Below, one piece after another: positions 1 through 64,000 of a DNA stretch of 64,000 nt. Below the pieces are notes generated by a model. That model was not told the origin of the DNA. It did not search any database and worked only from the letters and a program-made list of their open reading frames with translations. Source of the stretch: Patescibacteria group bacterium (GTDB lineage Bacteria > Patescibacteriota > UBA1384 > XYA2-FULL-43-10 > 1-14-0-10-43-13); assembly GCA_038078835.1 (NCBI GenBank), contig JBBTQI010000003.1, positions 2,196 to 66,195 of the forward strand. The letters are read 5' to 3'. A program made the translations under genes and the position numbers. Each line of letters opens with the position of its first letter. The first letter of the stretch is position 1.

Positions 1-1779
1 GAACCAGCGCCGGCGCATCATTGATACCATCGCCAACCATTGCCACTCTCTTGCCGGCTTGCTGCAATTCTCGAACTTTATCCTGCTTGTGCTCCGGTAA
101 AACTTCGGCAAAGAAGGTTTTGATGCCAAGTTCGCGCGCAACCGTGGCGGCCACCGCCTGGGAATCACCGGTGATCATAGCCGTCTCCACCCCCATTGCC
201 CCAAGCGCGCGAATCGCCTCCCGCGATTCCGGCCGGATTTGATCGGCCAGAGTGATAACGCCGACAATATCCCTACCCCTGATAACGTAGATGATTGATT
301 CGCCGCGGTCCTCGGCTTGCTTGATCGGCTCCCGCAGAAGAGAGGGAACCTCGATCTTAAGCCCCTCAAGTAATCTTGGGCCGCCAACGGACACCCTGGC
401 TCCGGCGACTTTGCCCTCAATGCCGCGGCCGGGCAAAGCCCGAAAGTCAGAGGCCGCCGGAATTTCAACCCTCTCCCCCTTGGCTTTTTGAACGATAGCC
501 TGCCCGACAGGATGCTCTGACATTGCTTCAACTGCCGCCGCCAGCGCCAAAATATCTCTGGCTTGCTCTGATTTTACCGGAACAACACCGCCAACCCCCT
601 GTTCACCCCGTGTCAGTGTCCCGGTCTTGTCAAAAAGAACAATATTGATCTCCCGCGCCGCTTCGAGTGCCAACCGCTCGCGGACAAGCATACCGTTCTT
701 GGCGCCAAGTGTCGTCGAAATTGCCACAACCAGCGGAACAGCCAGGCCCAGAGCGTGCGGGCAGGCAATCACCAGCACTGTTACCGCTCTCTCCAGAGCA
801 AAACCCAAGGAAGCACCGGCCAGAAGCCAGCCGGCAAAGGCAAAGAGTGCAACCGCCAGAGCAACAATAGTGAGATAAAAAGCCGCTCTGTCCGCCAAAA
901 CCTGAGTTCGGGAACGGGAAGATTGCGCCTCAAGCACCAGAAGGGTAATCCGACCCAGAGCGGTATCCTGGCCGGTTTCGGTAACCCTGACCTGAAGGGC
1001 GCCATCAATATTGATTGTACCGGCAATCGCCCTGTCTCCAACCTCCTTGGCAACCGGTTTCGACTCGCCGGTAATGGCCGCTTCGTTAGCACTCGAGACA
1101 CCCTCAATTACCTTGCCATCAGCCGGAAAACGCCCTCCCGGCCTGACCAGAATAATATCACCGGCTCTCAGATCCGAAACCGGAATTCTCTGTGTTTCGC
1201 CGTCAACGACTTTCTCCGCCGTATCCGGCAAGAGTTTGGCTAGCTCCTTCAGCGCTCCCTCCGCCGCCCCGATCGAGCGCATCTCCAGCCAGTGGCCCAG
1301 GAGCATCACCGAGATCAAGGTAGAGAGCTCCCAAAAAAACTCGACGCCAACAATGATAAAAGTGGTCGCCAAGCTATATCCGTACGCCGTGATGATGGCC
1401 AGCGAAATAAGCGTCATCATCCCCGGCTGCCGGCTTTTAAGCTCCGAGGCAGCACTTCGAACAAAAATGGCGCCGCCATAAAAGAAGATAACGGAGCCCA
1501 AAATAGCCGGGATAAGGTCGGAGCCGGGAAAAGCGGGCGGAGAGAAGCCAAAAACACCCTGGATAAAGGGCGAATAAGCGAGCACAAACAGCGTTAAAAT
1601 CAAAACAATCCGGAAGCGCCGCCGGAAAAGTTCGGCGCTGTGACCGGCGTGCTTATCATGTGCCGGATGAGGTGTCTCTACATCCCGTCCGTGCCGGGCG
1701 TGTGACTCGTGTTCGACCCGATGATTATTTGCCGGTATTACCTGCCCGCGGTTGTGGTTATGATGGTCTTCTGCCACCT
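1..1779 (-). CDS. Heavy-metal P-type ATPase, CopB-like (P1B); the 3' end runs off the window start
   Basis: Reverse-strand translation gives a His-rich N-terminus (VAEDHHNHN...), a CPH motif (LVIACPHALG), DKTGTLT at rc ~610-630 and GDGINDAP at rc ~140-170. A GTG start near 1779 with an upstream AGGAAAAAGG is inferred. The ORF track does not list it because the stop lies outside the window. Confidence 0.8.
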
Positions 1780-1784
1780 TTTTC

Positions 1785-2078
1785 CTACTTGTCTAGCTGA
1801 CCGAGAATCTCTTCGACCTCTCGACTGCCGGATTCAAGTTCTTCTGCCTGCTCTTTATCATATTTCAAGAGAAGGGCCTGAAACTCGCCAACATGCTCCT
1901 TTTCCTCCTTGGCGACATCCAACAGAACGGTTTTGATTCTTTCATCACTCGCTTTGGCCGCCATCTGTTCATAGAAACTGACAGCGTCCAGCTCGGCGAT
2001 GATGCCGGCCCGTAAAATCTCTGCGTCAACCGTCCCCCGATCAACACCGTCAATATTGATTGGCAACTGCGACAACAT
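1785..2078 (-). CDS. Small ferritin-like diiron-domain protein (EncFtn / rubrerythrin-like)
   Basis: About 97 aa with ELDAVSFYEQ...KEEKEHVGEFQALLL, i.e. E..Y and ExxH metal-ligand spacing typical of encapsulated-ferritin-like proteins. Start taken at the internal Met (rc ATG at 2076-2078) preceded by GGAAGAGG. Confidence 0.55.
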   Translation of the reverse strand: MLSQLPINIDGVDRGTVDAEILRAGIIAELDAVSFYEQMAAKASDERIKTVLLDVAKEEKEHVGEFQALLLKYDKEQAEELESGSREVEEILGQLDK

Positions 2079-2136
2079 CCTCTTCCTTTCGCTTAATTCT
2101 CTACTTTTAATTATATCACAGCCGGAACACCTCAAC

Positions 2137-3363
2137 CTACAAATTACCACGATGCTTTTCGGCGGCGATGATCCGCTTAATCGCGATAGCGTAGGCGGCA
2201 GTGCGAAGATCAATCTTGTTTTTGTGCTCTTTGGCACACGCATTAACCCGATTCCAGGAGCCAAGCATCATCTTCTTGAGCTTGGCCCGCAAATACTCCT
2301 CATCAAGAATATTGCCGGTGCGGTTCTGCGCCCATTCAAAGTAGGAAACAACCACACCGCCGGCATTGGCCAGAATATCCGGCACAACGGTAATGCCGTT
2401 GGAGAAGAGAACATCATCAGCATAAAGGTCGACCGGACCGTTAGCCAGCTCAATAATATTTTTAGCCTTGATTCGAGCCGCATTCTTTTCGGTAATCTGA
2501 TTTTCAAGAGCAGCTAGGACTAAAACGTCCACCGGCAATTCTAAGAGCTCTTCGTTGCTGATCTTGTCGGCATCGTGATAAGCGGCCACATTGCCCTGCT
2601 CATCCTTGATCTTCAGCAGGTTGGCCACATTTAATCCATTTTTATTATGGATCCCGCCCTTGCTGTCTGAGGCCGCCGCCACATTGTAGCCATCTTCCGA
2701 GATCATATGGGCAAAGTGAGCACCGGCATTGCCAAAACCCTGGATGGCAACCGTTATCTGCTCCTTATTCTTTCTGATTTTCTTAACTAACTCTTTAAAA
2801 ATAATATAGCCGCCCTTGGCGGTCGAGTCGGCTCGAAGAGCAATCCCGCCAAGCTCGACGGGCTTGCCGGTAATCATACCCGGCTCGTGATGGCCAACCT
2901 GCTTTTCGTATTCATCCAGCATCCAGGCCATAATTTGCGGATTGGTATAAACATCGGGGGCCGGCACGTCTTTATCCTGCCCGACATATTTAGAGAACGC
3001 ACGCATATAAGCGCGGCTAATCGCCTCAAGCTCTTTCTTATCCCTGCCCTTCGGATTAATCCTCACTCCGCCCTTGGCGCCGCCGTAAGGCAAACCGGCA
3101 AGCGAGTTTTTGAGGCTCATCCAAAAGGCCAGGGACTTGATCTCATCCTCGCACACCTCGGGGTGAAAACGAATCCCGCCCTTGCCCGGTCCGAGAGCAT
3201 TGTTGTGGATAATGCGCCAGGCCTGATAGCTCTGGCCATTGATCTTGAGTTCGGCTTTATTGATTTGGCGCGATTTGGCTAAATAGTCAATCTCGCTCTG
3301 GTTCAAACCAACGATTTGTCCCACCTGCTCCAGGCGCCTAATAATCGTTTCGAATGTCGACAT
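2137..3363 (-). CDS. gdhA: Glutamate dehydrogenase (Glu/Leu/Phe/Val dehydrogenase family)
   Basis: GGAKGGVRINPKG catalytic-lysine motif and GFGNAGAH NAD(P)-binding motif, 408 aa. Confidence 0.9.
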   Translation of the reverse strand: MSTFETIIRRLEQVGQIVGLNQSEIDYLAKSRQINKAELKINGQSYQAWRIIHNNALGPGKGGIRFHPEVCEDEIKSLAFWMSLKNSLAGLPYGGAKGGVRINPKGRDKKELEAISRAYMRAFSKYVGQDKDVPAPDVYTNPQIMAWMLDEYEKQVGHHEPGMITGKPVELGGIALRADSTAKGGYIIFKELVKKIRKNKEQITVAIQGFGNAGAHFAHMISEDGYNVAAASDSKGGIHNKNGLNVANLLKIKDEQGNVAAYHDADKISNEELLELPVDVLVLAALENQITEKNAARIKAKNIIELANGPVDLYADDVLFSNGITVVPDILANAGGVVVSYFEWAQNRTGNILDEEYLRAKLKKMMLGSWNRVNACAKEHKNKIDLRTAAYAIAIKRIIAAEKHRGNL

Positions 3364-3377
3364 CTTTGGCCCTCAAG

Positions 3378-3719
3378 TTAATTATCAATAACACTCTTGA
3401 GCTCTGCAACAATATCATCCTTAGGACGCACGCCGATAATCTCCTTGGCAACCTCGCCGCCCTTAAAAATCTTCATATTGGGAATGCTCATAATTTTATA
3501 CTTATGAGCAAGATCCTGGTTTTCCTTCTCTTCAACGTTTAATTTGACAATCTTCGCCTTTCCGGCAATCCCCGGCTCTCCGGCAACCTCATCCAAAACG
3601 GGGGCCATCATCTGACAGGGCATACACCAGGGCGCCCAAAAATCAACCAGGACCGGCACATCCGACTCGAGAACTTGAGCCTCAAAATCCTTGGCGCCGA
3701 TCTCCACCGCCTTTGCCAT
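3378..3719 (-). CDS. trxA: Thioredoxin
   Basis: WAPWCMPCQ (WCxPC active site), 113 aa. Confidence 0.9.
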   Translation of the reverse strand: MAKAVEIGAKDFEAQVLESDVPVLVDFWAPWCMPCQMMAPVLDEVAGEPGIAGKAKIVKLNVEEKENQDLAHKYKIMSIPNMKIFKGGEVAKEIIGVRPKDDIVAELKSVIDN

Positions 3720-3763
3720 TACTCTCCTTTCGTTAGCTTTTCCACCCTCCCAATATACCAGCC

Positions 3764-5110
3764 TTAATTTTTGCCGGTCAATGGGGAACTGCTAATAGTG
3801 CCGCCGCCGAGGACAACCTCCCTGTCATAAAACACCGCCGCCTGGCCGGGAGTAATAGCCCGGATCGGGAGATCAAACCGAATTGTTAAATCAAAGTTTG
3901 GCGAGATGCTCGTATCGAGACTTGACGAGATATTGTTCGAAGCCTCAAGCTGAGAACCATAAACCATTGCCGGCTCTGCCGGACTTCGGTATCTTATCTT
4001 TACGCCGACCTTAATCGGAAGTTTAGGAACTTCGCCGATCCAGTGAACATTACTAACTTTGGCTTCATCTGAATACAAATCATCCTTATCGCCAACGTAA
4101 ATTTCGTTCTTCTTAACATCTTTACCAATAATATAATACGGCCCGCCGCCATCTTTGATATCAAAACCATGCCGCTGGCCAATAGTATAATACCAAGCCC
4201 CGTCATGCTCCCCTAACGTACGACCGTCGATGCGCTTTACCAAGCCTTTCTTCGGTTTAATGTAGTCTTTTAGAAATGACTTCATTTTGAGAGGCCCGAT
4301 AAAGCAGACTCCCTGGCTATCTTTCTTTTCAGCCGTTGGTAAATCAAATTTCTTAGCCAGTTCCCGAACCTCCGGCTTGGTATAATCGCCAATTGGAAAA
4401 AGAGTGCGTTCTAAGTGGCGTTGTTTAAGGGTGTAGAGAAAATATGATTGGTCCTTATTCTTATCAACCGCCTGGCAAAGTTCATAAATGAACGACGAAC
4501 CACCTAACGACGAACAACGAATATCATTATCCTCACCCCTGCCCTCTCCCGTCACACCAGGAGAGGGAGTTCCTTCTCCCTCTGGGAGAAGGTTAGGATG
4601 AGGGTTGTGAATCTGTTGTCCATTTGTCTGCTGTCCATTTATGACATTTATGCGAGCATAATGTCCCGTGGCCACATAATCAGCCCCTTCGGCCATGGCT
4701 TTATCAAAAAACAAGCCGAACTTGATCTCCTTATTGCACATAATATCCGGGTTGGGGGTAATTCCAGCCTTGTAAGCCTCCAGCATGTATGTTGCGACCT
4801 TTTCGCCGTACTCTTTGGTAAAGTCCCAGGTCAAGAGCGGAACGCCCAGCTTGGCCGCAACTCTCAAAGCGTCCCGACGCTCCTCTTTCCAAATGCAACC
4901 GGGGACCGCCGGGTTGGGGACTGTCGCCCATGGCGACTGTCCCCTTGACTTCGGACTTTTATCCCCCGTAGCCTCGGCGGAGGGGGACCAAAACTTCATA
5001 AACACGCCCACGACAAAATAGCCCTGTTCTTTCAGCAAGACCGCCGCAACAGAGCTGTCCACCCCGCCGCTCATCGCCACATAAACCTTTTTCTGCTTCT
5101 TCGTATCCAT
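3764..5110 (-). CDS. mnmA: tRNA-specific 2-thiouridylase MnmA, carrying in-frame repeat insertions
   Basis: PP-loop YVAMSGGVDSSVAAVLL. Start moved to the internal Met MDTKK (rc ATG at 5108-5110). About 449 aa versus a typical ~360 aa, because of in-frame palindromic repeat insertions at 4531-4608 and 4917-4945. Confidence 0.85.
   Translation of the reverse strand: MDTKKQKKVYVAMSGGVDSSVAAVLLKEQGYFVVGVFMKFWSPSAEATGDKSPKSRGQSPWATVPNPAVPGCIWKEERRDALRVAAKLGVPLLTWDFTKEYGEKVATYMLEAYKAGITPNPDIMCNKEIKFGLFFDKAMAEGADYVATGHYARINVINGQQTNGQQIHNPHPNLLPEGEGTPSPGVTGEGRGEDNDIRCSSLGGSSFIYELCQAVDKNKDQSYFLYTLKQRHLERTLFPIGDYTKPEVRELAKKFDLPTAEKKDSQGVCFIGPLKMKSFLKDYIKPKKGLVKRIDGRTLGEHDGAWYYTIGQRHGFDIKDGGGPYYIIGKDVKKNEIYVGDKDDLYSDEAKVSNVHWIGEVPKLPIKVGVKIRYRSPAEPAMVYGSQLEASNNISSSLDTSISPNFDLTIRFDLPIRAITPGQAAVFYDREVVLGGGTISSSPLTGKN
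4531..4608. repeat. REP-like palindromic element, family 1 (CCCTCACCCC..CCCTCTCCC / GGGAGAGGG), composite copy inside mnmA
   Basis: cctcacccctgccctctccc...ggagaggg...ccttctccctctgggagaagg. It is in frame in mnmA (encodes HPNPLPEGEGTPSPGVTGEGRG). Confidence 0.6.
4917..4945. repeat. Palindromic element, family 3 (GGGGACTGTCCCC pair), inside mnmA
   Basis: ggggactgtcgcccatggcgactgtcccc; the same element occurs in iscS and nifU. Confidence 0.6.
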
Positions 5111-5278
5111 ATCCGATGAATTATACCGGAAAACCTGCCATGAGTCCATGTAAGAAATAAAAAGGGCTACCCGTATGGTGGCGGACAGCCCTTTTGCGCG
5201 TCGACCGCCTTGCGGCGGTGAATCCAAGGATCAAATGGCAAGGAGCCAAAAGTTCAAAGGATTCAAGAAATCGAGGCT

Positions 5279-6208
5279 CTACTGCGGGAGGAAGCCCGAG
5301 GCAGAGCCGTAGCGGGCACCGTAGCCGCCGACCCCGTACGCGCCGAACCTGACCCTGCCGTCGCAGAAGAGGAAGAAGAACGGCGCGTAGCCGAAGCGGC
5401 CATCGGCTCCCAGAGCAAACTCGTCACCGGGGAGATCCTCGTGGAGCTGCTCCCTGCGAACGAACCGCTCGGGATGCGTCAACGCGATGGCGCCGCCAGC
5501 CAGGCTGCCGAGGCCGTACTCGTTGACCACGAAGGTCTCGCGGGCCCGGCACGTGGACTTGCCGCGGTGGCGCAGGCCGAGCTGGGCGGCGATGACCAGG
5601 ATATCGCCCCCCGTCTGTACCTCAATGATGCGCTCCATGGCTTGCGCCGTGCGAGCGTGCATCCGCAGGTAGCCGGGCGTGATCTGGCCGTCGCGGTAGT
5701 TGTAAAACGGACGCGAGGCCTTGATCTGCGCCAAGGTCAAGAGAATGGCCTGGCAATACTGCTCTGCCGGATCCTTGACCTTCGGGAAGTGCGCCCTGGC
5801 CAGGGCGCCGATCGACGGGATGGCAAACCACCCCTCGGCGCCTTCCGGAAGCTCGGGCAGACGTGCCGCGTAGTCGAGGGCTATCGCCGTGTCGAGGCAG
5901 GGGAAGATCTCGGCGATCATCCTGATCTGCTCGACGATCGGTTTCGGACCCTTGTACTCCGGCGGGTAGACGTAGTTCGACCTGACAACCTCACTGGCGT
6001 ACTTGTTACCCGAGCGATTTTCGGCGATGAAGGCGGTGATCAGGTCGACCAACCCAGGCGTGTTGTTGATACGCTGGGCTTCCTCTTCGGTAAGCCGCGC
6101 CTTGTTGTACGCGGCTTCGACGACCGAAACGAACTTGTGACCCTTCGGGTCTCGGGACGTGACAGACGGAGCCAATGTTGCCATCGGAGCCATCTCCTTT
6201 CGTTTCAT
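5279..6208 (-). CDS. Hypothetical protein on a ~65% GC island (probable horizontal acquisition)
   Basis: A 309-aa ORF whose GC content is visibly higher than the flanking ~50% GC DNA. It has no palindromic-repeat insertions and no recognisable motif. The true start may be an internal Met. Confidence 0.5.
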   Translation of the reverse strand: MKRKEMAPMATLAPSVTSRDPKGHKFVSVVEAAYNKARLTEEEAQRINNTPGLVDLITAFIAENRSGNKYASEVVRSNYVYPPEYKGPKPIVEQIRMIAEIFPCLDTAIALDYAARLPELPEGAEGWFAIPSIGALARAHFPKVKDPAEQYCQAILLTLAQIKASRPFYNYRDGQITPGYLRMHARTAQAMERIIEVQTGGDILVIAAQLGLRHRGKSTCRARETFVVNEYGLGSLAGGAIALTHPERFVRREQLHEDLPGDEFALGADGRFGYAPFFFLFCDGRVRFGAYGVGGYGARYGSASGFLPQ

Positions 6209-6336
6209 GCGGGGGTTCGTAGCTGTCCCATGAGTGGAACAAGCGTACTACCAATCAACCATGACTGGCAAAACGCTTGTTCCAAAAAACCGCAATAACG
6301 TGGCTACTATACACCATCATTAGACTTCTGTCAAGG

Positions 6337-6389
6337 TTGACAACCGTTAAAGCATAGTGCTAATCTAATAACAGACTAATTTAGTCTGG
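6337..6389 (+). promoter_or_regulatory. Putative sigma70 promoter (TTGACA-N18-TAATCT) plus a palindromic operator upstream of the rrf2-iscS-nifU operon
   Basis: ttgaca at 6337-6342 and taatct at 6361-6366, followed by the perfect palindrome cagactaatttagtctg at 6373-6389. This fits an Rrf2/IscR-type autoregulatory site. Confidence 0.4.
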
Positions 6390-6443
6390 ATTTGTGTGAT
6401 ATTTGTTATTAGATATTTGGATAATTCGTTATTCATTCCTGAT

Positions 6444-6833
6444 ATGCGCATCTCGACCAAAACCTACTATGGCCTGCGAGCGATGATCAACCTCGTTCGG
6501 AAAGAGGAGGTTTCTCCGATCGCCGATATCGCCTTTGAGGAAGATATCCCTTTTGCTTTTCTCGAAAAGATCTTTCAGCAACTAAAGCGCGCCGGATTAG
6601 TCAGGTCAAAGAAGGGATCACTAGGCGGCTATGAGTTAGCTCGATCTCCTAAGGAAATTACAGCCGGACAAGTCTTTGAAGCGTTGGGGGAAGAGGTCAT
6701 TTCCTCATTCTGTCCCGGCGATTCGAGCTGCTCCAGGCTTAATTCTTGCGGAACCAAGGACTTCTTGTCTAAACTAGAATCTTCGATCGGCCAAACTCTT
6801 GATTCAATGACACTAGAAAGACTGGCTAACTAA
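6444..6833 (+). CDS. Rrf2-family transcriptional regulator (IscR-like)
   Basis: N-terminal MRISTKTYYGLRAMINL... wHTH, conserved GGYELAR, and three C-terminal Cys (CPGDSSCSRLNSC). Start taken at the ATG at 6444. Confidence 0.8.
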   Translation: MRISTKTYYGLRAMINLVRKEEVSPIADIAFEEDIPFAFLEKIFQQLKRAGLVRSKKGSLGGYELARSPKEITAGQVFEALGEEVISSFCPGDSSCSRLNSCGTKDFLSKLESSIGQTLDSMTLERLAN

Positions 6834-6834
6834 A

Positions 6835-8088
6835 ATGAAACACATTTATCTTGATCATTCAGCTACAACGCCGCTCGATCCGAAGGTTCTTTCGGCGATG
6901 ATGCCGTACTTCGGCGACAACTTCGGCAATCCGGGATCCTTGCACTCGTTCGGTGTTGAGACCAAGAAAGCAATCAACGACGCGCGCAAAAACATTGCCG
7001 CTTTTTTGGGCTGCGATGAATCCGAGATTATTTTCACCTCTGGTGGATCAGAATCAGACAATCTGGCCATTCGAGGACTCGTATCACGTAGCAAAGGGGA
7101 CTGTCCCCTAAAGGGGACTGTCCCCGAGAACGCCAAGAAGCCCCACATTATCACGTCGGCGTTTGAGCACAAGGCTGTTTTGGATACAGTTAAATCGCTT
7201 GAAAGGGAGGGAATAATCAAGGCTACCTATATTAAACCGGGCGCGGACGGAGTTATTAAAGTTGATGATATTAAAAATGCCATTCGCGATAACACTGTTT
7301 TAGTCTCGATTATGTACGTCAATAACGAGATCGGCACCATCCAGCCAATCCGTGAAATTGGTAAGGTCATTTCCGGGCTTAATTCTAAAATCGAAAATCG
7401 AAAATCAAAAATCTATTTCCACACCGATGCCGTTCAGGCCACGGAGTTCTGTCCGATAAATGTCCGTGATCTCGGCGTCGATCTGCTCTCCCTCTCCGCC
7501 CACAAAATCCACGGTCCCAAGGGCGTTGGCTTACTCTATGTCAAATCAGGCACACTTCTCAAGCCAGAGATTACCGGCGGCGGACAGGAGAGAGGGTTCC
7601 GCGCCGGAACGGAAAACGTTCCCGGTATTGTTGGGTTTGCTAAAGCAATATCATTAATTAGCAGCTCAAATCCCAAAGTCATACCCCCCCTTTCTAAGGG
7701 GGGGCGAAGAGAGGTTGAGAAGCTTCGCGACAGACTTATCGACGGTATCTTGGAGCGGATTCCCGGCTCGATTTTGAATGGTGATCGTGACCATCTGGCG
7801 CCGCATATTGCCAATATCAGTTTTATTAATGCCGAAGGCGAGGCTATCCTTTTAAACCTCGATTTTCTGGGTATTGCTGTTTCGACCGGTTCGGCCTGCA
7901 CTTCGCGCACGCTTGAGCCCAGCCACGTTTTAACCGCGATGGGTATCCCGCCCGAGCAAGCCCATGGTTCTATTCGGTTCTCCTTGAGCCGGAACACAAC
8001 CGAGGCAGAGATTGATCGAGTACTGGATGTCCTGCCGGGTATCATTGAAAAATTGAGGACAATGAGCCCATTTGACACAAATGGATAA
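6835..8088 (+). CDS. iscS: Cysteine desulfurase (IscS/NifS family), carrying in-frame repeat insertions
   Basis: PLP-lysine motif SLSAHKIHGPKG and a C-terminal active-site Cys region (GSACTS). In-frame insertions at 7097-7125 (GGGGACTGTCCCC pair), a microsatellite at 7383-7409 (aaaatcgaaaatcgaaaatc) and the palindrome cccccctttctaaggggggg near 7683. Confidence 0.9.
   Translation: MKHIYLDHSATTPLDPKVLSAMMPYFGDNFGNPGSLHSFGVETKKAINDARKNIAAFLGCDESEIIFTSGGSESDNLAIRGLVSRSKGDCPLKGTVPENAKKPHIITSAFEHKAVLDTVKSLEREGIIKATYIKPGADGVIKVDDIKNAIRDNTVLVSIMYVNNEIGTIQPIREIGKVISGLNSKIENRKSKIYFHTDAVQATEFCPINVRDLGVDLLSLSAHKIHGPKGVGLLYVKSGTLLKPEITGGGQERGFRAGTENVPGIVGFAKAISLISSSNPKVIPPLSKGGRREVEKLRDRLIDGILERIPGSILNGDRDHLAPHIANISFINAEGEAILLNLDFLGIAVSTGSACTSRTLEPSHVLTAMGIPPEQAHGSIRFSLSRNTTEAEIDRVLDVLPGIIEKLRTMSPFDTNG
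7097..7125. repeat. Palindromic element, family 3 (GGGGACTGTCCCC TAAA GGGGACTGTCCCC), inside iscS
   Basis: Direct and inverted pair; encodes GDCPLKGTVP in frame. Confidence 0.6.
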
Positions 8089-8257
8089 CTAATTCATCCA
8101 AATGACTAATGACGAATAATATAACCCCCTACGCCCATCCTTCTCACACCCCACCCGACCTTCCCGCAGACAGGGGAGAAAACAAAAGAAGGAGAAAATC
8201 TGAATTAGTCATTCGTCATTTAGACCAATTCGTTATCCATTTGTGGTCAGGAGTTTG

Positions 8258-8710
8258 ATGGAACAGTATTCAAAAACAGTCTTAGAGCACTTTTATAACC
8301 CGCGCAATGTCGGGGAAATTGCCGATGCCGACGGCGTTGGCGAGGTGGGCAATCTTCGCTGCGGCGATGTTATGTACGTCTATATCAAAGTAGAAAGGCG
8401 AAAGGCGAAAGGCGAAAATGGTGCAAGGGGACTGTCCCCAAAGGGGACTGTCCCTGGATTTGCCGAAGAAGAATACATTAAGGACATTAAATTTAAAACC
8501 CTGGGCTGTGCGGCGGCCATTGCTTCGACCAGCATTATGACCGAGATGGTTCGAGGTATGAGCTTAGACGAAGCAATGAGGATCACGCGCGACGACATCA
8601 ATGATGCCCTGGGAATTCTCCCCAAACAAAAATACCACTGCTCTATCCTCTCGGCCGACGGTATCCATAAGGCAATCGAAAATTACAGGGCAAAAAAGCA
8701 ATTTAGCTAG
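8258..8710 (+). CDS. nifU: Fe-S cluster assembly scaffold (IscU/NifU N-terminal domain)
   Basis: FYNPRNVGEI...GDVMYVYIKV...LGCAAAIASTSIMTEMV conserved Cys ligands. Start at the ATG at 8258 preceded by AGGAG. Carries a family-3 repeat and a (aaggcg)n microsatellite in frame. Confidence 0.85.
   Translation: MEQYSKTVLEHFYNPRNVGEIADADGVGEVGNLRCGDVMYVYIKVERRKAKGENGARGLSPKGTVPGFAEEEYIKDIKFKTLGCAAAIASTSIMTEMVRGMSLDEAMRITRDDINDALGILPKQKYHCSILSADGIHKAIENYRAKKQFS
8427..8453. repeat. Palindromic element, family 3, inside nifU
   Basis: ggggactgtccccaaaggggactgtccc; encodes RGLSPKGTVPG. Confidence 0.6.
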
Positions 8711-8754
8711 TTAGCGTTTTAGCTAATTTGCTAACGCACTAATTTGCCAACATG

Positions 8755-11052
8755 CTATTTGGGCCATTCGGCAATCATGATGGACTCGACCAAATCAGGA
8801 GAGATCTCTCTTAACTCCTGCCAAACTGCCTCCGTCACAAAGGGCATAAAGGGATGAAGCATTATAAGGGTTTCGGATAGAACTTTGACGAGAGCTTTTT
8901 TAGTGTTTTTCTTGATCTGCTCATCGCTATGTTTATCAAAATATATCTTTGTCTCCTCGATATATATATCGGCGAACGTGTGCCAAAAATAGTCGTAGAG
9001 TTTCTCCCCAGCTAAAGAGAATTTGAAATCACTTAGTAACCGTGTTGTCTCTTTCTTAAGAGATTCGTGTTCGTTAAGCATTCTTTGATTTTCCACGGTA
9101 TGCTTTCCGCCTTCGATGAAATCTAAATCAGATAGTTTGTCAGTGCCAATTACACCCGTCTTGAGGTCGCCTTCTGAAACCCGAAGGATAACGTAGCGCG
9201 AAGCATTCCAGATCTTGTTGGCAAAGTTGCGCATACCGCGAATCTTTTCTTCGGAGATAATAACGTCGTTGCCGGCAGCAACACCGAAAACCAAAGCCAT
9301 TCGAACGGCATCGGTACCGTATTGTTCTGCTACGCCAAGGGGATTGATAACATTGCCTTTGGACTTGCTCATCTTCTGCCGATCCTTATCCCGAACCAAA
9401 CCATGTAGAAACACATGTTTAAACGGCACCTTGTCGGTGACATAGAGTCCTAGCATAATCATTCTGGCGACCCAGAAAAAGAGGATGTCCCAACCGGTCT
9501 CCATGACAGAGGTTGGATAGAACTTTTCAAAATCACTAGGCTTTGTTGTCTGGAGAGCGGCAAAGGGCCACTGACCGGAGGAGAACCAGGTGTCAAAAAC
9601 ATCAGGATCAGACACAAGATCAGCACAACCACAATCTGGACATTTTTCTGGTTTTTCCCCTTCTGTCACTATTGGTTTTCCACTAATTTTACTTATCCTA
9701 CCTGGAATTGTTCCCTCTTTTACTGCGGCTCCGTAAGTAATATCTGTAGCGACCTCGTTGCTACAATTTTGACAATACCACGCCGGAATTCTGATTCCCC
9801 AAACAATTTGGCGGGAGATATTCCAATCCCGAATGTTCTCCATCCAGTGAGTAAAGATCTTCTCAAAACGTTTGGTGACAAACTTGACTCTGCCGTCTTT
9901 TACGACTTTTAGAGCATCTTTGGCTAATATCTTGCCTGATTTGCCGGGCTTATTGACGGCAATAAACCACTGTTCGCGTGGCAGCGGCTCGATAACACTT
10001 TGGCACTTATAACAAACACCCACAGAATGGAGGTAGTTCTCATTTCTTTTTTCAACCAACTCATCCAACTCCTCCGCCACAAGAGCGCGAGCCTCGGCAG
10101 TTCTCTTGCCTGATAACCTTTCTATAATCTGGGGTTTTGCTTTGGCTTGTTCCAGATTGGCAAGACGCCCTCTATCATCAATAACCGCCAAAATCTCAAG
10201 GCCATGGCGCTGGCCGATTTCAAAGTCGGTCGGATCATGGGCCGGAGTAACCTTAACCGCCCCGGTGCCGAATTTCATATCAACGGCTTCGTCGGCAATG
10301 ACCGGAATATCGCGGTCTGTTAAGGGCAACGGCACACTCTTGCCAATCAAATCTTTATACCCCTCATCGTTCGGATTAACGGCGATAGCCACATCGCCAA
10401 ACATTGTCTCCGGTCTGGTTGTCGCCACGGTAATCGGGCCATATTTGATATAGTACAATGGATCTTGTCGCTCTTCGTATTTTACTTCAAGATCCGAGAG
10501 TGAGGTCTGGTGTTTCGGGCACCAGTTGACCAGCCTAAAAGCCCGATAAGCCAGGCCGTCGTCATAGAGCTTTTTAAAGGTCTCGTAAACGATCTTAATA
10601 ATGTCGGGGTCGAGGGTAAATTTCTCTCTCTGCCAGTCGCAACTGGCGCCTAGCTTTTTGAGCTGGGCTTCCATTGCCTTCTTGTTTTCCTGAGTGAAAT
10701 CCCACATCATTTGGTAGAGTTCGTCTCTTGGAATTTGGAATCGGCTCTTGCCCTCCTTCTCCAGCTTCTTTTCAAAAACAACCTGGGTTTCAAAGCCGGC
10801 GTGATCGGCGCCCGGCAGCCACAGAGCGGCTTTTCCTTTAAGTCTGGCATACCGGATCATAATATCTTCAAGGGTAACGAAAACGGCATGGCCGATATGA
10901 AGCGAACCGTTGGCATTGGGCGGCGGCATGATAATACTGAATGGTTCGCCCCCTGGATTTACCTCCGGCTTAAAATAGCCCGCTTTCTCCCAGCGTTGGT
11001 ATAGATTCTCCTCAAATTTTTCCGGCTGCCACGCCTTGTCGATCGTTTTCAT
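8755..11052 (-). CDS. valS: Valyl-tRNA synthetase (class I aaRS)
   Basis: HIGH motif PPPNANGSLHIGHA, WLPGADHAGFETQ, and KMSKSKGN. The N-terminus MKTIDKAWQPEK matches the ValRS start (rc ATG at 11050-11052). Confidence 0.85.
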   Translation of the reverse strand: MKTIDKAWQPEKFEENLYQRWEKAGYFKPEVNPGGEPFSIIMPPPNANGSLHIGHAVFVTLEDIMIRYARLKGKAALWLPGADHAGFETQVVFEKKLEKEGKSRFQIPRDELYQMMWDFTQENKKAMEAQLKKLGASCDWQREKFTLDPDIIKIVYETFKKLYDDGLAYRAFRLVNWCPKHQTSLSDLEVKYEERQDPLYYIKYGPITVATTRPETMFGDVAIAVNPNDEGYKDLIGKSVPLPLTDRDIPVIADEAVDMKFGTGAVKVTPAHDPTDFEIGQRHGLEILAVIDDRGRLANLEQAKAKPQIIERLSGKRTAEARALVAEELDELVEKRNENYLHSVGVCYKCQSVIEPLPREQWFIAVNKPGKSGKILAKDALKVVKDGRVKFVTKRFEKIFTHWMENIRDWNISRQIVWGIRIPAWYCQNCSNEVATDITYGAAVKEGTIPGRISKISGKPIVTEGEKPEKCPDCGCADLVSDPDVFDTWFSSGQWPFAALQTTKPSDFEKFYPTSVMETGWDILFFWVARMIMLGLYVTDKVPFKHVFLHGLVRDKDRQKMSKSKGNVINPLGVAEQYGTDAVRMALVFGVAAGNDVIISEEKIRGMRNFANKIWNASRYVILRVSEGDLKTGVIGTDKLSDLDFIEGGKHTVENQRMLNEHESLKKETTRLLSDFKFSLAGEKLYDYFWHTFADIYIEETKIYFDKHSDEQIKKNTKKALVKVLSETLIMLHPFMPFVTEAVWQELREISPDLVESIMIAEWPK

Positions 11053-11087
11053 AGTACTACCAAAATACCATAAATCCACTCGTGATT

Positions 11088-11540
11088 CTACCCTTCCAGC
11101 ATCTCGCTGATCTTGTCGCGGATCTCCTCCAATCGCTTCCTCTCGGCTAACAGTAATCGCTCATCAACCGAATAACCACGTAGTAACAAATTCTTCAGCG
11201 TCTTTGTTGCCCAGATCCGAAACAGAGTCGCTTTTTGGGAATTTACTCGATATCCGACAGACAAAATCGCGTCTAGATTGTAAAATTTAGTCTTATATTT
11301 CTTTCCGTCTTTGGCAGTACATTCCAAAATGGAATGAACTGATTTTTCTTCGAGTTCACTTGATTTAAAAACATTATGCAAGTGCTTTGCAATTGCTGGC
11401 TGATTTACGCCAAAAAGATCAGCCATTTGATTCTGGTTTAGCCAAAGAGTCTCATCCTTCAGGCGAGCCTCAATATAGACCTCACCCTTATAGACCTCAC
11501 CCTTCGGTGAAGTGTAAATGGCAATTTGATTCACTTCCAT
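11088..11540 (-). CDS. RhuM-family (virulence-associated DNA-binding) protein
   Basis: LWLNQNQMADLFGV...KYKTKFYNLDAILSVGYRVNSQKATLFRIWAT resembles the RhuM family consensus. Confidence 0.55.
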   Translation of the reverse strand: MEVNQIAIYTSPKGEVYKGEVYIEARLKDETLWLNQNQMADLFGVNQPAIAKHLHNVFKSSELEEKSVHSILECTAKDGKKYKTKFYNLDAILSVGYRVNSQKATLFRIWATKTLKNLLLRGYSVDERLLLAERKRLEEIRDKISEMLEG

Positions 11541-11549
11541 AGCACAATT

Positions 11550-13013
11550 TTAGCCCAACTCCCAGTTGGCGTCTACTTTAATCTTGCCCCAAGAAGAAAC
11601 ATTGTTTCGCAGAACGTGATAGTAGGCCGCCAGACCAATCATCGCCGCATTATCGCCGGTTAAAGCTATTGGCGGTACCAGAAAATCTACTTTCGACTTT
11701 TCACTTTCAACTTTCAACTTGCTTCGAAGGTGTTTGTTTGCAGCAACGCCGCCGGCCAAAACAACGGTTTTGGGGGTAAATTGTTCAACCGCTCTCATTG
11801 TTTTAGTTACCAGCACATCAACAACTGCATCCTCAAAGGCAGTGGCAATCTCCGCTTTATCGATATCATCAAGACCCTCACCCCTACCCTCTCCCAAAGG
11901 GCGAGGGAGTTTTAAGGAAATCCGACGCTTAACTTCCAGAAGAACAGCTGTCTTTAAACCGGAGAAAGAAAAATTAAAAGTGCCATTGTTAATAATCGGC
12001 CGAGGAAGAACTAATTTGCTTAAGGCTGGAGGCTTAAGGCCGACCTTCGACAAACTCAGGTCGCCCTGAGTGGAAATTGAATGGGCGGAGGCCACATCCT
12101 TCCCGCCTTCAGCCTTCGGCCTTGGGCCTTGGGCTGATTCGCCTTTAGGATCATTTCTAAATTGCTCCGCCAATTTAGAAATGATCGGTCCCCCGGGATA
12201 ACCAAGACTAAGCAACTTGGCCACCTTGTCAAAAGCCTCTCCCGCCGCGTCATCCAGGGTCTGGCCGAGAGTCTCATACTGATCGTGACCCTTCATCAGA
12301 ACAAGCGAAGTATGCCCGCCAGAAACCACTAAAGCCAAAATTGGAAATTTTGGCTCGTCCAAGGCCAAAGGCCCAAGGTCTAAGGTCTTTTCGTCTCGGC
12401 CTTCGACCTTCGACCTTCGACCTTCGACATTTACTCCGCTTAAAGCGGAGTAAATATGTCCTTCGATATGGTTGACGGGAATAATCGGCTTATCCAGCAC
12501 GTAAGCGATCGATTTGGCGGCGTTAAATCCAATCAAAAGAGACCCGATCAACCCCGGTCCCGCCGTTACCGCGATGTGGGTAATCTCATTTTTTAGATAA
12601 TCCTGACTTTCCTGAAAATTACTACCCTCACCCCAACCCTCTCCCTGAAAGGGAGAGGGAGTATTAAAGGTTCCATCGCCCCGTTTCACGGGGAGAGGGT
12701 TAGGGTGAGGGGTTATAATAGATCCGTTTCCTTTATTTTGCATTTTGCATTTTGCATTTTGATTTTTAGCCTGTAAGAGTGCTTGTACGATTACAGGCGT
12801 TATCGCTTCCATATGCGCCCGGCTGGCCACCTCCGGCACTACCCCGCCCGTCTTGGCATGGAGATCGATTTGAGAGCTCACCACATTCGACAAAATGACA
12901 GGCCGAAAGCCTGTCATCCCGGACTTGATCCGGGATCCATCTTTTCCTACCCCAATAACCGCCGCAGCGGTCTCATCACAAGACGACTCGATGGCAAGAA
13001 TTAGAGGGGACAT
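11550..13013 (-). CDS. tsaD: tRNA N6-adenosine threonylcarbamoyltransferase TsaD (Kae1/YgjD), strongly expanded by in-frame repeat insertions
   Basis: LILAIESSCDETAAAVI, HIEGHIYSA, and GGVAANKHLR. Start at the internal Met MSPLILAIESS (rc ATG at 13011-13013). About 487 aa versus a typical ~340 aa. It contains family-1 repeats (11875-11910, 12625-12712), family-2 repeats (12085-12135, 12352-12430) and a (cattttg)n microsatellite at 12738-12762. Confidence 0.85.
   Translation of the reverse strand: MSPLILAIESSCDETAAAVIGVGKDGSRIKSGMTGFRPVILSNVVSSQIDLHAKTGGVVPEVASRAHMEAITPVIVQALLQAKNQNAKCKMQNKGNGSIITPHPNPLPVKRGDGTFNTPSPFQGEGWGEGSNFQESQDYLKNEITHIAVTAGPGLIGSLLIGFNAAKSIAYVLDKPIIPVNHIEGHIYSALSGVNVEGRRSKVEGRDEKTLDLGPLALDEPKFPILALVVSGGHTSLVLMKGHDQYETLGQTLDDAAGEAFDKVAKLLSLGYPGGPIISKLAEQFRNDPKGESAQGPRPKAEGGKDVASAHSISTQGDLSLSKVGLKPPALSKLVLPRPIINNGTFNFSFSGLKTAVLLEVKRRISLKLPRPLGEGRGEGLDDIDKAEIATAFEDAVVDVLVTKTMRAVEQFTPKTVVLAGGVAANKHLRSKLKVESEKSKVDFLVPPIALTGDNAAMIGLAAYYHVLRNNVSSWGKIKVDANWELG
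12625..12712. repeat. REP-like palindromic element, family 1, composite nested palindrome inside tsaD
   Basis: ccctcaccccaaccctctccc-tgaaa-gggagaggg ... ggggagagggttagggtgaggg. The outer arms at 12625-12645 and 12692-12712 are reverse complements. Confidence 0.65.
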
Positions 13014-13032
13014 TAGAGGGGACGGTTCTCTT

Positions 13033-13683
13033 TTAGGCACAGTTTTTCGCTTTCTTTGATTTTCTGGCCACCTTTTCCTGTTCTCGGTATCTTTGATAAT
13101 TACTGCCCCAGATATTTTTACCATAAGTTTGCTCAATAATTTGGTCTACCACCAGTTTTTGATAGCTAATTTGTCTATCTTGTGCATCCTGTCCGATTGC
13201 CTCATAAAGAAAATCGGGGGTGATTAATAAATCTGTTTTACCTCGAACGTAATGGAGATAGCTTGAGTATTTGTAATCTTCCGGCCTTTCTACTAATCTC
13301 GCCCTGACCGGATTAAGTTCAATATACTTTCCGCACTGGATAAAGTAGGCGTCCTTACCGACCGCCTGACTTTTATAGCGATCTTGCCAAAAGTGGCCAA
13401 TCCAATCATAGGACTGCCGATAGTGTTGGAAATAGGCCAAATTTAACTTTTTCATAAAAGTCGAAAAGTCGAGAGCTTTCTTGGTTTGAATTAAAAAGTG
13501 AGTGTGGGTAGGCATCAAGCAATAATGATAAAGGTCAAAAGGATGTTCTGATTTATACCTGCCAATAAGTTCTAAAAAATACAAATAATCATCATCTGAC
13601 CTGAAAACCTTATTCCGGTTGTTGCCCCGGGTCATTATATGATAAAAACTCTGAGATAAAAGAAATCGTCGTGTTCTTGGCAT
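13033..13683 (-). CDS. REP-associated tyrosine transposase (RAYT, IS200/IS605 TnpA-like HUH enzyme)
   Basis: HUH motif CLMPTHTHFLIQ, plus WQDRYKS and YIELNPVRARLV with the catalytic Tyr region, 216 aa. A 12-bp direct repeat (cattagagggga x2) at 13001-13024 lies just downstream. Confidence 0.7.
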   Translation of the reverse strand: MPRTRRFLLSQSFYHIMTRGNNRNKVFRSDDDYLYFLELIGRYKSEHPFDLYHYCLMPTHTHFLIQTKKALDFSTFMKKLNLAYFQHYRQSYDWIGHFWQDRYKSQAVGKDAYFIQCGKYIELNPVRARLVERPEDYKYSSYLHYVRGKTDLLITPDFLYEAIGQDAQDRQISYQKLVVDQIIEQTYGKNIWGSNYQRYREQEKVARKSKKAKNCA

Positions 13684-13789
13684 AACGTAAGTTTACTAGA
13701 ATTCAGTAAAAAGCGAAATATCGAGATAAAAAGAGAACCGTCCCCTTAAGCTCTTAAGCTTATTAACAAAAATCCCTATAAAAATCAAA

Positions 13790-13820
13790 TGGAGCGGCCG
13801 ATCTTCGATCGGCCGCTCCA
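13790..13820 (-). terminator. Perfect GC-rich hairpin downstream of the GC-rich gene at 13857-14639
   Basis: ggagcggccgatc-ttc-gatcggccgctcc, a 13-bp stem, followed on the minus strand by an A/T-rich tract. Confidence 0.4.
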
Positions 13821-13856
13821 AGGGTCCAAGAGGGGGAACCCCAAGCACACAGCGCC

Positions 13857-14639
13857 CTAGGAAGCAAGGACTCCCAGAGGGCGAACCGCCGCGCGGCGCC
13901 AGCGGCCGTCGGCAAAGTTGTAGCTGACGCGCACGAGGCCGCCGTAGTTCGAATCGCCACCGACGAGGCGGTTCGACGCGTCCCCGAAGAACTCCTCGTA
14001 CCAGACCCACGTATCGGTCTGGCCGTCGTTCGCACGGGGGCACATGGCGGGGTATGCCTGCGGGACGATGTTCGCCTCGATAATGGTCTCGAGGCGCATC
14101 CGCTGAGCCGGGAGGCCGAGCAGCTCGGCGACCACCGAACGGAGGTGGTTGTCCCACTCCACGGGCGAGACACCGAAGCGGCTCTCCTGAGGGCCGTACT
14201 CGTACTTGACGAGCTTGCCATCTGCCCGAAGGCGGGCGATCAGCTTGCCCAGGAAGTTGGCGTCGTTTGCGAACATCTGCCGCCCGCCGTCGTACGACGG
14301 CTTGCAACGCGTGTCCACCAGGGCAACGATGCCCTCGAGGCCAACTTCGGTCATCGAAGCCAGCTCGCCGCTGGCGTTGCGCCGCTTGATGTTGCCGGCG
14401 CCGATCTGTTCCCAGAACCAGAACTCCGGCTTCTTCTTCCAGCCCTTGAGGCTGGTCTTAGCGGTAAGCACGAGCTTGGGCAGGAAGTGCACCTCGAGAC
14501 CGAGGGCATTCCAGGCCTTCACGCGCTCTTGGCCTGTGGCCTCGAGCACCTGGCGCATCAGCGCCAGGTTTTGTGTCTGGCCGAAGAATGCCTGGTGGCA
14601 TTTCTCTTCGGCGGCAATGATCTTGCCAATCCAATCCAT
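13857..14639 (-). CDS. Hypothetical protein on a second ~65% GC island (probable horizontal acquisition)
   Basis: Start at the internal Met MDWIGK (rc ATG at 14637-14639). GC-rich versus its flanks and free of repeats. Its C-terminal half shows faint similarity to the 5279-6208 protein (TFVVNEYG versus TWVWYEEFFG; ERIIEV versus ETIIEA). Confidence 0.5.
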   Translation of the reverse strand: MDWIGKIIAAEEKCHQAFFGQTQNLALMRQVLEATGQERVKAWNALGLEVHFLPKLVLTAKTSLKGWKKKPEFWFWEQIGAGNIKRRNASGELASMTEVGLEGIVALVDTRCKPSYDGGRQMFANDANFLGKLIARLRADGKLVKYEYGPQESRFGVSPVEWDNHLRSVVAELLGLPAQRMRLETIIEANIVPQAYPAMCPRANDGQTDTWVWYEEFFGDASNRLVGGDSNYGGLVRVSYNFADGRWRRAAVRPLGVLAS

Positions 14640-14774
14640 GGTCGTTCTCCTCTCTGAAACGTTGCGTTTATGATAGCGCGAACGCTTGCAGCGTACCACG
14701 AGTTGATAGTCTAAGACTATACACTATTTTCCTGTCACTGTCAATGTTTCTGGACTTGATATTTTCTGCTATCC

Positions 14775-15719
14775 TTGAAGTTAATGTCCACCTCTCTTTT
14801 CCAAACCCCCGAGTGGGGGGATTTTAAGTGCCAAACCGGCTGGAGCAAGCAGCATCGCCTTGACGGTATTTTGGTGCTGGAGAAAAAATTACCCCTTGGA
14901 CGGACGATGCTATATTCACCGATGATCAATGAGGCTCAAGGCCGGAGGCTCAAGGCCGGAGGCTTTTTGGAACAGATCAAAAACATCGCTCAAAAGCGCA
15001 ATGCCATATTTTACCGGGTGGAATTCGACACCCCGCTCCCAACCTTCGACCTTAAGCCTTCGACCTTCGGCGCCCGTCGGGCTTTCGAGGAGATGCAGCC
15101 GGAGCATACGCTGATTCTCGATATCACCCAGAGCGAGGAAGAGATTCTGGCTCAGATGAAACCAAAGGGGCGGTATAACATTAAAGTGGCCGAACGAAGC
15201 GGAATCGAGATAACGGAGTCAACTGATCCCAAGGGGCCGGAACTCGACAGCTTTTACACACTCTACGAGTCTATGGCCAAGCGGCAAAGAATTTCCTATC
15301 GAGATAAAAAATACTTCGAGGCTCTACTTGAAATCCTGGGCAAAAAGGATTATGCTCGACTGTACGATGCCTCTGTTAATATTGATGGCAAAACTACTAC
15401 CCTGGCATCAGCCATTGTCGGGAACTTTGATCGGCGGGTGACCTATCTCTTCGGCGGCTCAAGCAATGAACACCGTAATTTGATGGCGCCCTATCTCCTG
15501 CATTGGCAGATAATCAAAGATGCTAGAGCGCAGGGCTGCACTGAATACGACTTGTTCGGTATTGCCCCCAATGATGACCCCAAACATCCCTGGGCCGGCG
15601 TAACGCGGTTCAAAAAACAGTTCGGCGGCCGCGAGGTCCACCTGGCCGGAAACTGGGATCTGGTCTTTAGACCGGTTGAATATCAATCATTCAAGATAGT
15701 CGAGAAAATCCGAAGATAG
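14775..15719 (+). CDS. FemAB-family peptidoglycan interpeptide-bridge aminoacyltransferase
   Basis: FemAB-like architecture: LILDITQSEEEILAQMKPKGRYNIKVAER, then ...YLFGGSSNEHRNLMAPYLLHWQIIKDARAQGCTEYDLFGI. Carries two family-2 repeat insertions (14936-14966, 15041-15072). Confidence 0.8.
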   Translation: MKLMSTSLFQTPEWGDFKCQTGWSKQHRLDGILVLEKKLPLGRTMLYSPMINEAQGRRLKAGGFLEQIKNIAQKRNAIFYRVEFDTPLPTFDLKPSTFGARRAFEEMQPEHTLILDITQSEEEILAQMKPKGRYNIKVAERSGIEITESTDPKGPELDSFYTLYESMAKRQRISYRDKKYFEALLEILGKKDYARLYDASVNIDGKTTTLASAIVGNFDRRVTYLFGGSSNEHRNLMAPYLLHWQIIKDARAQGCTEYDLFGIAPNDDPKHPWAGVTRFKKQFGGREVHLAGNWDLVFRPVEYQSFKIVEKIRR

Positions 15720-16003
15720 CAAGCTATCTCTACTACGAAATTACAAATTCACCGAAGGTACAAATATTACCAGTGTTGCGTAATTAATTGGCGATTCCTC
15801 GAATTGTCATCTCGAATCCGCCAACCGGCGGATGAGAGATCTCCGATGTAGCAGCAAACCAATTCGAAGATTTCTCGCCTCCAAGGCCTCGAAATGACAG
15901 ATTGTGGGCATGATTGCGCAACATTGGTAAATATTACAAAACTACAAATTTGTAATTACGTAAGATTCGTAATTTTGTTCAATTTGTAATTTTGTAGGAG
16001 ACA

Positions 16004-17350
16004 ATGAGAAAAATATTGTCGAAGATATTATCTCAGTCAACCAAGAATAAATATCATAAAATCCAAGCCGATTGGGCGTCTTTTCGTTGTGGCAAGCCGA
16101 GCCGAAAAATTAAGGTTATCGGCGTCACCGGCACCAAGGGAAAAACCACAGTTTGCAATATGATCGCCTCTATCCTTGATGAGGCCGGCATCAGGAACGC
16201 GATGGAGACAACCATCAACACCAAAATCGGCGACCGGCTTATCTCGCACACAACAAAAGCGCGCTGGGTCACTACCCCGCCCGCCGCGGTCCTGCAGAGC
16301 TTTCTGCGCCAAGCGGCTCGGGAAAAGTGCCGCTACGCCATTCTGGAGGTTACCTCGCAAGCAATCGATCAATACCGAACTTGGGGCATTAACTTTGATC
16401 TTCTTGTCTACACCAATCTCTCTCACGATCACCTGGACTATCATAAAACCAAGGAGAATTACCTGGCCGCCAAACTAAAGGTTTTTCAGCAAAATCCCCA
16501 GGCGCGGTTTGTCATCAACGCGGATGACGCCTACTGGAATCGCTTTTACTCCCTATCCGCCGGCGACAAGCTCCTCTATTCAATCAAGCAATCAATCGAC
16601 CACGGCGCCGTCGCCCGCAAAATACTCCTTGGCGCCGCCACCGCCACCTTTACCGTTGCTTACGATAACGGGCAAAGCATCATTCACCTGAGCCTCCCCG
16701 GTATTTTTAATGTCCAGAATGCCCTCGCCGCCTTTTGTGTCGGCCGGGTCCTCCGGCTGGATCCGGAAAAGATAAAGGCGGGACTGGAACAGATCAAGCT
16801 GGTGCCGGGCCGGATGGAATCGATCCGCATCTCACCCAAGCAGAATTTTAGCGTTATCGTCGATTATGCTCACAATCCTGACTCCCTGAAGAATGTTTAT
16901 GAAGCCATCCGTGACGGTATAAAAAATACAGAGGGGAGACTCATCGCCGTTCTCGGCGCAACGGGGCGGCGGGATAAGACAAAGCGGCCGATTATGGGAG
17001 CGCTCGCCGGCGGCTATGCCGATCTTGTCGTCTTTACCAACGAGGATCCTTACGACGAAGATCCGGCGACCATTATGGAGGAGATGGCGGCCGGCATCCA
17101 TAGGGGCGGCCAGCGCAAGTATCAGTGGCACCTTAATCGAAACTACTGGAAGGTACTTGACCGAACCCAAGCAATTCATAAAGCGATCAAGGAAGCACGC
17201 AAAAATGACGTGGTGGTCATAACCGGTAAGGGCGCCGAGGAGGTTATGGCTGTGGGTCAAGATAAATTTGTCCCTTTCTCCGATCGGGCAGTGGTGCGGC
17301 AAGAACTCCTGATGCGCTTTCCAGTCACAAACGGACAACAAACCTCCTAA
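16004..17350 (+). CDS. murE: Mur ligase, MurE-like (UDP-MurNAc-L-Ala-D-Glu:diamino acid ligase)
   Basis: VIGVTGTKGKTTV P-loop, LEVTSQAIDQYR, NLSHDHLDYHKTKENY, VVDYAHNPDSL. Confidence 0.75.
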   Translation: MRKILSKILSQSTKNKYHKIQADWASFRCGKPSRKIKVIGVTGTKGKTTVCNMIASILDEAGIRNAMETTINTKIGDRLISHTTKARWVTTPPAAVLQSFLRQAAREKCRYAILEVTSQAIDQYRTWGINFDLLVYTNLSHDHLDYHKTKENYLAAKLKVFQQNPQARFVINADDAYWNRFYSLSAGDKLLYSIKQSIDHGAVARKILLGAATATFTVAYDNGQSIIHLSLPGIFNVQNALAAFCVGRVLRLDPEKIKAGLEQIKLVPGRMESIRISPKQNFSVIVDYAHNPDSLKNVYEAIRDGIKNTEGRLIAVLGATGRRDKTKRPIMGALAGGYADLVVFTNEDPYDEDPATIMEEMAAGIHRGGQRKYQWHLNRNYWKVLDRTQAIHKAIKEARKNDVVVITGKGAEEVMAVGQDKFVPFSDRAVVRQELLMRFPVTNGQQTS

Positions 17351-17363
17351 CAACGAACATCCC

Positions 17364-18491
17364 TCACTTTAATCCTCTCCCTTTGAAGGGGAGAGGGGAG
17401 GGGGAGGGTTTGGCTTGTGAGCGTTTGCCGTGAAAAGCTTGGTGAACTTCGCGCAGATGCTGATCGGTAACATGGGTATAGACTTGAGTGGTGGTGATGG
17501 AAGAGTGGCCCAAAAGCGACTGGACGCTCCGAACATCGGCGCCGTTAATTAAGAGATCGGTGGCAAAGGAGTGGCGCAAGGTGTGCGGCGATACCTTTTT
17601 AGTGAGACCGGCTTTCCTGGCCGCTTTCTCGACAATACGCTGGACACTTCGAACCGCGAGACGCCCGCCCCGGGGGGAAGAGAAAAGGGGCTCATTATCA
17701 CTTAAGGCCGGAGACCTAAGGCCGGAGACCAAATTGCTATTACCTTCAGCCTTCAGCCTTAGACCTTGGGCTGATTTGCCTTCAGCCTTAGACCTTCGGC
17801 CTTGAGCTGATTCGCCTTGGGCCTTGGGCATGGGGCCTTCGGCATAATTCTTCAACCAATATTTTGCGCTCTCTGAAAGAAAAACGACCCGAAGCTTCTT
17901 GCCCTTACCCAACACGGCAATCTCACCTCGTTCGAGATTTATCTGGTCCCGGTCAAGGGCGACCAACTCCGAGACTCGCACCCCCGTTGAAAAAAGAACC
18001 TCCAGAATCGTCCGATCGCGCAAACCGGAAGTTTTAGCAACATCGACAGACTCTAAAACGCTTCTAAGCTCCTCCGTTTCCAGAAAACTGATCTCGCGAT
18101 CCCCCGTTTTAGCGATAACAACCTTCTCCGGCGGTAAAGTCATAATCCCCCGCCAAGAGAGATAGCGCAAAAAAGCCCTAAGGGCTAGGGCATGATAATT
18201 TTGTGTCGTCTTCTTAAGCTCTTGCCCCTTCTTGTCGCCCAATCGATTGATGTAAAGCCGGTAGTGCCGCACCGTCTCTTGGGTAATCATTTCTGGCATA
18301 AGGCCGGAGGCCACATCCTTTTCGCCTTCGACCTTAGGCCTTTGGCCTTCGGCAACATAATCCTTCAGCCACGTTAAAAAACGATTAAGGTAGCGGTCAT
18401 ATCCGGCAATCGTTAAAGTTGACTGGCCCTTGTCCAGCTCGCAATACTCCAAAAACTCGCGTTTTAATTGAAATAAATCATTCATTATCAT
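17364..18491 (-). CDS. xerD: Tyrosine recombinase XerC/XerD family, carrying in-frame repeat insertions
   Basis: HTLRHSFATDLLINGADVRSVQSLLGHSSITTTQVYTHV (R..HxxR..Y catalytic box). Two family-2 repeat insertions (17697-17835, 18298-18360). The C-terminal tail and stop codon lie inside a family-1 palindrome (17361-17410). Confidence 0.85.
   Translation of the reverse strand: MIMNDLFQLKREFLEYCELDKGQSTLTIAGYDRYLNRFLTWLKDYVAEGQRPKVEGEKDVASGLMPEMITQETVRHYRLYINRLGDKKGQELKKTTQNYHALALRAFLRYLSWRGIMTLPPEKVVIAKTGDREISFLETEELRSVLESVDVAKTSGLRDRTILEVLFSTGVRVSELVALDRDQINLERGEIAVLGKGKKLRVVFLSESAKYWLKNYAEGPMPKAQGESAQGRRSKAEGKSAQGLRLKAEGNSNLVSGLRSPALSDNEPLFSSPRGGRLAVRSVQRIVEKAARKAGLTKKVSPHTLRHSFATDLLINGADVRSVQSLLGHSSITTTQVYTHVTDQHLREVHQAFHGKRSQAKPSPSPLPFKGRGLK
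17697..17835. repeat. GC-rich palindromic element, family 2 (AGGCCGAAGGC / GCCTTCGGCCT theme), inside xerD
   Basis: aaggccggagacctaaggccggagacc...ccttcagccttcagccttagaccttgg...ccttcggccttgagctgattcgccttgggccttgggc. The translated segment KAQGESAQGRRSKAEGKSAQGLRLKAEGNSNLVSGLRSPALSDN recurs in uppP and tsaD. Confidence 0.6.
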
Positions 18492-18608
18492 AAATGGATG
18501 ACTAATTGGTCTAAATAACAAATGACGAATATTCATATCCCCTCTATCTCCCTCCCGCATCGAGTACGGGACAGGCTCTACCTTAGGGGGAGAACCATTG
18601 GTTGTTCG

Positions 18609-19241
18609 TTATTTGGAAAATTCGTTATCCATTTCTGGTTGTGCTGTGGCATACTCCCAATGCCTCTCATATTTATGAACAAAGCGATAGGCCAGAACAC
18701 CGGACAAAACTCCCAGGATGGCGCCGGCGGCAGTATCAGAGGGGTAGTGCAGGCCCGTTCCAATCCGACCCAGCGCCACGCCGAAAGCAAGGATAAGCAA
18801 AGCTATGCCCAAACGACGGTGGCCATAGAGATAAACACTGATAGCAATGGCAAAAACAATATAGGTGTGACTGGAGGGAAATGAGCTCATCCTCTCGACC
18901 GAGAAGAGACTAAGAGAGGGATTAACGATGTCTTCGTGGGTAACAAAGGGGCGGGGGCGGCGCCAAAAAACGAAAATGATCAGGTCGGTCATTGCACCAA
19001 GGCCCATCGCGATGAAGGAGCAGATAAAAGCATTGATTCTTTTGCGCCAGATCAGATAGGTGAAGGAAAGCAGAAAAATCGCCATACCGAACTTGGCAAA
19101 GAAAAAAAAGAGTCGGTAAAACCAGGGATTGCCCTCGCCTAAATTATAGAAGAAATAATAAATCGTAAAATCATAACTACGCAAAGAATCAAAAAAGCTT
19201 TCCATAACCCTATGATAACACTCAGAGAAACCGGTTAGCAA
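18609..19241 (-). CDS. PAP2-family phosphatase (acid phosphatase / undecaprenyl-PP phosphatase-like membrane protein)
   Basis: PAP2 motifs ...RRPRP, SFPSSHT, RIGTGLHYPSDTAAG. The true start may be the internal Met MESFFDSL (~19205). Confidence 0.7.
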   Translation of the reverse strand: MLTGFSECYHRVMESFFDSLRSYDFTIYYFFYNLGEGNPWFYRLFFFFAKFGMAIFLLSFTYLIWRKRINAFICSFIAMGLGAMTDLIIFVFWRRPRPFVTHEDIVNPSLSLFSVERMSSFPSSHTYIVFAIAISVYLYGHRRLGIALLILAFGVALGRIGTGLHYPSDTAAGAILGVLSGVLAYRFVHKYERHWEYATAQPEMDNEFSK

Positions 19242-19261
19242 ATCAGTGTTTCTTTGATAAA

Positions 19262-20170
19262 ATGATAACTATGCAAGAATTCTTTCAGTCTCTGGTAATC
19301 GGCGCCATCCAGGGCATCACCGAATTTCTGCCGATCTCCTCGTCGGGGCACCTGGTCTTGGTCCCTTATCTTTTTGGTTGGGACTATCAGGGTCTCTCAT
19401 TTGATGTCGCCCTTCATTTTGGCACCGCCCTTGCTGTTATTGCCTACTTCCGGCGGGACTGGATAAAGATCATCGCTAAAGGCCTAAGGCTGAAGGCTGA
19501 AGGCAATAGCAATTTGGCCTCCGGCCTTAGGCCTCCGGCCTTAGGCTTTTCCGCTTCCAGCCCTAGGCCTCCGGCCTTAGGCAAAAATTTGCTGTGGCAA
19601 ATTTTAATCGCTTCCATTCCGGCGGCGATTGCCGGCATCTTGATCAACGACTATGTTGAATCAACTCTCCACTCTCCTCTCTTGCTCGCCGCTAACCTGA
19701 TTATCTTTGGCTGGCTTCTCTGGTATGCCGACAAACGAGCTGCCTTCGGCCTTTGGCCTTCGGCCTTCGCCCATTCGATTTCCACTCAGGGCGATCTGAG
19801 TCTATCGAAGATCGGCCTTCGGCACGCCTTGTTTATTGGTCTGGCTCAATCTCTTGCCCTGGTCCCCGGCGTCTCCCGCTCCGGCATCACCATCACCGCC
19901 GCTCGCAGCCTCGGCCTGAATCGGGAAGCGGCAACCCGCTTCTCCTTTCTCCTCGGTACTCCGGCGATTGTCGGCGCCTTTCTCTATAAATTCAAGGATA
20001 TCGATATTGCCCTAATTAACCTTCCCTTTATTGTTGCCACACTGGCGGCAATGGTCTTTGGTTTTCTTGCGATCAAGTATTTGCTACAATATTTAAGAAA
20101 GAGCGATTTCTCCGTTTTTTTGTGGTATCGAGTCGCACTAGCCATAATCGTGCTCTTCGGAGGGAAATGA
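19262..20170 (+). CDS. uppP: Undecaprenyl-diphosphatase UppP/BacA, carrying in-frame repeat insertions
   Basis: N-terminus LVIGAIQGITEFLPISSSGHL, and a C-terminal GVSRSGITITAA motif. Family-2 repeat insertions at 19478-19582 and 19742-19772 encode LRLKAEGNSNLASGLRPPALG and FAHSISTQGDLSLSKIGL. Both peptides also occur in xerD and tsaD. Confidence 0.85.
   Translation: MITMQEFFQSLVIGAIQGITEFLPISSSGHLVLVPYLFGWDYQGLSFDVALHFGTALAVIAYFRRDWIKIIAKGLRLKAEGNSNLASGLRPPALGFSASSPRPPALGKNLLWQILIASIPAAIAGILINDYVESTLHSPLLLAANLIIFGWLLWYADKRAAFGLWPSAFAHSISTQGDLSLSKIGLRHALFIGLAQSLALVPGVSRSGITITAARSLGLNREAATRFSFLLGTPAIVGAFLYKFKDIDIALINLPFIVATLAAMVFGFLAIKYLLQYLRKSDFSVFLWYRVALAIIVLFGGK
19478..19582. repeat. GC-rich palindromic element, family 2, inside uppP
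   Basis: aggcctaaggctgaaggctgaaggc...ggcctccggccttaggcctccggccttaggc. Confidence 0.6.
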
Positions 20171-20872
20171 ATGGCCGAGGAAACCAAGGTAAAACCTGCC
20201 GCAACCGAACCAAAACCAGTGAAGGTTGCGGCAAATGAGCAAAAGATCGATATCAAAAAGTACTTTCCTTTGATCAAGTGGTTAATAATAACCGCAATCG
20301 TTTTAGCTGTTCTCTACTTTGGGACACTGCCTGTCCGCAGCCGCCTCTCGGAAAAGTATCTCAAGCAAGGCGACCAACTCTTGGTTCAAAAACAGTATCT
20401 CTCTGCCGACCTGGCGTACCGGAAAGCCGAGATACTCTCGTCTAAAAACAAAGTAATCAAAGAGCGCCGGCACACTGCCAAAGAAGCGGCAGCCGATATT
20501 AAACTGCTTCTTCCCTTCTGGCAAGAGAAGGGCGAGCTGACTCAACTAAGTCTCTATGATGATGCCAATGCCGTGCCGGCAAATGAAGTTGAAGCAGTCA
20601 GGCTGGCACGCCGCCTGATTGAGCAAAATGAGCCCCAACTGGCGCTGATTCCAACCCAAACCGCCCTGGATATGGATAAAAACTATCGCGACGCCTGGCT
20701 CTACCTTGGCGCCGCCAACCTTCAGGCCGCCAAGATCCTCGAGATCTCCGCCGATGCCCGCAGTCATTACCTTAATCAGGCCAAATCCGCTCTCGAGAAA
20801 GCCCGGGAGCTCGACCCGACCTATAAACCAACCCACGACCTCCTGGCTCAGATCACAGAACCGAAAACTTAA
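20171..20872 (+). CDS. Hypothetical membrane-anchored protein, possibly TPR-like
   Basis: N-terminal TM helix (LIKWLIITAIVLAVLYFG), then a helical region with YRDAWLYLGAANLQAAK... resembling TPR. Confidence 0.4.
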   Translation: MAEETKVKPAATEPKPVKVAANEQKIDIKKYFPLIKWLIITAIVLAVLYFGTLPVRSRLSEKYLKQGDQLLVQKQYLSADLAYRKAEILSSKNKVIKERRHTAKEAAADIKLLLPFWQEKGELTQLSLYDDANAVPANEVEAVRLARRLIEQNEPQLALIPTQTALDMDKNYRDAWLYLGAANLQAAKILEISADARSHYLNQAKSALEKARELDPTYKPTHDLLAQITEPKT

Positions 20873-20899
20873 ACAAGAGTAAGAAAAATAAAGTCGTAG

Positions 20900-21448
20900 A
20901 TGAAAAAAGAGATTCCTAAAAAATTCTTCAATGGAAAAATATGCATTTTTATCGACGCCGCGAATGTTATTTATTCGCTGCGAAATTTGGGTTGGAAAAT
21001 TGATTACAAATTGCTTCAAAGATTCTTTGAAGCGCAGGGTGAATTGGTAGATATTTTCTTTTATACAGCATACTTTGACTCTGATCTCGGCCTGAAAAAT
21101 CTGCTGGAAATGCTTTCCAGAAAAGGTTTCATAATCCGAAGCAAAGAAGTAAAACAAATTAGAACACCTGGGGGTATCATACATAAAGCAAACTGTGACG
21201 TTGAGCTTGCCATGGATGTGATGACGCACTATTCGCGGCTTGATACCGCAGTAATAATGAGCGGTGACAGTGATTTTACGCCCCTGATAAAATTTCTTAA
21301 ATCCAAAAAGAAAAAGGTTGTGGTAATCTCGACTAGAGGACATGTCTCAAAAGAGGTAGTAGAATCAGCAGATATTTTTCTTCATTTCGGCCTCTTTAGA
21401 GATAAATGGGAACTAAAATCAAAGAACCCCGCGAAGCGAGGCTCTTGA
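20900..21448 (+). CDS. NYN-domain (LabA-like, PIN-like) protein
   Basis: ICIFIDAANV...CDVELAMDVM...IMSGDSDFTPL conserved acidic residues of the NYN/LabA family. Confidence 0.7.
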   Translation: MKKEIPKKFFNGKICIFIDAANVIYSLRNLGWKIDYKLLQRFFEAQGELVDIFFYTAYFDSDLGLKNLLEMLSRKGFIIRSKEVKQIRTPGGIIHKANCDVELAMDVMTHYSRLDTAVIMSGDSDFTPLIKFLKSKKKKVVVISTRGHVSKEVVESADIFLHFGLFRDKWELKSKNPAKRGS

Positions 21449-21508
21449 TGAAGTTTCTGTCTAGAGACTAACATGAAGCAACTGTTTCTGTCAAGAGGAA
21501 ATTTTTGC

Positions 21509-23320
21509 ATGACTATAGAGGGATTTAAAAAAGTTGTCTCTATCACTCTCCTTACGGCCACGCTGACCGCCCTTTTGCCAGTGGGACAGATCAATGCTCA
21601 AGAGCCCTCAGGACTCAATCCAGGCACTAACACCGGCCAACCCAAGACCCCAGCACCGCCCGCCGCAACCACGCCGTCACCACCAGATCCATCAGATGAA
21701 ACTAAGTGGGAATATATTGTCAGCGAATCTGGTTCTAACGCTTCAATGGCAGAAGAAAGCTTAAAAGACAAAACGATTAGCGGAAGGGTTTTCCCTACCG
21801 ACCAACGAGGGAAATCTTATTTTGAATATGACAATCAAAAATTATCTGCTTTTATGGTAACTGTAAATTCTTCCGGTAATTTTCCAAAAACGCTCTATCT
21901 TCTTACTGGATACAAGGGCTACTCCGAAAAAGAGGCGATTCTATACATGGCTCTGCCATTTTATTTCTCTGATCAAAGCGGCCTTGTAACTTCCGATAAA
22001 AATACTCTTGCCTTTATGCGAGATCCGGAAAATTATTATATCGGAGACGAAAACACACTCGACTCCGTCTCGTATTTTCAGCCCAATAGTACAATGGGTG
22101 GAAAAAGTCAGGGAAAGGTATTAAAAGAAAAACTCTATAACGGGAGGTACTTAGTCATAATACACTCCAATAATGGGGGGTTAGCCACAGGCAAGGCGCG
22201 AGAAAACATGGCTTACAACTATTTTGGCCTCAGTGCAACCAATAACTTAAATGAAATTAATTACCTGAATCGACTAATCGGTGCCGTTCAGGATAACGAA
22301 GAAATTGATGTTAGAGAGGTGAGACCGAGCACGGGAATTGATGACTGTAAAGATAAGTTTATCACTCCATTAATGAGCTCGGAAACAAACCGCCAAAAAC
22401 TAGCTGATGAGCTCAACAAATACAAAGAACAACTCGAGAAAGCCAACCAAGATAAAAAAGATCGTTATAAAAGCCTGATTAATGCCTATGATGCCATCTT
22501 GGGAGGAAAGAAGGTAACTAAAGATAACGTAAAAAACTTAATCTCCGAAAAGGATGACAAGGAGCTTTATAATACCTTCTATGCCTCTGACGAGGCAATG
22601 AAAGGGCAATATTCGGATCGTAAACCGACAAACAAAATGCTCGCCCAATTTTCAGATTTAACAACCAGTTATGCCGCCAAATTACCGTACTACAAAATGG
22701 ATTATGACAAGGGTGATATCACCACAACTGCCGCCGGAACCGGAACCGGGGCTGTTATATCAATAAGCGCTCTCGCGGCTTCAGCAAAAATAGCAGCTGG
22801 GGCGGCGGCGGCTAACGCCGCAACAGCAATAAATCCTGCAATAGTGTTGGCTGGTAATTCTTCCGGCATAGTGATGACCGGTGCCGCGCTTGGTACAGTG
22901 GGCGGTATTGCTGTTGGTGTAGCAGGAGCATCGGCAACGTATATGACCTATATAATTCAAGAAAGGGTTGCCTTCGCGCATGCCAACCAAGACGCAATAC
23001 GCTTTTATACCAAGATGTCGTTAGCTCTGTATTATGCTTACCAGTGCAACGAGTACAACAAGTGTTTAAAAGCTAACGATGATGATGCGGGTTATGTAAA
23101 TGAAAAAATAATTGCCGATTTAATTGACCACATGAACCAAGCGCAAAAAACAAAAGAGTTGGTCGAAGCCGAATGTAACGTCAGCGAGGGTGGTAAAGTA
23201 GAGGAAATGATTAAGGAAGCGCTTTGTAATCTCCTCCAGATAATTCACAATTTTACTAAATCGGTTTTTGAATTTGGTGCTACCAAGCTCGAGGAGTCAA
23301 TTGGTATCCAAGTTAAATAA
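21509..23320 (+). CDS. Secreted hypothetical protein with a Gly/Ala-rich hydrophobic C-terminal region (first gene of the T4SS-like locus)
   Basis: Start moved to MTIEGFKKVVSITLLTATLTALLPVGQINAQEP (signal peptide). A Pro/Thr linker follows. The C-terminal part has ~70 aa of G/A/I-rich helices (ISISALAASAKIAAGAAAANAATAINPAIVLAG...). Confidence 0.45.
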   Translation: MTIEGFKKVVSITLLTATLTALLPVGQINAQEPSGLNPGTNTGQPKTPAPPAATTPSPPDPSDETKWEYIVSESGSNASMAEESLKDKTISGRVFPTDQRGKSYFEYDNQKLSAFMVTVNSSGNFPKTLYLLTGYKGYSEKEAILYMALPFYFSDQSGLVTSDKNTLAFMRDPENYYIGDENTLDSVSYFQPNSTMGGKSQGKVLKEKLYNGRYLVIIHSNNGGLATGKARENMAYNYFGLSATNNLNEINYLNRLIGAVQDNEEIDVREVRPSTGIDDCKDKFITPLMSSETNRQKLADELNKYKEQLEKANQDKKDRYKSLINAYDAILGGKKVTKDNVKNLISEKDDKELYNTFYASDEAMKGQYSDRKPTNKMLAQFSDLTTSYAAKLPYYKMDYDKGDITTTAAGTGTGAVISISALAASAKIAAGAAAANAATAINPAIVLAGNSSGIVMTGAALGTVGGIAVGVAGASATYMTYIIQERVAFAHANQDAIRFYTKMSLALYYAYQCNEYNKCLKANDDDAGYVNEKIIADLIDHMNQAQKTKELVEAECNVSEGGKVEEMIKEALCNLLQIIHNFTKSVFEFGATKLEESIGIQVK

Positions 23321-23326
23321 GGTGAC

Positions 23327-26161
23327 ATGACAAGACTTTGGCAAAGAAAAATTTTTAAGACTGGAGCAATTTTAACGCCAGCTCTTCTTGTTCTGTTAAT
23401 TCCAAGCATAACTTATGCCATTGAGCCGGTCTGGAAAGTCCTCTCCGACACCACCACAGAGACCAGTTTTGGTTACGCCGTGGCCGAACGATGGAAAACT
23501 GTCCTAAACATGATTAATACATTAGTGGTGGCTGTTCTCATTTTTGTCGCCTTTGCCCAAATTCTCCACCTTAACATTAACACTTATGGCATTAAAAAGG
23601 TTATGCCCAGCTTGATATTTGCCGTTATCGCCGCCAACTTCAGTTTTCTAATTTGCCGTTTCTTAATTGATATCGCCAACATCGCCATGATCGCTCTTAT
23701 CAAACCGGAAGAAGCAAACAATGCCGCAGCTAAATTTACCGGTGCTTTTGGCACCCCTGAATTTCACAATCCTTTCGCCGTCCAGCCTGGAAAAACTCCG
23801 ATAGAATTATTGCTTGATATGATCTTTATGTTGGTCGCCGGAATAATGATGCTGATGCTGGCCTATCTCCTCTTTATTCGCAACTGGATCCTATATTTTC
23901 TGGTTGTTCTCGCTCCCCTGGCCTTTATGGCCACCGTTTTGCCGCAGACCAAAAGTGTTTTCAACCAGTGGTGGTCCAACTTTATCAAGTGGACTTTTAT
24001 GCCCGTTGTTTCGATCTTTTGGATCTGGCTAGCAAGTCTATGGATAACTGATAAAACCTCCGGGCAAGCAATCTATCTGACAACACTATTTGCCTTGGCA
24101 GCGATGTACCTTGCCCTGACAACGCCGTTTAAGATGGGCGGGGCGATTATGGGCCAGTGGGCCGGCCTGGGCAAAAAACTCTGGGGGTCAACCGGCGGTG
24201 CACTCCTGGGAAACGCCGGCGCTCTGGCAAAAGCCAAGGGTCAAAGTTGGCTTGAGTCGCAAGGTGCGGGCGACAAGTGGTATAGCAAGGCTAATCCGCT
24301 TGGCTGGCTAAAAAACTCCAAAGCAAGTTATGAGCGCGTATTGGAACACGAGAAAAAGACCCAAGAGCAGTACCAACAAAAACGCCGGGGGAATCTTCTG
24401 GGGCGCAATAAGAAATGGCAAAATATGTTTGCCGAAGAACAGACGTTTGGCGGCGACTGGGAGATGGCTGAGAAAAAGGCGATGAAAAATCTTCAAGAGT
24501 CGCCAAGGGGCCAAAGGTGGATGAAAGGTCGGGAAGAATGGCGAGCTGAGATGAAAGCCCTGGAAACGGAAATTGCCCATCGCGACAAAGAAGCCGCCCT
24601 AGGGGTCAGAGACGACCAAACAAACGCGGAGTTTTTTAAAAGAATTCTTGTAGCCACCAGACATGGTGCCATTGCCGAGAATGAAATCGCCGAACTTGAC
24701 AAGACTTTATCGGTTAATTTTGCCCGGAAAGAGGGGCCATTTGCAAATGATAAAGACCGGCGATTGTCCGACCTGTACTTTGCCACCCTAACTCGTAGTA
24801 AAGAACTTGACGAAATGGTCACAAAGGCCGACAACGATCGAGTCGAAGCTATACTTGCCGACCAGCTCCATGTCCATGACACCAAAGAAGCAATTGACAG
24901 AGGTACACGAGAATTGCAAAAGTTAAACCAACAAGAAGAAAGAATGCAAGAATTGATGCGGCGCGAACCAGCAAATGCTGCTGAACTAGTTGAACTAGGA
25001 GAGCTTCAACGCCAAGGGGGCGCAAGAAACATAAGGAAAAGTGAAATAGTTAGCGAACAAAACAGTGCTATCGCCAAAGCCCGCACTTTTGTCGAGGAAG
25101 GTATTGAGCAAGGCAAGACCTACCTTGCCGGTATGGTCGAGGGCAATACCATTAGAGGCTTTGCTGGACTAGTTGGCAACGATGAAGATCTAGGGAAACT
25201 AATGGCTTCCCGAGCCGGCAAGCTTATGAGTGCTGAAGTAAAAAGTGATGCCGACAAGTTACTTGACAAGATGACACCGGCAATGATCGCCGAAGAATTA
25301 CAAAACATCAACCCGCAAGTTTTAGAAAATTTTAAACAAGGCCGAAGATACGTCAATGTCCCCCTAGGACCTGAAGAAGGAGACGTGCCCACACTTAATC
25401 GAAAAATTGAAGCTCATGTTTTGGCTCTGGCTAAAGTTGCGCGCCAGGCAAATCACCCCGAGGCGCCCGATGCTCAAGTTGGTCTTGTTGGTATGCTAAC
25501 AGATAACGGCCTAGCCAAAGCAATAAATGCTTACAACAACCGCGTCCAACCTGCAGAACAGATCCAGACAAGAGAAGATCTTATCAGGAAGATGCGAGAC
25601 GGGGGAAGACCCGGAAGAGCCGCCTTTACCGCTGTTGTTAATCAACGTGACGTTGGCCTTCTGGATAATCCATCAGGTTATCTCTCGCTTGGTACGGATG
25701 AGGGGTCAACAGAGACCGCCAAAAGAATTATTCAGACCGTACAGCAGATCGACCCTCCCAACCTCCAGGCGCAAAATCTTAATTATCTCTACACAATAGC
25801 TTCCAAGGCTCACACTCCAGAATTCAGGGATATCGTCAAATTATTAAAACAAAACGGTGAATACACTCGAGAACTCTTAAGAGAAGCGCAAAAATCCCGA
25901 TATTTATTGGCAGCAGAAGAAACTCTGCATCGCGCCGGGATTACTGTTGATCAACACAACACCAGAGAATTAGCCCAGATCATTAAGACTGAACTGAAAA
26001 AGAGTGTTAGGGAGCGTAATCCCGAAGCGATGGTTGGCGGTATAAATAACTACATCCGAGGGAAAAATCCCAACACCAATTTCAGTATCGAGTCTATTTT
26101 GCACGAAACCCAAACACCAAATACGAAAGCAGCGAGTAATCCGACGGAGCCACGCAGATGA
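23327..26161 (+). CDS. Polytopic membrane protein, VirB6/TrbL-like, with a long C-terminal coiled-coil extension
   Basis: The N-terminal ~270 aa contain about six TM helices (LTPALLVLLIPSITYA, TLVVAVLIFVAFAQIL, LIFAVIAANFSFLICRFLIDIANIAMIAL, IFMLVAGIMMLMLAYLLFI, WILYFLVVLAPLAFMATVL, MPVVSIFWIWLASLWI). The next ~650 aa are charged and helical. The call is by architecture and context only. Confidence 0.4.
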   Translation: MTRLWQRKIFKTGAILTPALLVLLIPSITYAIEPVWKVLSDTTTETSFGYAVAERWKTVLNMINTLVVAVLIFVAFAQILHLNINTYGIKKVMPSLIFAVIAANFSFLICRFLIDIANIAMIALIKPEEANNAAAKFTGAFGTPEFHNPFAVQPGKTPIELLLDMIFMLVAGIMMLMLAYLLFIRNWILYFLVVLAPLAFMATVLPQTKSVFNQWWSNFIKWTFMPVVSIFWIWLASLWITDKTSGQAIYLTTLFALAAMYLALTTPFKMGGAIMGQWAGLGKKLWGSTGGALLGNAGALAKAKGQSWLESQGAGDKWYSKANPLGWLKNSKASYERVLEHEKKTQEQYQQKRRGNLLGRNKKWQNMFAEEQTFGGDWEMAEKKAMKNLQESPRGQRWMKGREEWRAEMKALETEIAHRDKEAALGVRDDQTNAEFFKRILVATRHGAIAENEIAELDKTLSVNFARKEGPFANDKDRRLSDLYFATLTRSKELDEMVTKADNDRVEAILADQLHVHDTKEAIDRGTRELQKLNQQEERMQELMRREPANAAELVELGELQRQGGARNIRKSEIVSEQNSAIAKARTFVEEGIEQGKTYLAGMVEGNTIRGFAGLVGNDEDLGKLMASRAGKLMSAEVKSDADKLLDKMTPAMIAEELQNINPQVLENFKQGRRYVNVPLGPEEGDVPTLNRKIEAHVLALAKVARQANHPEAPDAQVGLVGMLTDNGLAKAINAYNNRVQPAEQIQTREDLIRKMRDGGRPGRAAFTAVVNQRDVGLLDNPSGYLSLGTDEGSTETAKRIIQTVQQIDPPNLQAQNLNYLYTIASKAHTPEFRDIVKLLKQNGEYTRELLREAQKSRYLLAAEETLHRAGITVDQHNTRELAQIIKTELKKSVRERNPEAMVGGINNYIRGKNPNTNFSIESILHETQTPNTKAASNPTEPRR

Positions 26162-26595
26162 ATGATAAAGATTTAAATCTAATCATACGCCAATTGATGG
26201 TGCTTGAGGTGGCAGTGGAAACAATCGGCGTCTTGTCCGACCCTGATTATATTAATGATATACTTTTAAGGATTAAAACTCTAAGAGTGCATACTCCCCA
26301 GAAGATAATATCAACACACCAACACCTGCTAGAAACGCTGAATAAGGTCGACAGCCCCACTACGCGCCGTGAACAAATCCCCCCTCTTGTCCGCGATGCT
26401 CTGACACAAGCTGGAGTCGGGACCCAAGTCCCTCCGAGTCAACCCCAAGCCCGCGCTTGTCTACTAAAAACCATCAAAGCAACAGAAGCTTATATTGATT
26501 ATTTCAACGATTACCCCAATCAGCCGATTGATGTCGACAAGGTTAATGAGATAGCCATTAGAAAATTGCTGCGACAAAAGTTTGGGGAGGAATAG
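26158..26595 (+). CDS. Hypothetical protein
   Basis: 145-aa ORF that overlaps the previous stop (ATGA) and sits in the same operon-like run; no recognisable motif. Confidence 0.35.
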   Translation: MNDKDLNLIIRQLMVLEVAVETIGVLSDPDYINDILLRIKTLRVHTPQKIISTHQHLLETLNKVDSPTTRREQIPPLVRDALTQAGVGTQVPPSQPQARACLLKTIKATEAYIDYFNDYPNQPIDVDKVNEIAIRKLLRQKFGEE

Positions 26596-26597
26596 TT

Positions 26598-27740
26598 ATG
26601 ACCGAATTGGAAAAAATTCACTCTGTTGAAGATTATTTCACCACGATCGTTCCGCCGGAGCGAGGCGGGGTCTTGCAGGAAAAATGGCAAGAGTTGCGTG
26701 CGACGGGCAAGATCGATGTTGAGAGTTTAGGCAAGATACCCGATAGCGAGGGACGATTTAGGGTTGTTGAGGCTCTGGCTTCCTTGATTGAAAAAGGTAA
26801 GATCAATGCAGAGGATATCTCCGACCTGATTGAATCCTTCGGCTACGAAGAGAGGAGTTCTATAAATTACAACGGTGCTCATGGCGTGGCCGGATTTTAC
26901 AGCGGCCACGTTCGGGTTCATAACAAGCTTTTTGAGCGCTACGCCGAGGGAGAATTTGCCGGGCAATATCGGCATGAACTCGATCACAATATCGCCCACG
27001 AGATCGCCCACGCCATCATCGAATATGCCGACAAAAGTGAGAATATTCAACTCGCCGCCACTGAAGGATTGGAGACCGAAGTAGAAACCCCTCTCGAGTT
27101 AATTGCAGAAGCTTTAGGAGGCATTGACATTGATGCCGAGTCAATCACTGTGCAGGAAACAAAAGGTGCTCCGGCCGTCAACCGAAAAGAGCGCTTGGCT
27201 GAGGCCTTGGCAGTCTATATCGCTTCCGGCGGAGAAGAAAACGAATTTTTAAGGCGGCGGATCAGTCTTATCCAAAAAGATCATCTGGAAACATTCTTTG
27301 TCGCGCCAGCAAGCAAAGAGCTGAGTTTGACTAACACAATTGCTCAGGCAACCGAAAGAGGAAGAGTATTAATCGCATCGACAAAAGCACTTTTTCAAGC
27401 CATAGACGACAATTGGGAGAGACTAAAAGCCGGCGCTAAATCCGCCGCTCAAGGCGATACTGAGATCGACGGCATCTTTGATCTCTGGGGTCCCGAGAGT
27501 CAGCTAAGCGACTTGACTCAAGCGGCAACATTTTCTCCGGCCGCATCAGCACCGTCTCAACAACCAACGGCACCGGCCGAAAATAAAGCCGCCGGACAGT
27601 CTGGCCGGAAAACAAACTCCATTAGCCATCTTCCCGGCGAAAAGGCGGGGCATTCAAACGAAGTACTAAGCGCCTTGGGGGGATTACTTAAATCTTTTGA
27701 GGAGATAAATCCGATAAAAATTACACCGGCCAGTGTTTAG
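26598..27740 (+). CDS. Hypothetical protein with an HExxH-like motif (possible zinc-metallopeptidase fold)
   Basis: YRHELDHNIAHEIAHAII contains HEIAH. The Ser/Ala/Pro-rich C-terminus is low complexity. Confidence 0.4.
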   Translation: MTELEKIHSVEDYFTTIVPPERGGVLQEKWQELRATGKIDVESLGKIPDSEGRFRVVEALASLIEKGKINAEDISDLIESFGYEERSSINYNGAHGVAGFYSGHVRVHNKLFERYAEGEFAGQYRHELDHNIAHEIAHAIIEYADKSENIQLAATEGLETEVETPLELIAEALGGIDIDAESITVQETKGAPAVNRKERLAEALAVYIASGGEENEFLRRRISLIQKDHLETFFVAPASKELSLTNTIAQATERGRVLIASTKALFQAIDDNWERLKAGAKSAAQGDTEIDGIFDLWGPESQLSDLTQAATFSPAASAPSQQPTAPAENKAAGQSGRKTNSISHLPGEKAGHSNEVLSALGGLLKSFEEINPIKITPASV

Positions 27741-27986
27741 GGGGCGGCATTGCGGAGCGAAATACGTCCTCTCGCCAAAACCAAACGTCCGGATTTTTTG
27801 GCGCTTCTGCTCAAGTGCCCGAGGGCAATACCTGAACTTAAATTGTAGCAACTAACGATAGCCGGACAGAAACCCTACTGTCAAGAGCGAGTAAGCACAA
27901 ATCAACGAGGCCGCCGGTATCAACACCGTCACGTCAAAATGAACCCATAGACATCACATCCGGAAAACGCACTAAAACTATCATTA

Positions 27987-28036
27987 CCCTCACCCTAAAC
28001 CCTCTCCCTTTCGGGGAGAGGGAATAAGAGGGAGTG
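27987..28036. repeat. REP-like palindromic element, family 1, intergenic copy
   Basis: ccctcaccctaaaccctctccctttcggggagagggaataagagggagtg. Confidence 0.6.
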
Positions 28037-28069
28037 CGACCCTGTTGTATGACACCTGTGGTTACTCCC

Positions 28070-28099
28070 TTGACAAATTGGCAGCAAAATTGATATAAT
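28070..28099 (+). promoter_or_regulatory. Putative sigma70 promoter TTGACA-N18-TATAAT upstream of abiEi
   Basis: ttgaca at 28070-28075 and tataat at 28094-28099. Confidence 0.4.
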
Positions 28100-28128
28100 T
28101 TCATTAGATTATTAAAAATGATAATTTA

Positions 28129-28749
28129 ATGAAATACAATCAGCTCAGATTACAGATAAACAAGCCTTATTTCACGCTGGACGATCTGCGCTTGCGGGGA
28201 CTCAAGGTTTACAGCTACCAATTTTCTCTTTGGCAAAAAAGGGGATATATTAAACAGCTCAAGCGCGGCACATATGTCTTTGCGGACAAAGAGGACGAAC
28301 TAGCACCCCCCGAGATCTCCTTTCTTCTCTATCAGCCGAGCTATCTGAGCTTAGAAACAGCGCTAAACCATTATGGGCTGATTCCCGAGATCGTTCAGGC
28401 TCAAACCGCCGTCACCGCCAAAATCAATCGCCGCTTTAAAAACTCTTACGGTTCTTTTATTTATCGGCACTTGAAACCCTCTCTTTTTTTCGGCTACACC
28501 CCCGCGCAGACAAAATACGGAAAATATTTGCTGGCCGAACCGGAAAAGGCCCTGCTTGATTATCTGTATCTAAATTTGGGAAAAATAAATACCCAAAATG
28601 ATATCGAAAACTTGCGCCTGAATTGCCAAATCCTGCGAGAAATCATCACCAAAGGGAAACTTGACCGCTATCTTAAAATATTTGATAGCCGGAAACTCAA
28701 TCGAACAATTAACCAACTCTTAAGGCAATGCTCACCTACGAACAGCTGA
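28129..28749 (+). CDS. AbiEi-family antitoxin / transcriptional regulator (type IV TA system, abortive infection)
   Basis: N-terminal FTLDDLRLRGLKVYSYQFSLWQKRGYIKQLKRGTYVF (AbiEi_4-like wHTH). Overlaps the downstream toxin gene. Confidence 0.7.
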   Translation: MKYNQLRLQINKPYFTLDDLRLRGLKVYSYQFSLWQKRGYIKQLKRGTYVFADKEDELAPPEISFLLYQPSYLSLETALNHYGLIPEIVQAQTAVTAKINRRFKNSYGSFIYRHLKPSLFFGYTPAQTKYGKYLLAEPEKALLDYLYLNLGKINTQNDIENLRLNCQILREIITKGKLDRYLKIFDSRKLNRTINQLLRQCSPTNS

Positions 28750-29504
28750 AAAAATATTATTCCGATGGTCTAGCCGCTAAAATGCCGAAAAATATTTTAG
28801 TGGAGTATCTTCAGTATGAACTTCTTGACTCCCTCTTTAAACAAAAGAGGAGCGAGTTGCTGGTATTTATCGGCGGGACAGCAATCCGAATAATTTATGG
28901 CAGCAGCCGGTTTTCCGAGGATTTGGATTTTGACAACTTTGGCCTGCCGTTTGATGAATTTGAAGAAATTGTGGACAATGCGGGAAAAGATTTAGAGTTA
29001 AAGGGGTTCTCTGCTGAATTGCGCTTTGTCGAGAAGGGCGCCTACCACTGCTATTTAAAATTCCCGGAAATCCTCTATGACAACAACCTCTCCAGCTTGC
29101 TTCAGGAAAAAGTGCTCATTCGCCTTGATACAGTTAATAAAGAGCCCTCTTATCGGCCGGTTATTCATACTCTCAACAAATTTGATGTCTTTCGCAATAT
29201 TTTGGCGGCGCCGGCAGATATTATATTGGCCCAAAAACTGATCACGATTATGGAGCGCAAAAGGGAGAAGGGGCGGGATTTTTACGATGCCAGCTTTCTC
29301 CTTGGTCTGACTAAACCTGATTTTCTCTACATCAAAAAGACGACCGGACTAGCCCAGGATGAATTTGGGGGGAAATTTTTGGAACGTTTGAATCAGCTTG
29401 ATTTCAACTTTTTGGCCAAGGATGTGGAACCGTTTCTGGCCGCCCCGGAACAGTCGGAGCGGATTAAAAACTTTAAAGACTTTGTCGTCCCCCGCCTCCG
29501 CTAA
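28728..29504 (+). CDS. AbiEii/AbiGii-family nucleotidyltransferase toxin (DUF1814)
   Basis: LVFIGGTAIRIIYGSSRFSEDLDFDNF signature of the AbiEii nucleotidyltransferase fold. Confidence 0.75.
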   Translation: MLTYEQLKKYYSDGLAAKMPKNILVEYLQYELLDSLFKQKRSELLVFIGGTAIRIIYGSSRFSEDLDFDNFGLPFDEFEEIVDNAGKDLELKGFSAELRFVEKGAYHCYLKFPEILYDNNLSSLLQEKVLIRLDTVNKEPSYRPVIHTLNKFDVFRNILAAPADIILAQKLITIMERKREKGRDFYDASFLLGLTKPDFLYIKKTTGLAQDEFGGKFLERLNQLDFNFLAKDVEPFLAAPEQSERIKNFKDFVVPRLR

Positions 29505-29520
29505 ACTGTGGCGAGCGGTT

Positions 29521-29549
29521 TTGTTTTGCGTCGAGCGTTTTGCTATAAT
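29521..29549 (+). promoter_or_regulatory. Putative sigma70 promoter TTGTTT-N17-TATAAT upstream of prgI-like gene
   Basis: ttgttt at 29521-29526 and tataat at 29544-29549; GAGGGGAA ribosome-binding site before the ATG at 29581. Confidence 0.45.
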
Positions 29550-29580
29550 CAAACAAGCAGGCTAATTAAGTTGAGGGGAA

Positions 29581-29976
29581 ATGCGCTATAAGGTACCGCA
29601 AAATATTGATATGCAGGACCGGATTTTAGGACCACTAACAATGGTCCAGTTTCTCTATGCCATCATTGGCGGCGGCCTCTGCTACTCCATCTTTATGACC
29701 GTCCCTCGGCCACTCTCTTATGTTTTTGTTGTGCCGCTCGCCCTTTTTACCTTTGCCCTAAGCTTTCTTAAGGTGAACGAGCGGCCATTCTTGGACTTCT
29801 TTCTAGCCGCCATCAACTACTATTCAACCCCCAAAAAGCGGATCTGGCACCACCATGCTGCCGATAACCTCAGTGTCACGATCTTTGAAGCGAAAGCAAA
29901 GAAGAGCGAGGTGCAAACTAAACATATTTCTCACGAGAAGATTGAAGAACTGGCCGGCAAATTAGACCAAACATAA
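29581..29976 (+). CDS. PrgI-family protein (VirB3-like T4SS inner-membrane component)
   Basis: MRYKVPQNIDMQDRILGPLTMVQFLYAIIGGGLCYSIF... then a second TM helix; matches the PrgI family N-terminal pattern. Confidence 0.65.
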   Translation: MRYKVPQNIDMQDRILGPLTMVQFLYAIIGGGLCYSIFMTVPRPLSYVFVVPLALFTFALSFLKVNERPFLDFFLAAINYYSTPKKRIWHHHAADNLSVTIFEAKAKKSEVQTKHISHEKIEELAGKLDQT

Positions 29977-30130
29977 CCAAAGTCAAAATTCAAATGTCAA
30001 ATGTCAAAATGATAAAGGATAAACACAGGGCAATAAGGCTGTAGTGCTAGTAAGGCAGTAGAGTATTTATGGCAGCCCTATTGCTTTACAGGCTTTACTT
30101 GCTTATTATTCGATATTCGGATTTTACAAA

Positions 30131-31189
30131 ATGTCCCAATTTTCAACTCAACAATCAATCGACATTGCCGGGATTAAGGAGGGTGTCGTCATCCTCAAGA
30201 ATGGCGGCTACCGCCTGATCTTTTCGGTGGCGGCAATTAACTTTGCCCTAAAGAGCGAGCAGGAACAGAACTCGATTATTTTCCAGTACCAAAGCTTTTT
30301 AAACTCCCTTCACTTCCCCATTCAGATCGTGATGAGATCCAAGCGTTTAGACCTCGACCCGTATTTGCAAAAAGTCTCCAAGCTGGCCGGAGATCAGCAA
30401 AACGAGTTATTGCGAATTCAAACTGAGGATTACGTCGACTTTGTCGGCAAACTCATCAATATCGCCAACATTATGAAAAAGACCTTCTACGCCGTCATCC
30501 CCTACCAGCCCCTCTCTCTCCAAAACACGGGCGCTCTGGGCAAACTGTTCCGGCGAGAAAAAACGGTGACAGAGCTTAAGATCTCTGAAACGGAGTTCAA
30601 TCATAATATCCAGGAGCTTAAACAGCGCGCCGGCGTTGTCGCCAGCGGCCTGGGCTCGATGGGCCTGCGCTGTGTTCAGCTCTCAACCGAGGAGGTCATT
30701 GAGCTCTTTTATCAAGTCTACAACCCCGAAGAAGCCGGAACGGAGAGAGTCAGCGATGCCGAGAGCCTGACCTCGCCCGTTGTCATTCACAAAAGCGAAG
30801 CGCCCGAAGAAGCCGGAGGTCAAAGGCCGGAAGGTGAAGGCGATAATACGGCCGAGAGCCTAAGGCCGAAGGCCGAAGGGGGTCAAGCTGAAGGCGAAAG
30901 GCCGGAGGCTGAAAGCCAAAGAGAAGAGGTAATTGACAATTCGGCCTCGGTACTGGCGCAACAAAAAGAACAAGCTATGCTCCACCGCCAGGAGATGATG
31001 AAGGAGGGAGAGCGCAATATAGCCCAAGGCCAAAGGCCGGAGGCTGAAGACGACAACACCCCCAATCCGCCACCGGCAACGCCCGAACCAATAACTCAAA
31101 CGCCGAATCAAACCACTACTCAAACAAATCAGCCCGACAACTCGAACCCCGAGGAACAGGATGAAACCCAACAGCACAAGCCCCAATAA
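30131..31189 (+). CDS. VirB4/TraC-family ATPase, N-terminal fragment (split gene) with a low-complexity repeat-derived tail
   Basis: DIAGIKEGVVILKNGGYRLIFSVAAINFALKSEQEQNSIIFQYQSFLNSLHFPIQIVMRS matches the VirB4 N-terminus of Gram-positive conjugation systems. The C-terminal ~130 aa (EAPEEAGGQRPEGEGDNTAESLRPKAEGGQAEGERPEAE...) are encoded by family-2 repeats at 30812-30918 and 31021-31048. Confidence 0.55.
   Translation: MSQFSTQQSIDIAGIKEGVVILKNGGYRLIFSVAAINFALKSEQEQNSIIFQYQSFLNSLHFPIQIVMRSKRLDLDPYLQKVSKLAGDQQNELLRIQTEDYVDFVGKLINIANIMKKTFYAVIPYQPLSLQNTGALGKLFRREKTVTELKISETEFNHNIQELKQRAGVVASGLGSMGLRCVQLSTEEVIELFYQVYNPEEAGTERVSDAESLTSPVVIHKSEAPEEAGGQRPEGEGDNTAESLRPKAEGGQAEGERPEAESQREEVIDNSASVLAQQKEQAMLHRQEMMKEGERNIAQGQRPEAEDDNTPNPPPATPEPITQTPNQTTTQTNQPDNSNPEEQDETQQHKPQ
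30812..30918. repeat. GC-rich palindromic element, family 2, inside the virB4 N-terminal fragment
   Basis: ggaggtcaaaggccggaaggtgaaggc...gcctaaggccgaaggccgaaggg...gaaaggccggaggctgaaagcc. Confidence 0.55.
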
Positions 31190-31592
31190 AGGCTCCCTCC
31201 AATCCCCTCTCCTCCGAGAGGAGAGGGTGAGGGTGAGGAGAAAATTAAGAGTTAACTCAACTCCAGCTGAACAGATAATCTGGCACAAAATAAGATCAAG
31301 ACAATTAAACAACCTGAAGTTTCGGCGGCAACATCACTTTGGAAAATATATCGCCGATTTCTATTGCCCAGAGAAGAAATTGGTAATCGAGATCGATGGT
31401 GATGTTCATGATTTAGAATGTCAGAGAGAGCACGATAAAAAAAGAGGCCATTATTTAACGAGCTTAGGTTTGCGTGTCTTACACATTACCAATGATGAAG
31501 TGAGAAATAATCTTACAGGAGTACTAGAAAGCATCTTGCTGCAACCCCATCCCTCACCCCAACCCTCTCCCTTAAAAAGGGGGAGGGAGTAA
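31161..31592 (+). CDS. DUF559-family endonuclease-domain protein (Vsr/restriction-endonuclease-like fold) inserted between the two virB4 halves
   Basis: RKLRVNSTPAEQIIWHKIRSRQLNNLKFRRQHHFGKYIADFYCPEKKLVIEIDGDVHD...LGLRVLHITNDEV matches the DUF559 consensus. It is flanked by family-1 palindromes at 31194-31228 and 31551-31592. A likely alternative GTG start lies near 31231. Confidence 0.65.
   Translation: MKPNSTSPNKGSLQSPLLREERVRVRRKLRVNSTPAEQIIWHKIRSRQLNNLKFRRQHHFGKYIADFYCPEKKLVIEIDGDVHDLECQREHDKKRGHYLTSLGLRVLHITNDEVRNNLTGVLESILLQPHPSPQPSPLKRGRE
31194..31228. repeat. REP-like palindromic element, family 1, left flank of the DUF559 cassette
   Basis: tcccctctcctccgagaggagagggtgagggtgagg. Confidence 0.6.
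31551..31592. repeat. REP-like palindromic element, family 1, right flank of the DUF559 cassette
   Basis: tccctcaccccaaccctctcccttaaaaagggggagggag; encodes the DUF559 C-terminal tail HPSPQPSPLKRGRE. Confidence 0.6.
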
Positions 31593-31602
31593 TAAGGTTT
31601 AT

Positions 31603-33441
31603 ATGGCAAATCCAGCTGATCAAAATATGACCGCCTCTCCGGATGCGCGAACGATTGCCCAAAGCAATGTCGAGGCGAGAGAAAAAGCATCCAAACTCGC
31701 CTTTTGGAAACAGAACGGCGAGGATTTCTCGCGGGGCGCAACCTCCGTCCGCGATATCATCGCGCCGGCCGCCTTTGTTGTGAACTCAAACTACCTTCAG
31801 ATCGGTCCGCACTATGCCCGCACCCTCTTTGTCTTTACCTATCCCCGCTACCTCGAAACCAACTGGCTCTCGCCCATTATTAATTACGATATTACCGTCG
31901 ATATGGGAATGTACATCCATCCGCTCGAGTCCAAGGATGTAATGCACCAGTTAAAGACCCAGGTCGGCAAACTTGAGTCGACGATGATGATCGAACAGGA
32001 GAAGGGCCAGCCGCGCGACCCGGAGATCGAAACGGCTCTCGGCGACGTTGAGGCCCTACGCGACGTCCTCCAGCGCGGCGAGGTCCGCCTCTTTCAGTTC
32101 GGGCTCTATTTTACACTCTACGCCAAGTCGCTCGAGGAGCTAAAAACCATGACTGAGCAGCTTGAATCTACCCTCGGCGGTCTCCTTATCTACACCAAAG
32201 AGTCGCTCTTTCAGATGGAGCAGGGTTTTACCGCCACCCTGCCCTTAATGCACGACAAACTGGAGATCCTGCGCAACCTTGACACCAGCTCTCTCTCCTC
32301 CACCTTCCCCTTCACCTCCTCTGAGCTGACCCAGGACGACGGCATCCTCTACGGCATCAACCGCCACAACAATTCGCTGATAATATTCGACCGGTTTCAT
32401 CTTGAGAATGCCAACAGCGTCGTCTTTGCCAAATCCGGTTCGGGTAAATCTTACTTTGTCAAGCTTGAAGCCCTGCGTTACCTGATGCTTGGCACCGATA
32501 TCATCATCGTCGACCCGGAGAAGGAGTACAAAACGCTCTGCGATGCCATCGGCGGCAGTTACCTTGACATCTCTCTTAACTCTGATAAACGGATAAACCC
32601 CTTTGATCTGCCCCTGAATCCCAAAGCGGAGGCCAATGAGACGGGCGAGGATGTCCTCCGCTCCAACATCGCCTCCCTTCACGGCCTGATTAATCTGATG
32701 GGCGGCGGCCTCTCGCCGGAGGAAGACGCGATCGTCGACAAGGCGCTCTACGAAACCTATGCCCTAAAGGATATTACCGCCGACCCGGAGAGCCAGAAGA
32801 ACGAACCGCCTCTGCTTCAGGATTTCTACAACGTTCTGGGCAATATGCAGGGCACCGACTCTCTCCGCGCCAAGCTCTCCAAATACACCGAGGGCTCCTT
32901 TGCCTCCCTCTACAACCAGCCGACCAACTTTGAATTGAAGCCCGGTATGGTCGTCTTCTCTGTGCGCGATCTGGAGGAACAGCTCCGTCCCCTGGCGATG
33001 TATATGATCTTAAACTATATCTGGACCAAGATCCGCCAAAATATGCGGCGGCGGATTATGATTATCGATGAAGCCTGGTGGATGATGCAGTTTGAAGATT
33101 CGGCCAAATTCCTTCACGGCCTGGCTAAGCGGGGCCGGAAGTATTACCTGGGCCTGACGATTATCAGCCAGGATGTCGAGGACTTTCTGGGTTCGCGCTA
33201 CGGCAAGGCGGTGGTGGCCAACTCCTCGATGCAGATCCTGATGAAACAGTCCACGGCGTCGATTGACGTTGTCGCCGATGTCTTTAACCTGACCGAGGGG
33301 GAAAAGTACCTCCTGCTCGAATCTGACGTCGGCGAGGGGCTCTTCTTTGCCGGCCTGAATCACGTCGCCGTCAAAGTCGTCGCCTCTTACGCCGAGGATC
33401 AGATCATCACCACCGATCCGAAGCAATTACTCGGAGAGTAA
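31603..33441 (+). CDS. virB4: VirB4/TraC/CagE-family T4SS ATPase, C-terminal (ATPase) portion
   Basis: Walker A VVFAKSGSGKSYF, Walker B-like RIMIIDEAWWMM, and a mid-region DIIAPAAFVVNSNYLQIGPHYARTLFVFTYPRYLETNWLSP typical of VirB4. Confidence 0.8.
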   Translation: MANPADQNMTASPDARTIAQSNVEAREKASKLAFWKQNGEDFSRGATSVRDIIAPAAFVVNSNYLQIGPHYARTLFVFTYPRYLETNWLSPIINYDITVDMGMYIHPLESKDVMHQLKTQVGKLESTMMIEQEKGQPRDPEIETALGDVEALRDVLQRGEVRLFQFGLYFTLYAKSLEELKTMTEQLESTLGGLLIYTKESLFQMEQGFTATLPLMHDKLEILRNLDTSSLSSTFPFTSSELTQDDGILYGINRHNNSLIIFDRFHLENANSVVFAKSGSGKSYFVKLEALRYLMLGTDIIIVDPEKEYKTLCDAIGGSYLDISLNSDKRINPFDLPLNPKAEANETGEDVLRSNIASLHGLINLMGGGLSPEEDAIVDKALYETYALKDITADPESQKNEPPLLQDFYNVLGNMQGTDSLRAKLSKYTEGSFASLYNQPTNFELKPGMVVFSVRDLEEQLRPLAMYMILNYIWTKIRQNMRRRIMIIDEAWWMMQFEDSAKFLHGLAKRGRKYYLGLTIISQDVEDFLGSRYGKAVVANSSMQILMKQSTASIDVVADVFNLTEGEKYLLLESDVGEGLFFAGLNHVAVKVVASYAEDQIITTDPKQLLGE

Positions 33442-33497
33442 CATTGCCGAAGGCTGAAGGCCTAAAATAGTCGCCTTCGGCCTCAAGCAAATTATTA

Positions 33498-34748
33498 ATG
33501 TCTGAAAAACCAAACCAAAATCCTGTCGAGCCGAATCAAACAGTTGAGAACACAACTGAAGTTAAAAACACCGGTCTTTCCATAAAGACAATTTTGATAG
33601 TGGCTATCTGCTCATTCCTGCTCCTCTTTGGCGGCGGAGCCGCCATCGCCGTCCCCCTCGCCTTCCTCGGTCTCGTCGATCCCGGCGAACCCTCACCGCT
33701 TGCGGCAAAGATTTTCGGAAGTAGTGGAGATAATAGTTGCTGGCTATCAGATGATGCATTTAAAGACACAACTACTATCACGGAGGCTGATCAAATAGCA
33801 CGACTGATGGGTAACGACAGGAGACTATCGAATCCCCCAGAACAAAAAGATCGACTTAAAGTGATCATTGATGAGTCGAGAAGAAAAGTGGTCAATGATA
33901 AACAAACCGGCATAAACCCTGCGATCTTGGTTTCTTTTTGGGCGGGAGAACAGGGTTTCAGTTATGATTCTAACGATAAATATGACCCCGATCGCGATAT
34001 GAAAGCTTTTGGTTGTAGTGTCACTGGACCAGGCGTTAACAGCTATCCGTCATTTGAAGGACAAGTAAAATGTGTCCTAGATCAAGTTCAAAATGCAATC
34101 AACAAAGAGGGAAATTATAGGGAACCGGAAATTCCCGGTACCTGGGATCGTCTAATTTATCATTATATCGGCACAGAAGATCAGAAAGTTGCGCTAAAAA
34201 CTTATGGCCATGTCACCACCGCAAGTAATACCAGGATCAAAATATTGAAGAAGCTCGTCCCCGACCAAGTCACCTGTGCGGCAATTCAAGGTGCAAGCAC
34301 ATCAAATAAAATCGTTGGTGCCGCCCGCGGGCAAGTCGGATACAAGACTCAGAAATCAGATTGTGCCATTTACAACGAAAAAACTATCGACGAGAGCCGG
34401 CAGTATCAATGGTGCGTCAGTTTTGTCTCCTGGGTCTATCGCAAAGCCGGGCATAATGTTCCTCTTATGGTCGGTACCGAAGAGATTATGAATTATTTTA
34501 AAAACGAGCAAACGTGGATCGAAAGAAAAGATATTAAATCAGCAAACGATATTAAGGCCGGAGATGTCTTAATTGAAACCAGCGCCTCGAGCAGCAGCGG
34601 CAAGCATGCCGGGATTATTGATATCGAAAACGGCCGCTATTTCACCATTGAGGGCAACACCTCAAAAGATATGGTCGAGCGTCGAGAGATCGGTGATATG
34701 AACGCTTTTGTCAGGAATCTTGTCGACCTCGGCCGGATAAAGGAGTAG
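33498..34748 (+). CDS. Membrane-anchored CHAP-domain peptidoglycan hydrolase (T4SS-associated lytic enzyme)
   Basis: N-terminal TM helix. The C-terminus has QWCVSFVSWVY (catalytic Cys) and GKHAGIIDIENGRYFTIEGNTS (catalytic His), consistent with CHAP. Confidence 0.6.
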   Translation: MSEKPNQNPVEPNQTVENTTEVKNTGLSIKTILIVAICSFLLLFGGGAAIAVPLAFLGLVDPGEPSPLAAKIFGSSGDNSCWLSDDAFKDTTTITEADQIARLMGNDRRLSNPPEQKDRLKVIIDESRRKVVNDKQTGINPAILVSFWAGEQGFSYDSNDKYDPDRDMKAFGCSVTGPGVNSYPSFEGQVKCVLDQVQNAINKEGNYREPEIPGTWDRLIYHYIGTEDQKVALKTYGHVTTASNTRIKILKKLVPDQVTCAAIQGASTSNKIVGAARGQVGYKTQKSDCAIYNEKTIDESRQYQWCVSFVSWVYRKAGHNVPLMVGTEEIMNYFKNEQTWIERKDIKSANDIKAGDVLIETSASSSSGKHAGIIDIENGRYFTIEGNTSKDMVERREIGDMNAFVRNLVDLGRIKE

Positions 34749-34749
34749 A

Positions 34750-36018
34750 ATGAAAAATGATATTTATCAATATCTGAACGCGCGGATATATTTGGCGCTC
34801 TTTGTGATGGTCTCGGCTCTCTTTGGCCTCTACTGGTTTGCGACTCACTCCTACCTCACCATCAAGGTCACGCCGCCGGACGCTATGGTCACGATCAATA
34901 ACGCGCCGGTCTCGCTCTCCGCCGCCGGCAAAATAAAACGGGCTCTCGCGCCGGGCGCCTACTCGCTTCGGATTGAGGCTGACGGCTACGTCGGCTATAT
35001 CGAGGAGGTTGCCCTCAAACGAACTCAGCGCAAAACCGTCTCGGCCAGCCTCACGGAGGCGCCAAAGGTCCAGACTCTGGCGGAATCAGCGAAATTCCTC
35101 TCCGCCGGGCCGGACTTTAACACCATCCACTATCTGGGCGATGATGGCAGAACGCTCTACCGCGCCAAGACAACACTGGAAAACGGCGAGGTCAAACTCA
35201 AAGAGCACCTCCCGATAACCGAGCCGCGGTTCTCCGGCCTTGAGGAGATTGTCTGGTCGCCCGGCAAGGAGCTGGCTCTCCTGCGCAAGAGCGAGGGCAT
35301 CTATCTCTTCGATTTTAAAAAATACGATTTTATCAATCAAACCGAGACATTGTGGGCCAAGAGCGCCGGCAGTCTTGCCTGGTCGCCGGACAACTCCAAA
35401 ATCGCCTATTATTACGCCGACGACAAGGAGAAATCATTAATCTTTACTAATATTGCCAACACCGAACCGGTACGGGTGGCTAATCTGGCCGAGATGAATA
35501 TCGTCAATCCGATTCTGCGCTGGTCGCCGGACTCCGAATGGCTCCTTGTCATACCTCGTAATACTTTTTCATACGATTTAAGCAAAGTTTATGCCTTTAA
35601 CGCCTACAGTCGCTCCTTTATCGAACTGACGGAAACGGGCAGCCAGCTTGACGCCAGCTTCTCGCCGGACGGCAACAGAATCATCTACGGCACGTATTCG
35701 GAGCTCTCCAGCAATCCCGTCACTTCTCTAATATCGATTATGGATAAAGACGGCGCAAACAAACGCTCGCTTAATTTACGCGCCGATATCAGCCGGATGG
35801 CCTGGAAAAAAGACAGTAAAACCTTAGTCGCGGCGACTTATAATCCCTCAAGTCACAAAGAGTCGCTCTTTGGCTTTGACACCGAGAAGAAGCAGAAGAT
35901 TGATTTCTCCGTTAATGCTCTTGATTCGGGTTACATCCGCACTCTGGCCATTTCTGACGACGAAAAGATCATCATTTTTGAGTCGGGGAACGGGATATAC
36001 GGCATCGCAATAGAGTAA
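34750..36018 (+). CDS. Membrane-anchored PEGA-domain plus TolB-like beta-propeller protein
   Basis: TM helix, a PEGA-like LTIKVTPPDAMVTINNAPV...GAYSLRIEADGYV, then repeated WSPD / FSPDG motifs (WSPDNSKIAYY, RWSPDSEWLLV, FSPDGNRIIYG). Confidence 0.5.
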   Translation: MKNDIYQYLNARIYLALFVMVSALFGLYWFATHSYLTIKVTPPDAMVTINNAPVSLSAAGKIKRALAPGAYSLRIEADGYVGYIEEVALKRTQRKTVSASLTEAPKVQTLAESAKFLSAGPDFNTIHYLGDDGRTLYRAKTTLENGEVKLKEHLPITEPRFSGLEEIVWSPGKELALLRKSEGIYLFDFKKYDFINQTETLWAKSAGSLAWSPDNSKIAYYYADDKEKSLIFTNIANTEPVRVANLAEMNIVNPILRWSPDSEWLLVIPRNTFSYDLSKVYAFNAYSRSFIELTETGSQLDASFSPDGNRIIYGTYSELSSNPVTSLISIMDKDGANKRSLNLRADISRMAWKKDSKTLVAATYNPSSHKESLFGFDTEKKQKIDFSVNALDSGYIRTLAISDDEKIIIFESGNGIYGIAIE

Positions 36019-36245
36019 ATCTCAAACAACAAGCACCAAATATCAAATAATTTCCAAATCACAAACCTCAAATAACAAATAAATTCCAGATTGCAATTAC
36101 CAGCTACAAAAGCGTTTGAAAATTAGAGATTGGGACTTGGAACTTATCTAAGATTTGTTATTTGGGATTTAAATTTTACTTGTGGTTTGGTGCTTGGTAT
36201 TTGAGGTTTCTCCGCTTTGGCGGAGAGGAGGGGTTTTGGCAACCG
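36019..36245. repeat. ~220 bp AT-rich MITE-like inverted-repeat element, copy 1
   Basis: ...caagcaccaaatatcaaataatttccaaatcacaaacctcaa...ttacttgtggtttggtgcttggtatttgaggtttctccgctttggcggagaggagg. The arms are imperfect reverse complements. It ends in a small hairpin plus GGAGAGGAGG. Confidence 0.5.
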
Positions 36246-37672
36246 GTCGGCAAAATCGGGAGGAGTACGAGGCCTTAAGGCGCAACCTTAAGGCGGCAAT
36301 CGGGCGGCGGAGTCCGACCGTTTATAGCATTGCCCAAAAGATGAACTCCTTGGGCGTCTCCGACCCCGAGCTGGGACCGATCATTGAAGCCCTCGCTTCC
36401 CGCCAATTCAGCGCTATGGCCGAAGCCCAGCGCCATTTTGGCGTGAAAACACCATCAAACCGCCCTGATTCGGCCAGACCATCGGAATCGCCAGGGAGCG
36501 GAACTGAAACCGGCACTCCCTTTGAAAATGCCGGCGAGGGCATCAAGGCCAAGAAACCGAGTGATATCGGCCGGATCGGACAGGTCGCTAAAAATATCAG
36601 AGACCTGCAAAAGCGAGCTCAAAACTACCTTCGCGCCCTCAAGGCGGCCGGCATTTTGGCCAATCCCTGGACATGGGTGGTGATCGGCATTGCGATTTTA
36701 ATTATCCTAATTATTCTCTTTGTCGTCATTCTCTCGATTGTTTTGAACAAAAACCAGATGACGCCCCATCCCGGCGGCAAATCCCAAGCCCAGGCCGCCG
36801 ACCCCATCGCCGACCGCGAATTTGTCCGGAAATTACTGGCTCTAACCGGAGACCAAGATATTAAAAACGAGGCGATCGCCGGCAACAATAAAAAACTGCT
36901 AACCCAAATCGACGACCTCATTACCGAGATCAGAAAGCCGGAAAACGCCGACCTTCCCGATCGCGACCAAATTAAAAAGGACTATCTCGCCATCAGGGAT
37001 ATCGCTCAAAATATCAGCCCCAGCAATTCCAATAATGCCGCTCTCTACGACCAGGTTATCGCCAAGCTTAAAGAAACAAGAAAATATCTCTCCGCTCCCC
37101 TCGCCGCCTACCCCGGCCCTTCGACCTTGCCGCTAAATTTGCCTCGGGATCAAATTAGAACCGGGAATAGCCTTCACCATTGCACCCGCTGGCGGCCAGA
37201 TCACTGTTTTAAAGGCTCTGGTCACGGCACCTTTGTAATGAACAGTAGCAAGCGCTCCGATGCCGTTGATCTCTCACCCACTACAAAACCTGTCCACGAT
37301 GTCAAAATCATCGCCGTTTTCGACGGCACTATTAAAGATAAAGAGCATGGCGGTGTAGACACCAAGAAAGAGTATTTTTATCTCACCGATACAACTGGCC
37401 AATATAAGGCGGTTTATGCCCACGTTAAGCTCAATGATGGTACAAAAAATGTTAAGAAGGGCGATGAAATCGGCTATATTCTCGACAGTATCGGCCATCT
37501 TCACTTTGAGCTTTACCAAATTACAAAGATCGGTTTGAGGCCATTAAATTATACCGAGGAAGATATTAAAGCTTGCGGCCTGGATAAAAATCCGCTCACT
37601 CCCAACTGCCCCAACGGCCGCCGCATCGGTGATTATTATTGGGATTACCTTACTTTGATTTTGCAGAAATGA
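36182..37672 (+). CDS. M23-family (LytM-like) metallopeptidase with an N-terminal TM helix; start uncertain
   Basis: C-terminal HCTRWRPDHCF...GDEIGYILDSIGHLHFELYQ (M23 HxxxD / HLH motifs). TM helix WTWVVIGIAILIILIILFVV. The listed ATG lies inside the MITE-like element; the real start is probably downstream (for example Met ~36344). Confidence 0.65.
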   Translation: MVWCLVFEVSPLWRRGGVLATGRQNREEYEALRRNLKAAIGRRSPTVYSIAQKMNSLGVSDPELGPIIEALASRQFSAMAEAQRHFGVKTPSNRPDSARPSESPGSGTETGTPFENAGEGIKAKKPSDIGRIGQVAKNIRDLQKRAQNYLRALKAAGILANPWTWVVIGIAILIILIILFVVILSIVLNKNQMTPHPGGKSQAQAADPIADREFVRKLLALTGDQDIKNEAIAGNNKKLLTQIDDLITEIRKPENADLPDRDQIKKDYLAIRDIAQNISPSNSNNAALYDQVIAKLKETRKYLSAPLAAYPGPSTLPLNLPRDQIRTGNSLHHCTRWRPDHCFKGSGHGTFVMNSSKRSDAVDLSPTTKPVHDVKIIAVFDGTIKDKEHGGVDTKKEYFYLTDTTGQYKAVYAHVKLNDGTKNVKKGDEIGYILDSIGHLHFELYQITKIGLRPLNYTEEDIKACGLDKNPLTPNCPNGRRIGDYYWDYLTLILQK

Positions 37673-40600
37673 AAGCGGTTTTCCAAAAATCTATCTGTAT
37701 TCTTCTGGTAATCGGGTCGCTTTTAATTCAAGTGGCGCCGATTCTGTCGTTTCCAACAAAAGTTAGAGCCCAAGAAGACATCGCCAATGAAACAACCAAT
37801 CTTAATGTGGAAACGGTCGGACCAGATGGTGAAATCTATGGTGATGTCCCGCCAGAAGTTAAGGCGTACGAAGAAACTAACTCCATCTATGATCAGATGG
37901 AGAAGCTTTACGACTTTGCCGAGGAAGCCAATTTCCGCGACGATGATCCCACCCGCCTCTCGCCAAGCGATCTCTTTGGCACGAGCGATGCAAGGATAAT
38001 TCTGCGGCAGTCGGATTATCTCAAGGTCAAAGCCCTTTACTGCATCTCGGAGTCGGTCGGGGGGTATCCCGACTACGAGAATGATCTGGCGCTTTTAGCT
38101 AAGGATTCGGGGCGAGACGAGGGCAAGCTCACCGAACTCAAAAACAGCCTGGCTGTGGCTGATCGGGTCGAGTTCAGACGAATTATGCGGGGCACCCTGG
38201 TCAAGTGGGGTGAGAGTTACGATATTAAAGCGAAACTCAAGGATGAGGCAAATCTCCGGACACTTGAGTGCATCACCGGCCTCTCCGGCAACGCGCTGGC
38301 CGAGCTTCGCGCCAGCCAAAAGGAGAAACTGGATCCGATTATCGACGATGCCGTGGAGGGATTGAAGATCGACATTAGAATTATAAAGACCCTCGTTTAT
38401 CTTGTCACACCAAAAGAGAAGGGTGGAGCGGGGCATTATCGTATTCGAGTCCACCGCATCTTTCAGATCAAAGAGCTCTCGACCGAATCCGATGCCATCC
38501 TCGGCCGCAACTTAAAACAGCAAAAGGACGGCACGGCCGCCGATATCGGCCAGGCCGAACGGGAAGGCGCCGATGCCACAATTGAGGATGCCTCCGGCAA
38601 CGCTGTCGCCGATGCCTATCTCGAAGAGATAACGCAAGAAGAGGACAAGGTTGAGGCCAACCGCTCCGCCCACGCCGACGGCCAGGCGGTTGATATTTCC
38701 GAGATTGACGACATTCGCTGCACCGTTGTCGGCCGGCGACGAGTAGGACAAGACAAAGTCGAGAACAAACCGGCCCAGCCCGTCCGACTGTCTTGGCAAA
38801 CCAATGATGGCTACAGCGCCTCCGGCGGCAACAACGCCTATGATCTTATGGAGCTGATGCGGGAAAGCGCCAAGGAAAGCCTGCGCGAGCTGGCCAATGG
38901 TCTCGGCGGCGACATCACCGATTACGAGGGCGACCTCTCCAGGGCCAACCTCGAGGACTTAACCACCCTGATCGGCAAATCGCTCTTTGCCGAGATCATT
39001 AACTCTCCCGGCGCTTTTCTTTCGGGCTACGATGTCGGCGACACGATGGAGAAGCTGGGGTCGATGTATCTGGCCGATTACCTCGGTCTCCCGCGCGAAG
39101 TCTTTGCCGGGCGCGGCATCGAGAGCTTTGACGACATCTCCGTCCTGGTCGGCGAGGCTTCGATTGAAAAGAAGCTGAATCAGCCGATCGGCCTGCTCGA
39201 GCCGATTATGGAGCCCTCGCCTGGAAATAGTCTCTCCGATCTTGAATTTTGGCTGCGCCAGATCGGCCGGCGCAAGATCGCTCTGGAGATGAATTTAAAC
39301 CTAAACGACCTCGTCGATTACTCCGGTGATAAGCCGATATCTCTTCTGGTGGGTCAAAAGGCGATCGAGAAGGGTATTGATCTTCCCCCCGGCTCCTTCA
39401 ATTATCACAGCGCCAGCTTTAACGAGCTCAAAAGTCATATCGGCACGATTAAGGTCCAAGTCATTCAAACCGACCCCGCCTGGGTCGATCGGACGCTTCA
39501 CATTCCTCTCGGTTCAACCAAGAAATTATTGGACAACAAGGATAGCGAGGAGGCTCTGGCCGAATTCATCGCTTTGGTCGGAACCACCCGGATTGAAGAC
39601 ACGGTCAGAGGATTTAAATACCTTGCCGCTCACAGCAGTGCGTACAACCTGCCGGATGACGACTGGGAGAGAGCGGTCAACGGCGACCCTGACGGCCTAA
39701 CTCAGATCGGCATCTTTATGGCCGCCCGCGCTTTTGCCGAGGATAATGACGACTACCAGCGTCTGGCCATCCAGCAATGGATTAATGATGCGGTGAGCGG
39801 CTCTGATAACGGCGCTTGCGTCAATAATCCTTACATTAAAAAGAACGTTGAGATTGCCAAAGCCGAACCCCAGTTGGTTCTGACCGAGAGCGGACAATTT
39901 AAGGAGATCACCATCTCCGAGGACAGCGCCCGCAAGGCCGGTCTGGCCGAGGGCGATCTCTGCCAGATGTTCGGACAGAAGGCCGCCGCCGCCTATGATA
40001 TCTTTGAGCGCATCGGCGAGCGCTATCTCTACTATGCTTTTGTCAACGCTGTCGCCAACGAAGAGAGAGTCAAGGTCGATTTGATGCAGGATCCCGCTTA
40101 CCATATCACCAACACCGAAGTTCTCTTCTACACCACCCGGGTTGAAAAAGCTCAGACGCTCTCCAAGAAGATCAAAAAAGATTGGGAAACGCTCAAGAAA
40201 GACGAGCGCCTAAAAGATGATCCCGAACTGATGAGCGCGCTTGACGAGATCATCGCCGCCTCGGCTGATATCTCCTCCACCCAAACCAATATATCCGGCA
40301 TCAGAGATAAGTCGCGGCAGCTAACCGCCAAGAGCAGCCGGATCAGCGCCCGGCTTCGGCAAAAGAGAGCCGAACTCTCCGATCTCTCCGACCACATTAA
40401 CGCGCTGGTTCGGGACACCCGGGAGCTCTATCGAACAGTGATGGAGTTAATCGAGGGCCAGCCGATTCCGGCCGCCTCGCTCCTGGAGGCCAACCAGATT
40501 AAAACGACCGATTTAAGCCGGCGCGAGAACGGCCGCAACAATAGTAATGTCAAAGTTACGACCGCGCCGACGCTGGTCGCCGCTTTTCTCAAGGGCCGGA

Positions 40601-43600
40601 TCAAGCCGGCACAATTCTTCAAGAAGCTGGCGATATCCAAAGTCGAATCCGAACTCAACCTCCCCAAAAATTCCGTCACCTATTACGTCCAAAACTGGGA
40701 GATCAAAGGGGTCGAGGGTAATAATATCGACGCTTTCTATCAGGCGATCGGCCAGGCCAAAATTGAGGAGAAGCTGGGTCTGCCGGAATTTTATTTCCAG
40801 GGACCGATCTATAAAGATGTTAAGGATTACAGCCAAATTGCCTGCAATGCCATCCAAGACGGCGACAATTGGCAGCTGGCGGTGGATGAACGCTCCGATA
40901 AGCTGTACGGCGAACTTCAAAATTTCTATCGAGAATCGAACAAAACAATCAAAGTTCCAGGAAGCGGCGACAATATCAACATCGACAACGAGAATCAGGT
41001 TTGCGATCTCCTCCTTCGAGCCAAGAGCGGCACGGCCGTCCGCCACCGGGAAGCCAAGCAGGTCTGGCGCGAGATTGAACGGGCCGCTATCTCGATCTTT
41101 CGGCGAGAGCAGAATGAAAAGAACAAAAATACCGACAGCACTATGACCGATGTCGCCAGGAATGTCGATTATCAGAAACTCGCCGACGGCATCAGGGGCG
41201 GCAACAATGATGTTATGCTCCGCTTCGGTCTGGCCGGCAGCCTGGAAGCCGCTTTTAATCAACTTTATTGGTCAGCTAATCCGGGCAGCCGGCAGCGCGC
41301 CGAGAAAATTGATCGTGATCTGGGCATTACCGCCGCCGGCAAAAGTCGATCCACCAACACCCAGGCTCTCTTTACCGGCGAAACTCTTCTCTGGCGCGAC
41401 GGCCAGGATATGCTGACGGAGACGGAGAAAAATTCTCTTGCCGAGAGCGGACTCACCCTCACGCAAACCCTCTCCGGCACAGAGGAATATGCGCGTAAAA
41501 TCGCTCTGTCGGAGGATGTTTTAAACCGTTATCTTCAGGTCCTAAACAACGAGATCGACCTAAACGGTTTTAAGAACTACAAACAGCATCCCGTCTCTTA
41601 TAATTCGACCAATCGCTACCAAAAGGACAGAAGAACCAATGACGACGCCGAGAAGAGCTGCAAGATAACCTACACCAAAAAGGATGGCTTTGAGGTGGCG
41701 GAAAACTCGATTCAGGATGACGCCTATGTCTATGTTGACGCCCAAGGCAAGCCCTACTCCTTCCGCAATAAGGAGGCGGCGGCGGCCTTTATTAAGGGAC
41801 AGGGATTTGAGGAGCAATATTATATCTCGCTCTTAGCTCAATACCTCTATGATCTCGGCCAATATATTCAATCCGAATATGGTCCCTTTAGCCAGGAGTA
41901 CCGCGAGCGTTTCTCGTCGACTGCCCGCGTTCAGGACGCCCTGGAACGCTTCTTGCAGCAGGCGGACATTGACCTCCTGCCCTTTGCGGAAATTATCGAT
42001 AAAGCGGAGGCAAAAAATCATCAATTCACGCCGGAAAACCAGATCCTCTTCGGCAACACTTCTCTCTCTACTCTGCGCAAACTCTTCGGCCAACCTCTCC
42101 TGGCCGACAAACCCCTTCAGCGCTACCGCCATATTGTCGGCTCGGCCGAAGCTAAAAGGATATTGACCGCCACACTCCTGCGCAACGTTGGCATTACAAT
42201 CAATCCCGAAGATTTCGGACCGGAGGATTTCCTGGCCATTCTCTCCGGCGACTACCGCCCCCTCACCCGTCTGGGAGCAACCTTAATCGACAAAAGCATG
42301 GATCTTCCCCAGGGCTCAACCCGGGCGCTCTTTGCCATTCAGTCGCTGGACGATATCACCTGCGTTTTGAGTGATATCGGCGCTCAACGCCTGGGCAAGC
42401 TGGTCGGCCTGAAACGCCTGCCCCTAAACGGCGAGATCGGCGCGCACTATCTCTCCCAGCTCTATCACAATATGGGCCAGGCCAAGATCGAGGAAACTCT
42501 GGGTCTCCCCTACGGCAGTTTCCGCGGCCAGGCTCTCTCAACTTATCCGGGCAGTCCGGGCCTCATCGAGAACATTGGGCACCTTAACTTTGCCCTGGCT
42601 TTTGAAATCCCCCTTGAGGGCGTAATTGAAGGTTCAAATGAGACTATCGCCAGCGCCGCCCTCCAGGTTATCGGCGAGATAATGGGCCAGGCCGCGGTTG
42701 AGAAGTATCGGAAAGCCTCAACAACCAATCTCTTAAAGCTCATTCGCGACAATCTGGCTTACACTACCAGCCGCAAGATCAATTCATTAGAATCTCTCGA
42801 TCGGACAATATATTACCGGGTTTCCGAACTAGTCAAAGCCGATGACAAAAACGGCAAGTTCTGGCAGGGCGATCTTAAAAAAGAAACGGAGGACTTCTTT
42901 GCCCGCCTGCGCTATCTCGACGGCGTCTTTGAGCTTGATTCCCTCTCGGCCGACAGTCGAACCTTCGCCCTCTTTAACGGCAAAATTAAGCCCGACGCTT
43001 ACGCCGAGCGGGTGGCGGCGATGATGGCCCGGCGCTTAACCGCAACCTCATTGGCTAACGCCTTCGGTATTGACGAGGAGGACGCTAAGGACGCTAAGGC
43101 CGCCTATGAGATTATCCGCAACTGGAACAATATCTTTCACTGCTATGATAAAGACTTCAATTCATACTCCGGTCCCATGGGGCTTGACGATGCCTGCGCC
43201 GGCTGGAACCAGAACTGGGGCAAGCTCTATGACGGCTTAAGTAAAATTGTCGATGTCGATCTGGATGACCGGGCCGGCTTGTCGGACGGCAGTATGCGGG
43301 CGATGATCAACAATCCCGAGATCGCCCCCCAGATTCTTCTGGCCAACGGCGCCGCCGATCTGGATGAGAAGTGGGAGCTTGACACACCCTCTGCCGCCGA
43401 TATAACCGGCGCCGTCATTGGCGCTCTCGGCGGGAGTGGTATTGCCGACATTAAAGACGGCACCTTTGCCACCGCCTATACTTCAGCCCTGAATTGGCAG
43501 GCTTATAAAAACTTTACTCCGGCCGAGCGGGCCAACCTGAGCAATGTCCGGAGTTTTTGCGCCAAAAACTACGCCGATCCCGACTTAAATTTGCTGACCG

Positions 43601-45960
43601 CCGCCGAACGGGAACAACTCGAGAGTAAAAGCGGCGACAAGGTTACGCTCGATATTATCCGCGACCGGGCCATCCGCCGCTGTAGCGAAAATTACCGGCT
43701 GGATGGATCGATTGATCCTCCGACCAAACAGGCGGGCAAAAACCGCTATGCCGGACTTCAAAGATATCTTTCCGGCCGCATCTCGGCCAAAATCAGCGAC
43801 GCGACCGGGGGAACAATTAAAATGCCGGCGGCCGACCTCGAACGGCTCGTCTTTGAGGGCGATATGCGCTTTGTGGAGATTGCCGCCGTCTCTTATCTTA
43901 TGAATATTACCGTCAATGACACCGGCGGCAAGGAAAAGGCGCCCAACGGATATATCATAAGCTACGACGATATCAGGCTGGCGATTGTCGGCGACCGGGG
44001 CGCCGAGGAGAGTGCCGCCCTGACTCAGCAATACGTGGCGGCCCAAGGGGTGACCGTGGTGCCGGAGGAAGCCCAGCGGCCCTACGGCGCCACCTGCCCC
44101 GACGGCTCCTCCGATGTCCAGTGTATCGCCCTGACGCAGGACGCCAGCCAGTCTTTAGCCAGGAACCACGGCGATCTGACCAAGGCCAACACCGCCGCCA
44201 TCCGCCACGATAACGGCATCGACCCCAACCTGACCGAGGAGCAGATGAAGGAAGCGATCGCCGCCCGCCAGATCGAGTGGGAGCGCACGGTGGCGGAAAA
44301 AGATTGCCGGCGGATTACCGCAACTATTGATACAACGGAAGCCGGCCAGCAAAACGCCGCCTCGCCTGAAGATGTTGCCGCCTGCCGGCAGGCCATGGAC
44401 GGCCTCAAGCGTCTCGAGGGCGCCGACTTGGAGGGGCGCGGTCAGGCCCGCCAATACTTCCGCGACACCCTGATGTACCGCACTCTGGATATTATGCTCT
44501 GGAAGATGGACCAAAACATCTACCCGGGCTTTGCCTACGATATGATTAAGGGCAATTGGCAAACCCGCATTAAAGCTATTGGTATTTACGTCTTAAACGG
44601 CGCCGAACGAGGCGAGCTCTTCGGCCAAAAACTGCCCGAGTGGGCCAAGGAGGCCGCCGAGATCGGACTGGCAGTCGACTACCTTGTCAACATCAGCGGC
44701 CGCCGCAACGGCGACCGCGTCCTGGATCAATTCATCACCGACAGAAAAGTTTATAACTTCTTCGAAAATAAACTAAGAGACTACTTTCAGGAGCAGTTTA
44801 ACGTCGGCCTGCCGGCCGGCATCCTTGGCGGCGTTCTGATCGGCACTGTCACCAGCGACTGGGGCTTTAACACCGGCAATGAGAATTATAAATTCACCGT
44901 CGGCGGTAAGGAACAGACCTTTGCCACTCTTAAGAACATTATTGAAGAATCAGTCAAGCGAACCATTTTCCGCTGGGCCGATAAAAAACTTAATATACCG
45001 GCCGGCACGATCTACCAAGCCTATAACCTTTATCGCGACATCACCAAGGCCCGCTTCGCTCTCAACAACTTCAACGCGGCCGGCGGCGTGGCTGGAGTCG
45101 GTCTGACCAATGCCGAAAACCTTGCCTCGCTTTCAACCGGCAGTAAAGTGACATACCAAGGCGTAGAGTGGACAAAGCAGGCAGACGGCAACTTTATGGC
45201 TACGGCCGATGGTACGGATACCATTATTGATGCCGATACACTTGGCGAGGCACAAGCAACCAAACAGGGCGACACTCTTAAACAGGGTATCAATGCCGCC
45301 AAGGCCGCCTTTGTTACTTATGTCGTCACAACGGTAGTTAACAAACTCTTCGGCGAGGCGATGGCCAAGTTCGATCAATCCTTAGGATTGGTGCCGGGAA
45401 CAACGGGAATGATTGTTAACACAGCGATCGGCGTCGGCGTCGGTATGGCCTTTGGTATTATGCCCGATCCTTGGTTGATCGGCGCCCAACTCCTTTATAT
45501 CGTTGCGATGAATCTCTTTAGTGTTTACAAAACCGACGTTTACTGTACCGCTGACGGCTTTTACCCCGACAAGCAAGCCGCCCGGCGGACGCAGCAGTTA
45601 AACTCGGCGGTTAATCCGACCGGGCTGGGCATTTGGGACGGCAGCAACACCGACACCCATCGTGATAAGTCGATCGGCGCCGCTCAAGCCCGCGCCCGCC
45701 AGCTTATCGGCGATGTTTTGCAAATGCAGTTTAATCCCTACTTTGCCGATGTTATTCCCAACCAGATAATGACCGGGCGCGAGGAGGATGTTGCCTACTG
45801 GAACGAACTCGCTAATGAAAACTTATGCCGCCGTATGGGGCCGGAGTGGAGTGCTGATGCTGCCGGCGTCTGCACCACCAGCGAAACTCATACCCCGGAT
45901 GAACGCGCCGGAGTATGGGCCAATCCGCAGACAGTCGGGTTTACGCATATCGGTTTCTAG
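37669..45960 (+). CDS. Giant secreted/surface protein (~2764 aa) with internal repeats and a C-terminal hydrophobic anchor
   Basis: Start at MKAVFQKSICILLVIGSLLIQVAPILSFPTKVRAQE (signal peptide). One uninterrupted 8.3 kb ORF. The motif [IL]G[QE]A[KS]IE[EK][KT]LGLPxGxF recurs near 39150, 39355, 40741 and 42473. The last ~120 aa contain two to three TM helices. Confidence 0.6.
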   Translation: MKAVFQKSICILLVIGSLLIQVAPILSFPTKVRAQEDIANETTNLNVETVGPDGEIYGDVPPEVKAYEETNSIYDQMEKLYDFAEEANFRDDDPTRLSPSDLFGTSDARIILRQSDYLKVKALYCISESVGGYPDYENDLALLAKDSGRDEGKLTELKNSLAVADRVEFRRIMRGTLVKWGESYDIKAKLKDEANLRTLECITGLSGNALAELRASQKEKLDPIIDDAVEGLKIDIRIIKTLVYLVTPKEKGGAGHYRIRVHRIFQIKELSTESDAILGRNLKQQKDGTAADIGQAEREGADATIEDASGNAVADAYLEEITQEEDKVEANRSAHADGQAVDISEIDDIRCTVVGRRRVGQDKVENKPAQPVRLSWQTNDGYSASGGNNAYDLMELMRESAKESLRELANGLGGDITDYEGDLSRANLEDLTTLIGKSLFAEIINSPGAFLSGYDVGDTMEKLGSMYLADYLGLPREVFAGRGIESFDDISVLVGEASIEKKLNQPIGLLEPIMEPSPGNSLSDLEFWLRQIGRRKIALEMNLNLNDLVDYSGDKPISLLVGQKAIEKGIDLPPGSFNYHSASFNELKSHIGTIKVQVIQTDPAWVDRTLHIPLGSTKKLLDNKDSEEALAEFIALVGTTRIEDTVRGFKYLAAHSSAYNLPDDDWERAVNGDPDGLTQIGIFMAARAFAEDNDDYQRLAIQQWINDAVSGSDNGACVNNPYIKKNVEIAKAEPQLVLTESGQFKEITISEDSARKAGLAEGDLCQMFGQKAAAAYDIFERIGERYLYYAFVNAVANEERVKVDLMQDPAYHITNTEVLFYTTRVEKAQTLSKKIKKDWETLKKDERLKDDPELMSALDEIIAASADISSTQTNISGIRDKSRQLTAKSSRISARLRQKRAELSDLSDHINALVRDTRELYRTVMELIEGQPIPAASLLEANQIKTTDLSRRENGRNNSNVKVTTAPTLVAAFLKGRIKPAQFFKKLAISKVESELNLPKNSVTYYVQNWEIKGVEGNNIDAFYQAIGQAKIEEKLGLPEFYFQGPIYKDVKDYSQIACNAIQDGDNWQLAVDERSDKLYGELQNFYRESNKTIKVPGSGDNINIDNENQVCDLLLRAKSGTAVRHREAKQVWREIERAAISIFRREQNEKNKNTDSTMTDVARNVDYQKLADGIRGGNNDVMLRFGLAGSLEAAFNQLYWSANPGSRQRAEKIDRDLGITAAGKSRSTNTQALFTGETLLWRDGQDMLTETEKNSLAESGLTLTQTLSGTEEYARKIALSEDVLNRYLQVLNNEIDLNGFKNYKQHPVSYNSTNRYQKDRRTNDDAEKSCKITYTKKDGFEVAENSIQDDAYVYVDAQGKPYSFRNKEAAAAFIKGQGFEEQYYISLLAQYLYDLGQYIQSEYGPFSQEYRERFSSTARVQDALERFLQQADIDLLPFAEIIDKAEAKNHQFTPENQILFGNTSLSTLRKLFGQPLLADKPLQRYRHIVGSAEAKRILTATLLRNVGITINPEDFGPEDFLAILSGDYRPLTRLGATLIDKSMDLPQGSTRALFAIQSLDDITCVLSDIGAQRLGKLVGLKRLPLNGEIGAHYLSQLYHNMGQAKIEETLGLPYGSFRGQALSTYPGSPGLIENIGHLNFALAFEIPLEGVIEGSNETIASAALQVIGEIMGQAAVEKYRKASTTNLLKLIRDNLAYTTSRKINSLESLDRTIYYRVSELVKADDKNGKFWQGDLKKETEDFFARLRYLDGVFELDSLSADSRTFALFNGKIKPDAYAERVAAMMARRLTATSLANAFGIDEEDAKDAKAAYEIIRNWNNIFHCYDKDFNSYSGPMGLDDACAGWNQNWGKLYDGLSKIVDVDLDDRAGLSDGSMRAMINNPEIAPQILLANGAADLDEKWELDTPSAADITGAVIGALGGSGIADIKDGTFATAYTSALNWQAYKNFTPAERANLSNVRSFCAKNYADPDLNLLTAAEREQLESKSGDKVTLDIIRDRAIRRCSENYRLDGSIDPPTKQAGKNRYAGLQRYLSGRISAKISDATGGTIKMPAADLERLVFEGDMRFVEIAAVSYLMNITVNDTGGKEKAPNGYIISYDDIRLAIVGDRGAEESAALTQQYVAAQGVTVVPEEAQRPYGATCPDGSSDVQCIALTQDASQSLARNHGDLTKANTAAIRHDNGIDPNLTEEQMKEAIAARQIEWERTVAEKDCRRITATIDTTEAGQQNAASPEDVAACRQAMDGLKRLEGADLEGRGQARQYFRDTLMYRTLDIMLWKMDQNIYPGFAYDMIKGNWQTRIKAIGIYVLNGAERGELFGQKLPEWAKEAAEIGLAVDYLVNISGRRNGDRVLDQFITDRKVYNFFENKLRDYFQEQFNVGLPAGILGGVLIGTVTSDWGFNTGNENYKFTVGGKEQTFATLKNIIEESVKRTIFRWADKKLNIPAGTIYQAYNLYRDITKARFALNNFNAAGGVAGVGLTNAENLASLSTGSKVTYQGVEWTKQADGNFMATADGTDTIIDADTLGEAQATKQGDTLKQGINAAKAAFVTYVVTTVVNKLFGEAMAKFDQSLGLVPGTTGMIVNTAIGVGVGMAFGIMPDPWLIGAQLLYIVAMNLFSVYKTDVYCTADGFYPDKQAARRTQQLNSAVNPTGLGIWDGSNTDTHRDKSIGAAQARARQLIGDVLQMQFNPYFADVIPNQIMTGREEDVAYWNELANENLCRRMGPEWSADAAGVCTTSETHTPDERAGVWANPQTVGFTHIGF

Positions 45961-46016
45961 TGTAAAGCACCAGAAACCGATTATAAGACCTATATGTCCC
46001 ATAAGTCTTATATGAC

Positions 46017-46289
46017 TTATCCTAAATTAATAATCCTGATTGATTTCACGTACTTCTTCCCCATTTTGGAGTTAATGAGGTCGATCAGCACCTCCTCCTT
46101 CATTTGAAGTTCCTGGGCGGCGGCGGATGAGGCAACGGAAACCTTTAAAATCGCCCGGGAGAAAGATTCGGCCCGAAAAAGATCGTTGCCCTGTTCGTTG
46201 GCCAGAAAGCAAACCTGAGCGCTTAGAGCGGTTTTACCCAAGCCCTTCTTGGCCAGGGTTCCCAGTATAAAATCACCGAGTTTTTTCAT
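46017..46289 (-). CDS. DUF721-family small protein (the small gene typically found next to recF)
   Basis: MKKLGDFILGTLAKKGLGK...LKVSVASSAAAQELQMKEEVLIDLINSKMGKKYVKSIRII matches the DUF721 pattern, and it sits immediately downstream of recF. Confidence 0.5.
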   Translation of the reverse strand: MKKLGDFILGTLAKKGLGKTALSAQVCFLANEQGNDLFRAESFSRAILKVSVASSAAAQELQMKEEVLIDLINSKMGKKYVKSIRIINLG

Positions 46290-46303
46290 AAGTCTTATAC
46301 GTC

Positions 46304-47347
46304 TTATAATTCTATTATTTTTGCCTTCTTTAAAATCTTTTCCGGCAACAGCCCTCGGTCGGCGGCGGTGATAATTGTCTGATGATCGCTGATTAAGCTA
46401 AGCAGATGCTCCCGCCGCTGGGCATCGAACTCTGAAAAAACATCATCAAGGAGAAGAAGGGGTTCTGCACCTTCACCTCCACCCCGGGAGACGCCTTCTA
46501 AGAATTTCAGTTCGGCAACCTTTAGCGCCAAGATGGCGGACTTAATCTCCCCTCTCGAGGCAAAGTTTGCCATATCCCGATTATCCAATAAGAAGATAAG
46601 GTTGTCCGTATGCGGACCAAGATTGGTCCTCTCGTCGGCAATATCGCGGCCGCGAGAGAGGGGCAGATCCCGGACCAGATCGTTCGATCGCCGGTCATAA
46701 TTCAACTTCAACATAACATTATCAGAATTGGCAATAACCGCATAATGATCCGAGATAAAAAGATTCAGATTGTCAACAGCGCTCTGCCGTCTTTGGCCGA
46801 TAAATACACCGAGCCGAATTAACTCGCCATCCCAATAATTCAACTCGGAAACCGCAGCGCTCTTTTGCTTAATCAGACGCAAAAGGCGATTGCGCTGGCG
46901 CCTGATTTTAGTATAGTCAACCAGGGTACGCAGATACTCATAATCGGTTTGGCTGATGAGAATATCAAAAAATCGGCGGCGATCGCCGGGAGAACCGGTA
47001 ATAATCGCCATTGTCTCCGGAGAGAAGATTACCGCCCTTAAGATGCCGACAAGGCCCGTTGTCCGCCGCGGCACGCCCTTGACCCGGACCTTCATTATAA
47101 ACTGCGGTTCTCGGCATAAAACCAAATCCAGATCATCGCCGGTCAGGCGGGCAAAATTCTGGTGATAGTTAATCAAGTTCTGTTTCTTCTCCTCCCGATA
47201 AGACCGGCAGAAGGAGAGCATTGCTATCGCCTCAATAATATTGCTCTTGCCGGCGCCATTCCGACCGGTAATAATAGTAAGAGGAGAGAAATCCAGTCTT
47301 AAGTCCAGATGATTGCGAAAGTTTTGGAGATGAAGAGTTTTAAGCAT
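46304..47347 (-). CDS. recF: DNA replication and repair protein RecF
   Basis: MLKTLHLQNFRNH...ITGRNGAGKSNIIEAI Walker A, and an SMC-like C-terminal LLLDDVFSEFD. Confidence 0.9.
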   Translation of the reverse strand: MLKTLHLQNFRNHLDLRLDFSPLTIITGRNGAGKSNIIEAIAMLSFCRSYREEKKQNLINYHQNFARLTGDDLDLVLCREPQFIMKVRVKGVPRRTTGLVGILRAVIFSPETMAIITGSPGDRRRFFDILISQTDYEYLRTLVDYTKIRRQRNRLLRLIKQKSAAVSELNYWDGELIRLGVFIGQRRQSAVDNLNLFISDHYAVIANSDNVMLKLNYDRRSNDLVRDLPLSRGRDIADERTNLGPHTDNLIFLLDNRDMANFASRGEIKSAILALKVAELKFLEGVSRGGGEGAEPLLLLDDVFSEFDAQRREHLLSLISDHQTIITAADRGLLPEKILKKAKIIEL

Positions 47348-47386
47348 AAGTCTTATATGACCTATAAGACATATGGGTCTTATGGA

Positions 47387-48493
47387 CTAATTATCTATCT
47401 TCAGCGGCATCACTATATATAAATAGTCCCTATCATCATCAAAGCCGAGAACGCCCGAGGAGGAGCCGTCATTAAGTTTGAGTGAGATATTCTTGCTGGA
47501 GACGGCACCAAGAGCATCAATAAGATAACGGGCGTTAAAGGCGATTTCCATCTCTTCGCCGGAGACCTCGGCCGAGACCCTGGAGGTAGCATCGCCCGAC
47601 TGGGCCAGGGCGGAGTTAACAACCAGCTCCGTTTTTTTGGTTGTTACCCGAATGTTGTTAGCCGCATCCTTGGCAAACAACGCCGCCATCTTGATTCCAG
47701 CTAAAAACTCCTTGCTGTCGGCCACAGCCGTGACCTTAAAATCCCGAGGAATGATCTGGTTATAGGGCGGAAAAGCGCCCTCAATCAAGCGCGAGACAAG
47801 ACTGGTTTCCCCGGCTGAAAAGAAGATCTGGTTTTCGGCGGCCGAGATACTGATAACATTAACCTCCGCCTGGCTGGAGATCACCCTCACAACCTCGGCC
47901 ATTGTTTTTGTCGGAACGATCATCTTGCGCTCCGGGACCTCGGTCTCGAGAATTAATTTCTTTTCTGCCAGGCGGTACGAATCAGTGGCCGCCAAGACCA
48001 GGTCCTTGCCGGAAAAGTGGCAGTAAATTCCGGCCAGCGTCGGACGGGTTTCATCGTTGGCCGGCGCGATTATTACCTTCTTGACCGCATCAATAAAATC
48101 CGCCTTCTTTATCCGGCAAGAGAAGTCGGTCGGGATCTCGGGAATTGTGGGGAACTCATCTGCGCCAATTCCGTTAATATTTGCCTCGAAGTGAGCCGAC
48201 TTAAGGTTCAGTTTAAGATCGGTCGCTTTCATCTCGATCGAGTCATCGTTGTTATTCACGATGAAGTCAGCTAATAGGCGCGCCGGCACCGTTAGTTCGC
48301 CCTCGGTCTCAACCTTGCCGCCGACAGTCGTTTTAATTCCTATCTCCAAATCCGTCGCGGCAAGCGTTATCTGTCCCTTTTTTGCCGACAAAAGAATATT
48401 ACTAAGCACCGGCAGAGTTGTCCGTGTTCCAACTACACGTGAAACCTGGTTCAGCGCTCGGGTAAAATTAACTTGTTTGATTGTTGCTTTCAT
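47387..48493 (-). CDS. dnaN: DNA polymerase III beta sliding clamp
   Basis: MKATIKQVNFTRALNQVSRVVGTRTTLPVLSNILL typical DnaN N-terminus; three-domain length. Start at the internal Met (48493). Confidence 0.9.
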   Translation of the reverse strand: MKATIKQVNFTRALNQVSRVVGTRTTLPVLSNILLSAKKGQITLAATDLEIGIKTTVGGKVETEGELTVPARLLADFIVNNNDDSIEMKATDLKLNLKSAHFEANINGIGADEFPTIPEIPTDFSCRIKKADFIDAVKKVIIAPANDETRPTLAGIYCHFSGKDLVLAATDSYRLAEKKLILETEVPERKMIVPTKTMAEVVRVISSQAEVNVISISAAENQIFFSAGETSLVSRLIEGAFPPYNQIIPRDFKVTAVADSKEFLAGIKMAALFAKDAANNIRVTTKKTELVVNSALAQSGDATSRVSAEVSGEEMEIAFNARYLIDALGAVSSKNISLKLNDGSSSGVLGFDDDRDYLYIVMPLKIDN

Positions 48494-48793
48494 CACAATA
48501 CCTTTCGCTAATATTTTCCTGTGGATAACTCCCTGATTTATCCGCAACCCTGTGGATAACTTATGAAAAACTCGTCGCCTGTAAGGGCGCCGGTTTAAGC
48601 CGGTATATTCTTATCCCCGACACCGGGTATTAATCCACATCTTTTCCCCCACCTTTGTCCAGAACTTATCCCCAACCTCCTCCTTTGTTTTTGATATTTG
48701 ATATCTGATATTTGATATTTATCCACTTATCCACAAGCCTTACTATTACTACTATTAAGTATTTATTATCTTTTCAATAAAACAGGGGATAAG
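48494..48793. other. Chromosomal replication origin (oriC) between dnaA and dnaN, with DnaA boxes and an AT-rich unwinding element
   Basis: TGTGGATAA at 48520-48528 and 48551-48559, TTATCCGCA near 48538, TTATCCAC/TTATCCACA at 48719-48735, plus AT-rich (tgatattt)n repeats at ~48690-48725. A further TTATCCACA lies upstream of dnaA at 50228-50236. Confidence 0.7.
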
Positions 48794-50182
48794 TTAACGA
48801 AGAAAAGTGTAAATTCTCTCTTTAATCATCAATATATCATCTTTGACTCGATCGTTTTTATTTAACTCGGATTCAATCTTGCGATAACCGTGAATGACTG
48901 TCGAGTGATCTTTCCCGCCCATAATACGGCCGATATCGGGAAAGGACAACCCGCCCTCGCTTTTGAGTAAAAACATTGCTATCTGCCGCGGCAAAACCAA
49001 CTCTTTTGTTCGGCGTTTTCCCAGGATATCATCTATCGGAACCTTGAAGTGGCGATGAATCTCCCGCATAATGAGATCGGGAGTGATTGTTTGGCGCCGC
49101 TCTTTAATCATCTCCCCCAGAATTTCATTGACGCAATCGGTATCAATCGGGACATTTTTAAGCTCGCATGTCGCGATAATCTTGGTTAGGACCCCTTCAA
49201 GCTCACGAATGGAGGAGTGGATATTTTCGGCGATAAAACGGATTACCTCGGGTTCGATGTGGACTCCGTGCTTGCGCGCCTTATGACGCAGGATAGCCTC
49301 TCGTGTTTCCAGGTCGGGCTGGCTGATGTCGGTCACCATTCCCCCCTCGAAGCGTGTTTGGAGCCTGATTTCAAGTCCTCTGATGGATTTGGGGTGGGTA
49401 TCGGCGGTTAAAACCACCTGTTTTTTGTTTTGGTGTAGGTGATTAAAGGTGTGAAAGAATTCATCCTGAGTGCTTTCTTTGCGGGAGAGGAACTGAATAT
49501 CGTCGATCAGAAGAAGGTCGACATTGCGGTACCGGTCTTTAAAGTCCTTTGCCCGGCCGTGCCCCGCCTCAACGGCGGTGATAAAATCATTAATGAAGGT
49601 TTCGCTTGAGATATACAAAACCTGTTTGCCGGGACTCTTCTCTAAGAAAGCGTGGCCGATTGCCTGAATAAGATGAGTTTTGCCTAATCCCGAGTTGCCG
49701 TAAATAAAGAGCGGATTGTACTGACTGCCGGGACGGCTGGCGACGGCAAGGGCGGCGGCGTGAGCAAGTTGATTTGAGGGACCGACAATAAAATCATTAA
49801 ATTTATAATCCTCGTTCAAATTGTTGCCGATGAGCGACTTTTGCCGGTTGGCATTGACGCGAGCCGGCTCAGAGTTATCCACAGGGCTGTGGATAACTCT
49901 GGATTTTTGAAGGATATTTTTAAACTCCGGCGGGGGTGAGGCGATCTTGAACTTGATGCCGACGACTGTTTCTGTCACCTGCTTTTGCAGGGCGTTTTGT
50001 ATCTCTTTTAAATACTTACGTTTCAGCCAGTTTTCAAAGAAGATATTCGGCGCCCCGATTGTAAAATAACCCTTTTTAAAATCAGCTAAAAAGGCGCCCC
50101 GAAACCAGGTTTGATAGTTGGCTGTTGAGAGCGAAACCTCTAACTCATTCAGAACATTGCGCCAAATTTGGACTAAATCCAT
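48794..50182 (-). CDS. dnaA: Chromosomal replication initiator DnaA
   Basis: AAA+ Walker A GNSGLGKTHL, LLIDDIQF, and a C-terminal DNA-binding domain (...HSTVIHGYRKIE). Start at MDLVQIW (50182). Confidence 0.95.
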   Translation of the reverse strand: MDLVQIWRNVLNELEVSLSTANYQTWFRGAFLADFKKGYFTIGAPNIFFENWLKRKYLKEIQNALQKQVTETVVGIKFKIASPPPEFKNILQKSRVIHSPVDNSEPARVNANRQKSLIGNNLNEDYKFNDFIVGPSNQLAHAAALAVASRPGSQYNPLFIYGNSGLGKTHLIQAIGHAFLEKSPGKQVLYISSETFINDFITAVEAGHGRAKDFKDRYRNVDLLLIDDIQFLSRKESTQDEFFHTFNHLHQNKKQVVLTADTHPKSIRGLEIRLQTRFEGGMVTDISQPDLETREAILRHKARKHGVHIEPEVIRFIAENIHSSIRELEGVLTKIIATCELKNVPIDTDCVNEILGEMIKERRQTITPDLIMREIHRHFKVPIDDILGKRRTKELVLPRQIAMFLLKSEGGLSFPDIGRIMGGKDHSTVIHGYRKIESELNKNDRVKDDILMIKERIYTFLR

Positions 50183-50401
50183 AGCTGGAAAATCCCTTAA
50201 AAAAATAGACAACTCAAATATAGCAAGTTATCCACAGGGTACGTCAATAGAGCGTTGGGCAAGGCATCCATCGTCGCTAAAGTGACTTCTCCTACAAAAT
50301 TACAAATTTTACAAATACTATGGTGAACAGGTTCGAATCAATTTGTAATATTTGTAGTTTCGAAAGATTTGTAATTTTGTAGGATATTTAGGTGTATTGT
50401 G

Positions 50402-50430
50402 TTGACTTTAGTTTTAAGATAAGCTAAACT
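50402..50430 (+). promoter_or_regulatory. Putative sigma70 promoter TTGACT-N17-TAAACT for rpmH (short or leaderless 5' UTR)
   Basis: ttgact at 50402-50407 and taaact at 50425-50430; the ATG is at 50440 with no obvious SD. Confidence 0.35.
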
Positions 50431-50439
50431 ATCTCTGTT

Positions 50440-50574
50440 ATGAAGAGAACATTTCAACCAAACAGACAGCGCCGGGCCAAGAAACACGGCTTTTTAAAAC
50501 GTATGGCCACTCTTAGCGGTCGTCTTGTTATTAAGCGTCGCCGCAACAAGGGCAGATCAAAATTGACAGCATAA
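50440..50574 (+). CDS. rpmH: 50S ribosomal protein L34
   Basis: [44 protein letters not shown] (44 aa). It is below the ORF-track size cutoff and was translated by hand. Confidence 0.9.
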
Positions 50575-50742
50575 ATGTAAGTGTGAAGGTACTAAGCGTG
50601 AAAGGGGAATGAAAGCGCTGACTTAATATCTCACACTTTCATCTGCTATCTTTGCGGCGAGCTTCGGCTCGCTTTTTGATTGGCGTGTTGGTCGAACTTG
50701 TGTTATGATTAGAAAAGGCCGACTTCGGCCTGTTTTCAAGCA

Positions 50743-51090
50743 ATGCTCAAATCAGAGAACCGCCTTAAAAAAGACACGGAGTTTCGTCGGATTTTTCGTT
50801 CAGTCCGCCCCGTCTGCACGACCAATCTTGCCGTGCGGGTCCAGGAGTCACGCACCAATGTGACAAGGTTTGGTTTTGTTATTGGTATAAAAGTTGAAAA
50901 GCTTGCCGTCAGGCGCAATGCTCTGCGGCGGCTTTTCCACCGGGCGGCCAGGGAATTTTTGCCGCTGATTAAAACCTCCCTTAATATCGTTGTCGTGGTC
51001 AAGCAACCCTTTCCCTATCCCTATGGTCCGAATGAAATCAAGCGGCAGTTGGAGGAAGGGCTGAGAAAAGCCGGGGTACTGAAACAATGA
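50743..51090 (+). CDS. rnpA: RNase P protein component
   Basis: Basic protein with LKKDTEFRRIFR...RFGFVIGIKV...VRRNALRRLFH conserved RnpA motifs, downstream of rpmH. Confidence 0.85.
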   Translation: MLKSENRLKKDTEFRRIFRSVRPVCTTNLAVRVQESRTNVTRFGFVIGIKVEKLAVRRNALRRLFHRAAREFLPLIKTSLNIVVVVKQPFPYPYGPNEIKRQLEEGLRKAGVLKQ

Positions 51091-51317
51091 AACAGTTGAT
51101 GCTAAAACTTATTAACCTATATCAACAAACTTTATCCCGCGACCGGGGCTGGAATTTAATTCGATACCCCGGCGGATATTGTAAATATATCCCTCACTGT
51201 TCAGAGTATTGCAAGAGATCGATCGATAAGCGCGGCCTGATTTATGGCGGGATTGCCTCAATCTGGCGGGTGCTGCGCTGCAATCCCTGGAGCGAGGGAG
51301 GGATTGATTTACCATAA
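51087..51317 (+). CDS. yidD: Membrane protein insertion efficiency factor YidD
   Basis: CKYIPHCSEYCKRSIDKRGL...RCNPW conserved Cys motifs; overlaps the rnpA stop. Confidence 0.85.
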   Translation: MKQLMLKLINLYQQTLSRDRGWNLIRYPGGYCKYIPHCSEYCKRSIDKRGLIYGGIASIWRVLRCNPWSEGGIDLP

Positions 51318-51382
51318 ATATTTAGCAATTTAGTATGTTAGCTAATTAGCTGTCTTGCTAACCTGCTAGCAAGCTATTAAAA

Positions 51383-52285
51383 ATGATGGACATTATCAAA
51401 ACAATTTTATATCAGCCCCTGTACAACCTCCTGATCTTTTTGGCGTGGGTGCTTCCCGGCCATTCGTTGGGTTGGGCGATTATCGCTTTAACGATTATTG
51501 TACGCGTCCTGCTTTTGCCCAGCTCGATTAAGGCGGCCAAAGCTCAGGCCAGAATTCAACTGCTTCAGCCCAAGATTATGGAGATCCGCAAAAAGTACAA
51601 GGATCACACCGAGCAGAGCCGGGCGCTTTTTGATCTCTACCGCCAGGAGGGCGTCTCTCAGTTTGGCTCCTGCTTGCCGCTCTTGATTCAGTTTCCGATT
51701 CTGATTGTTTTATACCAGGTTTTTCGTGTCAGTCTCGATACCTCCCAATACTCCCTGCTCTATCCCTTTACACCCCATCCGGCGGCGATTAACACAACTT
51801 TTTCGGGTATCGATCTGGCCGTGCCCGACCCCTGGGTTTTACCAATAGCGGCCGGTTTGAGCCAGTTCCTGTTGTCACGCCTGATGACGCCAAAGCCGAT
51901 TGCTTCCACGGACGGCAAAGAGGATCCCTCTATGCTGATGATGCGGCAAATGAACTACATCTTTCCTTTGGTCACGGTTTTTATCGGCCGAACCTTTCCA
52001 GCGGCGCTGGCGCTATATTGGGTCGCCTCAACCCTCTTTGGCGTTATCCAGCAGATTTATGTTAATAAAAACATCAAAGATCAAAATACCCCTTCTTTCT
52101 CTTCCCCTAAGATAGTGGGAGATGGCGGGGGTATGAAGGGGGAAGGTTTAGTTAAGGAAGAGCCGTCGATTTCCCGGGCCGATAAACCAAAGAAGGATTT
52201 AATGTCCAAGATGGTCCAGCGGCGCCTGGCGAAACAGGAGAAGAAAAGCGGTGTTAGCGTGACCGTAAGGAGCAAAAAGAGATGA
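51383..52285 (+). CDS. yidC: Membrane protein insertase YidC/Oxa1 (short form)
   Basis: ...IIALTIIVRVLLLPSSIKAAKAQARIQLLQPKIMEIRKKYKD...GSCLPLLIQFPILIVLY typical YidC core. Confidence 0.85.
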   Translation: MMDIIKTILYQPLYNLLIFLAWVLPGHSLGWAIIALTIIVRVLLLPSSIKAAKAQARIQLLQPKIMEIRKKYKDHTEQSRALFDLYRQEGVSQFGSCLPLLIQFPILIVLYQVFRVSLDTSQYSLLYPFTPHPAAINTTFSGIDLAVPDPWVLPIAAGLSQFLLSRLMTPKPIASTDGKEDPSMLMMRQMNYIFPLVTVFIGRTFPAALALYWVASTLFGVIQQIYVNKNIKDQNTPSFSSPKIVGDGGGMKGEGLVKEEPSISRADKPKKDLMSKMVQRRLAKQEKKSGVSVTVRSKKR

Positions 52286-52734
52286 ACGAGGCATTAGAGA
52301 TTAAAAAGAAGATAGAGATGCTGGTTAGCCGGCTGGGTTTTGGCGGCGAGGCGATCGTGAAACAGCGCGATCAGGCCTTTCTGGTTCATCTGGCGGTTGA
52401 CACCCCGGCCATCCTGATCGGCCGGGACGGCGAGGGCCTGTATGCTCTCCAACACCTTCTGCGCCTCCTCTGTTTACGGCCGCAGGCAGAGGGAAGCCGG
52501 CCGATAATTCTGGATATCAACGGTTATCGGGAAAAAAAGGAGGATTTTATCACTCAATCGGTAAAGGCGGCGATCGCGGCGGCGGAAGCGACCGGGCAGG
52601 AGCAAATCCTGCCGCCGATGAATTCCTTTGAACGTCGCCTCATTCATGTTTTAGTTGCTAAGCACCCCGGTTTTACGAGTGAAAGTACAGGGGAGGGTCC
52701 GGAGAGGCAAGTGGTGATTAAACCAGCTGGGTAA
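52282..52734 (+). CDS. Jag/KhpB-like RNA-binding protein (KH/R3H)
   Basis: C-terminal R3H-like SFERRLIHVLVAKHPGFTSESTGEGPERQVVI; in the conserved yidC-jag position. Confidence 0.7.
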   Translation: MNEALEIKKKIEMLVSRLGFGGEAIVKQRDQAFLVHLAVDTPAILIGRDGEGLYALQHLLRLLCLRPQAEGSRPIILDINGYREKKEDFITQSVKAAIAAAEATGQEQILPPMNSFERRLIHVLVAKHPGFTSESTGEGPERQVVIKPAG

Positions 52735-52782
52735 GGCCAACCTTGTGATTCCCGTCAATTTCGGGTTTAATAATAGGGAAAC

Positions 52783-52872
52783 GGAAGTGTGGCAGAGCGG
52801 TTGAATGCGCCGGTTTCGAAAACCGGTAGCCGAGCAATCGGCTCAGAGGTTCGAATCCTCTCGCTTCCGCCA
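52783..52872 (+). tRNA. tRNA-Ser (anticodon CGA), class II with a long variable arm, CCA encoded
   Basis: GGAAGTG acceptor stem pairing with CGCTTCC, anticodon stem CCGGT/ACCGG with loop TTCGAAA (anticodon CGA), ~18-nt variable arm, T-arm AGAGG-TTCGAAT-CCTCT, and a 3' GCCA. Confidence 0.85.
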
Positions 52873-52914
52873 TAATCCCATACGTCTCATAGGACATATA
52901 AGTCGTATAGGATT

Positions 52915-54564
52915 ATGCCTGATATTTCCGGCACAATTTACCACCTAAACCGCGAGCAGGAGGAGCGCCATACGCAGGAAATGGCGGCTAAGTTGAATTT
53001 GCCCTATATTAATCTGGTCGGCTATCCCCTGACGAAGGATGTGCTTGATCTGGTCACCGAGGAGATCGCGATTAAGCATCAGATTATTCCTTATCTCAAA
53101 GTCGGCAAGACGGTCAAGGTCGGTCTCGTCCGCCCCGGCGACAAGACAACATCTGACTTTCTGGGACAACACCTAAAGCGACTCGGGGTTGATTTTGCGA
53201 TCTCGGTTATCTCCCAATCCAGTTTTCTCTACGGTATATACTTTTATGACAAGTTAAAGAAGGAATCGGGACTCAAGGCGGAAACGGCCAAGAGAGAGCA
53301 GGAGGAGTCGTTTTCGACCGAAATCAAGGATATCCAAAGCGCCGGCGCGGCGGCAAAAAAGGTGAGCGTGACGCGCCTGCTTGACGTGGTGGTGATGGGT
53401 GCGATCAAGACCAAGGCCTCCGATATTCACCTTGAGCCGGGCGAGAAGGATTTTCTGATCCGCTACCGCGTTGACGGCGTCCTGCAGGATGTCGTGCGTT
53501 TGTCTCTGTCTCAGTTCCACCAGTTGATCTCCCGCATCAAATATCTGGCCCAGCTGCGGATGGATCTCGCCAATCAGCCGCAGGACGGCCGTTTCTCGGT
53601 TAAGGGTTTGGGCGGGGAGAATATCGATTTGCGTATCTCGATTATGCCGACATCCTTCGGCGAGGCGGTGGTGATCCGACTGCTCGGCCAGGAGAAGTCG
53701 ATATTGGAGCTGGACAAGCTCGGTTTCCACCCGGAGGCGCTCTTGGCGATCCGCCAAGCGATCGGCAAGCCCCACGGTATGATTCTCACCTCCGGCCCGA
53801 CCGGTTCGGGTAAATCCTCTACCCTCTATGCCGTTTTGATGGAGTTGAAAAAGCCCGGGGTGAAGATTATCACGCTTGAGGATCCGGTGGAGTATCGGAT
53901 TGAGGGTATCGAGCAAAGCCAGGTCAAACCTGGGGCGGGGTATGAGTTCTCCCAGGGTCTTCGGGCCTCCCTGCGCCAGGATCCGGACATTTTAATGGTC
54001 GGCGAGATCCGTGATGCCGATACCGCCGAAATCGCCATCCAGGCGGCTCTCACCGGCCACCTGCTCATCTCCACTATTCACGCCAACTCCGCTCCGGCCG
54101 TCTTTGCCCGCTTTATCGAGATGGGTGTCAAGCCCTTCCTTCTCTCGGGTTCGATTAACTTGGTGATGGCTCAACGTCTGGTGCGCAAAACCTGTCCTTA
54201 TTGCCGGGAGCAATTTGCCCCCCGGCCGGAGATTTGGCAGGAGATCAAAAACTCTCTTTTGCCAATCAAAGCGCGGCTCGACCAAAAGACCCAGCAGATT
54301 CTAGATAACCCCAAACCGGTCCTTATCCGCGGCCGGGGCTGTGCCCGCTGCAACAACACCGGTTTCCTGGGACGGCAGGTGGTGGTGGAGGTGCTGGTGC
54401 CGGACGAGACGATCGAAGCTCTGATTGCCAAGAGTGCTTCAATCTCGGAATTTGACAAGGCCGCCAGGGGACAGGGTATGATAAGTATGGAACAAGACGG
54501 TTTAATCAAGGTTCTCTCCGGCTCAACGACGGTTGAGGAGGTGTGGAGAGTAACCAAAGATTAG
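52915..54564 (+). CDS. Type II/IV secretion system ATPase (PilB/GspE family)
   Basis: N-terminal GSPII_E_N-like domain, Walker A LTSGPTGSGKSSTLYA, Asp box, MVGEIRD, and a tetracysteine CPYC...CARC motif. Confidence 0.8.
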   Translation: MPDISGTIYHLNREQEERHTQEMAAKLNLPYINLVGYPLTKDVLDLVTEEIAIKHQIIPYLKVGKTVKVGLVRPGDKTTSDFLGQHLKRLGVDFAISVISQSSFLYGIYFYDKLKKESGLKAETAKREQEESFSTEIKDIQSAGAAAKKVSVTRLLDVVVMGAIKTKASDIHLEPGEKDFLIRYRVDGVLQDVVRLSLSQFHQLISRIKYLAQLRMDLANQPQDGRFSVKGLGGENIDLRISIMPTSFGEAVVIRLLGQEKSILELDKLGFHPEALLAIRQAIGKPHGMILTSGPTGSGKSSTLYAVLMELKKPGVKIITLEDPVEYRIEGIEQSQVKPGAGYEFSQGLRASLRQDPDILMVGEIRDADTAEIAIQAALTGHLLISTIHANSAPAVFARFIEMGVKPFLLSGSINLVMAQRLVRKTCPYCREQFAPRPEIWQEIKNSLLPIKARLDQKTQQILDNPKPVLIRGRGCARCNNTGFLGRQVVVEVLVPDETIEALIAKSASISEFDKAARGQGMISMEQDGLIKVLSGSTTVEEVWRVTKD

Positions 54565-54790
54565 ACCAAAAAATCCCAAATTACAAGCACCAAATAACAA
54601 ATAATTTCCAAATCACAAACCTCAAGTAATAAATAAATTCCAGATTTCAATTACTAACTACAAAAGCGTTGAAATTGAAATTAGAGATTGGAACTTGGAG
54701 CTTATCTGAGATTTGTTGTTTGATATTTGTAATTTACTTGTGGTTTGGTGCTTGTTGTTTGAATTTTCTCCGCCAAGGGCGGAGAGGAGG
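54565..54790. repeat. ~220 bp AT-rich MITE-like inverted-repeat element, copy 2
   Basis: Close to colinear with copy 1 (...acaagcaccaaataacaaataatttccaaatcacaaacctcaag...tacttgtggtttggtgcttgttgtttgaattttctccgccaagggcggagaggaggg). Its terminal GGAGAGGAGG acts as the SD for the ATG at 54795. Confidence 0.5.
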
Positions 54791-54794
54791 GATT

Positions 54795-55619
54795 ATGACA
54801 AGGAGGGGACGGAGGAGAAAATTTTCACCCCGGAGATGGCTTATGCTGGGCATTTTTTCGATTCTGGCGGTAGTTTTTGCCGCGAACTTAAATTTGATCT
54901 CCGCTGATACTAGGGCGGCTGATCCGCTCAAAGGGTCCAAGCTGGAGACTGATGTTGACAGTCCGTACGGCGACCGAGTTGTGGCCGAGTTTCCCAATAA
55001 TCGCGACTGCATCTTTTTTAGCGTCAATGCAATTAAAAAGGATGGCGGCGCCTTAACCGGAGAGAAGATGAGAATAGATCTTTTTAACGGCGCTCATCTG
55101 CGGGACGCCTCTTCGCGAGCCGAGATTGATGCCGGCAATCAGAGCACGGGCGGCGGCCAAACCAGATACTGTCTGACCTCCTCGGAGGCAAGGAAGGGAA
55201 CGGTGACGGTGAAGCTGGCGAACTATCCGAGAACCAAGAAAAAATTCAAAGTTAGTTTTAAACCTGTCGGCAAAGTTGCCAACACTACCGACACTGGCAC
55301 CTTCTTTGGCGACCAGGCGGTCACCTTTGCCGCCGAGATCGCGCCTTGGATGACTAATAATATTAAAGAGGCGAAACTGGTTTACTCCTACCGCCGCCGC
55401 TACAACTCCTGGGGGAGATGGAAGAATCGGGCTGAGACCGAGGAGAAGGCGCTCACCTGCATTGACAGCCGCTGCGAGGCGACGATCGGCGGCTATAAAG
55501 ACGGCCCGACCTCTCTCAACCGCGTTAGCAAGGGCCGCTTTACTTATACTTTTCAATTTACCGACGAGAACGGCAAAAGTTTCAAAAAGTCATTTAGAGG
55601 CAAACTAAAATCACCCTAA
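54795..55619 (+). CDS. Secreted hypothetical protein with an Arg-rich N-terminus plus TM/signal helix; paralogue of 60669-62039
   Basis: MTRRGRRRKFSPRRWLMLGIFSILAVVFAANLNLISADTRAADPLKG resembles MAKRRRSRRGFSARTRVRLLIGTAAILLAVVGV...ADADPNLKA of the paralogue. Start taken at the ATG after the MITE-derived SD. Confidence 0.5.
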   Translation: MTRRGRRRKFSPRRWLMLGIFSILAVVFAANLNLISADTRAADPLKGSKLETDVDSPYGDRVVAEFPNNRDCIFFSVNAIKKDGGALTGEKMRIDLFNGAHLRDASSRAEIDAGNQSTGGGQTRYCLTSSEARKGTVTVKLANYPRTKKKFKVSFKPVGKVANTTDTGTFFGDQAVTFAAEIAPWMTNNIKEAKLVYSYRRRYNSWGRWKNRAETEEKALTCIDSRCEATIGGYKDGPTSLNRVSKGRFTYTFQFTDENGKSFKKSFRGKLKSP

Positions 55620-55629
55620 TGCTTACATA

Positions 55630-55673
55630 ATCCACCTGGAAGGTGAATGCGCCCAAACACCTTCCAGGTGGAT
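55630..55673. terminator. Conserved hairpin CCACCTGGAAGGTG-N12-CACCTTCCAGGTGG, copy 1 (terminator-like)
   Basis: atccacctggaaggtg aatgcgcccaaa caccttccaggtggat, directly after the stop of the 54795-55619 gene. Confidence 0.5.
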
Positions 55674-55738
55674 TACTCGCTCGAACTATAACAAAAACCG
55701 CTTCGATCGCGAGCGGTTTTTGCTGTTATCACTAAGAT

Positions 55739-56056
55739 TTAATTAACGGCAGTATTGGCAGTGCCGGCAACGGCGTTGACGATGACGTAAGCCAGAACGA
55801 TGATGATGATGCCGATAATGGCGTTAACCACGCCCTGCTGGCCCTTCTTGGCGGCATCGGGGTTGCCGGCGGCGGTCAAGTAGAGAATGCCGGAGTAGAT
55901 CAGGTAGATAACGGCGATGGCGCCGGCAATCGGCAGAACCACGCTTGTAATAGCGCCGCTGATTAATGGAACAACTCCCTCCTCTCCGCCCTTGGCGGTG
56001 TCCAGGGTTATGTCACTCAAACCCTCATCAGCAAGGGCTCTTTGAACCAAATTCAT
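55739..56056 (-). CDS. Small VirB2/TrbC-like (T4SS pilin-like) two-helix membrane protein, paralogue 1
   Basis: ...VVLPIAGAIAVIYLIYSGILYLTAAGNPDAAKKGQQGVVNAIIGIIIIVLAYVIVNAV. Start at the internal Met MNLVQ preceded by GGAGGAG. Shares the core motif with the four other pilin-like copies. Confidence 0.5.
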   Translation of the reverse strand: MNLVQRALADEGLSDITLDTAKGGEEGVVPLISGAITSVVLPIAGAIAVIYLIYSGILYLTAAGNPDAAKKGQQGVVNAIIGIIIIVLAYVIVNAVAGTANTAVN

Positions 56057-56189
56057 CTCTCCTCCTTTTATTAGGTCTAAATGAAAAATATTGTGCCTGC
56101 GATCGACCCTCGCTCTATGCACACCGCAGGACATGCTTAATAGCTAACTTGCTTTCTAAATCCTACCACACCCCTCAAATCTTTTGCAA

Positions 56190-56513
56190 CTATAATTTTA
56201 ACAAAGTGCCGCGGACGGCCCGGACAATGGCGTAGGACAAAACGATGACGGCGATGCCGATGATGGCATTAACCACTCCTTGCTGGCCCTTTTTGGCGTT
56301 ATCGGGATTGCCGGCGGCGGTGATGTAGAGAATGCCGGAGTAGATGAGGTAGAGCACAGCCAGAGCGCTGGCGATCATTAAGAGAATGTTGACGATGCCG
56401 GTGATGAGGCCGGCAATATTGTCGGTGCCGGTGGCAAAGGCGGTGCCGCCGGAGAGATCGCTGACGGCGTCGCCGGCCGAGGTGGCGGCGCGGCTTGATT
56501 CAATTATCTTCAT
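56190..56513 (-). CDS. Small VirB2/TrbC-like pilin-like membrane protein, paralogue 2
   Basis: ...LLMIASALAVLYLIYSGILYITAAGNPDNAKKGQQGVVNAIIGIAVIVLSYAIVRAV, nearly identical in its core to paralogue 1 (tandem duplicate). Confidence 0.55.
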   Translation of the reverse strand: MKIIESSRAATSAGDAVSDLSGGTAFATGTDNIAGLITGIVNILLMIASALAVLYLIYSGILYITAAGNPDNAKKGQQGVVNAIIGIAVIVLSYAIVRAVRGTLLKL

Positions 56514-56538
56514 TTATCCTCCATGATAACTCACCGCC

Positions 56539-56586
56539 AACCCACCTGGAAGGTGTTTGGCCACACTCACCTTCCAGGTGGGTTGG
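56539..56586. terminator. Conserved hairpin CCACCTGGAAGGTG-N12-CACCTTCCAGGTGG, copy 2
   Basis: aacccacctggaaggtg tttggccacact caccttccaggtgggtt, between pilin-like genes 2 and 3 (downstream of the stop of gene 3 on the minus strand). Confidence 0.5.
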
Positions 56587-56590
56587 AATA

Positions 56591-56932
56591 TCACCCTAAA
56601 AATTTATTTGTTGTCAAGATTGCCACGATGGCGCGGGCGGCCAGGACAAGGATCAAACCCAGGATGGCCCAAGTCAGGGTTTTCTTGGCGTTCTCCGCCT
56701 CCGCCTCGTTTCCTTGCGATTTCACGTACAAAAAAGCGGCGTAAAGAATGTAGATAAAAGCGACCACGGCGGCGGCGTTAAGGGCCATAGTGATAATAAG
56801 CCCGACATAGCCGCCATTCTCACTATTATAAATATCACCAAGACCCTTCTTGGTGCCGTCAAAACCGCGCCCGTCCCAGATGCTCTCGGGTAAACTTGCG
56901 GCGTAAGTTTTTTGAATTAAGAAATCCATCAT
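56591..56932 (-). CDS. Small VirB2/TrbC-like pilin-like membrane protein, paralogue 3
   Basis: ...MALNAAAVVAFIYILYAAFLYVKSQGNEAEAENAKKTLTWAILGLILVLAARAIV. Confidence 0.5.
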   Translation of the reverse strand: MMDFLIQKTYAASLPESIWDGRGFDGTKKGLGDIYNSENGGYVGLIITMALNAAAVVAFIYILYAAFLYVKSQGNEAEAENAKKTLTWAILGLILVLAARAIVAILTTNKFLG

Positions 56933-56952
56933 TTAGAAAAATTTTACTCCCC

Positions 56953-59900
56953 CTACCCCTTCTTCACAAGAGGGATGATGACGCTGGTGGTGAGGCGGAC
57001 GAGGGCGTAGGCCAAAATTAAGACAATGACGCCGGTGACGGCGTAAGTTAAGACCTTTTTCGCTTTGTCGGATTTGCCGGTGTCGCCGCCGGAGGTGATG
57101 TACATAATGCCGCCGGAGATAAGAGCGAGGAGGGAGAGGGTCATTACCAGCCAGTAGAGAATCTCGACGATTCGCACTGCCAGCTCGTAAATACTGTTAA
57201 TCATACTGCCGCCGATCAGCTCATTCGGTTTCAGACCGCCGCCCCCGCCTTGGTCAGGCGGACAAATCGGCTTGCTGCCGTCGGCTGGGTCAGTACAGCC
57301 CTTATTGCTGGCGTTGGGGTCGAGTGTGATCGCCCGCTCGGCCTTGCCGGTGCATCTTGTAACCGTGTCATCGCTTAAATCGGCGATCTCGTTAAGGGTG
57401 TATCCCTCTCCGGAATCGTTGTCGGCATCAATCGCCTCCTCACTATCATCCGATGTTAGCCCCAAGGTTTCACCAGATCTCAGATCGGCGATGATTTTAG
57501 CGCGGGAGGCCTGCGCGCCTCGAGCGATCTGCTTAATCAGCTGGCTTAAGATAATATCGCTATCATCACTGTTGTAACTCTCCTCTTTCAATCCAGTATC
57601 CCCTTTGTCGGTATTAGTGTCATTAGATTGGCCGTCAGTTTGATCATTCACTTTGGTGCTATTGGTATTTGGCTGATCGACCGGTGTTTCGGTCTCGCCT
57701 GTCGGACTCTCCTCCAGACCTGTTGTCGAACCCGCCTCGATTAATCCCCGCTCAATCTCACCAAACGCACTCCGGCAATTCTCCAGCTGATCGATATCAA
57801 TGCCGCGATAGGTTTTAACCCGGATATAGTGAAGGCCGGCCTCACTGTCGCTGTTCGGCCAATCGGTGTAGACAAACTCCTCGGCCTCGCCCTTGTTATT
57901 TTTGTTAAAAGTACAGGCTTTTTTAAGACTCCACTCCTCTTCTTTAAGGTTTTTAAGATCATCGGCGCTGCCTACCTTGGGTGAGATATAAAGCTTTAAG
58001 ACATCACTGACACTCAAGTCATCGGCACGGCGTTTCTCCAGGGGGGGTCTCACTTTGATTTTAGTCATCGCCGCCGCCTGTTTATCGGGATCGGTCGCCT
58101 TTTTAATCTGGCTCGGCGCGTTGATAGAGATGGAACAGCCAAAACAGCCGTTGACCTGGTTATCGTCATTTTCGCCATTCGGTCCGAAAATTTTGAAGTC
58201 TTTTGTCGCTTCACTGATTATTGTTCCACTGTTAGTAATAGTAATCCTAAATTGGTGATTTCCGATTCCAAGAGGACCGCCCTTGTCATTGCCACCGGAA
58301 ACTTGACCGGAGAGCGCCGATGTATGGAATGCGGCATTGAGATCCCAAAGAAACTCACCCTCATAACCGATTGTACCGGCAATAAATTTGGTATCCGCAA
58401 GATAGTTTGGACTATCCTTGGAGATAATTTCTAAAACCGCCGAAAAACCGCCGCCCTTAACTTGACTTAAAATTTTATCATTGGGGTTTACTTTATAAGG
58501 AATGGAGACACTGTTGCCGTAATTGCGGAAGATTTTATCGAAGTTGGAATTTTTATCATCGCGGCCGTCAATATACTCTTTGGTCAAGCGGAAGGAGGCG
58601 GGGGCGGTGATTTTGATCTCGTCGTTGCCCCACTCCTCCAGGGCGTAAGACATATAGCTGTCGTAAATCCGCTGGATGATCTCTTTGTCGTCACTGCTTT
58701 TGGCTTTTCCCAGAGCCTCCTTAAGCAGAGCGGCCGCCTTGGAGTTGGCGCGGGCGTTTTCGTACTTGCCGCCCTCATACCGGCCGGGAGAAGAGATAGA
58801 GCAGATTTGTACTTGTTTATCGAGATTAACCAAGACTTGAACATTGGGATCCTCGCCCTCATTCATGCCCTTGCAGGTGCCAGAGGGCCCGCCGTAGATA
58901 TCGAGCCATTTATAGCTGCCCTGGTCGCGCCAAGCGTAAAAGGTCGGGTTTTTAATCGCGTCTTTAATGGTTTGGATCGACTGATGAGCGTCAACTTTGT
59001 CGCTCAGGTTGTCGCCGGCATTATCCTCAATAAATTTATAGATCTCCTGAATGTAGCCCCAGGTCTTCTCGTCGTTCTTCTGGTCAATGACAATAACCTC
59101 ATCCCGCTTGATCTGACGGGATAGAGTAAGTTCTTCTCCTTCGACCAAATTGAAGGGATAGAAGTAAACTCTCTCGGTTAATTCGGAGATCGCCTTGGCT
59201 TTACTCCGACCGTCTTTGAGCTTGCCGGAGATGCCGCAGAGAACAAAGTTTTCGCCGTTGACGCCGTAAGGCTTGTCAAAACTGCCGCAGTTTTTGAGAG
59301 CGAGATAGGAATTGATATAGGTGCGGAGGTTGTTAATGGAGGCAAGGGCTTTACTGGTATCGCCGCCGGATTCATTATCCTCGGAGGCATCCCGAACCGC
59401 TTCGTACATCTTTAAAATCTTACCGGCAAGAGCGGTGGTGAGCGGCGTTGTTGCCTCCGAAATGTAATAGTTGGCCGCCATTTCCCGGGGGATGACGGCA
59501 TTATCACCCTGGAAGAAGGGCCAGGCTTGAATCGGCATGCCGTTAAAGTGGCCGACGTTTTTAATGTTATTGATATCTTCCTCGGTGAGGCCGTATTTTG
59601 AATATTTGTAAACCAGAAACGAATCGATTGTTTTGTAAGTAACGACCTCGTAAACCCCGTTGGACTCCTGCTTGGCCTTGAGCGCCTCGCCGATGGTGTT
59701 AGACCACCCCTCGGCCTGCTGGTAATCAGTCTGGGCTTCCTTCTCGCCATCAGCTTTATTGCCGCCGCGCTGTTTGGCGCTGGTCATAATCGCCTTGTAG
59801 ATCTTTTGAAGATTTTTCCAGTTGGGACGGGTTAAGGTGTTAACCTCAATCTTGCTGGCGAGATAGGGGTTGGCATTAAGTTTTAAGGTATCGGCACTGC

Positions 59901-60465
59901 CGTCATACTCCGCCTGGTAGATATTAAAGTTGAGAGTTTGCCGCTCCTCCGCTTTTTTGACGTGCTTGCTTAAGTCGTAGAGGGTAAAACCGTTGTACGA
60001 GCTGTAGCTGGCCTGACTTTTGCTTAAGCGCCGGCTAACCTCCTGCATAACGCGGCGGGCATGGCCCTCATTCACCAGGTTTCTCTCGCGGCGGGCGGCG
60101 CTCTGGATATCGCTATAAGTGCCGTAAACCGCCTTCCAGCTGTCATAGAGACGCTCAACCTTCTTGCTCTCGCTATCGTAAATGTCGTCGATGGCACTTG
60201 GCGCCAGGACAATTGGCAGTTCCAGCTGTTTGTTGCTTCTAATAAATTTGGCGGTGGCGTCGTTAGCCTTAATTTTGTCATAATCCTCTTTTGAGAGACG
60301 GTAATAGACAAAATTATCGCCGGCACGGTCATAGGTTTCGTTGGGGTTAATATCGGCGCCGACCTGCAGGCGGGAATAAGCGAGGATTCCGCCGATCATC
60401 AAAAAGAAGGGCAGTGCCAGCAGCCCGCTAAACTTCCAAAATTTTCGGCTCAAACCGAGTTTCAT
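56953..60465 (-). CDS. Large (~1170 aa) membrane-anchored protein whose C-terminal ~70 aa form a pilin-like domain (pilin fusion, candidate tip/adhesin subunit)
   Basis: C-terminus ...LVMTLSLLALISGGIMYITSGGDTGKSDKAKKVLTYAVTGVIVLILAYALV matches the pilin-like core. N-terminal TM helix LLALPFFLMIGGILAY. Start moved to MKLGLS (rc ATG at 60463-60465), because the upstream in-frame extension is encoded by hairpin copy 3. The middle of the protein has no recognisable domain. Confidence 0.55.
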   Translation of the reverse strand: MKLGLSRKFWKFSGLLALPFFLMIGGILAYSRLQVGADINPNETYDRAGDNFVYYRLSKEDYDKIKANDATAKFIRSNKQLELPIVLAPSAIDDIYDSESKKVERLYDSWKAVYGTYSDIQSAARRERNLVNEGHARRVMQEVSRRLSKSQASYSSYNGFTLYDLSKHVKKAEERQTLNFNIYQAEYDGSADTLKLNANPYLASKIEVNTLTRPNWKNLQKIYKAIMTSAKQRGGNKADGEKEAQTDYQQAEGWSNTIGEALKAKQESNGVYEVVTYKTIDSFLVYKYSKYGLTEEDINNIKNVGHFNGMPIQAWPFFQGDNAVIPREMAANYYISEATTPLTTALAGKILKMYEAVRDASEDNESGGDTSKALASINNLRTYINSYLALKNCGSFDKPYGVNGENFVLCGISGKLKDGRSKAKAISELTERVYFYPFNLVEGEELTLSRQIKRDEVIVIDQKNDEKTWGYIQEIYKFIEDNAGDNLSDKVDAHQSIQTIKDAIKNPTFYAWRDQGSYKWLDIYGGPSGTCKGMNEGEDPNVQVLVNLDKQVQICSISSPGRYEGGKYENARANSKAAALLKEALGKAKSSDDKEIIQRIYDSYMSYALEEWGNDEIKITAPASFRLTKEYIDGRDDKNSNFDKIFRNYGNSVSIPYKVNPNDKILSQVKGGGFSAVLEIISKDSPNYLADTKFIAGTIGYEGEFLWDLNAAFHTSALSGQVSGGNDKGGPLGIGNHQFRITITNSGTIISEATKDFKIFGPNGENDDNQVNGCFGCSISINAPSQIKKATDPDKQAAAMTKIKVRPPLEKRRADDLSVSDVLKLYISPKVGSADDLKNLKEEEWSLKKACTFNKNNKGEAEEFVYTDWPNSDSEAGLHYIRVKTYRGIDIDQLENCRSAFGEIERGLIEAGSTTGLEESPTGETETPVDQPNTNSTKVNDQTDGQSNDTNTDKGDTGLKEESYNSDDSDIILSQLIKQIARGAQASRAKIIADLRSGETLGLTSDDSEEAIDADNDSGEGYTLNEIADLSDDTVTRCTGKAERAITLDPNASNKGCTDPADGSKPICPPDQGGGGGLKPNELIGGSMINSIYELAVRIVEILYWLVMTLSLLALISGGIMYITSGGDTGKSDKAKKVLTYAVTGVIVLILAYALVRLTTSVIIPLVKKG

Positions 60466-60518
60466 TGCCAAAAAAGCGATGCTAATGACGAATTTACATG
60501 CGAATGACCAGAATGCTT

Positions 60519-60562
60519 GCCCACCTGGAAGGTGAATGTGCTCAAACACCTTCCAGGTGGGC
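60519..60562. terminator. Conserved hairpin CCACCTGGAAGGTG-N12-CACCTTCCAGGTGG, copy 3
   Basis: gcccacctggaaggtg aatgtgctcaaa caccttccaggtgggc, downstream of the stop (60669) of the secreted paralogue gene. Confidence 0.5.
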
Positions 60563-60668
60563 AACACAGGTGGGCAACAGAAGACTCCCTGGTTGGCGAT
60601 TAACGGTTCGTTTCGTTTATGATTTGTCCGGATGTGCCTATCGGATCATCTTTTATTTTTCACAGGAT

Positions 60669-62039
60669 CTACTCCGCCTTTACTTCCGGCCAGTCGATCT
60701 TGACGGTTTTCTTGTGCGTCTTGCCGTCGCTGGTCTTGAACTTGAAGGTGTACTCGTTAATCTGGCGGACAATGCTTTCCGGGTAAACCTTTCTGATTTT
60801 GTTATTGTTGCGAATTATCTTAATAATATCGCTTGGGACCGTGACCTGTCCGCTAAAAGAAAACGATACATTGGCATATGTCTGTTGGGCAGAGTAGGCG
60901 CCCTTGCCTTCGTTAAAGTTTAAAGTGTGATCATCGGTAATATTTTTTTTGCCGGCGTCGGTGTTGTACTGCCAATTTTGGCCGTCGGTGGTTTCGCAGG
61001 CCGGACAACCGATGATATCTTGCCGCCAGAAGAGATCATATTTTACCTCAAGCGTGGCTTCGGTAATGTCGGCGATGGCGGCCGGATTAACTTTGGCGGC
61101 GTAAAGATACTGGCCGGCGGTTCTGTTTTTGACGGCATCCTGGTCGGTAATATCCTCAACCATAAGATCAGGTGCGACAAAGCTTACTTTAAGGTCGGCT
61201 GATTTTCGGGTATAGTTCTTGAGTTTGACCTTGATCTCTTTGTTTTTTATCTCTTTATCGGAGGTAAAGACCCACTGCGTCTCGCCCGAACTGGTATCAG
61301 CCTCAACCGTCGTGCCCTCCTTGCCCTCCATCCTGACGTTTTGGGGCAGTTCGATGATAACCGGCTGATTGGCGAGGGCGGAATCATCGGCTTTGTAAAA
61401 TCGCGCCGTTACTCTGATGCCGTGTTCCACTTTGCCGGTGTTGTAGCCGGTGGGAGTGCTGTCGTTGTCAAGCGGCGAGGATGTTTCAAATTTGATTTGG
61501 GCATTTTTGAGAATATCCTGTTCACCTGCCGTGGCATCGGGCGTCTCGACGAAGACGGTCTTTATAGTGAATTTGCGGTAAACTTTCGGCTGACCGAGGA
61601 CATTTTCGCCGATCTTAAACCAGAAATAAACCTTCTTGACGCCTTTTTTCTCGGAGGTGATGCACTGATCAAGGGTGCCGTCTCCGGTTGTCGATTCAAA
61701 GGTGCCGGTTTGGCCATTAATAGTGATGTTGGAGCTGTTCTTGGGCGCTTTCATCCAGAGTGTCTGGTCAAAGAGCGGCGACTCTTCTTCGTCCTCAAAA
61801 TCTATGATCGGATTGGCGCAGTCTTTACCGTCGGCTATCGCCTGCAGGGTGGATGACTCTGTGTCCAGTGTGACCCTGGCTGTTTTTAGAAAGGCTTTAA
61901 GGTTGGGATCGGCGTCGGCCGAGGCGGTGTTGTAATTCATTACTCCGACCACGGCCAATAATATCGCTGCCGTGCCGATCAGCAGACGAACTCTGGTCCG
62001 GGCGGAGAATCCGCGTCGCGATCGTCTCCTTTTTGCCAT
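60669..62039 (-). CDS. Secreted hypothetical protein, paralogue of 54795-55619 (Arg-rich N-terminus plus TM/signal)
   Basis: MAKRRRSRRGFSARTRVRLLIGTAAILLAVVGV, start after GAGGAGGA (rc of tcctcctc at 62042-62049). Beta-rich body with no recognisable domain. Confidence 0.5.
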   Translation of the reverse strand: MAKRRRSRRGFSARTRVRLLIGTAAILLAVVGVMNYNTASADADPNLKAFLKTARVTLDTESSTLQAIADGKDCANPIIDFEDEEESPLFDQTLWMKAPKNSSNITINGQTGTFESTTGDGTLDQCITSEKKGVKKVYFWFKIGENVLGQPKVYRKFTIKTVFVETPDATAGEQDILKNAQIKFETSSPLDNDSTPTGYNTGKVEHGIRVTARFYKADDSALANQPVIIELPQNVRMEGKEGTTVEADTSSGETQWVFTSDKEIKNKEIKVKLKNYTRKSADLKVSFVAPDLMVEDITDQDAVKNRTAGQYLYAAKVNPAAIADITEATLEVKYDLFWRQDIIGCPACETTDGQNWQYNTDAGKKNITDDHTLNFNEGKGAYSAQQTYANVSFSFSGQVTVPSDIIKIIRNNNKIRKVYPESIVRQINEYTFKFKTSDGKTHKKTVKIDWPEVKAE

Positions 62040-62062
62040 ATTCCTCCTCTTTTTATAGTGAT

Positions 62063-62419
62063 TTAACAATAAAACAATTTGATAATCGTCGAAGTTGTCT
62101 TTGTCGGATCGGGGAGGGCGAGGAAGCTGAGGATCAGTTTAACCAGCCAGAGCGTGGCTAAGCCGAGGATGGCTCCCAGAAAAATCTCTTTGGCCTCGCC
62201 GATGGCGGTCTGGTTGCCGGCGGAGGTGATGTAGCGGTAGCCGGCATAAATAATCATCAAAACGGCCAGGGCGGAACCGAGCTTTAAGGCAAAGCCATAC
62301 ATATCGGCAATATAGGTGGCGTAAGTGTAGCTGGTGCGGCTGCTGCCGGGAATGCCGACACCGATACCGACACCCTCGGCGGCATACACCTTTGTTAAGT
62401 TTATAAAGTTATTTACCAT
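62063..62419 (-). CDS. Small VirB2/TrbC-like pilin-like membrane protein, paralogue 5
   Basis: ...GSALAVLMIIYAGYRYITSAGNQTAIGEAKEIFLGAILGLATLWLVKLIL. Confidence 0.5.
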   Translation of the reverse strand: MVNNFINLTKVYAAEGVGIGVGIPGSSRTSYTYATYIADMYGFALKLGSALAVLMIIYAGYRYITSAGNQTAIGEAKEIFLGAILGLATLWLVKLILSFLALPDPTKTTSTIIKLFYC

Positions 62420-63801
62420 CCTGTCTTTCTTAAGCTCTCGGTAATGGTGTTGGCGGCGAGGTCGAGAGCGGCTTGGGGTTCCTGGGTATCATTGTTTACT
62501 GCATTGATTGCCAGGCGGAAGGCATCATCAAAGTTGCCGGGGTAGCGGCCCTTGACCAGCGATTTGGCGGTGGCCAAGGAGAGTTTCTCGGGATTATTGC
62601 CTTTGCGCTCATCAATCGAGATATCATAACTTTTGGCTTTGGCGGCAGTGTAGAGACGGGTAGCCGAGTTAAAGCTCTTGGCGGCATCGTCAACCAGAAT
62701 CTTGACCGCCCCCCAAGAGGTGTTTGGCGCTTTGGAGAGGCGATTGACGCCAAAAGCCTGGAAGCGGGTGTAATCAACGATCTTCTCGGCGTCCTGCTCG
62801 ACTTGCGGCACAAAGGCCTTTTTGTACTTAAGATCAGGATACTTTTGGTCAAAATAATTAGCCAGGCCGCTGTAGCCAAAGATCATTGCCGCCTTTCCGT
62901 TGGCGAAGGCCTCAATCTCACTGCCAAGCGAGTCGTTCCAAGTATGGTTATCACTGCCGGGATCGGCAAAGGAGGTGTAGAATTCCAGCGCCCGGCGGCC
63001 GGGGTAGTCGTTGCCGCCCCGGGCGGTGGCGGCCGGCAGATTAAAGGTAGCCAAATTCATCTCCGAGGCGACAACCGGAGTTTCGTTTTGCATCATCAGG
63101 AGATAGAGAATGTCGGGGGCGAGAGTGACGTTGCTGGTGCCGAGCGCGACGCCGGCCCTTTCGATGTCATCGCCATCGGTTTCGGTCAGAAGGTTGGCCA
63201 GCTCGATAAAGTCAGTCCAGTTTGCCGGTATTGTCTTGAGCAGGTTAGAATACTGCGCTTTGGTTTCGGGATCATCTCCGTATTCCTCCTTGATCTCCTC
63301 TTTGGCCGAGTCAAAGATGGCAGGGTTGTAGTAAACCATTAAGGGTTCGGCCGAGGGCGAGAGAGCGTAGATCTGATTGTTAAAATAGACCGATTGTTTG
63401 ACGGCCGGCACAAATTGGCTATCAAGACTCACAGTCTTGGCTAGTGCCGTCGGCATCGGCTGGAGCTTCTCTTTGTGGCGATAGACCCAGTCGTTGGGCA
63501 TCGCCCAGATATCGGGTTTTTGGGTCGAGAGCACCGAGTTCATCACCCGGTTTTCGTAATCGGCATCAAAGGTCTGTTTCTCGTAGACCAGAGCGTAGCC
63601 CTCATATTCACTTTCAAATTTCTTCTCAACCGGCTTCCAGGCATCTTCATCCTCAAAACTCCAGACGACAATCTGCTTGGAGGCCGGATCCTCGGCCGAT
63701 TTCTTTTTGGGGATAATGGTACAGCCGGAGAGCAGGAATGAAAAAAGAACGCCAAAGGCGGTGTACTTAACAATTCGACCGATCTTTTTAGTTGGACTCA
63801 T
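62413..63801 (-). CDS. Lipoprotein, extracellular solute-binding protein (ABC transporter family-1 SBP-like)
   Basis: Lipobox FLLSGC after a signal peptide. Mature body ~440 aa with SBP-like segments (IVVWSFEDEDAW..., KAAMIFGYSGLANYF). Confidence 0.55.
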   Translation of the reverse strand: MSPTKKIGRIVKYTAFGVLFSFLLSGCTIIPKKKSAEDPASKQIVVWSFEDEDAWKPVEKKFESEYEGYALVYEKQTFDADYENRVMNSVLSTQKPDIWAMPNDWVYRHKEKLQPMPTALAKTVSLDSQFVPAVKQSVYFNNQIYALSPSAEPLMVYYNPAIFDSAKEEIKEEYGDDPETKAQYSNLLKTIPANWTDFIELANLLTETDGDDIERAGVALGTSNVTLAPDILYLLMMQNETPVVASEMNLATFNLPAATARGGNDYPGRRALEFYTSFADPGSDNHTWNDSLGSEIEAFANGKAAMIFGYSGLANYFDQKYPDLKYKKAFVPQVEQDAEKIVDYTRFQAFGVNRLSKAPNTSWGAVKILVDDAAKSFNSATRLYTAAKAKSYDISIDERKGNNPEKLSLATAKSLVKGRYPGNFDDAFRLAINAVNNDTQEPQAALDLAANTITESLRKTGW

Positions 63802-63814
63802 ATCTCCCTCTCCT

Positions 63815-63990
63815 GTTCAAAATCCCAAACAACAAATATCAAATAACAAATAATTTCCAATTTTCGAATTTCAAAAACTTTGGACTTTGGTAGTTGAAAT
63901 TTATTTGGGATTTGGTTTTTGGATTTTGTAATTTCCGAAACTTTGTTTTACAAAGTTTCGGCTGTTTCTCTTATAAACTTCGCAAACTCG
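63815..63990. repeat. Diverged third copy of the ~220 bp MITE-like element (upstream of the SBP gene start)
   Basis: aaatcccaaacaacaaatatcaaataacaaataatttccaa ... ttggatttggtttttggattttgtaatttccgaaactttgttttacaaagtttcgg. Shares the 5' arm words and the inverted structure with copies 1 and 2. Confidence 0.35.
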
Positions 63991-64000
63991 CCATTGATAT

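Follow-up and report, generated by a model that had tools for sequence, protein, structure and literature searches.

A TIRYT-type RAYT gene within cognate terminal inverted repeats beside a palindrome-laden tsaD in a Patescibacteria genome

A Y1 HUH gene of the RAYT clade that lies next to a palindrome-laden tsaD in a Patescibacteria genome is of the TIRYT/TIRtron kind, a known kind of RAYT not previously reported from this phylum, and is not a classical REP-associated RAYT. Considered as a whole, the locus is very probably a TIRtron, a single-copy TIRYT-type gene within its own cognate terminal inverted repeats (TIRs), (A)GGGGACGGTTCTCTTTT, with the palindromes of tsaD unrelated to it. The locus places the largest RAYT group (Group 1/TIRYT) in Patescibacteria and Omnitrophota, and removes the RAYT gene as an explanation for the in-frame palindromes of the source genome. 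Two points are worth pursuing: a family-wide signature of end duplication, and a tsaD start codon built from such a duplication. Positions are those of the window, the whole 64-kb stretch of DNA that was analysed, and the features discussed are collected in Table 1.

Table 1. Features of the RAYT locus and repeats of the window
Feature	Position	Strand	Basis or remark
RAYT-clade Y1 HUH gene (TIRYT-like), 216 aa	13033..13683	-	HMMs, alignment, fold match
5' TIR; gene strand = AGGGGACGGTTCTCTTTT	13729..13746	.	inverted-repeat search
3' TIR; gene strand = AAAAGAGAACCGTCCCCT	13017..13034	.	inverted-repeat search
3' junction tandem duplication; gene strand GTCCCCTCTAAT x2	13000..13023	.	repeat search
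5' junction tandem duplication; + strand CTTAAGCT x2	13745..13760	.	sequence
tsaD, 487 aa, co-directional, immediately downstream of the RAYT gene	11550..13013	-	ORF, homologues
tsaD start codon ATG	13011..13013	-	sequence; public gene call uses same start
Terminator-like hairpin, 14-bp stem + T tail, ending the upstream GC-rich ORF	13790..13820	-	sequence
tsaD insert: inverted pairs CCCTCACCCC..CCCTCTCCC/GGGAGAGGG	11873-11909, 12622-12712		
tsaD insert: inverted heptamer arrays	12016-12148, 12356-12430		
tsaD insert: TTTTGCA x4	12733-12762		
tsaD insert: two short palindromes	12895-12936		
GGGGACTGTCCCC doublets	4916-4944, 7096-7125, 8427-8455		in frame inside genes

The RAYT-clade protein and its terminal inverted repeats

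The 216-aa product, which carries the peptide YHYCLMPTHTHFLIQ, had been described in an earlier note on this DNA as a Y1 HUH protein in the style of a RAYT, and that description stands. The profile searches the note proposed were both passed: the protein scores 68.8 bits against Pfam Y1_Tnp (cut-off 23) and 81.1 bits against the NCBIfam RAYT equivalog REP_Tyr_transpos (NF047646; cut-off 80), the latter a pass by 1 bit only. A Pfam search of this protein and 24 homologues at E<=1 returned nothing besides Y1_Tnp. Residues H60-T61-H62 (codons at nt 13498-13506) make up the HUH motif, and the catalytic-type Tyr is Y120 within KYIELNPV (codon at nt 13324-13326); H60, H62 and Y120 are invariant across the 24 aligned homologues. 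When PDB sequences were searched by profile, E. coli TnpA-REP (4ER8) was the best match at E 5.9e-7, and IS200-type transposases reached E about 0.07 only. The catalytic Tyr is kept in that alignment, where Y120 stands opposite the Tyr of DYIYINPV in 4ER8. An AlphaFold model of pLDDT 71, its C-terminus modelled at low confidence, again gave 4ER8 as top match in Foldseek (E 2.4e-7, TMt 0.71), followed by IS608 and ISDra2. By sequence and predicted fold, the protein thus classifies as a RAYT-clade Y1 HUH enzyme and not as an IS200 transposase.

Only one Y1 gene is present in the window, and no tnpB partner accompanies it. Its GC content is 0.384 against 0.499 window-wide, a difference that would fit acquisition from a relative of lower GC. 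The contig itself originates from metagenomes of Hainich groundwater. An exact look-up of the 216-aa product found no match. Public gene calls begin at Met17 (P0001, 200 aa), and the longer start that yields 216 aa is backed by homologues.

On either side of the gene stands one arm of a perfect 18-bp inverted repeat, which continues to 37 nt at 81% and is not mentioned in the earlier note. On the plus strand AGGGGACGGTTCTCTTTT reads at 13017-13034, with its complement at 13729-13746. The outer 12-mer of the 5' TIR starts 62 nt upstream of the RAYT ATG, and partial complementarity runs inward to 13710. The 3' TIR overlaps the TAA stop by 2 nt, and its partial complementarity reaches 13053, within the gene. 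The cognate 14-mer AGGGGACGGTTCTC has two copies in the 64 kb, both at the gene flanks, and a search of the window for degenerate TIR copies with at most 3 mismatches turned up only unrelated GGGGACTGTCCCC palindromes. Folding both flanks on both strands yielded no REP-like hairpin better than shuffled sequence, and the GTAG or GT[AG]G tag is absent from the flanks of the RAYT gene. Because these flanks have no hairpins of their own, the arms are terminal inverted repeats and not REPs. Of the inverted REP-like flanks suggested in the earlier note, the inverted cognate pair is therefore present (18 bp) and the REP hairpins are not. The TIR octamer GGGGACGG matches the GGGGWSAS consensus at 7/8 positions, with G, not A, at position 7. 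A consensus sigma-70 promoter was not found in a scan from the 5' TIR to the RAYT ATG.

A CGTC-tagged REP was tried as an identity for the motif AGAACCGTCCCC and rejected. Such REPs are short stem-loops with an unpaired CGTC tag at one end and are unlinked to a transposase gene (PMC3733652), whereas here the CGTC sits inside the paired arm and the arms, which are not stem-loops, flank a Y1 gene.

The same arrangement recurs widely. Patescibacteria homologues at 60-75% identity are numerous, and a scan of one genome per species gave a set of 80 loci. Protein identity is 50-74% for loci in Berkel-, Gottesman-, Woese- and Saccharibacteria and CPR2, and 40-47% for those in Omnitrophota, Planctomycetes, Aminicenantes and Acidobacteriota. 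An inverted GGGGACG[G/C/T]T[T/A/C]C flanks the gene in 67/82 loci belonging to several phyla, most of which carry the exact 12-mer GGGGACGGTTCT, and the 5' motif copy lies 61-63 nt before the ATG across loci. That the 12-mer stays near-invariant while the protein drifts to 40% identity points to a putative recognition site of the enzyme. Further afield, a profile search of 1.84 billion representatives returned 1,167 clusters at E<=1e-30, among which longer relatives, at E 1e-40 to 1e-44, combine Y1_Tnp with Bac_DnaA_C, the domain architecture of subclass 2.1.1.

Patescibacteria loci normally have two arms only, with occasional solo ends; a 135-nt TIR pair was seen once, at Patescibacteria locus L018. 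The site of the RAYT gene is fixed within each population and differs between genera: its neighbour is tsaD here, metK in L003, a DUF433/DUF5615 pair in L085 and hypothetical genes in L089. Paralogues from the same genome are 49-76% identical (11 pairs) and never near-identical. Hairpins of 40-60 nt, GGGGACG[G/T]TTCTAYTTTT-loop-AAAARTAGAA[A/C]CGTCCCC, are built from the motif in Omnitrophota and Planctomycetes; the gene has one on either side, and further copies are dispersed, reaching 12 per 20 kb in L069. These dispersed hairpins are a REPIN-like population.

Dispersed hairpins of the Omnitrophota/Planctomycetes loci L069, L067, L074 and L056 bear copy-specific palindromic extensions outside GGGG...CCCC, such as gcgaaattGGGG..CCCCaatttcgc. 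Many of them resemble intrinsic terminators that work in both directions, with a stem between an A run and a T run.

The Pfam domain name, 'Transposase IS200 like', together with a cassette of defined ends found at different sites in different genomes, could suggest an ordinary autonomous IS200/IS605 insertion sequence, the outcome that the earlier note set against its own proposal. This is highly improbable. Against the IS200 equivalog NF033573 the protein scores 23.8 bits, short of the cut-off of 55, and the Tyr motif is YIELNP instead of Y---Q. The ends are TIRs without subterminal hairpins, tnpB is missing, the gene is single-copy in the window, and the divergence of same-genome paralogues differs from the near-identical copies of an IS200/IS605 element.

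Palindromes of tsaD and of the window

The description of tsaD as repeat-laden proved correct. The product is 487 aa long against 348-400 aa in shorter homologues, Pfam finds its TsaD domain broken up into 4 stretches, and at least five different palindromic or heptamer-array inserts interrupt the gene in frame (Table 1). The peptide G-S-R/Q-IKSGMTG, encoded at 12895-12936, is common to the TsaD of the distant Patescibacteria P0122 and P0130, and other TsaD homologues have IPAFAGMT- or HSREGGNL-type inserts at the same loops.

The central proposal of the earlier note was that the gene is a RAYT of the classical REP-associated type, which acts on the REP-like palindromes of tsaD and its neighbours and drives their in-frame spread. 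It has two arguments on its side: this is the only Y1 gene in the window and adjoins a palindrome-laden gene, and the GGGGACTGTCCCC palindrome resembles two TIR tips joined through one base and is tandem-duplicated like the TIR junctions. Set against these is the sequence of the inserts themselves, none of which has any trace of the conserved TIR motif. At least five unrelated palindrome families would have to be served, whereas each RAYT is specific for one REP family (PMC6006769), and subclass 2.1/Group 1 is reported as not REP-associated (PMC6006769, PMC5581495). Moreover, the families nearly vanish around genes of the same kind: the window holds 3 copies of GGGGACNGTCCCC, 11 of GGGAGAGGG/CCCTCTCCC and 9 heptamer arrays, and the corresponding counts in 1.15 Mb around 80 other RAYT-family members are 2, 3 and 0. 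Finally, other Patescibacteria TsaDs have different palindrome-encoded inserts at the same loops, so the in-frame palindromes are a lineage-wide feature that does not track the RAYT gene. Collectively, these data make the proposal improbable. By sequence comparison, the tsaD palindromes are not supported as substrates of the RAYT and appear to be elements unrelated to it. Since the RAYT gene is the only Y1 gene in the window, the driver of the palindromes would lie elsewhere in the genome or be of another kind.

The GGGGACTGTCCCC doublets form a weak link between the RAYT gene and the palindromes of the window. They lie near an Aminotran_5 cysteine desulfurase gene and in a NifU_N gene. Their unit equals the TIR tips AGGGGAC and GTCCCCT joined via one T, and 2/3 doublets form tandem duplications of 16-17 nt; other RAYT loci have next to none of them. 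These doublets might be footprints of the enzyme, its targets, or repeats of a paralogue with a self-complementary tip (compare GGGGACGCTCCCC in L044).

Several further repeats were observed in the window. Inverted heptamer arrays of AAGGCYR/GCCTTSR occur at 12016-12148, 14932-15071, 17698-17844, 18295-18354, 19474-19583, 19739-19819 and 30811-31059, within several genes that include FemAB-like and tyrosine-recombinase genes; none is present in the 1.15 Mb of other RAYT loci. AT-rich palindromic elements of ~200 nt with arms 70-75% complementary are found in three copies (36016-36215, 54570-54773 and 63819-63874), as is a 40-nt hairpin, CCACCTGGAAGGTG-loop-CACCTTCCAGGTGG (55632-55671, 56542-56581 and 60521-60560). 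Between tsaD and valS lies a 150-aa RhuM/Bro-N-like ORF (11088-11540, minus strand). It covers only the first 70/252 positions of the RhuM profile and is thus probably a remnant of a mobile- or phage-derived gene.

Duplications at the repeat tips and the start of tsaD

Both ends of the element carry a short tandem duplication. At the 3' end the exact 12-bp repeat is ATTAGAGGGGAC, at 13000-13011 and 13012-13023, with a unit that consists of 6-7 nt of TIR tip and 5-6 nt of flank; the gene strand reads ...GAGAACC GTCCCCTCTAAT GTCCCCTCTAAT TCTTGCC. The 12-bp direct repeat that the earlier note placed at this flank is therefore real, though its phase was one base off, the unit given there ('cattagagggga') being exact in the second copy only. 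It belongs to the element's own end and has no bearing on REP spread. At the 5' end, the first copy of the duplication overlaps the outermost 2 nt of the TIR.

Two adjacent 12-mers are by themselves unremarkable, but junction repeats of this type come up in the family much more often than expected by chance. Duplications of tip plus flank are found at both ends of most Patescibacteria loci and also at solo ends, with examples in L009 (AGCGGCAGAGGGGACGG x2), L027 (CTATTAGGGGACG x2) and L028 (CCGTCCCCTAAAGGGTCCTGT x2.5). Of 247 non-redundant TIR tips, 21.5% have a close direct repeat of 10 nt or more across the junction, versus 0.8% of GC-matched random windows and 0.8% of GGGG-anchored windows (odds ratio 33-35, p<1e-46). 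The inner breakpoint falls in TIR nt 1-8 in 49/76 cases, with a sharp drop past nt 8. The repeat period lies anywhere between 6 and 30 nt, in most cases at 8-21 nt. An origin of the 12-bp repeat by target-site duplication was discarded: the sequences differ between the two ends, each duplication is one-sided, and the periods vary too widely for duplications of a target site.

The tip duplications were most likely left as scars when the TIR tip was processed again and again, and such a footprint has possibly gone undescribed so far. Their cause could be enzymatic nicking and rejoining, or replication slippage at a bound or G-rich tip. Because the breakpoints are spread over 8 nt with no single site, slippage fits as well as enzymatic cutting. 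One possibility, which we hold to be a serious one though short of probable, keeps the same element but has the duplications arise from slippage or template switching at a G-rich, structure-prone or protein-bound tip, with the tsaD ATG coincidental. In its favour, breakpoints are scattered within TIR nt 1-8 and periods vary between 6 and 30 nt, G runs end many repeat units, and duplications occur at solo ends kilobases from the RAYT gene of the same locus. A G run alone is insufficient, however, as GGGG-anchored controls reach only 0.8%; the breakpoints stop sharply after nt 8, the extent of the octamer conserved among TIRYT TIRs; and genomes with solo ends still encode the enzyme. That the GGGGACGG tip is instead an in-vivo hotspot of nicking and rejoining by the enzyme itself, which leaves duplications and made the ATG of the essential tsaD from one of them after the native 5' end had been displaced, is a somewhat unlikely reading. 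If it were true, the GGGGACTGTCCCC doublets inside iscS/nifU-type genes could be tip-to-tip footprints, and the duplications would represent the first natural footprint of Group 1/TIRYT catalysis. A reproducible tip duplication scar could in addition guide the mapping of cleavage sites.

The duplication reaches into the start of tsaD. Its ATG, 19 nt after the RAYT stop, straddles the repeat junction: unit 1 contributes its last two bases and unit 2 its first. TsaD homologues begin MxKKxIK-ILAIETSCDET and the protein here begins MSPL-ILAIESSCDET. The element thus abuts the conserved TsaD core, the native N-terminal codons have been lost, and TIR-tip sequence makes up the first four codons. An 'empty site' was sought through close tsaD relatives and none was found, the nearest TsaD being 52-54% identical (BLASTP).

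A strong terminator-like hairpin stands just upstream of the element (Table 1), which suggests that transcription of the RAYT gene and tsaD probably starts inside the element's 5' region. The ORF that it ends (13857-14699, minus strand, 280 aa) has a GC content of 0.633 against 0.499 for the window and no Pfam match, and may be foreign DNA. Elsewhere in the family, a TATAAT-like box (e.g. GATATAATT) lies 7-15 nt before the RAYT ATG in L003, L007, L008-L012 and other Patescibacteria loci, in many of them at only about 7-12 nt; a box so close to the ATG suggests leaderless or near-leaderless RAYT transcripts.

We propose the following course of events for a TIRtron of this type. By analogy with TnpA-REP and IS608, the two TIR arms would pair in single-stranded DNA and the enzyme would recognize the stem foot GGGGACGG/CCGTCCCC. 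By the same analogy, Tyr120 and the HUH-bound metal would cut and rejoin DNA near the GGGGACGG tip. TIR binding and cleavage by the 216-aa protein are thus predicted from the example of these two enzymes only. The solo ends and miniature derivatives left behind suggest that the cassette moves or is transferred rarely. The motif has multiplied as REPIN-like hairpins in Omnitrophota and Planctomycetes, with no multiplication visible in the 64-kb window here. Repeated processing of the ends would have scarred both with tip-plus-flank duplications and, where the element abuts the conserved core of tsaD, the duplication junction would have come to supply the ATG.

Comparison with known systems

Three known systems come closest to this locus. 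With the IS200/IS605 transposases of IS608 and ISDra2 the protein has the Y1 HUH fold in common and, presumably, the chemistry of single-strand cutting and rejoining. It departs from them in the features weighed above: YIELNP where they have Y---Q, a failing HMM score, TIR ends where they have subterminal hairpins, and a gene that is not multi-copy.

E. coli TnpA-REP (YafM/RayT, 4ER8) is the best match in both sequence and fold, with HUH/Tyr geometry in common, although identity to it is only about 21%. Like TnpA-REP and the REPtron/REPIN systems of Group 2/3 RAYTs, the gene is flanked by inverted cognate repeats; it also has the class-2 Tyr motif of RAYTs, Y---NP (Y120 in YIELNP), and their low copy number without near-identical duplicates, being one Y1 gene in the window with paralogues at 49-76% identity. 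The REP hairpins with a 5' GT[AG]G tag that flank a classical RAYT gene are lacking, there being neither tag nor hairpin in either flank here. Unlike REPtrons and REPINs, the locus has no dispersed repeat population within the 64-kb window, where no extra copy of the cognate motif occurs, though dispersed copies or further paralogues may lie in the rest of the genome; the likeness to them in dispersed hairpin doublets of that motif is confined to the relatives in Omnitrophota and Planctomycetes.

The closest agreement is with TIRYTs, RAYT-like genes flanked by TIRs ('TIRtrons'), many of which share GGGGWSAS at a fixed distance from the gene (PMC3733652). TnpA-Y1 subclass 2.1 is Bertels Group 1 and has been equated with the TIRYTs of Di Nocera et al. 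2013 (PMC6006769); its key motifs are NH[VYF]H, W[EQ], YIELNP and a C-terminal SS (Table 1 of PMC6006769). Group 1 is the largest RAYT group and has no clear REP association (PMC5581495). The motifs found here, (T/N)HTH, FWQDR, YIELNP and YSS, agree with those of subclass 2.1, with THTH in this protein and NHTH or NHVH in homologues. To our knowledge, subclass 2.1/Group 1/TIRYT proteins have no known substrate, biochemical activity or function.

The likeness to a TIRtron extends over protein, ends and copy number. The protein has the RAYT-like Y1 core with the YIELNP Tyr motif, WQ and the C-terminal SS. Long TIRs bracket the gene at a fixed distance in place of REP hairpins, as they do in 67/82 loci, and open with an octamer that fits GGGGWSAS at 7/8 positions. 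The gene occurs in few copies, paralogues within a genome have diverged, and repeat families of the TIR are moderate or absent.

Several differences set the Patescibacteria genes apart from the TIRYTs described. The protein is shorter, at 216 aa against a median of 238 aa in TIRYT/subclass 2.1, and the C-terminal DnaA-like or helix-turn-helix domain (Bac_DnaA_C, HTH_23, HTH_28) is missing. The octamer GGGGACGG deviates from GGGGWSAS in the G at position 7. Junction tandem duplications are not described in the TIRYT papers (PMC3733652, PMC6006769), and hosts among Patescibacteria/CPR and Omnitrophota are not covered in PMC3733652, PMC6006769 or PMC5581495. The 12-mer here is invariant across phyla. 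As the Patescibacteria clade lacks Bac_DnaA_C, we file these genes as a short, DnaA_C-less branch of the subclass 2.1 kind.

Follow-up and report, generated by a model that had tools for sequence, protein, structure and literature searches.

The window analyzed here, i.e., the whole 64-kb stretch of DNA, contains 11 loci that consist of arrays of a 7-nt unit, GGYYNRA, and its complement. At most of these loci a direct array is followed by an inverted array, so that GGYYNRA units occupy one arm and their complements the other, and a hairpin can form. Ten of the 11 loci lie within intact genes, namely tsaD, femAB, xerD, uppP and a TraC-like gene of a type IV secretion system (T4SS); this fraction equals the window's coding density of ~91%. 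Pfam confirms the identities proposed for four of the hosts (TsaD, FemAB, Phage_integrase/XerD-like and BacA/UppP). For comparison we used five syntenic relatives (L007, L009, L011, L012 and L013), which together with the window make six genomes; the nearest relatives are 53–64% identical in protein sequence.

A GC-rich family built of heptamers

A first-pass annotation of this DNA had described a second family of GC-rich palindromes inserted in frame. That family is real, and repeat copies are present at every position listed for it, but its heptamer unit had been missed. Its boundaries were also too narrow in places: the composite in tsaD occupies 12016–12150, the C-terminal copy in xerD extends to 17845 and the second copy in uppP to 19822.

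Core pairs of the form GGYY-N3-GGYY (or the complement) occur 94 times, versus 30 ± 6 in shuffles, and their clusters coincide with the places listed previously. The module pattern AAGGYYGAAGGN{8,16}TGGYCTCCGSCC has 4 occurrences, where 0 are expected. Among 74 tandem-repeat rows in the window, 32 have a period of 7 or 14, compared with a mean of 1.65 in 20 dinucleotide shuffles. These period-7 units are of several types (GGCCGAA-type, GCAAAAT, TGAAAGT, GAAAGGC and CAAATAA). Elements range in size from 28 to 143 nt, and are mosaics of 7-nt units and short loops.

The hairpins fold with z-scores of -2.2 to -6.6, and do so equally well on the sense and antisense strands, without any sense-strand bias. 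The structure therefore reflects palindromy of the DNA rather than a feature specific to mRNA. The same units occur in both orientations, in which they encode different peptides (KAEGRRP-type versus FGLRPSA-type), one copy is intergenic and modules shared between genes are 85–94% identical. Thus, the proposal that palindromic DNA repeats have been inserted in frame holds. The repeats are a DNA-level, lineage-specific, palindromic family that is GC-rich and built of 7-base units. Rfam has no match to them.

Copies in tsaD and a nested 45-nt element

At 487 amino acids, TsaD is longer here than in E. coli (~340) and longer than the shortest TsaD of the clade (348), and its Pfam match is broken into four stretches. 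Among 120 homologues the length varies from 348 to 546 amino acids, and its five variable regions coincide with the insert sites.

The composite copy at 12016–12150 (minus strand; TsaD-c) consists of a GGCGAATCAGCCCAAGG module, three GGYYNRA units, the loop GGGAAGGATGT and a right arm (GCCTCCG...GCCTTAAGCCTCCAGCCTTAAGC) that is interrupted by a 45-nt element. The encoded peptide, PKGESAQGPRPKAEGGKDVASAHSISTQGDLSLSKVGLKPPALSK, falls between residues 189 and 193 of E. coli TsaD. The site is only a minimal loop in three of five relatives (L007, L011 and L012). The interrupting element, which we call HSIS, is a discrete hairpin at 12041–12085 (minus strand; CCCATTCAATTTCCACTCAGGGCGACCTGAGTTTGTCGAAGGTCG) that sits at the unit boundary GCCTCCG^GCCTT. 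It splits a heptamer array at the identical boundary, GCCTYCG^GCCTT, in tsaD and uppP alike, while the xerD copy at 18302–18353 reads GTGGCCTCCG^GCCTTATG and lacks HSIS, thus representing a paralogous empty site. HSIS is bounded by YCG...TCG, a possible 2–3 nt duplication that is seen in two copies only.

A second tsaD copy (TsaD-b; 12356–12428, minus strand) is a hairpin that reads (GGTCGAA)x4 GGCCGAG, a loop, then TTAGACC TTGGGCC TTTGGCC TTGGAC. It encodes VEGRRSKVEGRDEKTLDLGPLALD between E. coli TsaD residues 119 and 118–127, and folds with -43.5 kcal/mol as RNA (z = -6.6).

Copies in xerD and uppP

The C-terminal composite of xerD (17703–17845, minus strand) contains two 36-nt tandem blocks (GGCRAATCAGCYCAAGG plus units) followed by a 65-nt hairpin module with the loop AATAGCAATTT. 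The encoded peptide, KAQGESAQGRRSKAEGKSAQGLRLKAEGNSNLVSGLRSPAL, lies between E. coli XerD residues 196 and 206, and is missing from three of five relatives (L009, L011 and L013). The N-terminal hairpin (18302–18353, minus strand) reads GCCGAA GGCCAAA GGCCTAA GGTCGAA GGC, the loop GAAAAGGATGT and then GGCCTCCGGCC, and encodes AEGQRPKVEGEKDVASGL. It matches the TsaD-c copy at 44 of 52 nt, and is missing from L011 and L013.

In uppP, the first copy (UppP-1; 19478–19582, plus strand) comprises a 66-nt hairpin module (GGCCTAAGGCTGAAGGCTGAAGGC, AATAGCAATTT, GGCCTCCGGCCTTAGGCCTCCGGCCTTAGGC), after which the right arm is repeated over 36 nt. Its fold has z = -3.9, it is identical to the C-terminal xerD module at 61 of 65 nt, and it is missing from L011, L012 and L013 (3/5 relatives). 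The second (UppP-2; 19742–19822, plus strand) is an array (GCCTTCG GCCTTTG GCCTTCG GCCTTCG) with HSIS at 19770–19814, followed by GCCTTCGG; taking out the 45 nt of HSIS restores an uninterrupted array. This site is empty in four of five relatives (L007, L009, L012 and L013).

These modules explain peptides shared by unrelated proteins: a DNA repeat family inserted in frame places the same segments in different hosts. Both peptide pairs noticed previously are present, namely LRLKAEGNSNLVSGLRSPAL (XerD) with LRLKAEGNSNLASGLRPPAL (UppP), whose underlying DNA is 61/65 identical, and SAHSISTQGDLSLSKVGLKP (TsaD) with FAHSISTQGDLSLSKIGLRH (UppP), at 52/58. Overall, modules of 65, 58 and 52 nt are common to unrelated genes at 94%, 90% and 85% identity, respectively.

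A TraC-like gene and an intergenic copy

The gene at 30131–31189 had been read as an N-terminal fragment of virB4. It is instead an intact, stand-alone TraC-like gene, and all three relatives covering the region have it as a gene distinct from that of the VirB4 ATPase. Its insert (30811–30921, plus strand) has direct arrays only (GGTCAAA GGCCGGA ... GGCCGAA GGCCGAA ...) and encodes GGQRPEGEGDNTAESLRPKAEGGQAEGERPEAE; the corresponding 27-residue segment is missing in all three orthologues (L011, L012 and L013). A second, short array (GCCCAA GGCCAAA GGCCGGA GGCTGAA) is located at 31021–31048 on the plus strand.

The intergenic hairpin (33445–33487, no strand assigned; GCCGAAGGCTGAAGGCC, TAAAATAGTC, GCCTTCGGCCTCAAG) lies 3 nt past the stop codon of the VirB4-like ATPase gene and folds with z = -5.0. 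It has stops in all three plus-strand frames, and no T-tract terminator signature was found at this copy.

Reading frame, protein sites and assembly

Copies that break the reading frame were looked for, and none was found: all 10 genic copies preserve it. The modules measure 45, 66 and 36 nt, each a length divisible by three. In long composites, all but one or two of the six frames are closed, and the gene is read in the open one; TsaD-c and the C-terminal xerD composite each have one open frame. Seven is not divisible by three, so an array that gained or lost a single unit could switch its gene off, and the tracts could in principle serve phase variation. Perfect tracts of four or five heptamers do occur in ORFs, namely at TsaD-b here and in FemAB of L009, L012 and L013. 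We nonetheless consider this explanation very improbable: tsaD, uppP and xerD are single-copy essential genes, the two independent assemblies described below are identical and without length variants, and protein clusters also lack variants.

In alignments to PDB structures, the inserts in TsaD, XerD and UppP fall between conserved blocks. AlphaFold models of TsaD and UppP place them in coil of low pLDDT (39–58 over the TsaD inserts, i.e., 39–53 for TsaD-c and 47–55 for TsaD-b; 49–65 for UppP-1; 56–76 for UppP-2), whereas the cores of both proteins have values of at least 90. Based on these models, the TsaD and UppP inserts are predicted to sit in surface loops, where they are compatible with the protein fold.

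Given that the source is a short-read metagenome assembly, in which repeats are a known source of error, we considered whether collapsed or chimeric repeats might have created the pattern. Logan assemblies of two read sets (ERR3858135 and ERR3858133) match the window at 100% identity across 14.3 kb and 5.0 kb, stretches that include the xerD and uppP inserts, and the same proteins are found in an NCBI MAG (identical also in the NCBI/ENA record). Since both read-set assemblies agree with the window, the repeats are not an assembly artefact. Moreover, each genic insert keeps the frame of a conserved gene, and comparable insertions, though of different repeats, occur in relatives recovered from other samples. 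An assembly or binning artefact is therefore almost certainly not the explanation.

Arrays in femAB and in related genomes

The femAB copies differ in age from those above. The site 1 array (14931–14964, plus strand) reads (GGCTCAA GGCCGGA)x2.4, has a period of 14 with 100% matches and encodes AQGRRLKAGG. An orthologous array of equal length and register is found in all six genomes, with a unit sequence that is specific to each, e.g., (AATCAAG)n in L009 and L007 and (AGTCAAG)n in L013. Site 1 is therefore an ancient orthologous array and not a new insertion, and some copies may thus arise or persist without transposition. The arrays are perfect in L009, L013 and the window. As they are genome-specific yet perfect, they point to concerted evolution. 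In L011, the peptide persists though the DNA periodicity has decayed. Site 2 (15041–15071, plus strand) is an inverted array (ACCTTCG ACCTTAA GCCTTCG ACCTTCG GC) that encodes TFDLKPSTFG and pairs with site 1 over 76 nt of native coding sequence (z = -3.1); in L007 and L012 this position holds (ACTTTCC)x4.4.

It had been suggested that the repeats spread recently within the genome. Most inserts are indeed absent at the same sites in syntenic relatives, or the sites are minimal there, which agrees with the proposal; the femAB copies do not, given the site 1 array common to 6/6 genomes. We saw no true pair of empty and filled alleles among the five relatives at 53–64% protein identity. On sequence grounds, UppP-1, UppP-2, the C-terminal xerD composite, TsaD-c and the TraC-like insert are the probable gains in this lineage.

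Arrays of period 7 are strongly enriched in all six genomes (6–32 versus 0.3–1.7 in shuffles); they comprise many unit types and are mostly genic. Arrays of differing units also occur at the tsaD C-terminus and at the TsaD-c site, in the window and in relatives. These observations suit an explanation that does without transposition, in which heptamer arrays form in place through a clade-wide bias toward slippage and duplication, and modules spread by ectopic gene conversion among existing arrays. The concerted evolution of FemAB site 1 would fit such a process, as would the mosaic composition of the copies. In addition, the copies have no clear terminal inverted repeats or target-site duplications, with at most 2–3 nt of (Y)CG flanking HSIS, and no cognate transposase was found in the 64-kb window. 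On the other hand, the UppP-1, UppP-2 and TraC-like sites are array-free in most relatives, and so offer no target for conversion. HSIS, whose sharp ends fall at the same unit junction in two genes, also looks like a discrete insertion and not like a tract of conversion. We thus regard conversion by itself as unlikely, although conversion and insertion may act together.

In the relatives, the loops that bear inserts here contain other repeats, particular to each genome. The hypervariable loops used as insertion sites are the same clade-wide, and the pattern owes as much to selection for permissive sites as to insertion. That these loops are expanded throughout the clade (TsaD, 348–546 amino acids, n=120) might instead indicate that the repeats are useful, either as flexible, charged surface loops that diversify proteins of an episymbiont, or as DNA or RNA hairpins with an influence on transcription, translation pausing or mRNA stability. 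The folds are thermodynamically strong, and the FemAB site 1 peptide survives in L011. Nevertheless, insert content at a given loop is unrelated among relatives, one DNA sequence gives different peptides in its two orientations, and the inserts are predicted to be disordered. The strand-symmetric folding and the lack of an Rfam match likewise argue against usefulness, and the hosts are cytoplasmic or membrane housekeeping enzymes rather than surface antigens. We consider a useful function improbable.

In wider searches, a pattern search of species-representative genomes (596 Gb) gave 4 matches, which is the level expected by chance. There were 0 matches to repeat modules in IMG/VR and JGI metagenomes, and among 1.84 billion representative proteins the only match to the peptides was TsaD itself. 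The repeat modules thus appear lineage-specific at the sequence level.

Comparison with known repeat systems

The sole transposase in the 64-kb window is a RAYT gene at 13033–13683, adjoining tsaD; it matches NCBIfam NF047646 with 81.1 bits, where the cutoff is 80. The flanks of the RAYT gene form a perfect 17-nt inverted repeat, GGGGACGGTTCTCTTTT, which is related to the palindrome family GGGGACNGTCCCC / GGGGACTGTCCCC and not to the heptamer family. We found no copies of the heptamer repeat flanking it, and no mobilizing enzyme linked to the heptamer family in the 64-kb window. REP/REPIN elements are short (20–40 bp) imperfect palindromes with an unpaired GTAG or CGTC head that are mobilized by RAYTs (PMC3733652). 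Our repeats are likewise short, GC-rich, multicopy imperfect palindromes, often in inverted pairs, and genic REPs have been reported (PMC3733652), but the arms here are heptamer arrays. Membership in this class was rejected. GTAG is not present at copy ends, CGTC/GACG lies within 10 nt at 3 of 11 loci in inconsistent positions, and REPs are expected to be mainly extragenic, whereas 10/11 copies here are in ORFs.

A closer match is the Rickettsia palindromic elements (RPEs), elements of ~150 bp in ten sequence families from an AT-rich alphaproteobacterium (PMC10969869, summarizing Ogata et al. 2000). RPEs are dispersed palindromes found in frame in unrelated housekeeping genes (PMC10969869), as are the 10 copies in five genes here. 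Each RPE family adds a conserved peptide, just as modules are common to TsaD, XerD and UppP, and in both cases insertions are compatible with the protein fold and occur in host-dependent bacteria with small genomes. RPEs are likewise not known to have a cognate transposase. Whereas an RPE would have ~100–150 bp and belong to one of those sequence families in Rickettsia, our modules have 45–66 nt made of 7-nt units, are GC-rich and come from a Patescibacteria MAG. They include a small element nested within another as well as 36-nt tandem duplications, and some arrays are orthologous across deeply diverged relatives. By analogy, therefore, the repeats resemble the RPE phenomenon in kind, in a heptamer-built form with a different architecture and host lineage.

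The repeats share with MITEs (Coxiella QMITE, PMC5896051; ERIC, BOX and Correia) that they are small, non-autonomous and translatable within host ORFs. They are much shorter, with a modular array build, no terminal inverted repeats matching an IS and no clear target-site duplication. Their hairpin arms could serve as terminal inverted repeats, but no parent IS with matching ends was found within the 64-kb window.

Cyanobacterial STRRs are dispersed heptanucleotide tandem repeats. The TAACTGA repeats of Beggiatoaceae are of the same type (PMC4679880). Both show, as our genomes do, a genome-wide surplus of tandem 7-nt units of several sequence types. They are described as intergenic direct repeats, whereas the arrays in the window and its relatives lie mostly within ORFs, are constrained by frame and form inverted pairs, and thus hairpins. 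Finally, palindromes in mitochondrial coding genes of Nematomorpha are inverted repeats with both arms translated, but are organellar, long and perfect (up to 284 bp), and lack short units and cross-gene modules (PMC6649704).

Origin of the repeats

We consider it probable that these are an RPE-like, non-adaptive DNA repeat family that is copied between loci and filtered by selection. The strongest sign of the presumed mobility is HSIS, which is found within arrays of two genes at one and the same junction. Copying would occur from locus to locus at the DNA level, most likely with a single-stranded hairpin as the intermediate and either a transposase or a replication-associated copy-paste process recognizing the array junction. 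Arrays would then grow, shrink and homogenize by slippage, in addition to the 36-nt tandem duplication seen in xerD and uppP. Because ~91% of this small genome is coding, most insertions would land in genes. The surviving copies have a net length divisible by three, a stop-free frame and a tolerant surface loop, presumably as other insertions were not retained. The inserts would be translated as disordered loop peptides without a function of their own, with the result that TsaD, XerD, UppP and a T4SS protein would carry the same peptide modules.

A bolder and rather doubtful extension of this RPE-like reading is that heptamer arrays and small, junction-targeting hairpin elements form an active clade-wide system that is still rewriting the same surface loops of essential proteins. 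As arrays at orthologous positions stay perfect while their units differ between genomes (AATCAAG, AGTCAAG and GCTCAAG/GCCGGAG at FemAB site 1), this would imply that old insertions do not simply decay but are subject to a dedicated homogenizing or templating mechanism, e.g., one in which an HUH/RAYT-type enzyme acts on array hairpins. The window's GC-rich family would then be a local descendant of the relatives' AT-rich family.

CPR/Patescibacteria genomes are held to be highly streamlined, yet ~30% of the essential TsaD is repeat-derived loop. The expansion of the same loops with unrelated repeats throughout the clade suggests that RPE-type colonization of coding DNA is not an oddity of Rickettsia, and it may be widespread in genomes with little intergenic space. 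This has consequences for annotation, protein-family models and structure prediction of CPR proteins, and provides a natural experiment in where insertions are tolerated within proteins. The nested 45-nt element and the orthologous, genome-specific heptamer arrays offer handles on how hairpin and heptamer repeats arise and move. A minor observation is that unrelated repeats in the same loops of relatives fit selection for permissive sites, and would also fit recombination hot spots.

Identity and anatomy of the repeat family

The window has a G+C content of about 50%, and its proteins match only metagenome-assembled genomes (MAGs) of Patescibacteria (CPR). Its UppP, FemAB and TraC-like proteins are identical to MEK9155815, MEK9155811 and MEK9155825 of an NCBI MAG labelled "Patescibacteria group bacterium". 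Host genes recognized with Pfam are tsaD (11550-13136, minus strand; its true start is probably 13013), femAB (14775-15719, plus strand), a gene for a XerD-like tyrosine recombinase (17364-18560, minus strand) and uppP/bacA (19262-20170, plus strand). Because the dnaA, dnaN and recF cluster is located at 46.3-50.2 kb (46304-50212, minus strand), all repeat copies lie on one replichore. The cumulative GC skew has its minimum near 48-52 kb, and a position of about 50-51 kb is probable for the replication origin.

The first-pass annotation had proposed that a GC-rich palindromic DNA repeat inserts in frame and places the same peptides in unrelated proteins. This observation is confirmed and the interpretation is essentially right. 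GGYY cores (or their complements) spaced 7 nt apart occur as 94 pairs, compared with 30 +/- 6 in shuffles, and cluster at 12.0-12.4, 14.9-15.1, 17.7-18.35, 19.5-19.8, 30.8-31.05 and 33.45 kb, where the copies had been reported. Both of the peptide pairs that had been quoted are found in the window's proteins; an example of an insert-encoded peptide, as predicted from the DNA, is LKAEGNSNLASGLRPPALGF. Tandem Repeats Finder identifies a heptamer as the underlying unit, with a period of 7 or 14 in 32 of 74 rows; dinucleotide shuffles average 1.65 such rows. The unit is GGYYNRA, with variants GGCCGAA, GGCTGAA, GGTCGAA, GGCCTAA, GGCCCAA, GGCCGGA and similar.

A copy usually consists of a direct array, a loop of 11-12 nt and an inverted array such as GGCCTCC GGCCTTA, an arrangement that gives a hairpin. 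In RNA folding, the strongest z-scores are those of TsaD-b (one of the tsaD copies; -6.6), the intergenic copy (-5.0) and UppP-1 (the first uppP copy; -3.9), and the others range from -2.2 to -3.2. Fold energies of the sense and antisense strands are about equal, with no consistent asymmetry, so the palindromy belongs to the DNA and not to the mRNA. For the same reason, we dropped the idea of an mRNA-specific structure, in which selection preserving G-U pairs would explain why the XerD and UppP modules differ by C/T at four positions.

Loci also share complex modules. A 65-nt hairpin module with loop AATAGCAATTT is common to UppP-1 and XerD-C, the C-terminal xerD copy (61 of 65 positions identical), and another, with loop GRRAAGGATGT, to XerD-N and TsaD-c (44 of 52). 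TsaD-c contains the motif GGCRAATCAGCYCAAGG once, and XerD-C contains it twice. We conclude that this is a repeat family at the DNA level and that sequence has been exchanged between loci. Such mosaicism is also well explained by the main rival to insertion, namely that arrays form in place and undergo ectopic gene conversion. An assembly artefact is unlikely: two Logan assemblies from different sequencing runs (ERR3858133 and ERR3858135) match the window at 100% identity over xerD and uppP, and we therefore set this reading aside. Phase variation by the repeats is also unlikely, and three protein look-ups found no variant alleles of the insert-bearing proteins in protein clusters.

Inserts within host proteins

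The ORF is intact at all 10 genic copies, and the conserved blocks that flank each copy share one frame, so frame breakage, which would have implied pseudogenes, is not what is seen. Of the six frames, the long composites have just one or two open, and the frame in use is an open one; the intergenic copy has stop codons in all three plus-strand frames. The share of genic copies, 10 of 11, equals the window's coding density of roughly 91%. The intergenic copy was also considered as a terminator, and this was rejected, as it has no T-tract.

Inserts in TsaD, XerD and UppP coincide with gaps in alignments against solved structures. For TsaD, alignment with the E. coli protein leaves five gaps, of which three hold the heptamer family or the 45-nt element described below and the rest hold other repeats. 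The XerD insert lies between residues 196 and 206, and the UppP inserts correspond to two loops. In AlphaFold models built with homologue alignments, mean pLDDT is 87 for UppP and 79 for TsaD, and most core blocks are at or above 90. For the inserts, low-confidence coil is predicted: UppP residues 81-104 and 162-180 (pLDDT 49-65) and TsaD residues 95-130, 195-222 and 291-333 (pLDDT 39-58). Survival of the inserts is frame-preserving and restricted to loops, and an adaptive role for the repeats is unlikely.

The possibility that repeats had broken a VirB4 gene was rejected, since relatives have the TraC-like and ATPase genes as separate genes. A TraC-like N-terminal protein (30131-31189; 318-352 aa) and a VirB4-type ATPase (31603-33441; about 605-617 aa) are encoded by adjacent but separate genes in all four genomes compared (the window, L011, L012 and L013). 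For the T4SS cluster of this clade (TrbL, PrgI, TraC-like, ATPase), having VirB4 split thus appears to be normal.

Comparison with syntenic relatives

Protein look-ups led us to five syntenic loci in other metagenomes (L007, L009, L011, L012 and L013). The gene order ValRS-TsaD-FemAB-MurE-XerD-PAP2-UppP is present in all five, with ValRS non-adjacent in L013, and T4SS genes follow UppP where the contig reaches; L007 and L009 stop shortly past UppP. Orthologues are only 53-64% identical to those of the window.

In six-way alignments, most window inserts are absent in most relatives. UppP-1 is absent in L011, L012 and L013, UppP-2 in four of the five relatives and XerD-C in three, the TsaD-c loop is minimal in three, and the 27-aa TraC-like insert is absent in all three comparable genomes. 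There have thus been lineage-specific gains. Tandem duplications of 36 nt are also seen within XerD-C and UppP-1. Formation in place with gene conversion accounts less well for gains at sites free of arrays.

The relatives' versions of these loops hold different repeats. In L007, a palindrome family with the peptide CHPEFISGSH...MLKQVQHD occurs in TsaD, XerD and UppP, and ValRS contains an in-frame (AAGAATC)n / (ATGATTC AAGATTC)n hairpin (L007:1757-1828) that the window's ValRS does not have. In L009, FemAB and XerD contain (AATCAAG)n arrays, and two TsaD sites (L009:3766-3811 and 4066-4095) carry the 8-mer array ATTGTTGA, encoding NNSTIQQFNN. Period-7 arrays are enriched in all five relatives and are mostly genic. 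Among 120 clade homologues, TsaD ranges in length from 348 to 546 aa, and its five hypervariable regions fall at the window's insert sites; UppP loops are hypervariable as well (24 homologues). A further observation is that the L007 ValRS also carries a VIPAKAGIQ-type insert.

An important exception is FemAB site 1, the first of two FemAB sites, which is not a new insertion; the claim of recent spread does not apply to it. Here, a segment of about 10 codons is present in the same register in all six genomes. It is a perfect array in L009, (AATCAAG)x4.7, in L013, (AGTCAAG)x4.3, and in the window, (GCTCAAG GCCGGAG)x2.4; the AATCAAG array is degenerate in L007, and the AGTCAAG array has decayed in L011. 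It follows that the array is old and that several lineages have re-homogenised it independently, a history that formation in place with gene conversion explains well. There is a hint in the sequences that XerD-N (KNQESRIKN in L009, AEGQRPKVEG in the window) and TsaD site c (units GTAGAAA/GGTAGAG in L007 and L009, GGCCGAA/GGCTGAA in the window) share this history. The window's GC-rich family may be a local descendant of an AT-rich family of the clade.

A nested 45-nt element

TsaD-c and UppP-2 each contain a 45-nt hairpin, CCCATTCRATTTCCACTCAGGGCGAYCTGAGTYTRTCGAAGRTCG, with 52 of 58 positions identical when flanks are counted. Its position relative to the heptamer array is identical in the two genes, between GCCTYCG and GCCTT. 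With the hairpin removed, uppP has the unbroken array GCCTTCG GCCTTTG GCCTTCG GCCTTCG GCCTTCG, and tsaD reads GTGGCCTCCG-GCCTTAAG, which matches the unbroken paralogous copy in xerD, GTGGCCTCCGGCCTTATG. This comparison is the window's best evidence of a discrete insertion with a target preference. The 2-3 nt (Y)CG at the hairpin, seen at two copies, could be a target duplication. The element's sharp boundaries are less well explained by arrays forming in place with gene conversion.

Under the insertion model, hairpins or the 45-nt element would be copied and pasted via single-stranded intermediates. Units would slip, with only changes in multiples of three surviving, and the inserts would be translated into disordered loops.

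Relationship to known repeats and distribution

The phenomenon of in-frame repeats is already known in principle. Rickettsia palindromic elements (RPEs) are palindromic repeats of about 150 bp in ten families, nearly half of which are in frame within unrelated genes (PMC10969869). They are closest to the window family in behaviour, but the latter is not a member, as organism, size, composition and build differ. The family lacks the defining features of REP/REPIN sequences, i.e., a GTAG/CGTC head, extragenic location and a cognate RAYT (PMC3733652). The dispersed heptanucleotide repeats of Beggiatoaceae have a 7-nt unit in common with it, but are intergenic (PMC4679880). Hallmarks of MITEs are not demonstrable in the family. 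Cyanobacteria also have dispersed heptanucleotide repeats, but these too are intergenic. We regard the window family as RPE-like, in-frame selfish repeats that are built from heptamers, nested, and located in clade-wide hot-spot loops of a CPR bacterium. A literature search, which was not exhaustive, turned up nothing that connects Patescibacteria with in-frame palindromes, heptamer repeats or RAYT/REPIN. Three features are likely to surprise specialists, and all are directly testable: how densely the repeats occur in a streamlined genome, the 45-nt element nested within arrays, and arrays that are orthologous yet genome-specific.

Besides its four matches in the window, the hairpin pattern hit four places in 596 Gb of species-representative genomes. 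These hits are at chance level and in unrelated high-GC genomes; a Lake Erken bin also matched. The hairpin pattern had no matches in IMG/VR, and the pattern of the 45-nt element had none in JGI metagenomes. A phmmer search with the TsaD-c peptide against 1.84 billion representative proteins found only TsaD itself and one spurious repeat protein. A 91-aa concatenation of insert peptides had 17 candidates, none scoring, in a database of 5.8 billion protein clusters (90% clusters), where short or biased matches cannot reach significance. Given that these pattern and peptide searches found no relatives, the family is specific to the window's lineage as far as public data show. An Rfam scan of the window at gathering thresholds found only tRNA-Ser. 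The chance match in the Lake Erken bin (CAITQQ010000272.1, L006:2210-2290) is an intergenic hairpin with tandem GGGGTTGAA/TTCAACCCC units as its arms, and may be an analogous unit-built hairpin of another uncultured bacterium.

A RAYT gene and other repeats

A gene for a REP-associated tyrosine transposase (RAYT) adjoins tsaD (13033-13683, minus strand; NCBIfam NF047646, 81.1 bits with a cutoff of 80; Pfam Y1_Tnp, 6e-19). It is flanked at 13019-13035 and 13733-13749 by a perfect 17-nt inverted repeat, GGGGACGGTTCTCTTTT, which is related to GGGGACTGTCCCC palindromes elsewhere in the window. Because these flanks belong to another family with no sequence link to the heptamers, we rejected the RAYT as mobiliser of the heptamer family. 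It looks like a recent arrival, since it is absent between tsaD and femAB in all five relatives.

GGGGACTGTCCCC palindromes occur 12 times, compared with 1.2 expected (e.g., 4916-4944, 7096-7125, 8427-8451 and 13000-13026), including within the ORFs of MnmA (3764-5227), NifS (6835-8088) and NifU (8243-8710), and are probably REPs of the neighbouring RAYT that are here intragenic. In nifU, a (GAAAGGC)x3.6 heptamer array precedes the GGGGACTGTCCCC copy, and NifU is matched there in two Pfam stretches. Beside the RAYT, 13696-14699 has locally high G+C, with a 280-aa ORF and several overlapping ORFs in alternative frames. The 280-aa ORF has no match in Pfam or NCBIfam, and the relatives' tsaD-femAB interval has no counterpart as large as this stretch, possibly foreign DNA or cargo brought in with the transposase.

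CCCTCACCCCAACCCTCTCCC...GGGAGAGGG palindromes, presumably what the first-pass annotation called its first family, are found at 12625-12663, 11875-11900, 17361-17399, 27998-28026, 31551-31589 and 4530-4555. They encode PLPxxGEGxGEG-type peptides twice in TsaD and at the XerD C-terminus, and there are intergenic copies too. In tsaD at 12900-12945 (minus strand; TsaD residues ~22-36, counted from the M at 13013), two adjacent perfect small hairpins, ATCCCGGA-TCAAG-TCCGGGAT and ATGACAGGC-TTTCG-GCCTGTCAT, encode GSRIKSGMTGF, a segment absent in L007, L011, L012 and L013.

The period-7 excess is genome-wide, and likewise in the five relatives. Heptamer arrays of other units (GCAAAAT, TGAAAGT, AAAATCG, CAAATGT, TTTGATA and CAAATAA), both genic and intergenic, are located at 12735-12766 and 11689-11720 (tsaD), 7387-7413, 29978-30008, 48690-48720 and 63826-63928. 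AT-rich blocks of about 100-200 nt at 36016-36215, 54570-54773 and 63819-63874 consist of CAAATAA-like units, are 86-91% identical to one another and are located upstream of genes, possibly as promoter or leader regions that these genes have in common. Another hairpin repeat family is represented by a 40-nt near-perfect palindrome, CCACCTGGAAGGTG...CACCTTCCAGGTGG, at 55632-55671, 56542-56581 and 60521-60560.

Follow-up and report, generated by a model that had tools for sequence, protein, structure and literature searches.

A probable chromosomal, relaxase-less T4SS locus near the replication origin of a Berkelbacteria-like bacterium

Does a cluster of genes that resembles a Gram-positive conjugation apparatus, in a stretch of DNA where no relaxase is recognised, belong to a mobile element or to the chromosome that carries it? 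The question is raised by a Hainich groundwater contig (NCBI name 'Patescibacteria group bacterium'), of which we analysed a window, the whole 64-kb stretch. The original prediction had described a Gram-positive-style T4SS with PrgI, VirB4, VirB6 and hydrolase genes, and the components have profile or fold evidence and fit published accounts (PMC12102498, PMC10633639, PMC12857230). We consider it very probable that the locus is the chromosomal, origin-proximal, relaxase-less T4SS typical of Patescibacteria (CPR), carried by a Berkelbacteria-like groundwater organism and derived from the MPF-FATA type with loss of the DNA-processing parts. This is a known system, already described, and the locus is a good example of it, not a new one: its descriptions date from 2020-2025. 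Quinonero-Coronel et al. 2025 (PMC12102498) surveyed it across the phylum, Tn-seq showed that Saccharibacteria need it to grow as epibionts (Ca. Southlakia epibionticum; Wang et al. 2023, PMC10633639), and a review covers it (PMC12857230). Presence, absence and synteny were compared across 54 related loci, using tblastn for absences.

Translocon genes and their neighbours

Predicted to be co-directional, the T4SS genes all lie on the plus strand, with ORFs at the predicted positions or within a few codons of them; alternative starts exist for the secreted protein (21473 or 21509, to 23320), the M23-like protein (36182 or 36236, to 37672) and the giant protein (37639 or 37669, to 45960). The proposed profile-HMM check was borne out in part: PrgI, VirB4 and CHAP exceed their cutoffs and AbiEii is matched, AbiEi_4 and M23 fall under theirs and VirB6 is unmatched in local scans.

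The extended VirB6-like protein (23327..26161, +) has ~7-8 TM helices in its first ~270 aa and then a hydrophilic helical tail of ~650 aa, a coiled coil in the original prediction (TM scan). The window protein itself gave no match in local Pfam or NCBIfam scans; the assignment comes from precomputed Pfam TrbL_3 matches to it and its orthologs, from a profile of 22 orthologous VirB6 TM domains whose only PDB match below E = 0.5 was TrwI/VirB6 (7o3v_F, E = 2.4e-4), and from Pfam TrbL, matched by 6 of the 22 orthologs (best 5.6e-8). Such orthologs lie upstream of PrgI in 25 loci. The 'extended VirB6' proteins of Rickettsiales (PMC7648143, PMC12857230) likewise join a VirB6 membrane domain to a very large hydrophilic extension, but the lineage is different and the tail sequence unrelated, and the homology comparison concerns the membrane domain only.

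The PrgI/VirB3-like protein, with two TM segments (29581..29976, +), scores 46.2 bits on Pfam PrgI (cutoff 27), in agreement with the original assignment, and its orthologs lie immediately 5' of TrsD in 37 loci. It is followed by a standalone TrsD/TraC-like protein (30131..31189, +), of which ~215 aa match the N-terminal part of VirB4 and the remainder is a low-complexity acidic tail. Against NCBIfam, residues 7-84 correspond to positions 2-82 of CD1110, a firmicute VirB4 model, residues 11-123 to positions 109-233 of VirB4_plasma, while the TrsD family model gives 30.4 bits against a cutoff of 200. A precomputed match to PF26593 (TraC-like) and an AF2 model (pLDDT 76), for which TrwK/VirB4 chains fill the first 14 places among the Foldseek PDB hits (E = 6.5e-4, prob 1.00), point the same way. 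Homologs form 2,675 clusters; each of the 120 listed is a standalone protein (284-383 aa).

The VirB4 ATPase (31603..33441, +; 612 aa, full length for the clade) matches positions 177-732 of the 752 in NCBIfam conju_CD1110 (367.8 bits, cutoff 325), as well as Pfam P-loop_TraG (99.5 bits), the VirB4 C-terminal domain 4ag5 (E = 3.3e-48) and TrwK (E = 8.5e-7); Walker A (GSGKS) and Walker B (IIDEAW) are visible in the sequence. At least 8,000 homologs were scored, and the 120 best listed, which where named are from Patescibacteria or Berkelbacteria, are 582-698 aa long and 75-83% identical at 95-100% query coverage; among the matches listed, the nearest are from Berkelbacteria-labelled MAGs. CD1110, the CTn2-family VirB4 of Clostridioides conjugative transposons, is the best-scoring curated VirB4 model, but it is a single protein, whereas here its positions are divided between TrsD and VirB4. 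The 'split VirB4' of the original prediction is therefore right in domain content, but the split is no disruption: TrsD/TraC-like followed by full-length VirB4 is found in ~45 of the 54 related loci, and the two-gene form is an old, conserved state.

A membrane-anchored helical/TPR-like protein of 233 aa (20171..20872, +; one TM, residues 32-50), matching no Pfam family, is a conserved upstream neighbour; in 10 related loci an ortholog (28-49% identity) separates BacA from the T4SS genes. The secreted or membrane protein at 21473..23320 (+; 615 aa, or 603 aa from 21509) has a signal peptide, a Pro/Thr-rich linker and two C-terminal TM segments (sequence and TM scan). It is fast evolving, with no Pfam, NCBIfam or PDB match and no homolog detectable in related loci, and its position is occupied in loci L002, L003 and L004 by a gene of 347-692 aa. 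A variable slot with two genes follows virB6. The first gene encodes 145 aa (26158..26595, +), its start overlapping the virB6 stop by 4 nt; it matches no family in Pfam, NCBIfam or PADLOC and has an ortholog only in L002/L005 (45% identity). The second encodes a cytoplasmic protein of 380 aa (26598..27740, +), predicted to hold an HExxH-like motif; it carries a double HExxH, HELDHNIAHEIAH, kept in the L002 ortholog. The family is narrow and fast evolving, 1.84 billion proteins yielding just 8 representatives, and has no Pfam, NCBIfam, PADLOC or PDB match; in other relatives the slot holds proteins without BLASTP-detectable similarity to it.

Wall-associated proteins and proposed function

Two cell-wall hydrolases had been proposed 3' of virB4, of which one is confirmed by its profile. 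The membrane-anchored CHAP peptidoglycan hydrolase (33498..34748, +; TM 32-50) scores 29 bits against a cutoff of 26 and has a predicted VirB1-like role. From our own reading of the CHAP family, we take the Cys of QWCVSF and the His of GKHAG, both visible in its sequence, to be the catalytic pair. Relatives have Peptidase_M74 or M15_4 in this position. The second candidate, a membrane-anchored, divergent LytM/M23-like protein (36182..37672, +; TM 166-184), reaches only 24.6 bits on Peptidase_M23, under the cutoff of 28.7, and lacks the first zinc-ligand histidine, with SDAVD where HxxxD is expected. SDAVD is common to the five aligned M23-type orthologs and is therefore not a recent lesion; HLH is kept here and not in three of the five. 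The domain may be catalytically dead.

Between these two genes, the predicted PEGA/beta-propeller protein was recovered as a membrane-anchored protein (34750..36018, +) with PEGA (26 bits, cutoff 20.8) and a TolB-like propeller (49.7 bits). It is conserved in the Berkelbacteria-like clade, with same-position orthologs in 12 loci (32-47% identity) and matches in 20 loci in all. At the 3' end of the cluster, and translationally coupled to it, lies a giant membrane-anchored surface protein of 2,763 aa (37669..45960, +), whose ATG overlaps the M23 stop and which has no Pfam or PDB match. Pfam domains occur in none of its 46 homolog clusters, 43 of which are 2,300-3,160 aa long. Many homologs are on contigs size-matched to those of listed VirB4 homologs, and tblastn places it in 16 related loci, each time 3' of the gene at the M23 position; it is found only in this T4SS clade. 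Residues 190-720 are modelled by AF2 as confident helical repeats, with no Foldseek match.

The extended VirB6, PrgI/VirB3 and a two-polypeptide energiser (TrsD plus the 612-aa VirB4 ATPase) make up a membrane translocon set, and the CHAP hydrolase, the TolB-like propeller and the degenerate M23-like protein are membrane-anchored, wall-active or wall-binding parts. How they work we infer from what is known of these families and from the Tn-seq study of Saccharibacteria. VirB4/TrsD hexamers would dock on PrgI and VirB6 and drive the building of a conduit or pilus that spans the wall, and the hydrolases would open peptidoglycan, that of the cell itself and possibly also that of the host. The cargo, proteins or other but not relaxase-bound DNA, would move between epibiont and host cell.

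The machine could instead import DNA, in the uptake direction of archaeal Ced or Helicobacter ComB, and feed nucleotides or genes to a non-synthesising cell. Like Ced and ComB, it has a VirB4, and the window shows neither a relaxase nor a coupling protein; VirB4 also weakly matches CedB (50.2 bits) and CedD (24.9 bits), and ABY1-class loci adjoin comF, recG and radA (PMC12102498). We nevertheless hold this to be unlikely: both scores are far under their cutoffs (700 and 600) and far under the CD1110 score, the locus has no DNA-binding or DNA-processing gene, and in S. epibionticum competence needs ComEC and type IV pili, comEC deletion ending transformation with viability unaffected, whereas the T4SS is still essential (PMC12857230, summarising PMC10633639).

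Genes inserted in the cluster

The cluster is intact, but gaps between its genes house three small insertions of selfish or defence type; two of them, DUF559 and NYN, had been overlooked by the original prediction. The NYN-domain nuclease gene (20900..21448, +) scores 100.3 bits on Pfam NYN and 39.5 bits in PADLOC. The embedded AbiE module is as predicted: PADLOC identifies, over practically their full length, AbiEi (antitoxin/regulator, 206 aa, 28129..28749, +; 196.1 bits, positions 1-197 of 199) and AbiEii (nucleotidyltransferase toxin, 258 aa, 28728..29504, +; 282.9 bits, positions 1-251 of 254). In Pfam, AbiEii has 76.5 bits and AbiEi_4 23.6 bits, under the cutoff of 25. The two genes overlap by 22 nt, and 30 nt 5' of abiEi a perfect sigma-70 consensus (TTGACA-18-TATAAT with TG; 28070..28099, +), matching at 12/12 positions and the best of 28 scanned sites, is by this consensus match a putative promoter of its own. 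Complete, overlapping and with its own predicted promoter, the module resembles the AbiE type IV toxin-antitoxin or abortive infection system; what differs is its place, an intergenic gap of a T4SS cluster in an ultra-small bacterium. A TGCTATAAT-type element lies ~30-40 nt 5' of prgI, here and in L002, and in the present genome AbiE sits 5' of this element.

In the trsD-virB4 spacer lies a DUF559 cassette (Vsr-like PD-(D/E)xK endonuclease, 31161..31592, +; Pfam 109.6 bits), with a 19-nt inverted repeat (31220-31238 / 31552-31570) and, read directly from the sequence, a hairpin at either end. A solo palindromic terminal element at 27985..28030 is a copy of those bounding the cassette, found by motif scan and aligned with both ends (the chance expectation for the pattern is 0). 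In the relatives examined, trsD and virB4 either adjoin or overlap, with a spacer of 14 nt in the closest relative vs 413 nt here, and the cassette may lower virB4 expression.

In none of the 54 related loci does tblastn find AbiEi, AbiEii, DUF559 or NYN, which marks them as lineage-specific insertions, probably later-inserted defence or selfish genes. Three foreign genes within the cluster, the separation of trsD from virB4, which normally abut or overlap, and an M23 domain without one zinc ligand might be taken for a decaying locus, whose operon was broken by insertion of AbiE, DUF559 and NYN and whose system no longer works. We find this very improbable. The insertions are all intergenic and on the same strand and therefore leave every T4SS reading frame intact, at orthologous length; VirB4 shares 83% identity with the nearest relative and has both Walker motifs; SDAVD is shared with orthologs; and 6 independently assembled contigs show the same arrangement.

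Chromosomal setting and relation to known systems

The gene order is far beyond chance, since dozens of related genomes have it too; the series seen again in relatives is Xer-PAP2-BacA-233aa-...-VirB6-...-PrgI-TrsD-VirB4-hydrolase-propeller-M23-giant. The locus leads directly, within a few kb, to recF, dnaN and dnaA; in Paceibacteria-type loci too, dnaA/dnaN lie no more than 5-10 kb from VirB4. As predicted, neither relaxase nor coupling protein was found among the scanned ORFs of the 64-kb window (every non-nested ORF of at least 300 aa included). Many distant VirD4 homologs are reported in Patescibacteria (PMC12102498), and the gene for a coupling protein could lie outside the 64 kb examined.

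The proposed search of the flanks did yield an integrase gene, a tyrosine recombinase (Phage_integrase, 17364-18560, -) 3 kb upstream of the cluster, but it occupies the same position in relatives (51-76% identity) and therefore looks like a chromosomal Xer-type gene; we rejected it as an ICE integrase. That this recombinase integrated a conjugative element (ICE), or what is now a remnant of one, sending DNA to other cells is, despite the homology of VirB4, PrgI and TrsD to firmicute conjugation proteins and the mobile genes nearby (IS200, a RhuM fragment, AbiE, DUF559), hardly credible, given that recombinase, PAP2, BacA and the entire T4SS order recur where VirB4 is only 78-80% identical, that the locus runs straight into recF-dnaN-dnaA with no relaxase or VirD4-type protein in the window, that GC is 0.43-0.56 in locus and flanks alike, with no compositional island, and that relaxases occur in only 103 of 3,035 genomes surveyed phylum-wide (PMC12102498). 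The original suggestion that this may not be a classical ICE agrees with this.

The Patescibacteria T4SS (PMC12102498; PMC10633639) shares with our cluster the order PrgI/VirB3-TrsD-VirB4, as well as a VirB6, peptidoglycan hydrolases 3' of VirB4, a VirB2-like pilin array and a chromosomal place adjoining dnaA/dnaN, without relaxase or nearby coupling protein. The TolB-like propeller, degenerate M23 and co-translated ~2,800-aa protein found here are features on which those papers are silent, and AbiE, DUF559 and NYN lie inside the cluster in this genome alone. Firmicutes systems of the pGO1 / pSK41 / pIP501 type (TrsC-TrsD-TrsE-TrsF-TrsG; MPF-FATA) have the same order of VirB3-like protein, TrsD, VirB4 and wall hydrolase and a monoderm architecture without outer-membrane core proteins. 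They are, however, plasmid-borne, whereas the locus here is chromosomal and vertically inherited, has no relaxase, TrsK/TraJ coupling protein or VirB8-like TraM/TrsL recognised (for VirB8, by Pfam and NCBIfam scans), and has a TrsD far below the cutoff of its family model. VirB2-like pilins, present here, are absent from those Gram-positive systems.

These pilins, also overlooked originally, form an array of five genes (55739..62419, -; Pfam T4SS_pilin PF18895, cutoff 26.6) at 55739-56134, 56190-56513, 56591-56932, 56953-60567 and 62063-62419, scoring 42.0, 40.6, 34.2, 29.3 and 34.1 bits. Patescibacteria T4SSs are reported to include arrays of this kind (PMC12102498), but here the array is not inside the cluster: it lies 10-25 kb away on the far side of dnaA, across the origin. 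The gene at 56953-60567 encodes 1,204 aa, with the pilin domain at the C-terminus.

Identity, setting and novelty of the locus

The locus belongs to the Patescibacteria family of type IV secretion systems (T4SS); the original prediction had correctly recognised a T4SS from the sequence alone. Systems of this family were noted in 2020 in Saccharibacteria and other CPR lineages (PMC7427843). In a later survey of 3,035 genomes the majority of VirB4s formed one monophyletic group inside MPF-FATA; TrsD, PrgI and VirB6 were usually encoded nearby, and dnaA was often not far away (PMC12102498). All credible ORFs between positions 19262 and 45960 of the window lie on the + strand, and every ORF named in the original prediction is present, differing in start codons only: the secreted protein may start at 21473 or 21509, the M23-like protein at 36182 or 36236, and the giant protein at 37639 or 37669 (all +). 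The spacing between genes is mostly very short (6 nt, a 4-nt overlap, 2 nt, 10 nt, 1 nt, and a 4-nt overlap between the M23-like and giant genes), with longer spacers only around the AbiE pair and ahead of the trsD, CHAP and M23 genes.

The window is chromosomal, since housekeeping genes lie upstream (GDH, MnmA, IscS, NifU, LeuRS, TsaD, FemAB, Mur ligase, a tyrosine recombinase, PAP2 and BacA), the recF, dnaN and dnaA genes (46304-50212), with rnpA, yidC, jag and tRNA-Ser, follow immediately downstream, and the GC content of the locus (0.43-0.56) is similar to that of its flanks. The T4SS thus sits on the chromosome close to dnaA/dnaN, with no adjacent relaxase among the scanned ORFs. An exact match to its 612-aa VirB4 occurs on a 70.6-kb contig in ENA, from the 0.2 um fraction of Hainich groundwater, which NCBI labels Patescibacteria group bacterium.

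Scanning a single genome for each species recovered 51 loci. The closest (76-83% identity) come mostly from Berkelbacteria-labelled MAGs, and those of Paceibacteria, Yanofskybacteria, Dojkabacteria/WS6 and Gracilibacteria are about 50% identical. The T4SS gene order recurs in relatives, as the synteny comparison proposed at the outset could now establish: where VirB4 is 78-83% identical, a Xer-like recombinase (-), PAP2 (-), BacA and a 233-aa TM/TPR protein are followed by a variable secreted protein, VirB6, a variable slot, PrgI, TrsD and VirB4, and then by a hydrolase, a propeller protein, the M23-like protein and the giant protein. Two loci labelled otherwise, L022 (Nevskiaceae, Gammaproteobacteria) and L023 (Bathyarchaeia), carry a Patescibacteria-type TrsD-VirB4 pair adjoining dnaA/dnaN; both contigs probably come from Patescibacteria and were mis-binned.

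Systems of this kind have been published before, and no new principle comes from this locus, which is a clean, complete Berkelbacteria-type example. What is new is fold-level support for the TrsD-VirB4 match, a set of accessory genes specific to the clade, the giant protein among them, differing hydrolase domains at a single position, and three insertions, all intergenic, that carry defence or selfish genes. The TolB-like propeller, the degenerate M23 protein, the giant protein and the variable-domain hydrolase position, all conserved accessory genes, go unmentioned in the published surveys. The TrsD fold support, the accessory genes and the apparently tolerated insertions could be followed up in cultivable relatives.

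The predicted translocon and its possible cargo

Profile searches supported the PrgI, VirB4 and VirB6 assignments of the original prediction. PrgI/VirB3 (29581-29976) matched Pfam PrgI with 46.2 bits against a cutoff of 27. For VirB4 (31603-33441) the best curated model was the firmicute NCBIfam conju_CD1110 (367.8 bits, cutoff 325); the protein also matched P-loop_TraG (99.5 bits), contains Walker A and Walker B motifs and, against the PDB, matched the solved VirB4 C-terminal domain 4ag5 (E = 3.3e-48) as well as TrwK. The best 120 listed homologs are 75-83% identical and 582-698 aa long, cover 95-100% of the query and, where named, are labelled Patescibacteria, Berkelbacteria or plain 'bacterium'. 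By homolog identity and model scores, VirB4 is therefore nearest to the VirB4s of Patescibacteria and has a monoderm/FATA affinity. Direct Pfam and NCBIfam scans of the window proteins gave no VirB6 and no TraC-like assignment; both were made from precomputed matches and ortholog profiles. In a TM scan, the VirB6-like protein (23327-26161, 944 aa) shows 7-8 TM segments and, after them, a hydrophilic tail. It and its orthologs have precomputed TrbL_3 matches, Pfam TrbL is matched by 6 of 22 orthologs, and for a profile of the 22 orthologous membrane domains the sole PDB match below E = 0.5 was TrwI, the VirB6 of R388 (E = 2.4e-4). The PrgL, TraM and VirB8 families, which would stand for the VirB8-like (NTF2-fold) bitopic protein of a canonical Gram-positive conjugative T4SS, gave no match in Pfam/NCBIfam sequence scans of the locus proteins.

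The original prediction had described a split VirB4. The 352-aa TrsD ORF (30131-31189) matched CD1110 at positions 2-82, the mycoplasma VirB4 model at positions 109-233 and, weakly, the TrsD/TraD family, while the 612-aa ORF spans CD1110 positions 177-732. By these profile positions TrsD and VirB4 together correspond to one firmicute VirB4, which agrees with the prediction, but the divided state is no lesion. This follows from the lengths and coverage of the VirB4 homologs, from the TraC-like family PF26593 (2,675 clusters, the 120 listed being standalone proteins of about 300-380 aa), from the position of TrsD directly 5' of VirB4 in about 45 of the 54 loci compared, in several classes, and from the same association in 1,664 genes of the published survey (PMC12102498). 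A 715-aa ORF of the related locus L040, considered as a TrsD-VirB4 fusion, was rejected as a scaffold-gap artefact (run of X).

No PDB sequence matched the TrsD profile, and fold comparison alone succeeded. With an AF2 model of TrsD residues 1-220 (pLDDT 76), the 14 best Foldseek PDB matches were TrwK/VirB4 chains of the R388 T4SS (E = 6.5e-4, prob 1.00), the matches ranked lower being noise. The model thus lends structural support to a VirB4 fold in TrsD, which the profile positions would place in the N-terminal part. The tail of TrsD is encoded by imperfect 36-39-nt direct repeats (30760-31100) that give a low-complexity acidic region of 'GQRPEAE' type; tails in Berkelbacteria-like relatives are similar in length and different in sequence, and the Paceibacteria-type TrsD proteins (205-219 aa) are without one. 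About 30-40 nt 5' of prgI lies an extended -10-like element, both in the window (29533-29551, TGCTATAAT) and in L002, the closest relative (8480-8492, TGCTATACT), which suggests a separate promoter for a prgI-trsD-virB4 unit.

The identities and arrangement of these parts are what is shown; how such a machine could work is inferred: PrgI, TrsD/VirB4 and VirB6 would form a membrane translocon, anchored hydrolases would remodel peptidoglycan, pilins would build an external filament, and the cargo would be a protein or something other than relaxase-bound DNA. In S. epibionticum, Tn-seq found the T4SS to be essential for epibiotic growth, with no recognisable relaxase or coupling protein (PMC10633639), and no T4SS before that of Patescibacteria had been reported as essential to the survival of its own bacterium (PMC12857230). 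Our ORF scans bore out the earlier statement that neither protein is recognisable in the window. No relaxase was found among the scanned window ORFs, which included every non-nested ORF of at least 300 aa, where a canonical Gram-positive conjugative T4SS or ICE would have a relaxase and an oriT; nor does the window contain a VirD4/TcpA-type coupling protein, another ICE feature, VirB4 being its only T4SS-type P-loop ATPase (PilB, 52915-54564, belongs to the T2SS/T4P family).

The original prediction had suggested that the locus may be a DNA-uptake or effector-delivery apparatus rather than a classical ICE. A role in DNA import is less likely, since in S. epibionticum competence runs via ComEC and is dispensable, whereas the T4SS is indispensable (PMC12857230). 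Decay of the locus is unlikely, every reading frame being intact and conserved. The ICE reading is rejected, in line with the prediction, on synteny in relatives and the lack of relaxase and coupling protein in the window: the flanks do contain a tyrosine recombinase, but it and the flanking genes keep the same order in relatives, unlike an element-borne integrase of variable presence.

Predicted wall-active proteins, pilins and the giant protein

The gene 3' of virB4 (33498-34748) matched CHAP with 29 bits (cutoff 26) and has Cys and His at the expected motifs, so that a predicted peptidoglycan hydrolase, a candidate for the VirB1 role, adjoins virB4. The next protein (34750-36018) is a membrane-anchored PEGA and TolB-like propeller, and after it comes the M23-like protein (36182-37672), whose M23 match scored under the cutoff, with the first His missing. 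In five aligned M23-type orthologs, SDAVD-type sequences replace the zinc-binding HxxxD; together with the below-cutoff match, this makes the activity of the protein doubtful. Two cell-wall hydrolases had been predicted, and of these the CHAP protein stands and the M23 protein is in question. The domain at the hydrolase position differs between loci, being CHAP in the window, Peptidase_M74 in L003 (11859-13136) and Peptidase_M15_4 in L004 (11917-13083), and the window and L004 proteins have an N-terminal region in common. These differences may track the cell-wall chemistry of the bacterium or of its host.

VirB2-like pilins are encoded on the other side of the replication origin from the T4SS locus, where five PF18895 (T4SS_pilin) matches score above the cutoff (55739-62419, -). 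This array agrees with those known from Patescibacteria T4SSs (PMC12102498, PMC10633639). One of the pilins is a 1,204-aa protein with PF18895 at its C-terminus only, behind a 1,100-aa N-terminal region. Between two pilin genes of the array sits a 466-aa protein with a weak Big_1 match.

The giant protein (37669-45960, 2,763 aa) is membrane-anchored and ends the T4SS operon of the Berkelbacteria-like clade; in the window the stop codon of the M23-like gene and the start of the giant gene overlap, and the giant follows that gene as the prediction had listed. Its family comprises 46 clusters, 43 of them of 2,300-3,160 aa, with no Pfam domain in any; many lie on contigs equal in length to those of listed VirB4 homologs, and tblastn found the giant 3' of the gene at the M23 position in 16 related loci. 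Conservation is highest in two motifs, an invariant 'SAHxxGQAVDISEIDDIRCT' near the N-terminus and 'THIGF' at the extreme C-terminus. LAS/M15 peptidoglycan peptidases carry SxHxxGxAxD and final-histidine motifs, which the two motifs of the giant protein resemble. In L020 (3678-5039) and L010 (14533-16254) the M23-position protein holds 'SMHYYGKGVDLS ... HIHIGF' inside one small domain, and this contiguous pair hints that the giant protein could be a LAS/M15-type domain interrupted by about 2,250 aa. We consider it improbable that the giant protein forms the working end of the apparatus, as a wall peptidase that is interrupted by a helical-repeat insertion of ~2,250 aa and that tethers to or pierces the host wall. 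The split-peptidase idea draws on just the two short motifs, and no statistical test was significant. Pfam gave no match on the whole giant protein, on a chimera of its N- and C-terminal parts or on the L020 and L010 proteins. When profiles of the N-terminal part and of both parts were run with hmmsearch against all locus ORFs, the best non-giant E was 0.0086-0.025 (L016), with 0.8-2.8 for L020. An hhalign comparison with the L004 M15_4 hydrolase returned a probability of 2% and a 15-residue motif match only, a PDB profile search with the chimera alignment gave nothing under E = 0.17, and in an AF2 model of residues 190-720 the motif region had pLDDT 31-50, with nothing under E = 0.49 in Foldseek. 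The LAS/M15 peptidase idea is a lead only.

The variable slot and inserted genes

The slot between virB6 and prgI (26158-27740 in the window; 7715-8533 in L003, 7122-8340 in L004, 6531-8522 in L006 and 6114-7722 in L019) is occupied in relatives by cytoplasmic helical proteins of at least three kinds, none BLASTP-similar to the pair in the window; the L019 protein, in our own reading of its sequence, looks like an IS200-type transposase. The HExxH-like motif noted in the original prediction is a conserved double HExxH in the 380-aa slot protein, which has only 8 relatives among 1.84 billion representatives and gave no match in family, PDB or defence-library searches. The slot could hold lineage-specific secreted effectors.

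The window slot has additionally received an AbiE cassette, the embedded module of the original prediction. Its AbiEi (28129-28749, +) and AbiEii (28728-29504, +) genes overlap by 22 nt and are complete, with full-length PADLOC matches of 196 and 283 bits, and by sequence would form the adjacent pair of wHTH antitoxin and DUF1814 nucleotidyltransferase. A 12/12 match to the sigma-70 consensus lies upstream (28070-28099). The cassette is located 3' of the stop codon that ends the 380-aa gene and 5' of the TGCTATAAT-type element preceding prgI, and as this element is common to the window and L002, AbiE probably lies between two transcription units.

In a second insertion, a DUF559 (Vsr-like) endonuclease gene (31161-31592, +; 109.6 bits) separates trsD and virB4, in a spacer of 413 nt against 14 nt (empty) in L002. 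This cassette is bounded by a 19-nt inverted repeat and has, as read off the sequence, a hairpin at each end; it is variably present, being absent from the 54 loci. The third insertion, a NYN gene (20900-21448, +; 100.3 bits), lies 5' of the secreted-protein gene. AbiEi, AbiEii, DUF559 and NYN had no tblastn match in the 54 related loci, and clustering at 90% identity left each of them as a singleton. The insertions provide evidence that the operon can tolerate defence or selfish genes within its intergenic gaps.

A palindrome, CCCTCTCC-loop-GGAGAGGG, is present in five copies (4542, 12637, 28000, 31205 and 31563). Two flank the DUF559 cassette, one stands solo just 5' of AbiE, and two lie inside the MnmA (487 aa) and TsaD (528 aa) ORFs. 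Both ORFs are unusually long, with Pfam matches that fall into several separate stretches, which suggests that the element was inserted in frame into housekeeping genes, as are Rickettsia palindromic elements. Small mobile or defence genes also occur among the housekeeping genes, at 11088-11540 (-) and 13033-13683 (-): a RhuM/Bro-N-type fragment (PADLOC PDC-S05, 162 bits) adjoins LeuRS, and an IS200-type Y1 transposase overlaps the 5' end of the TsaD ORF.
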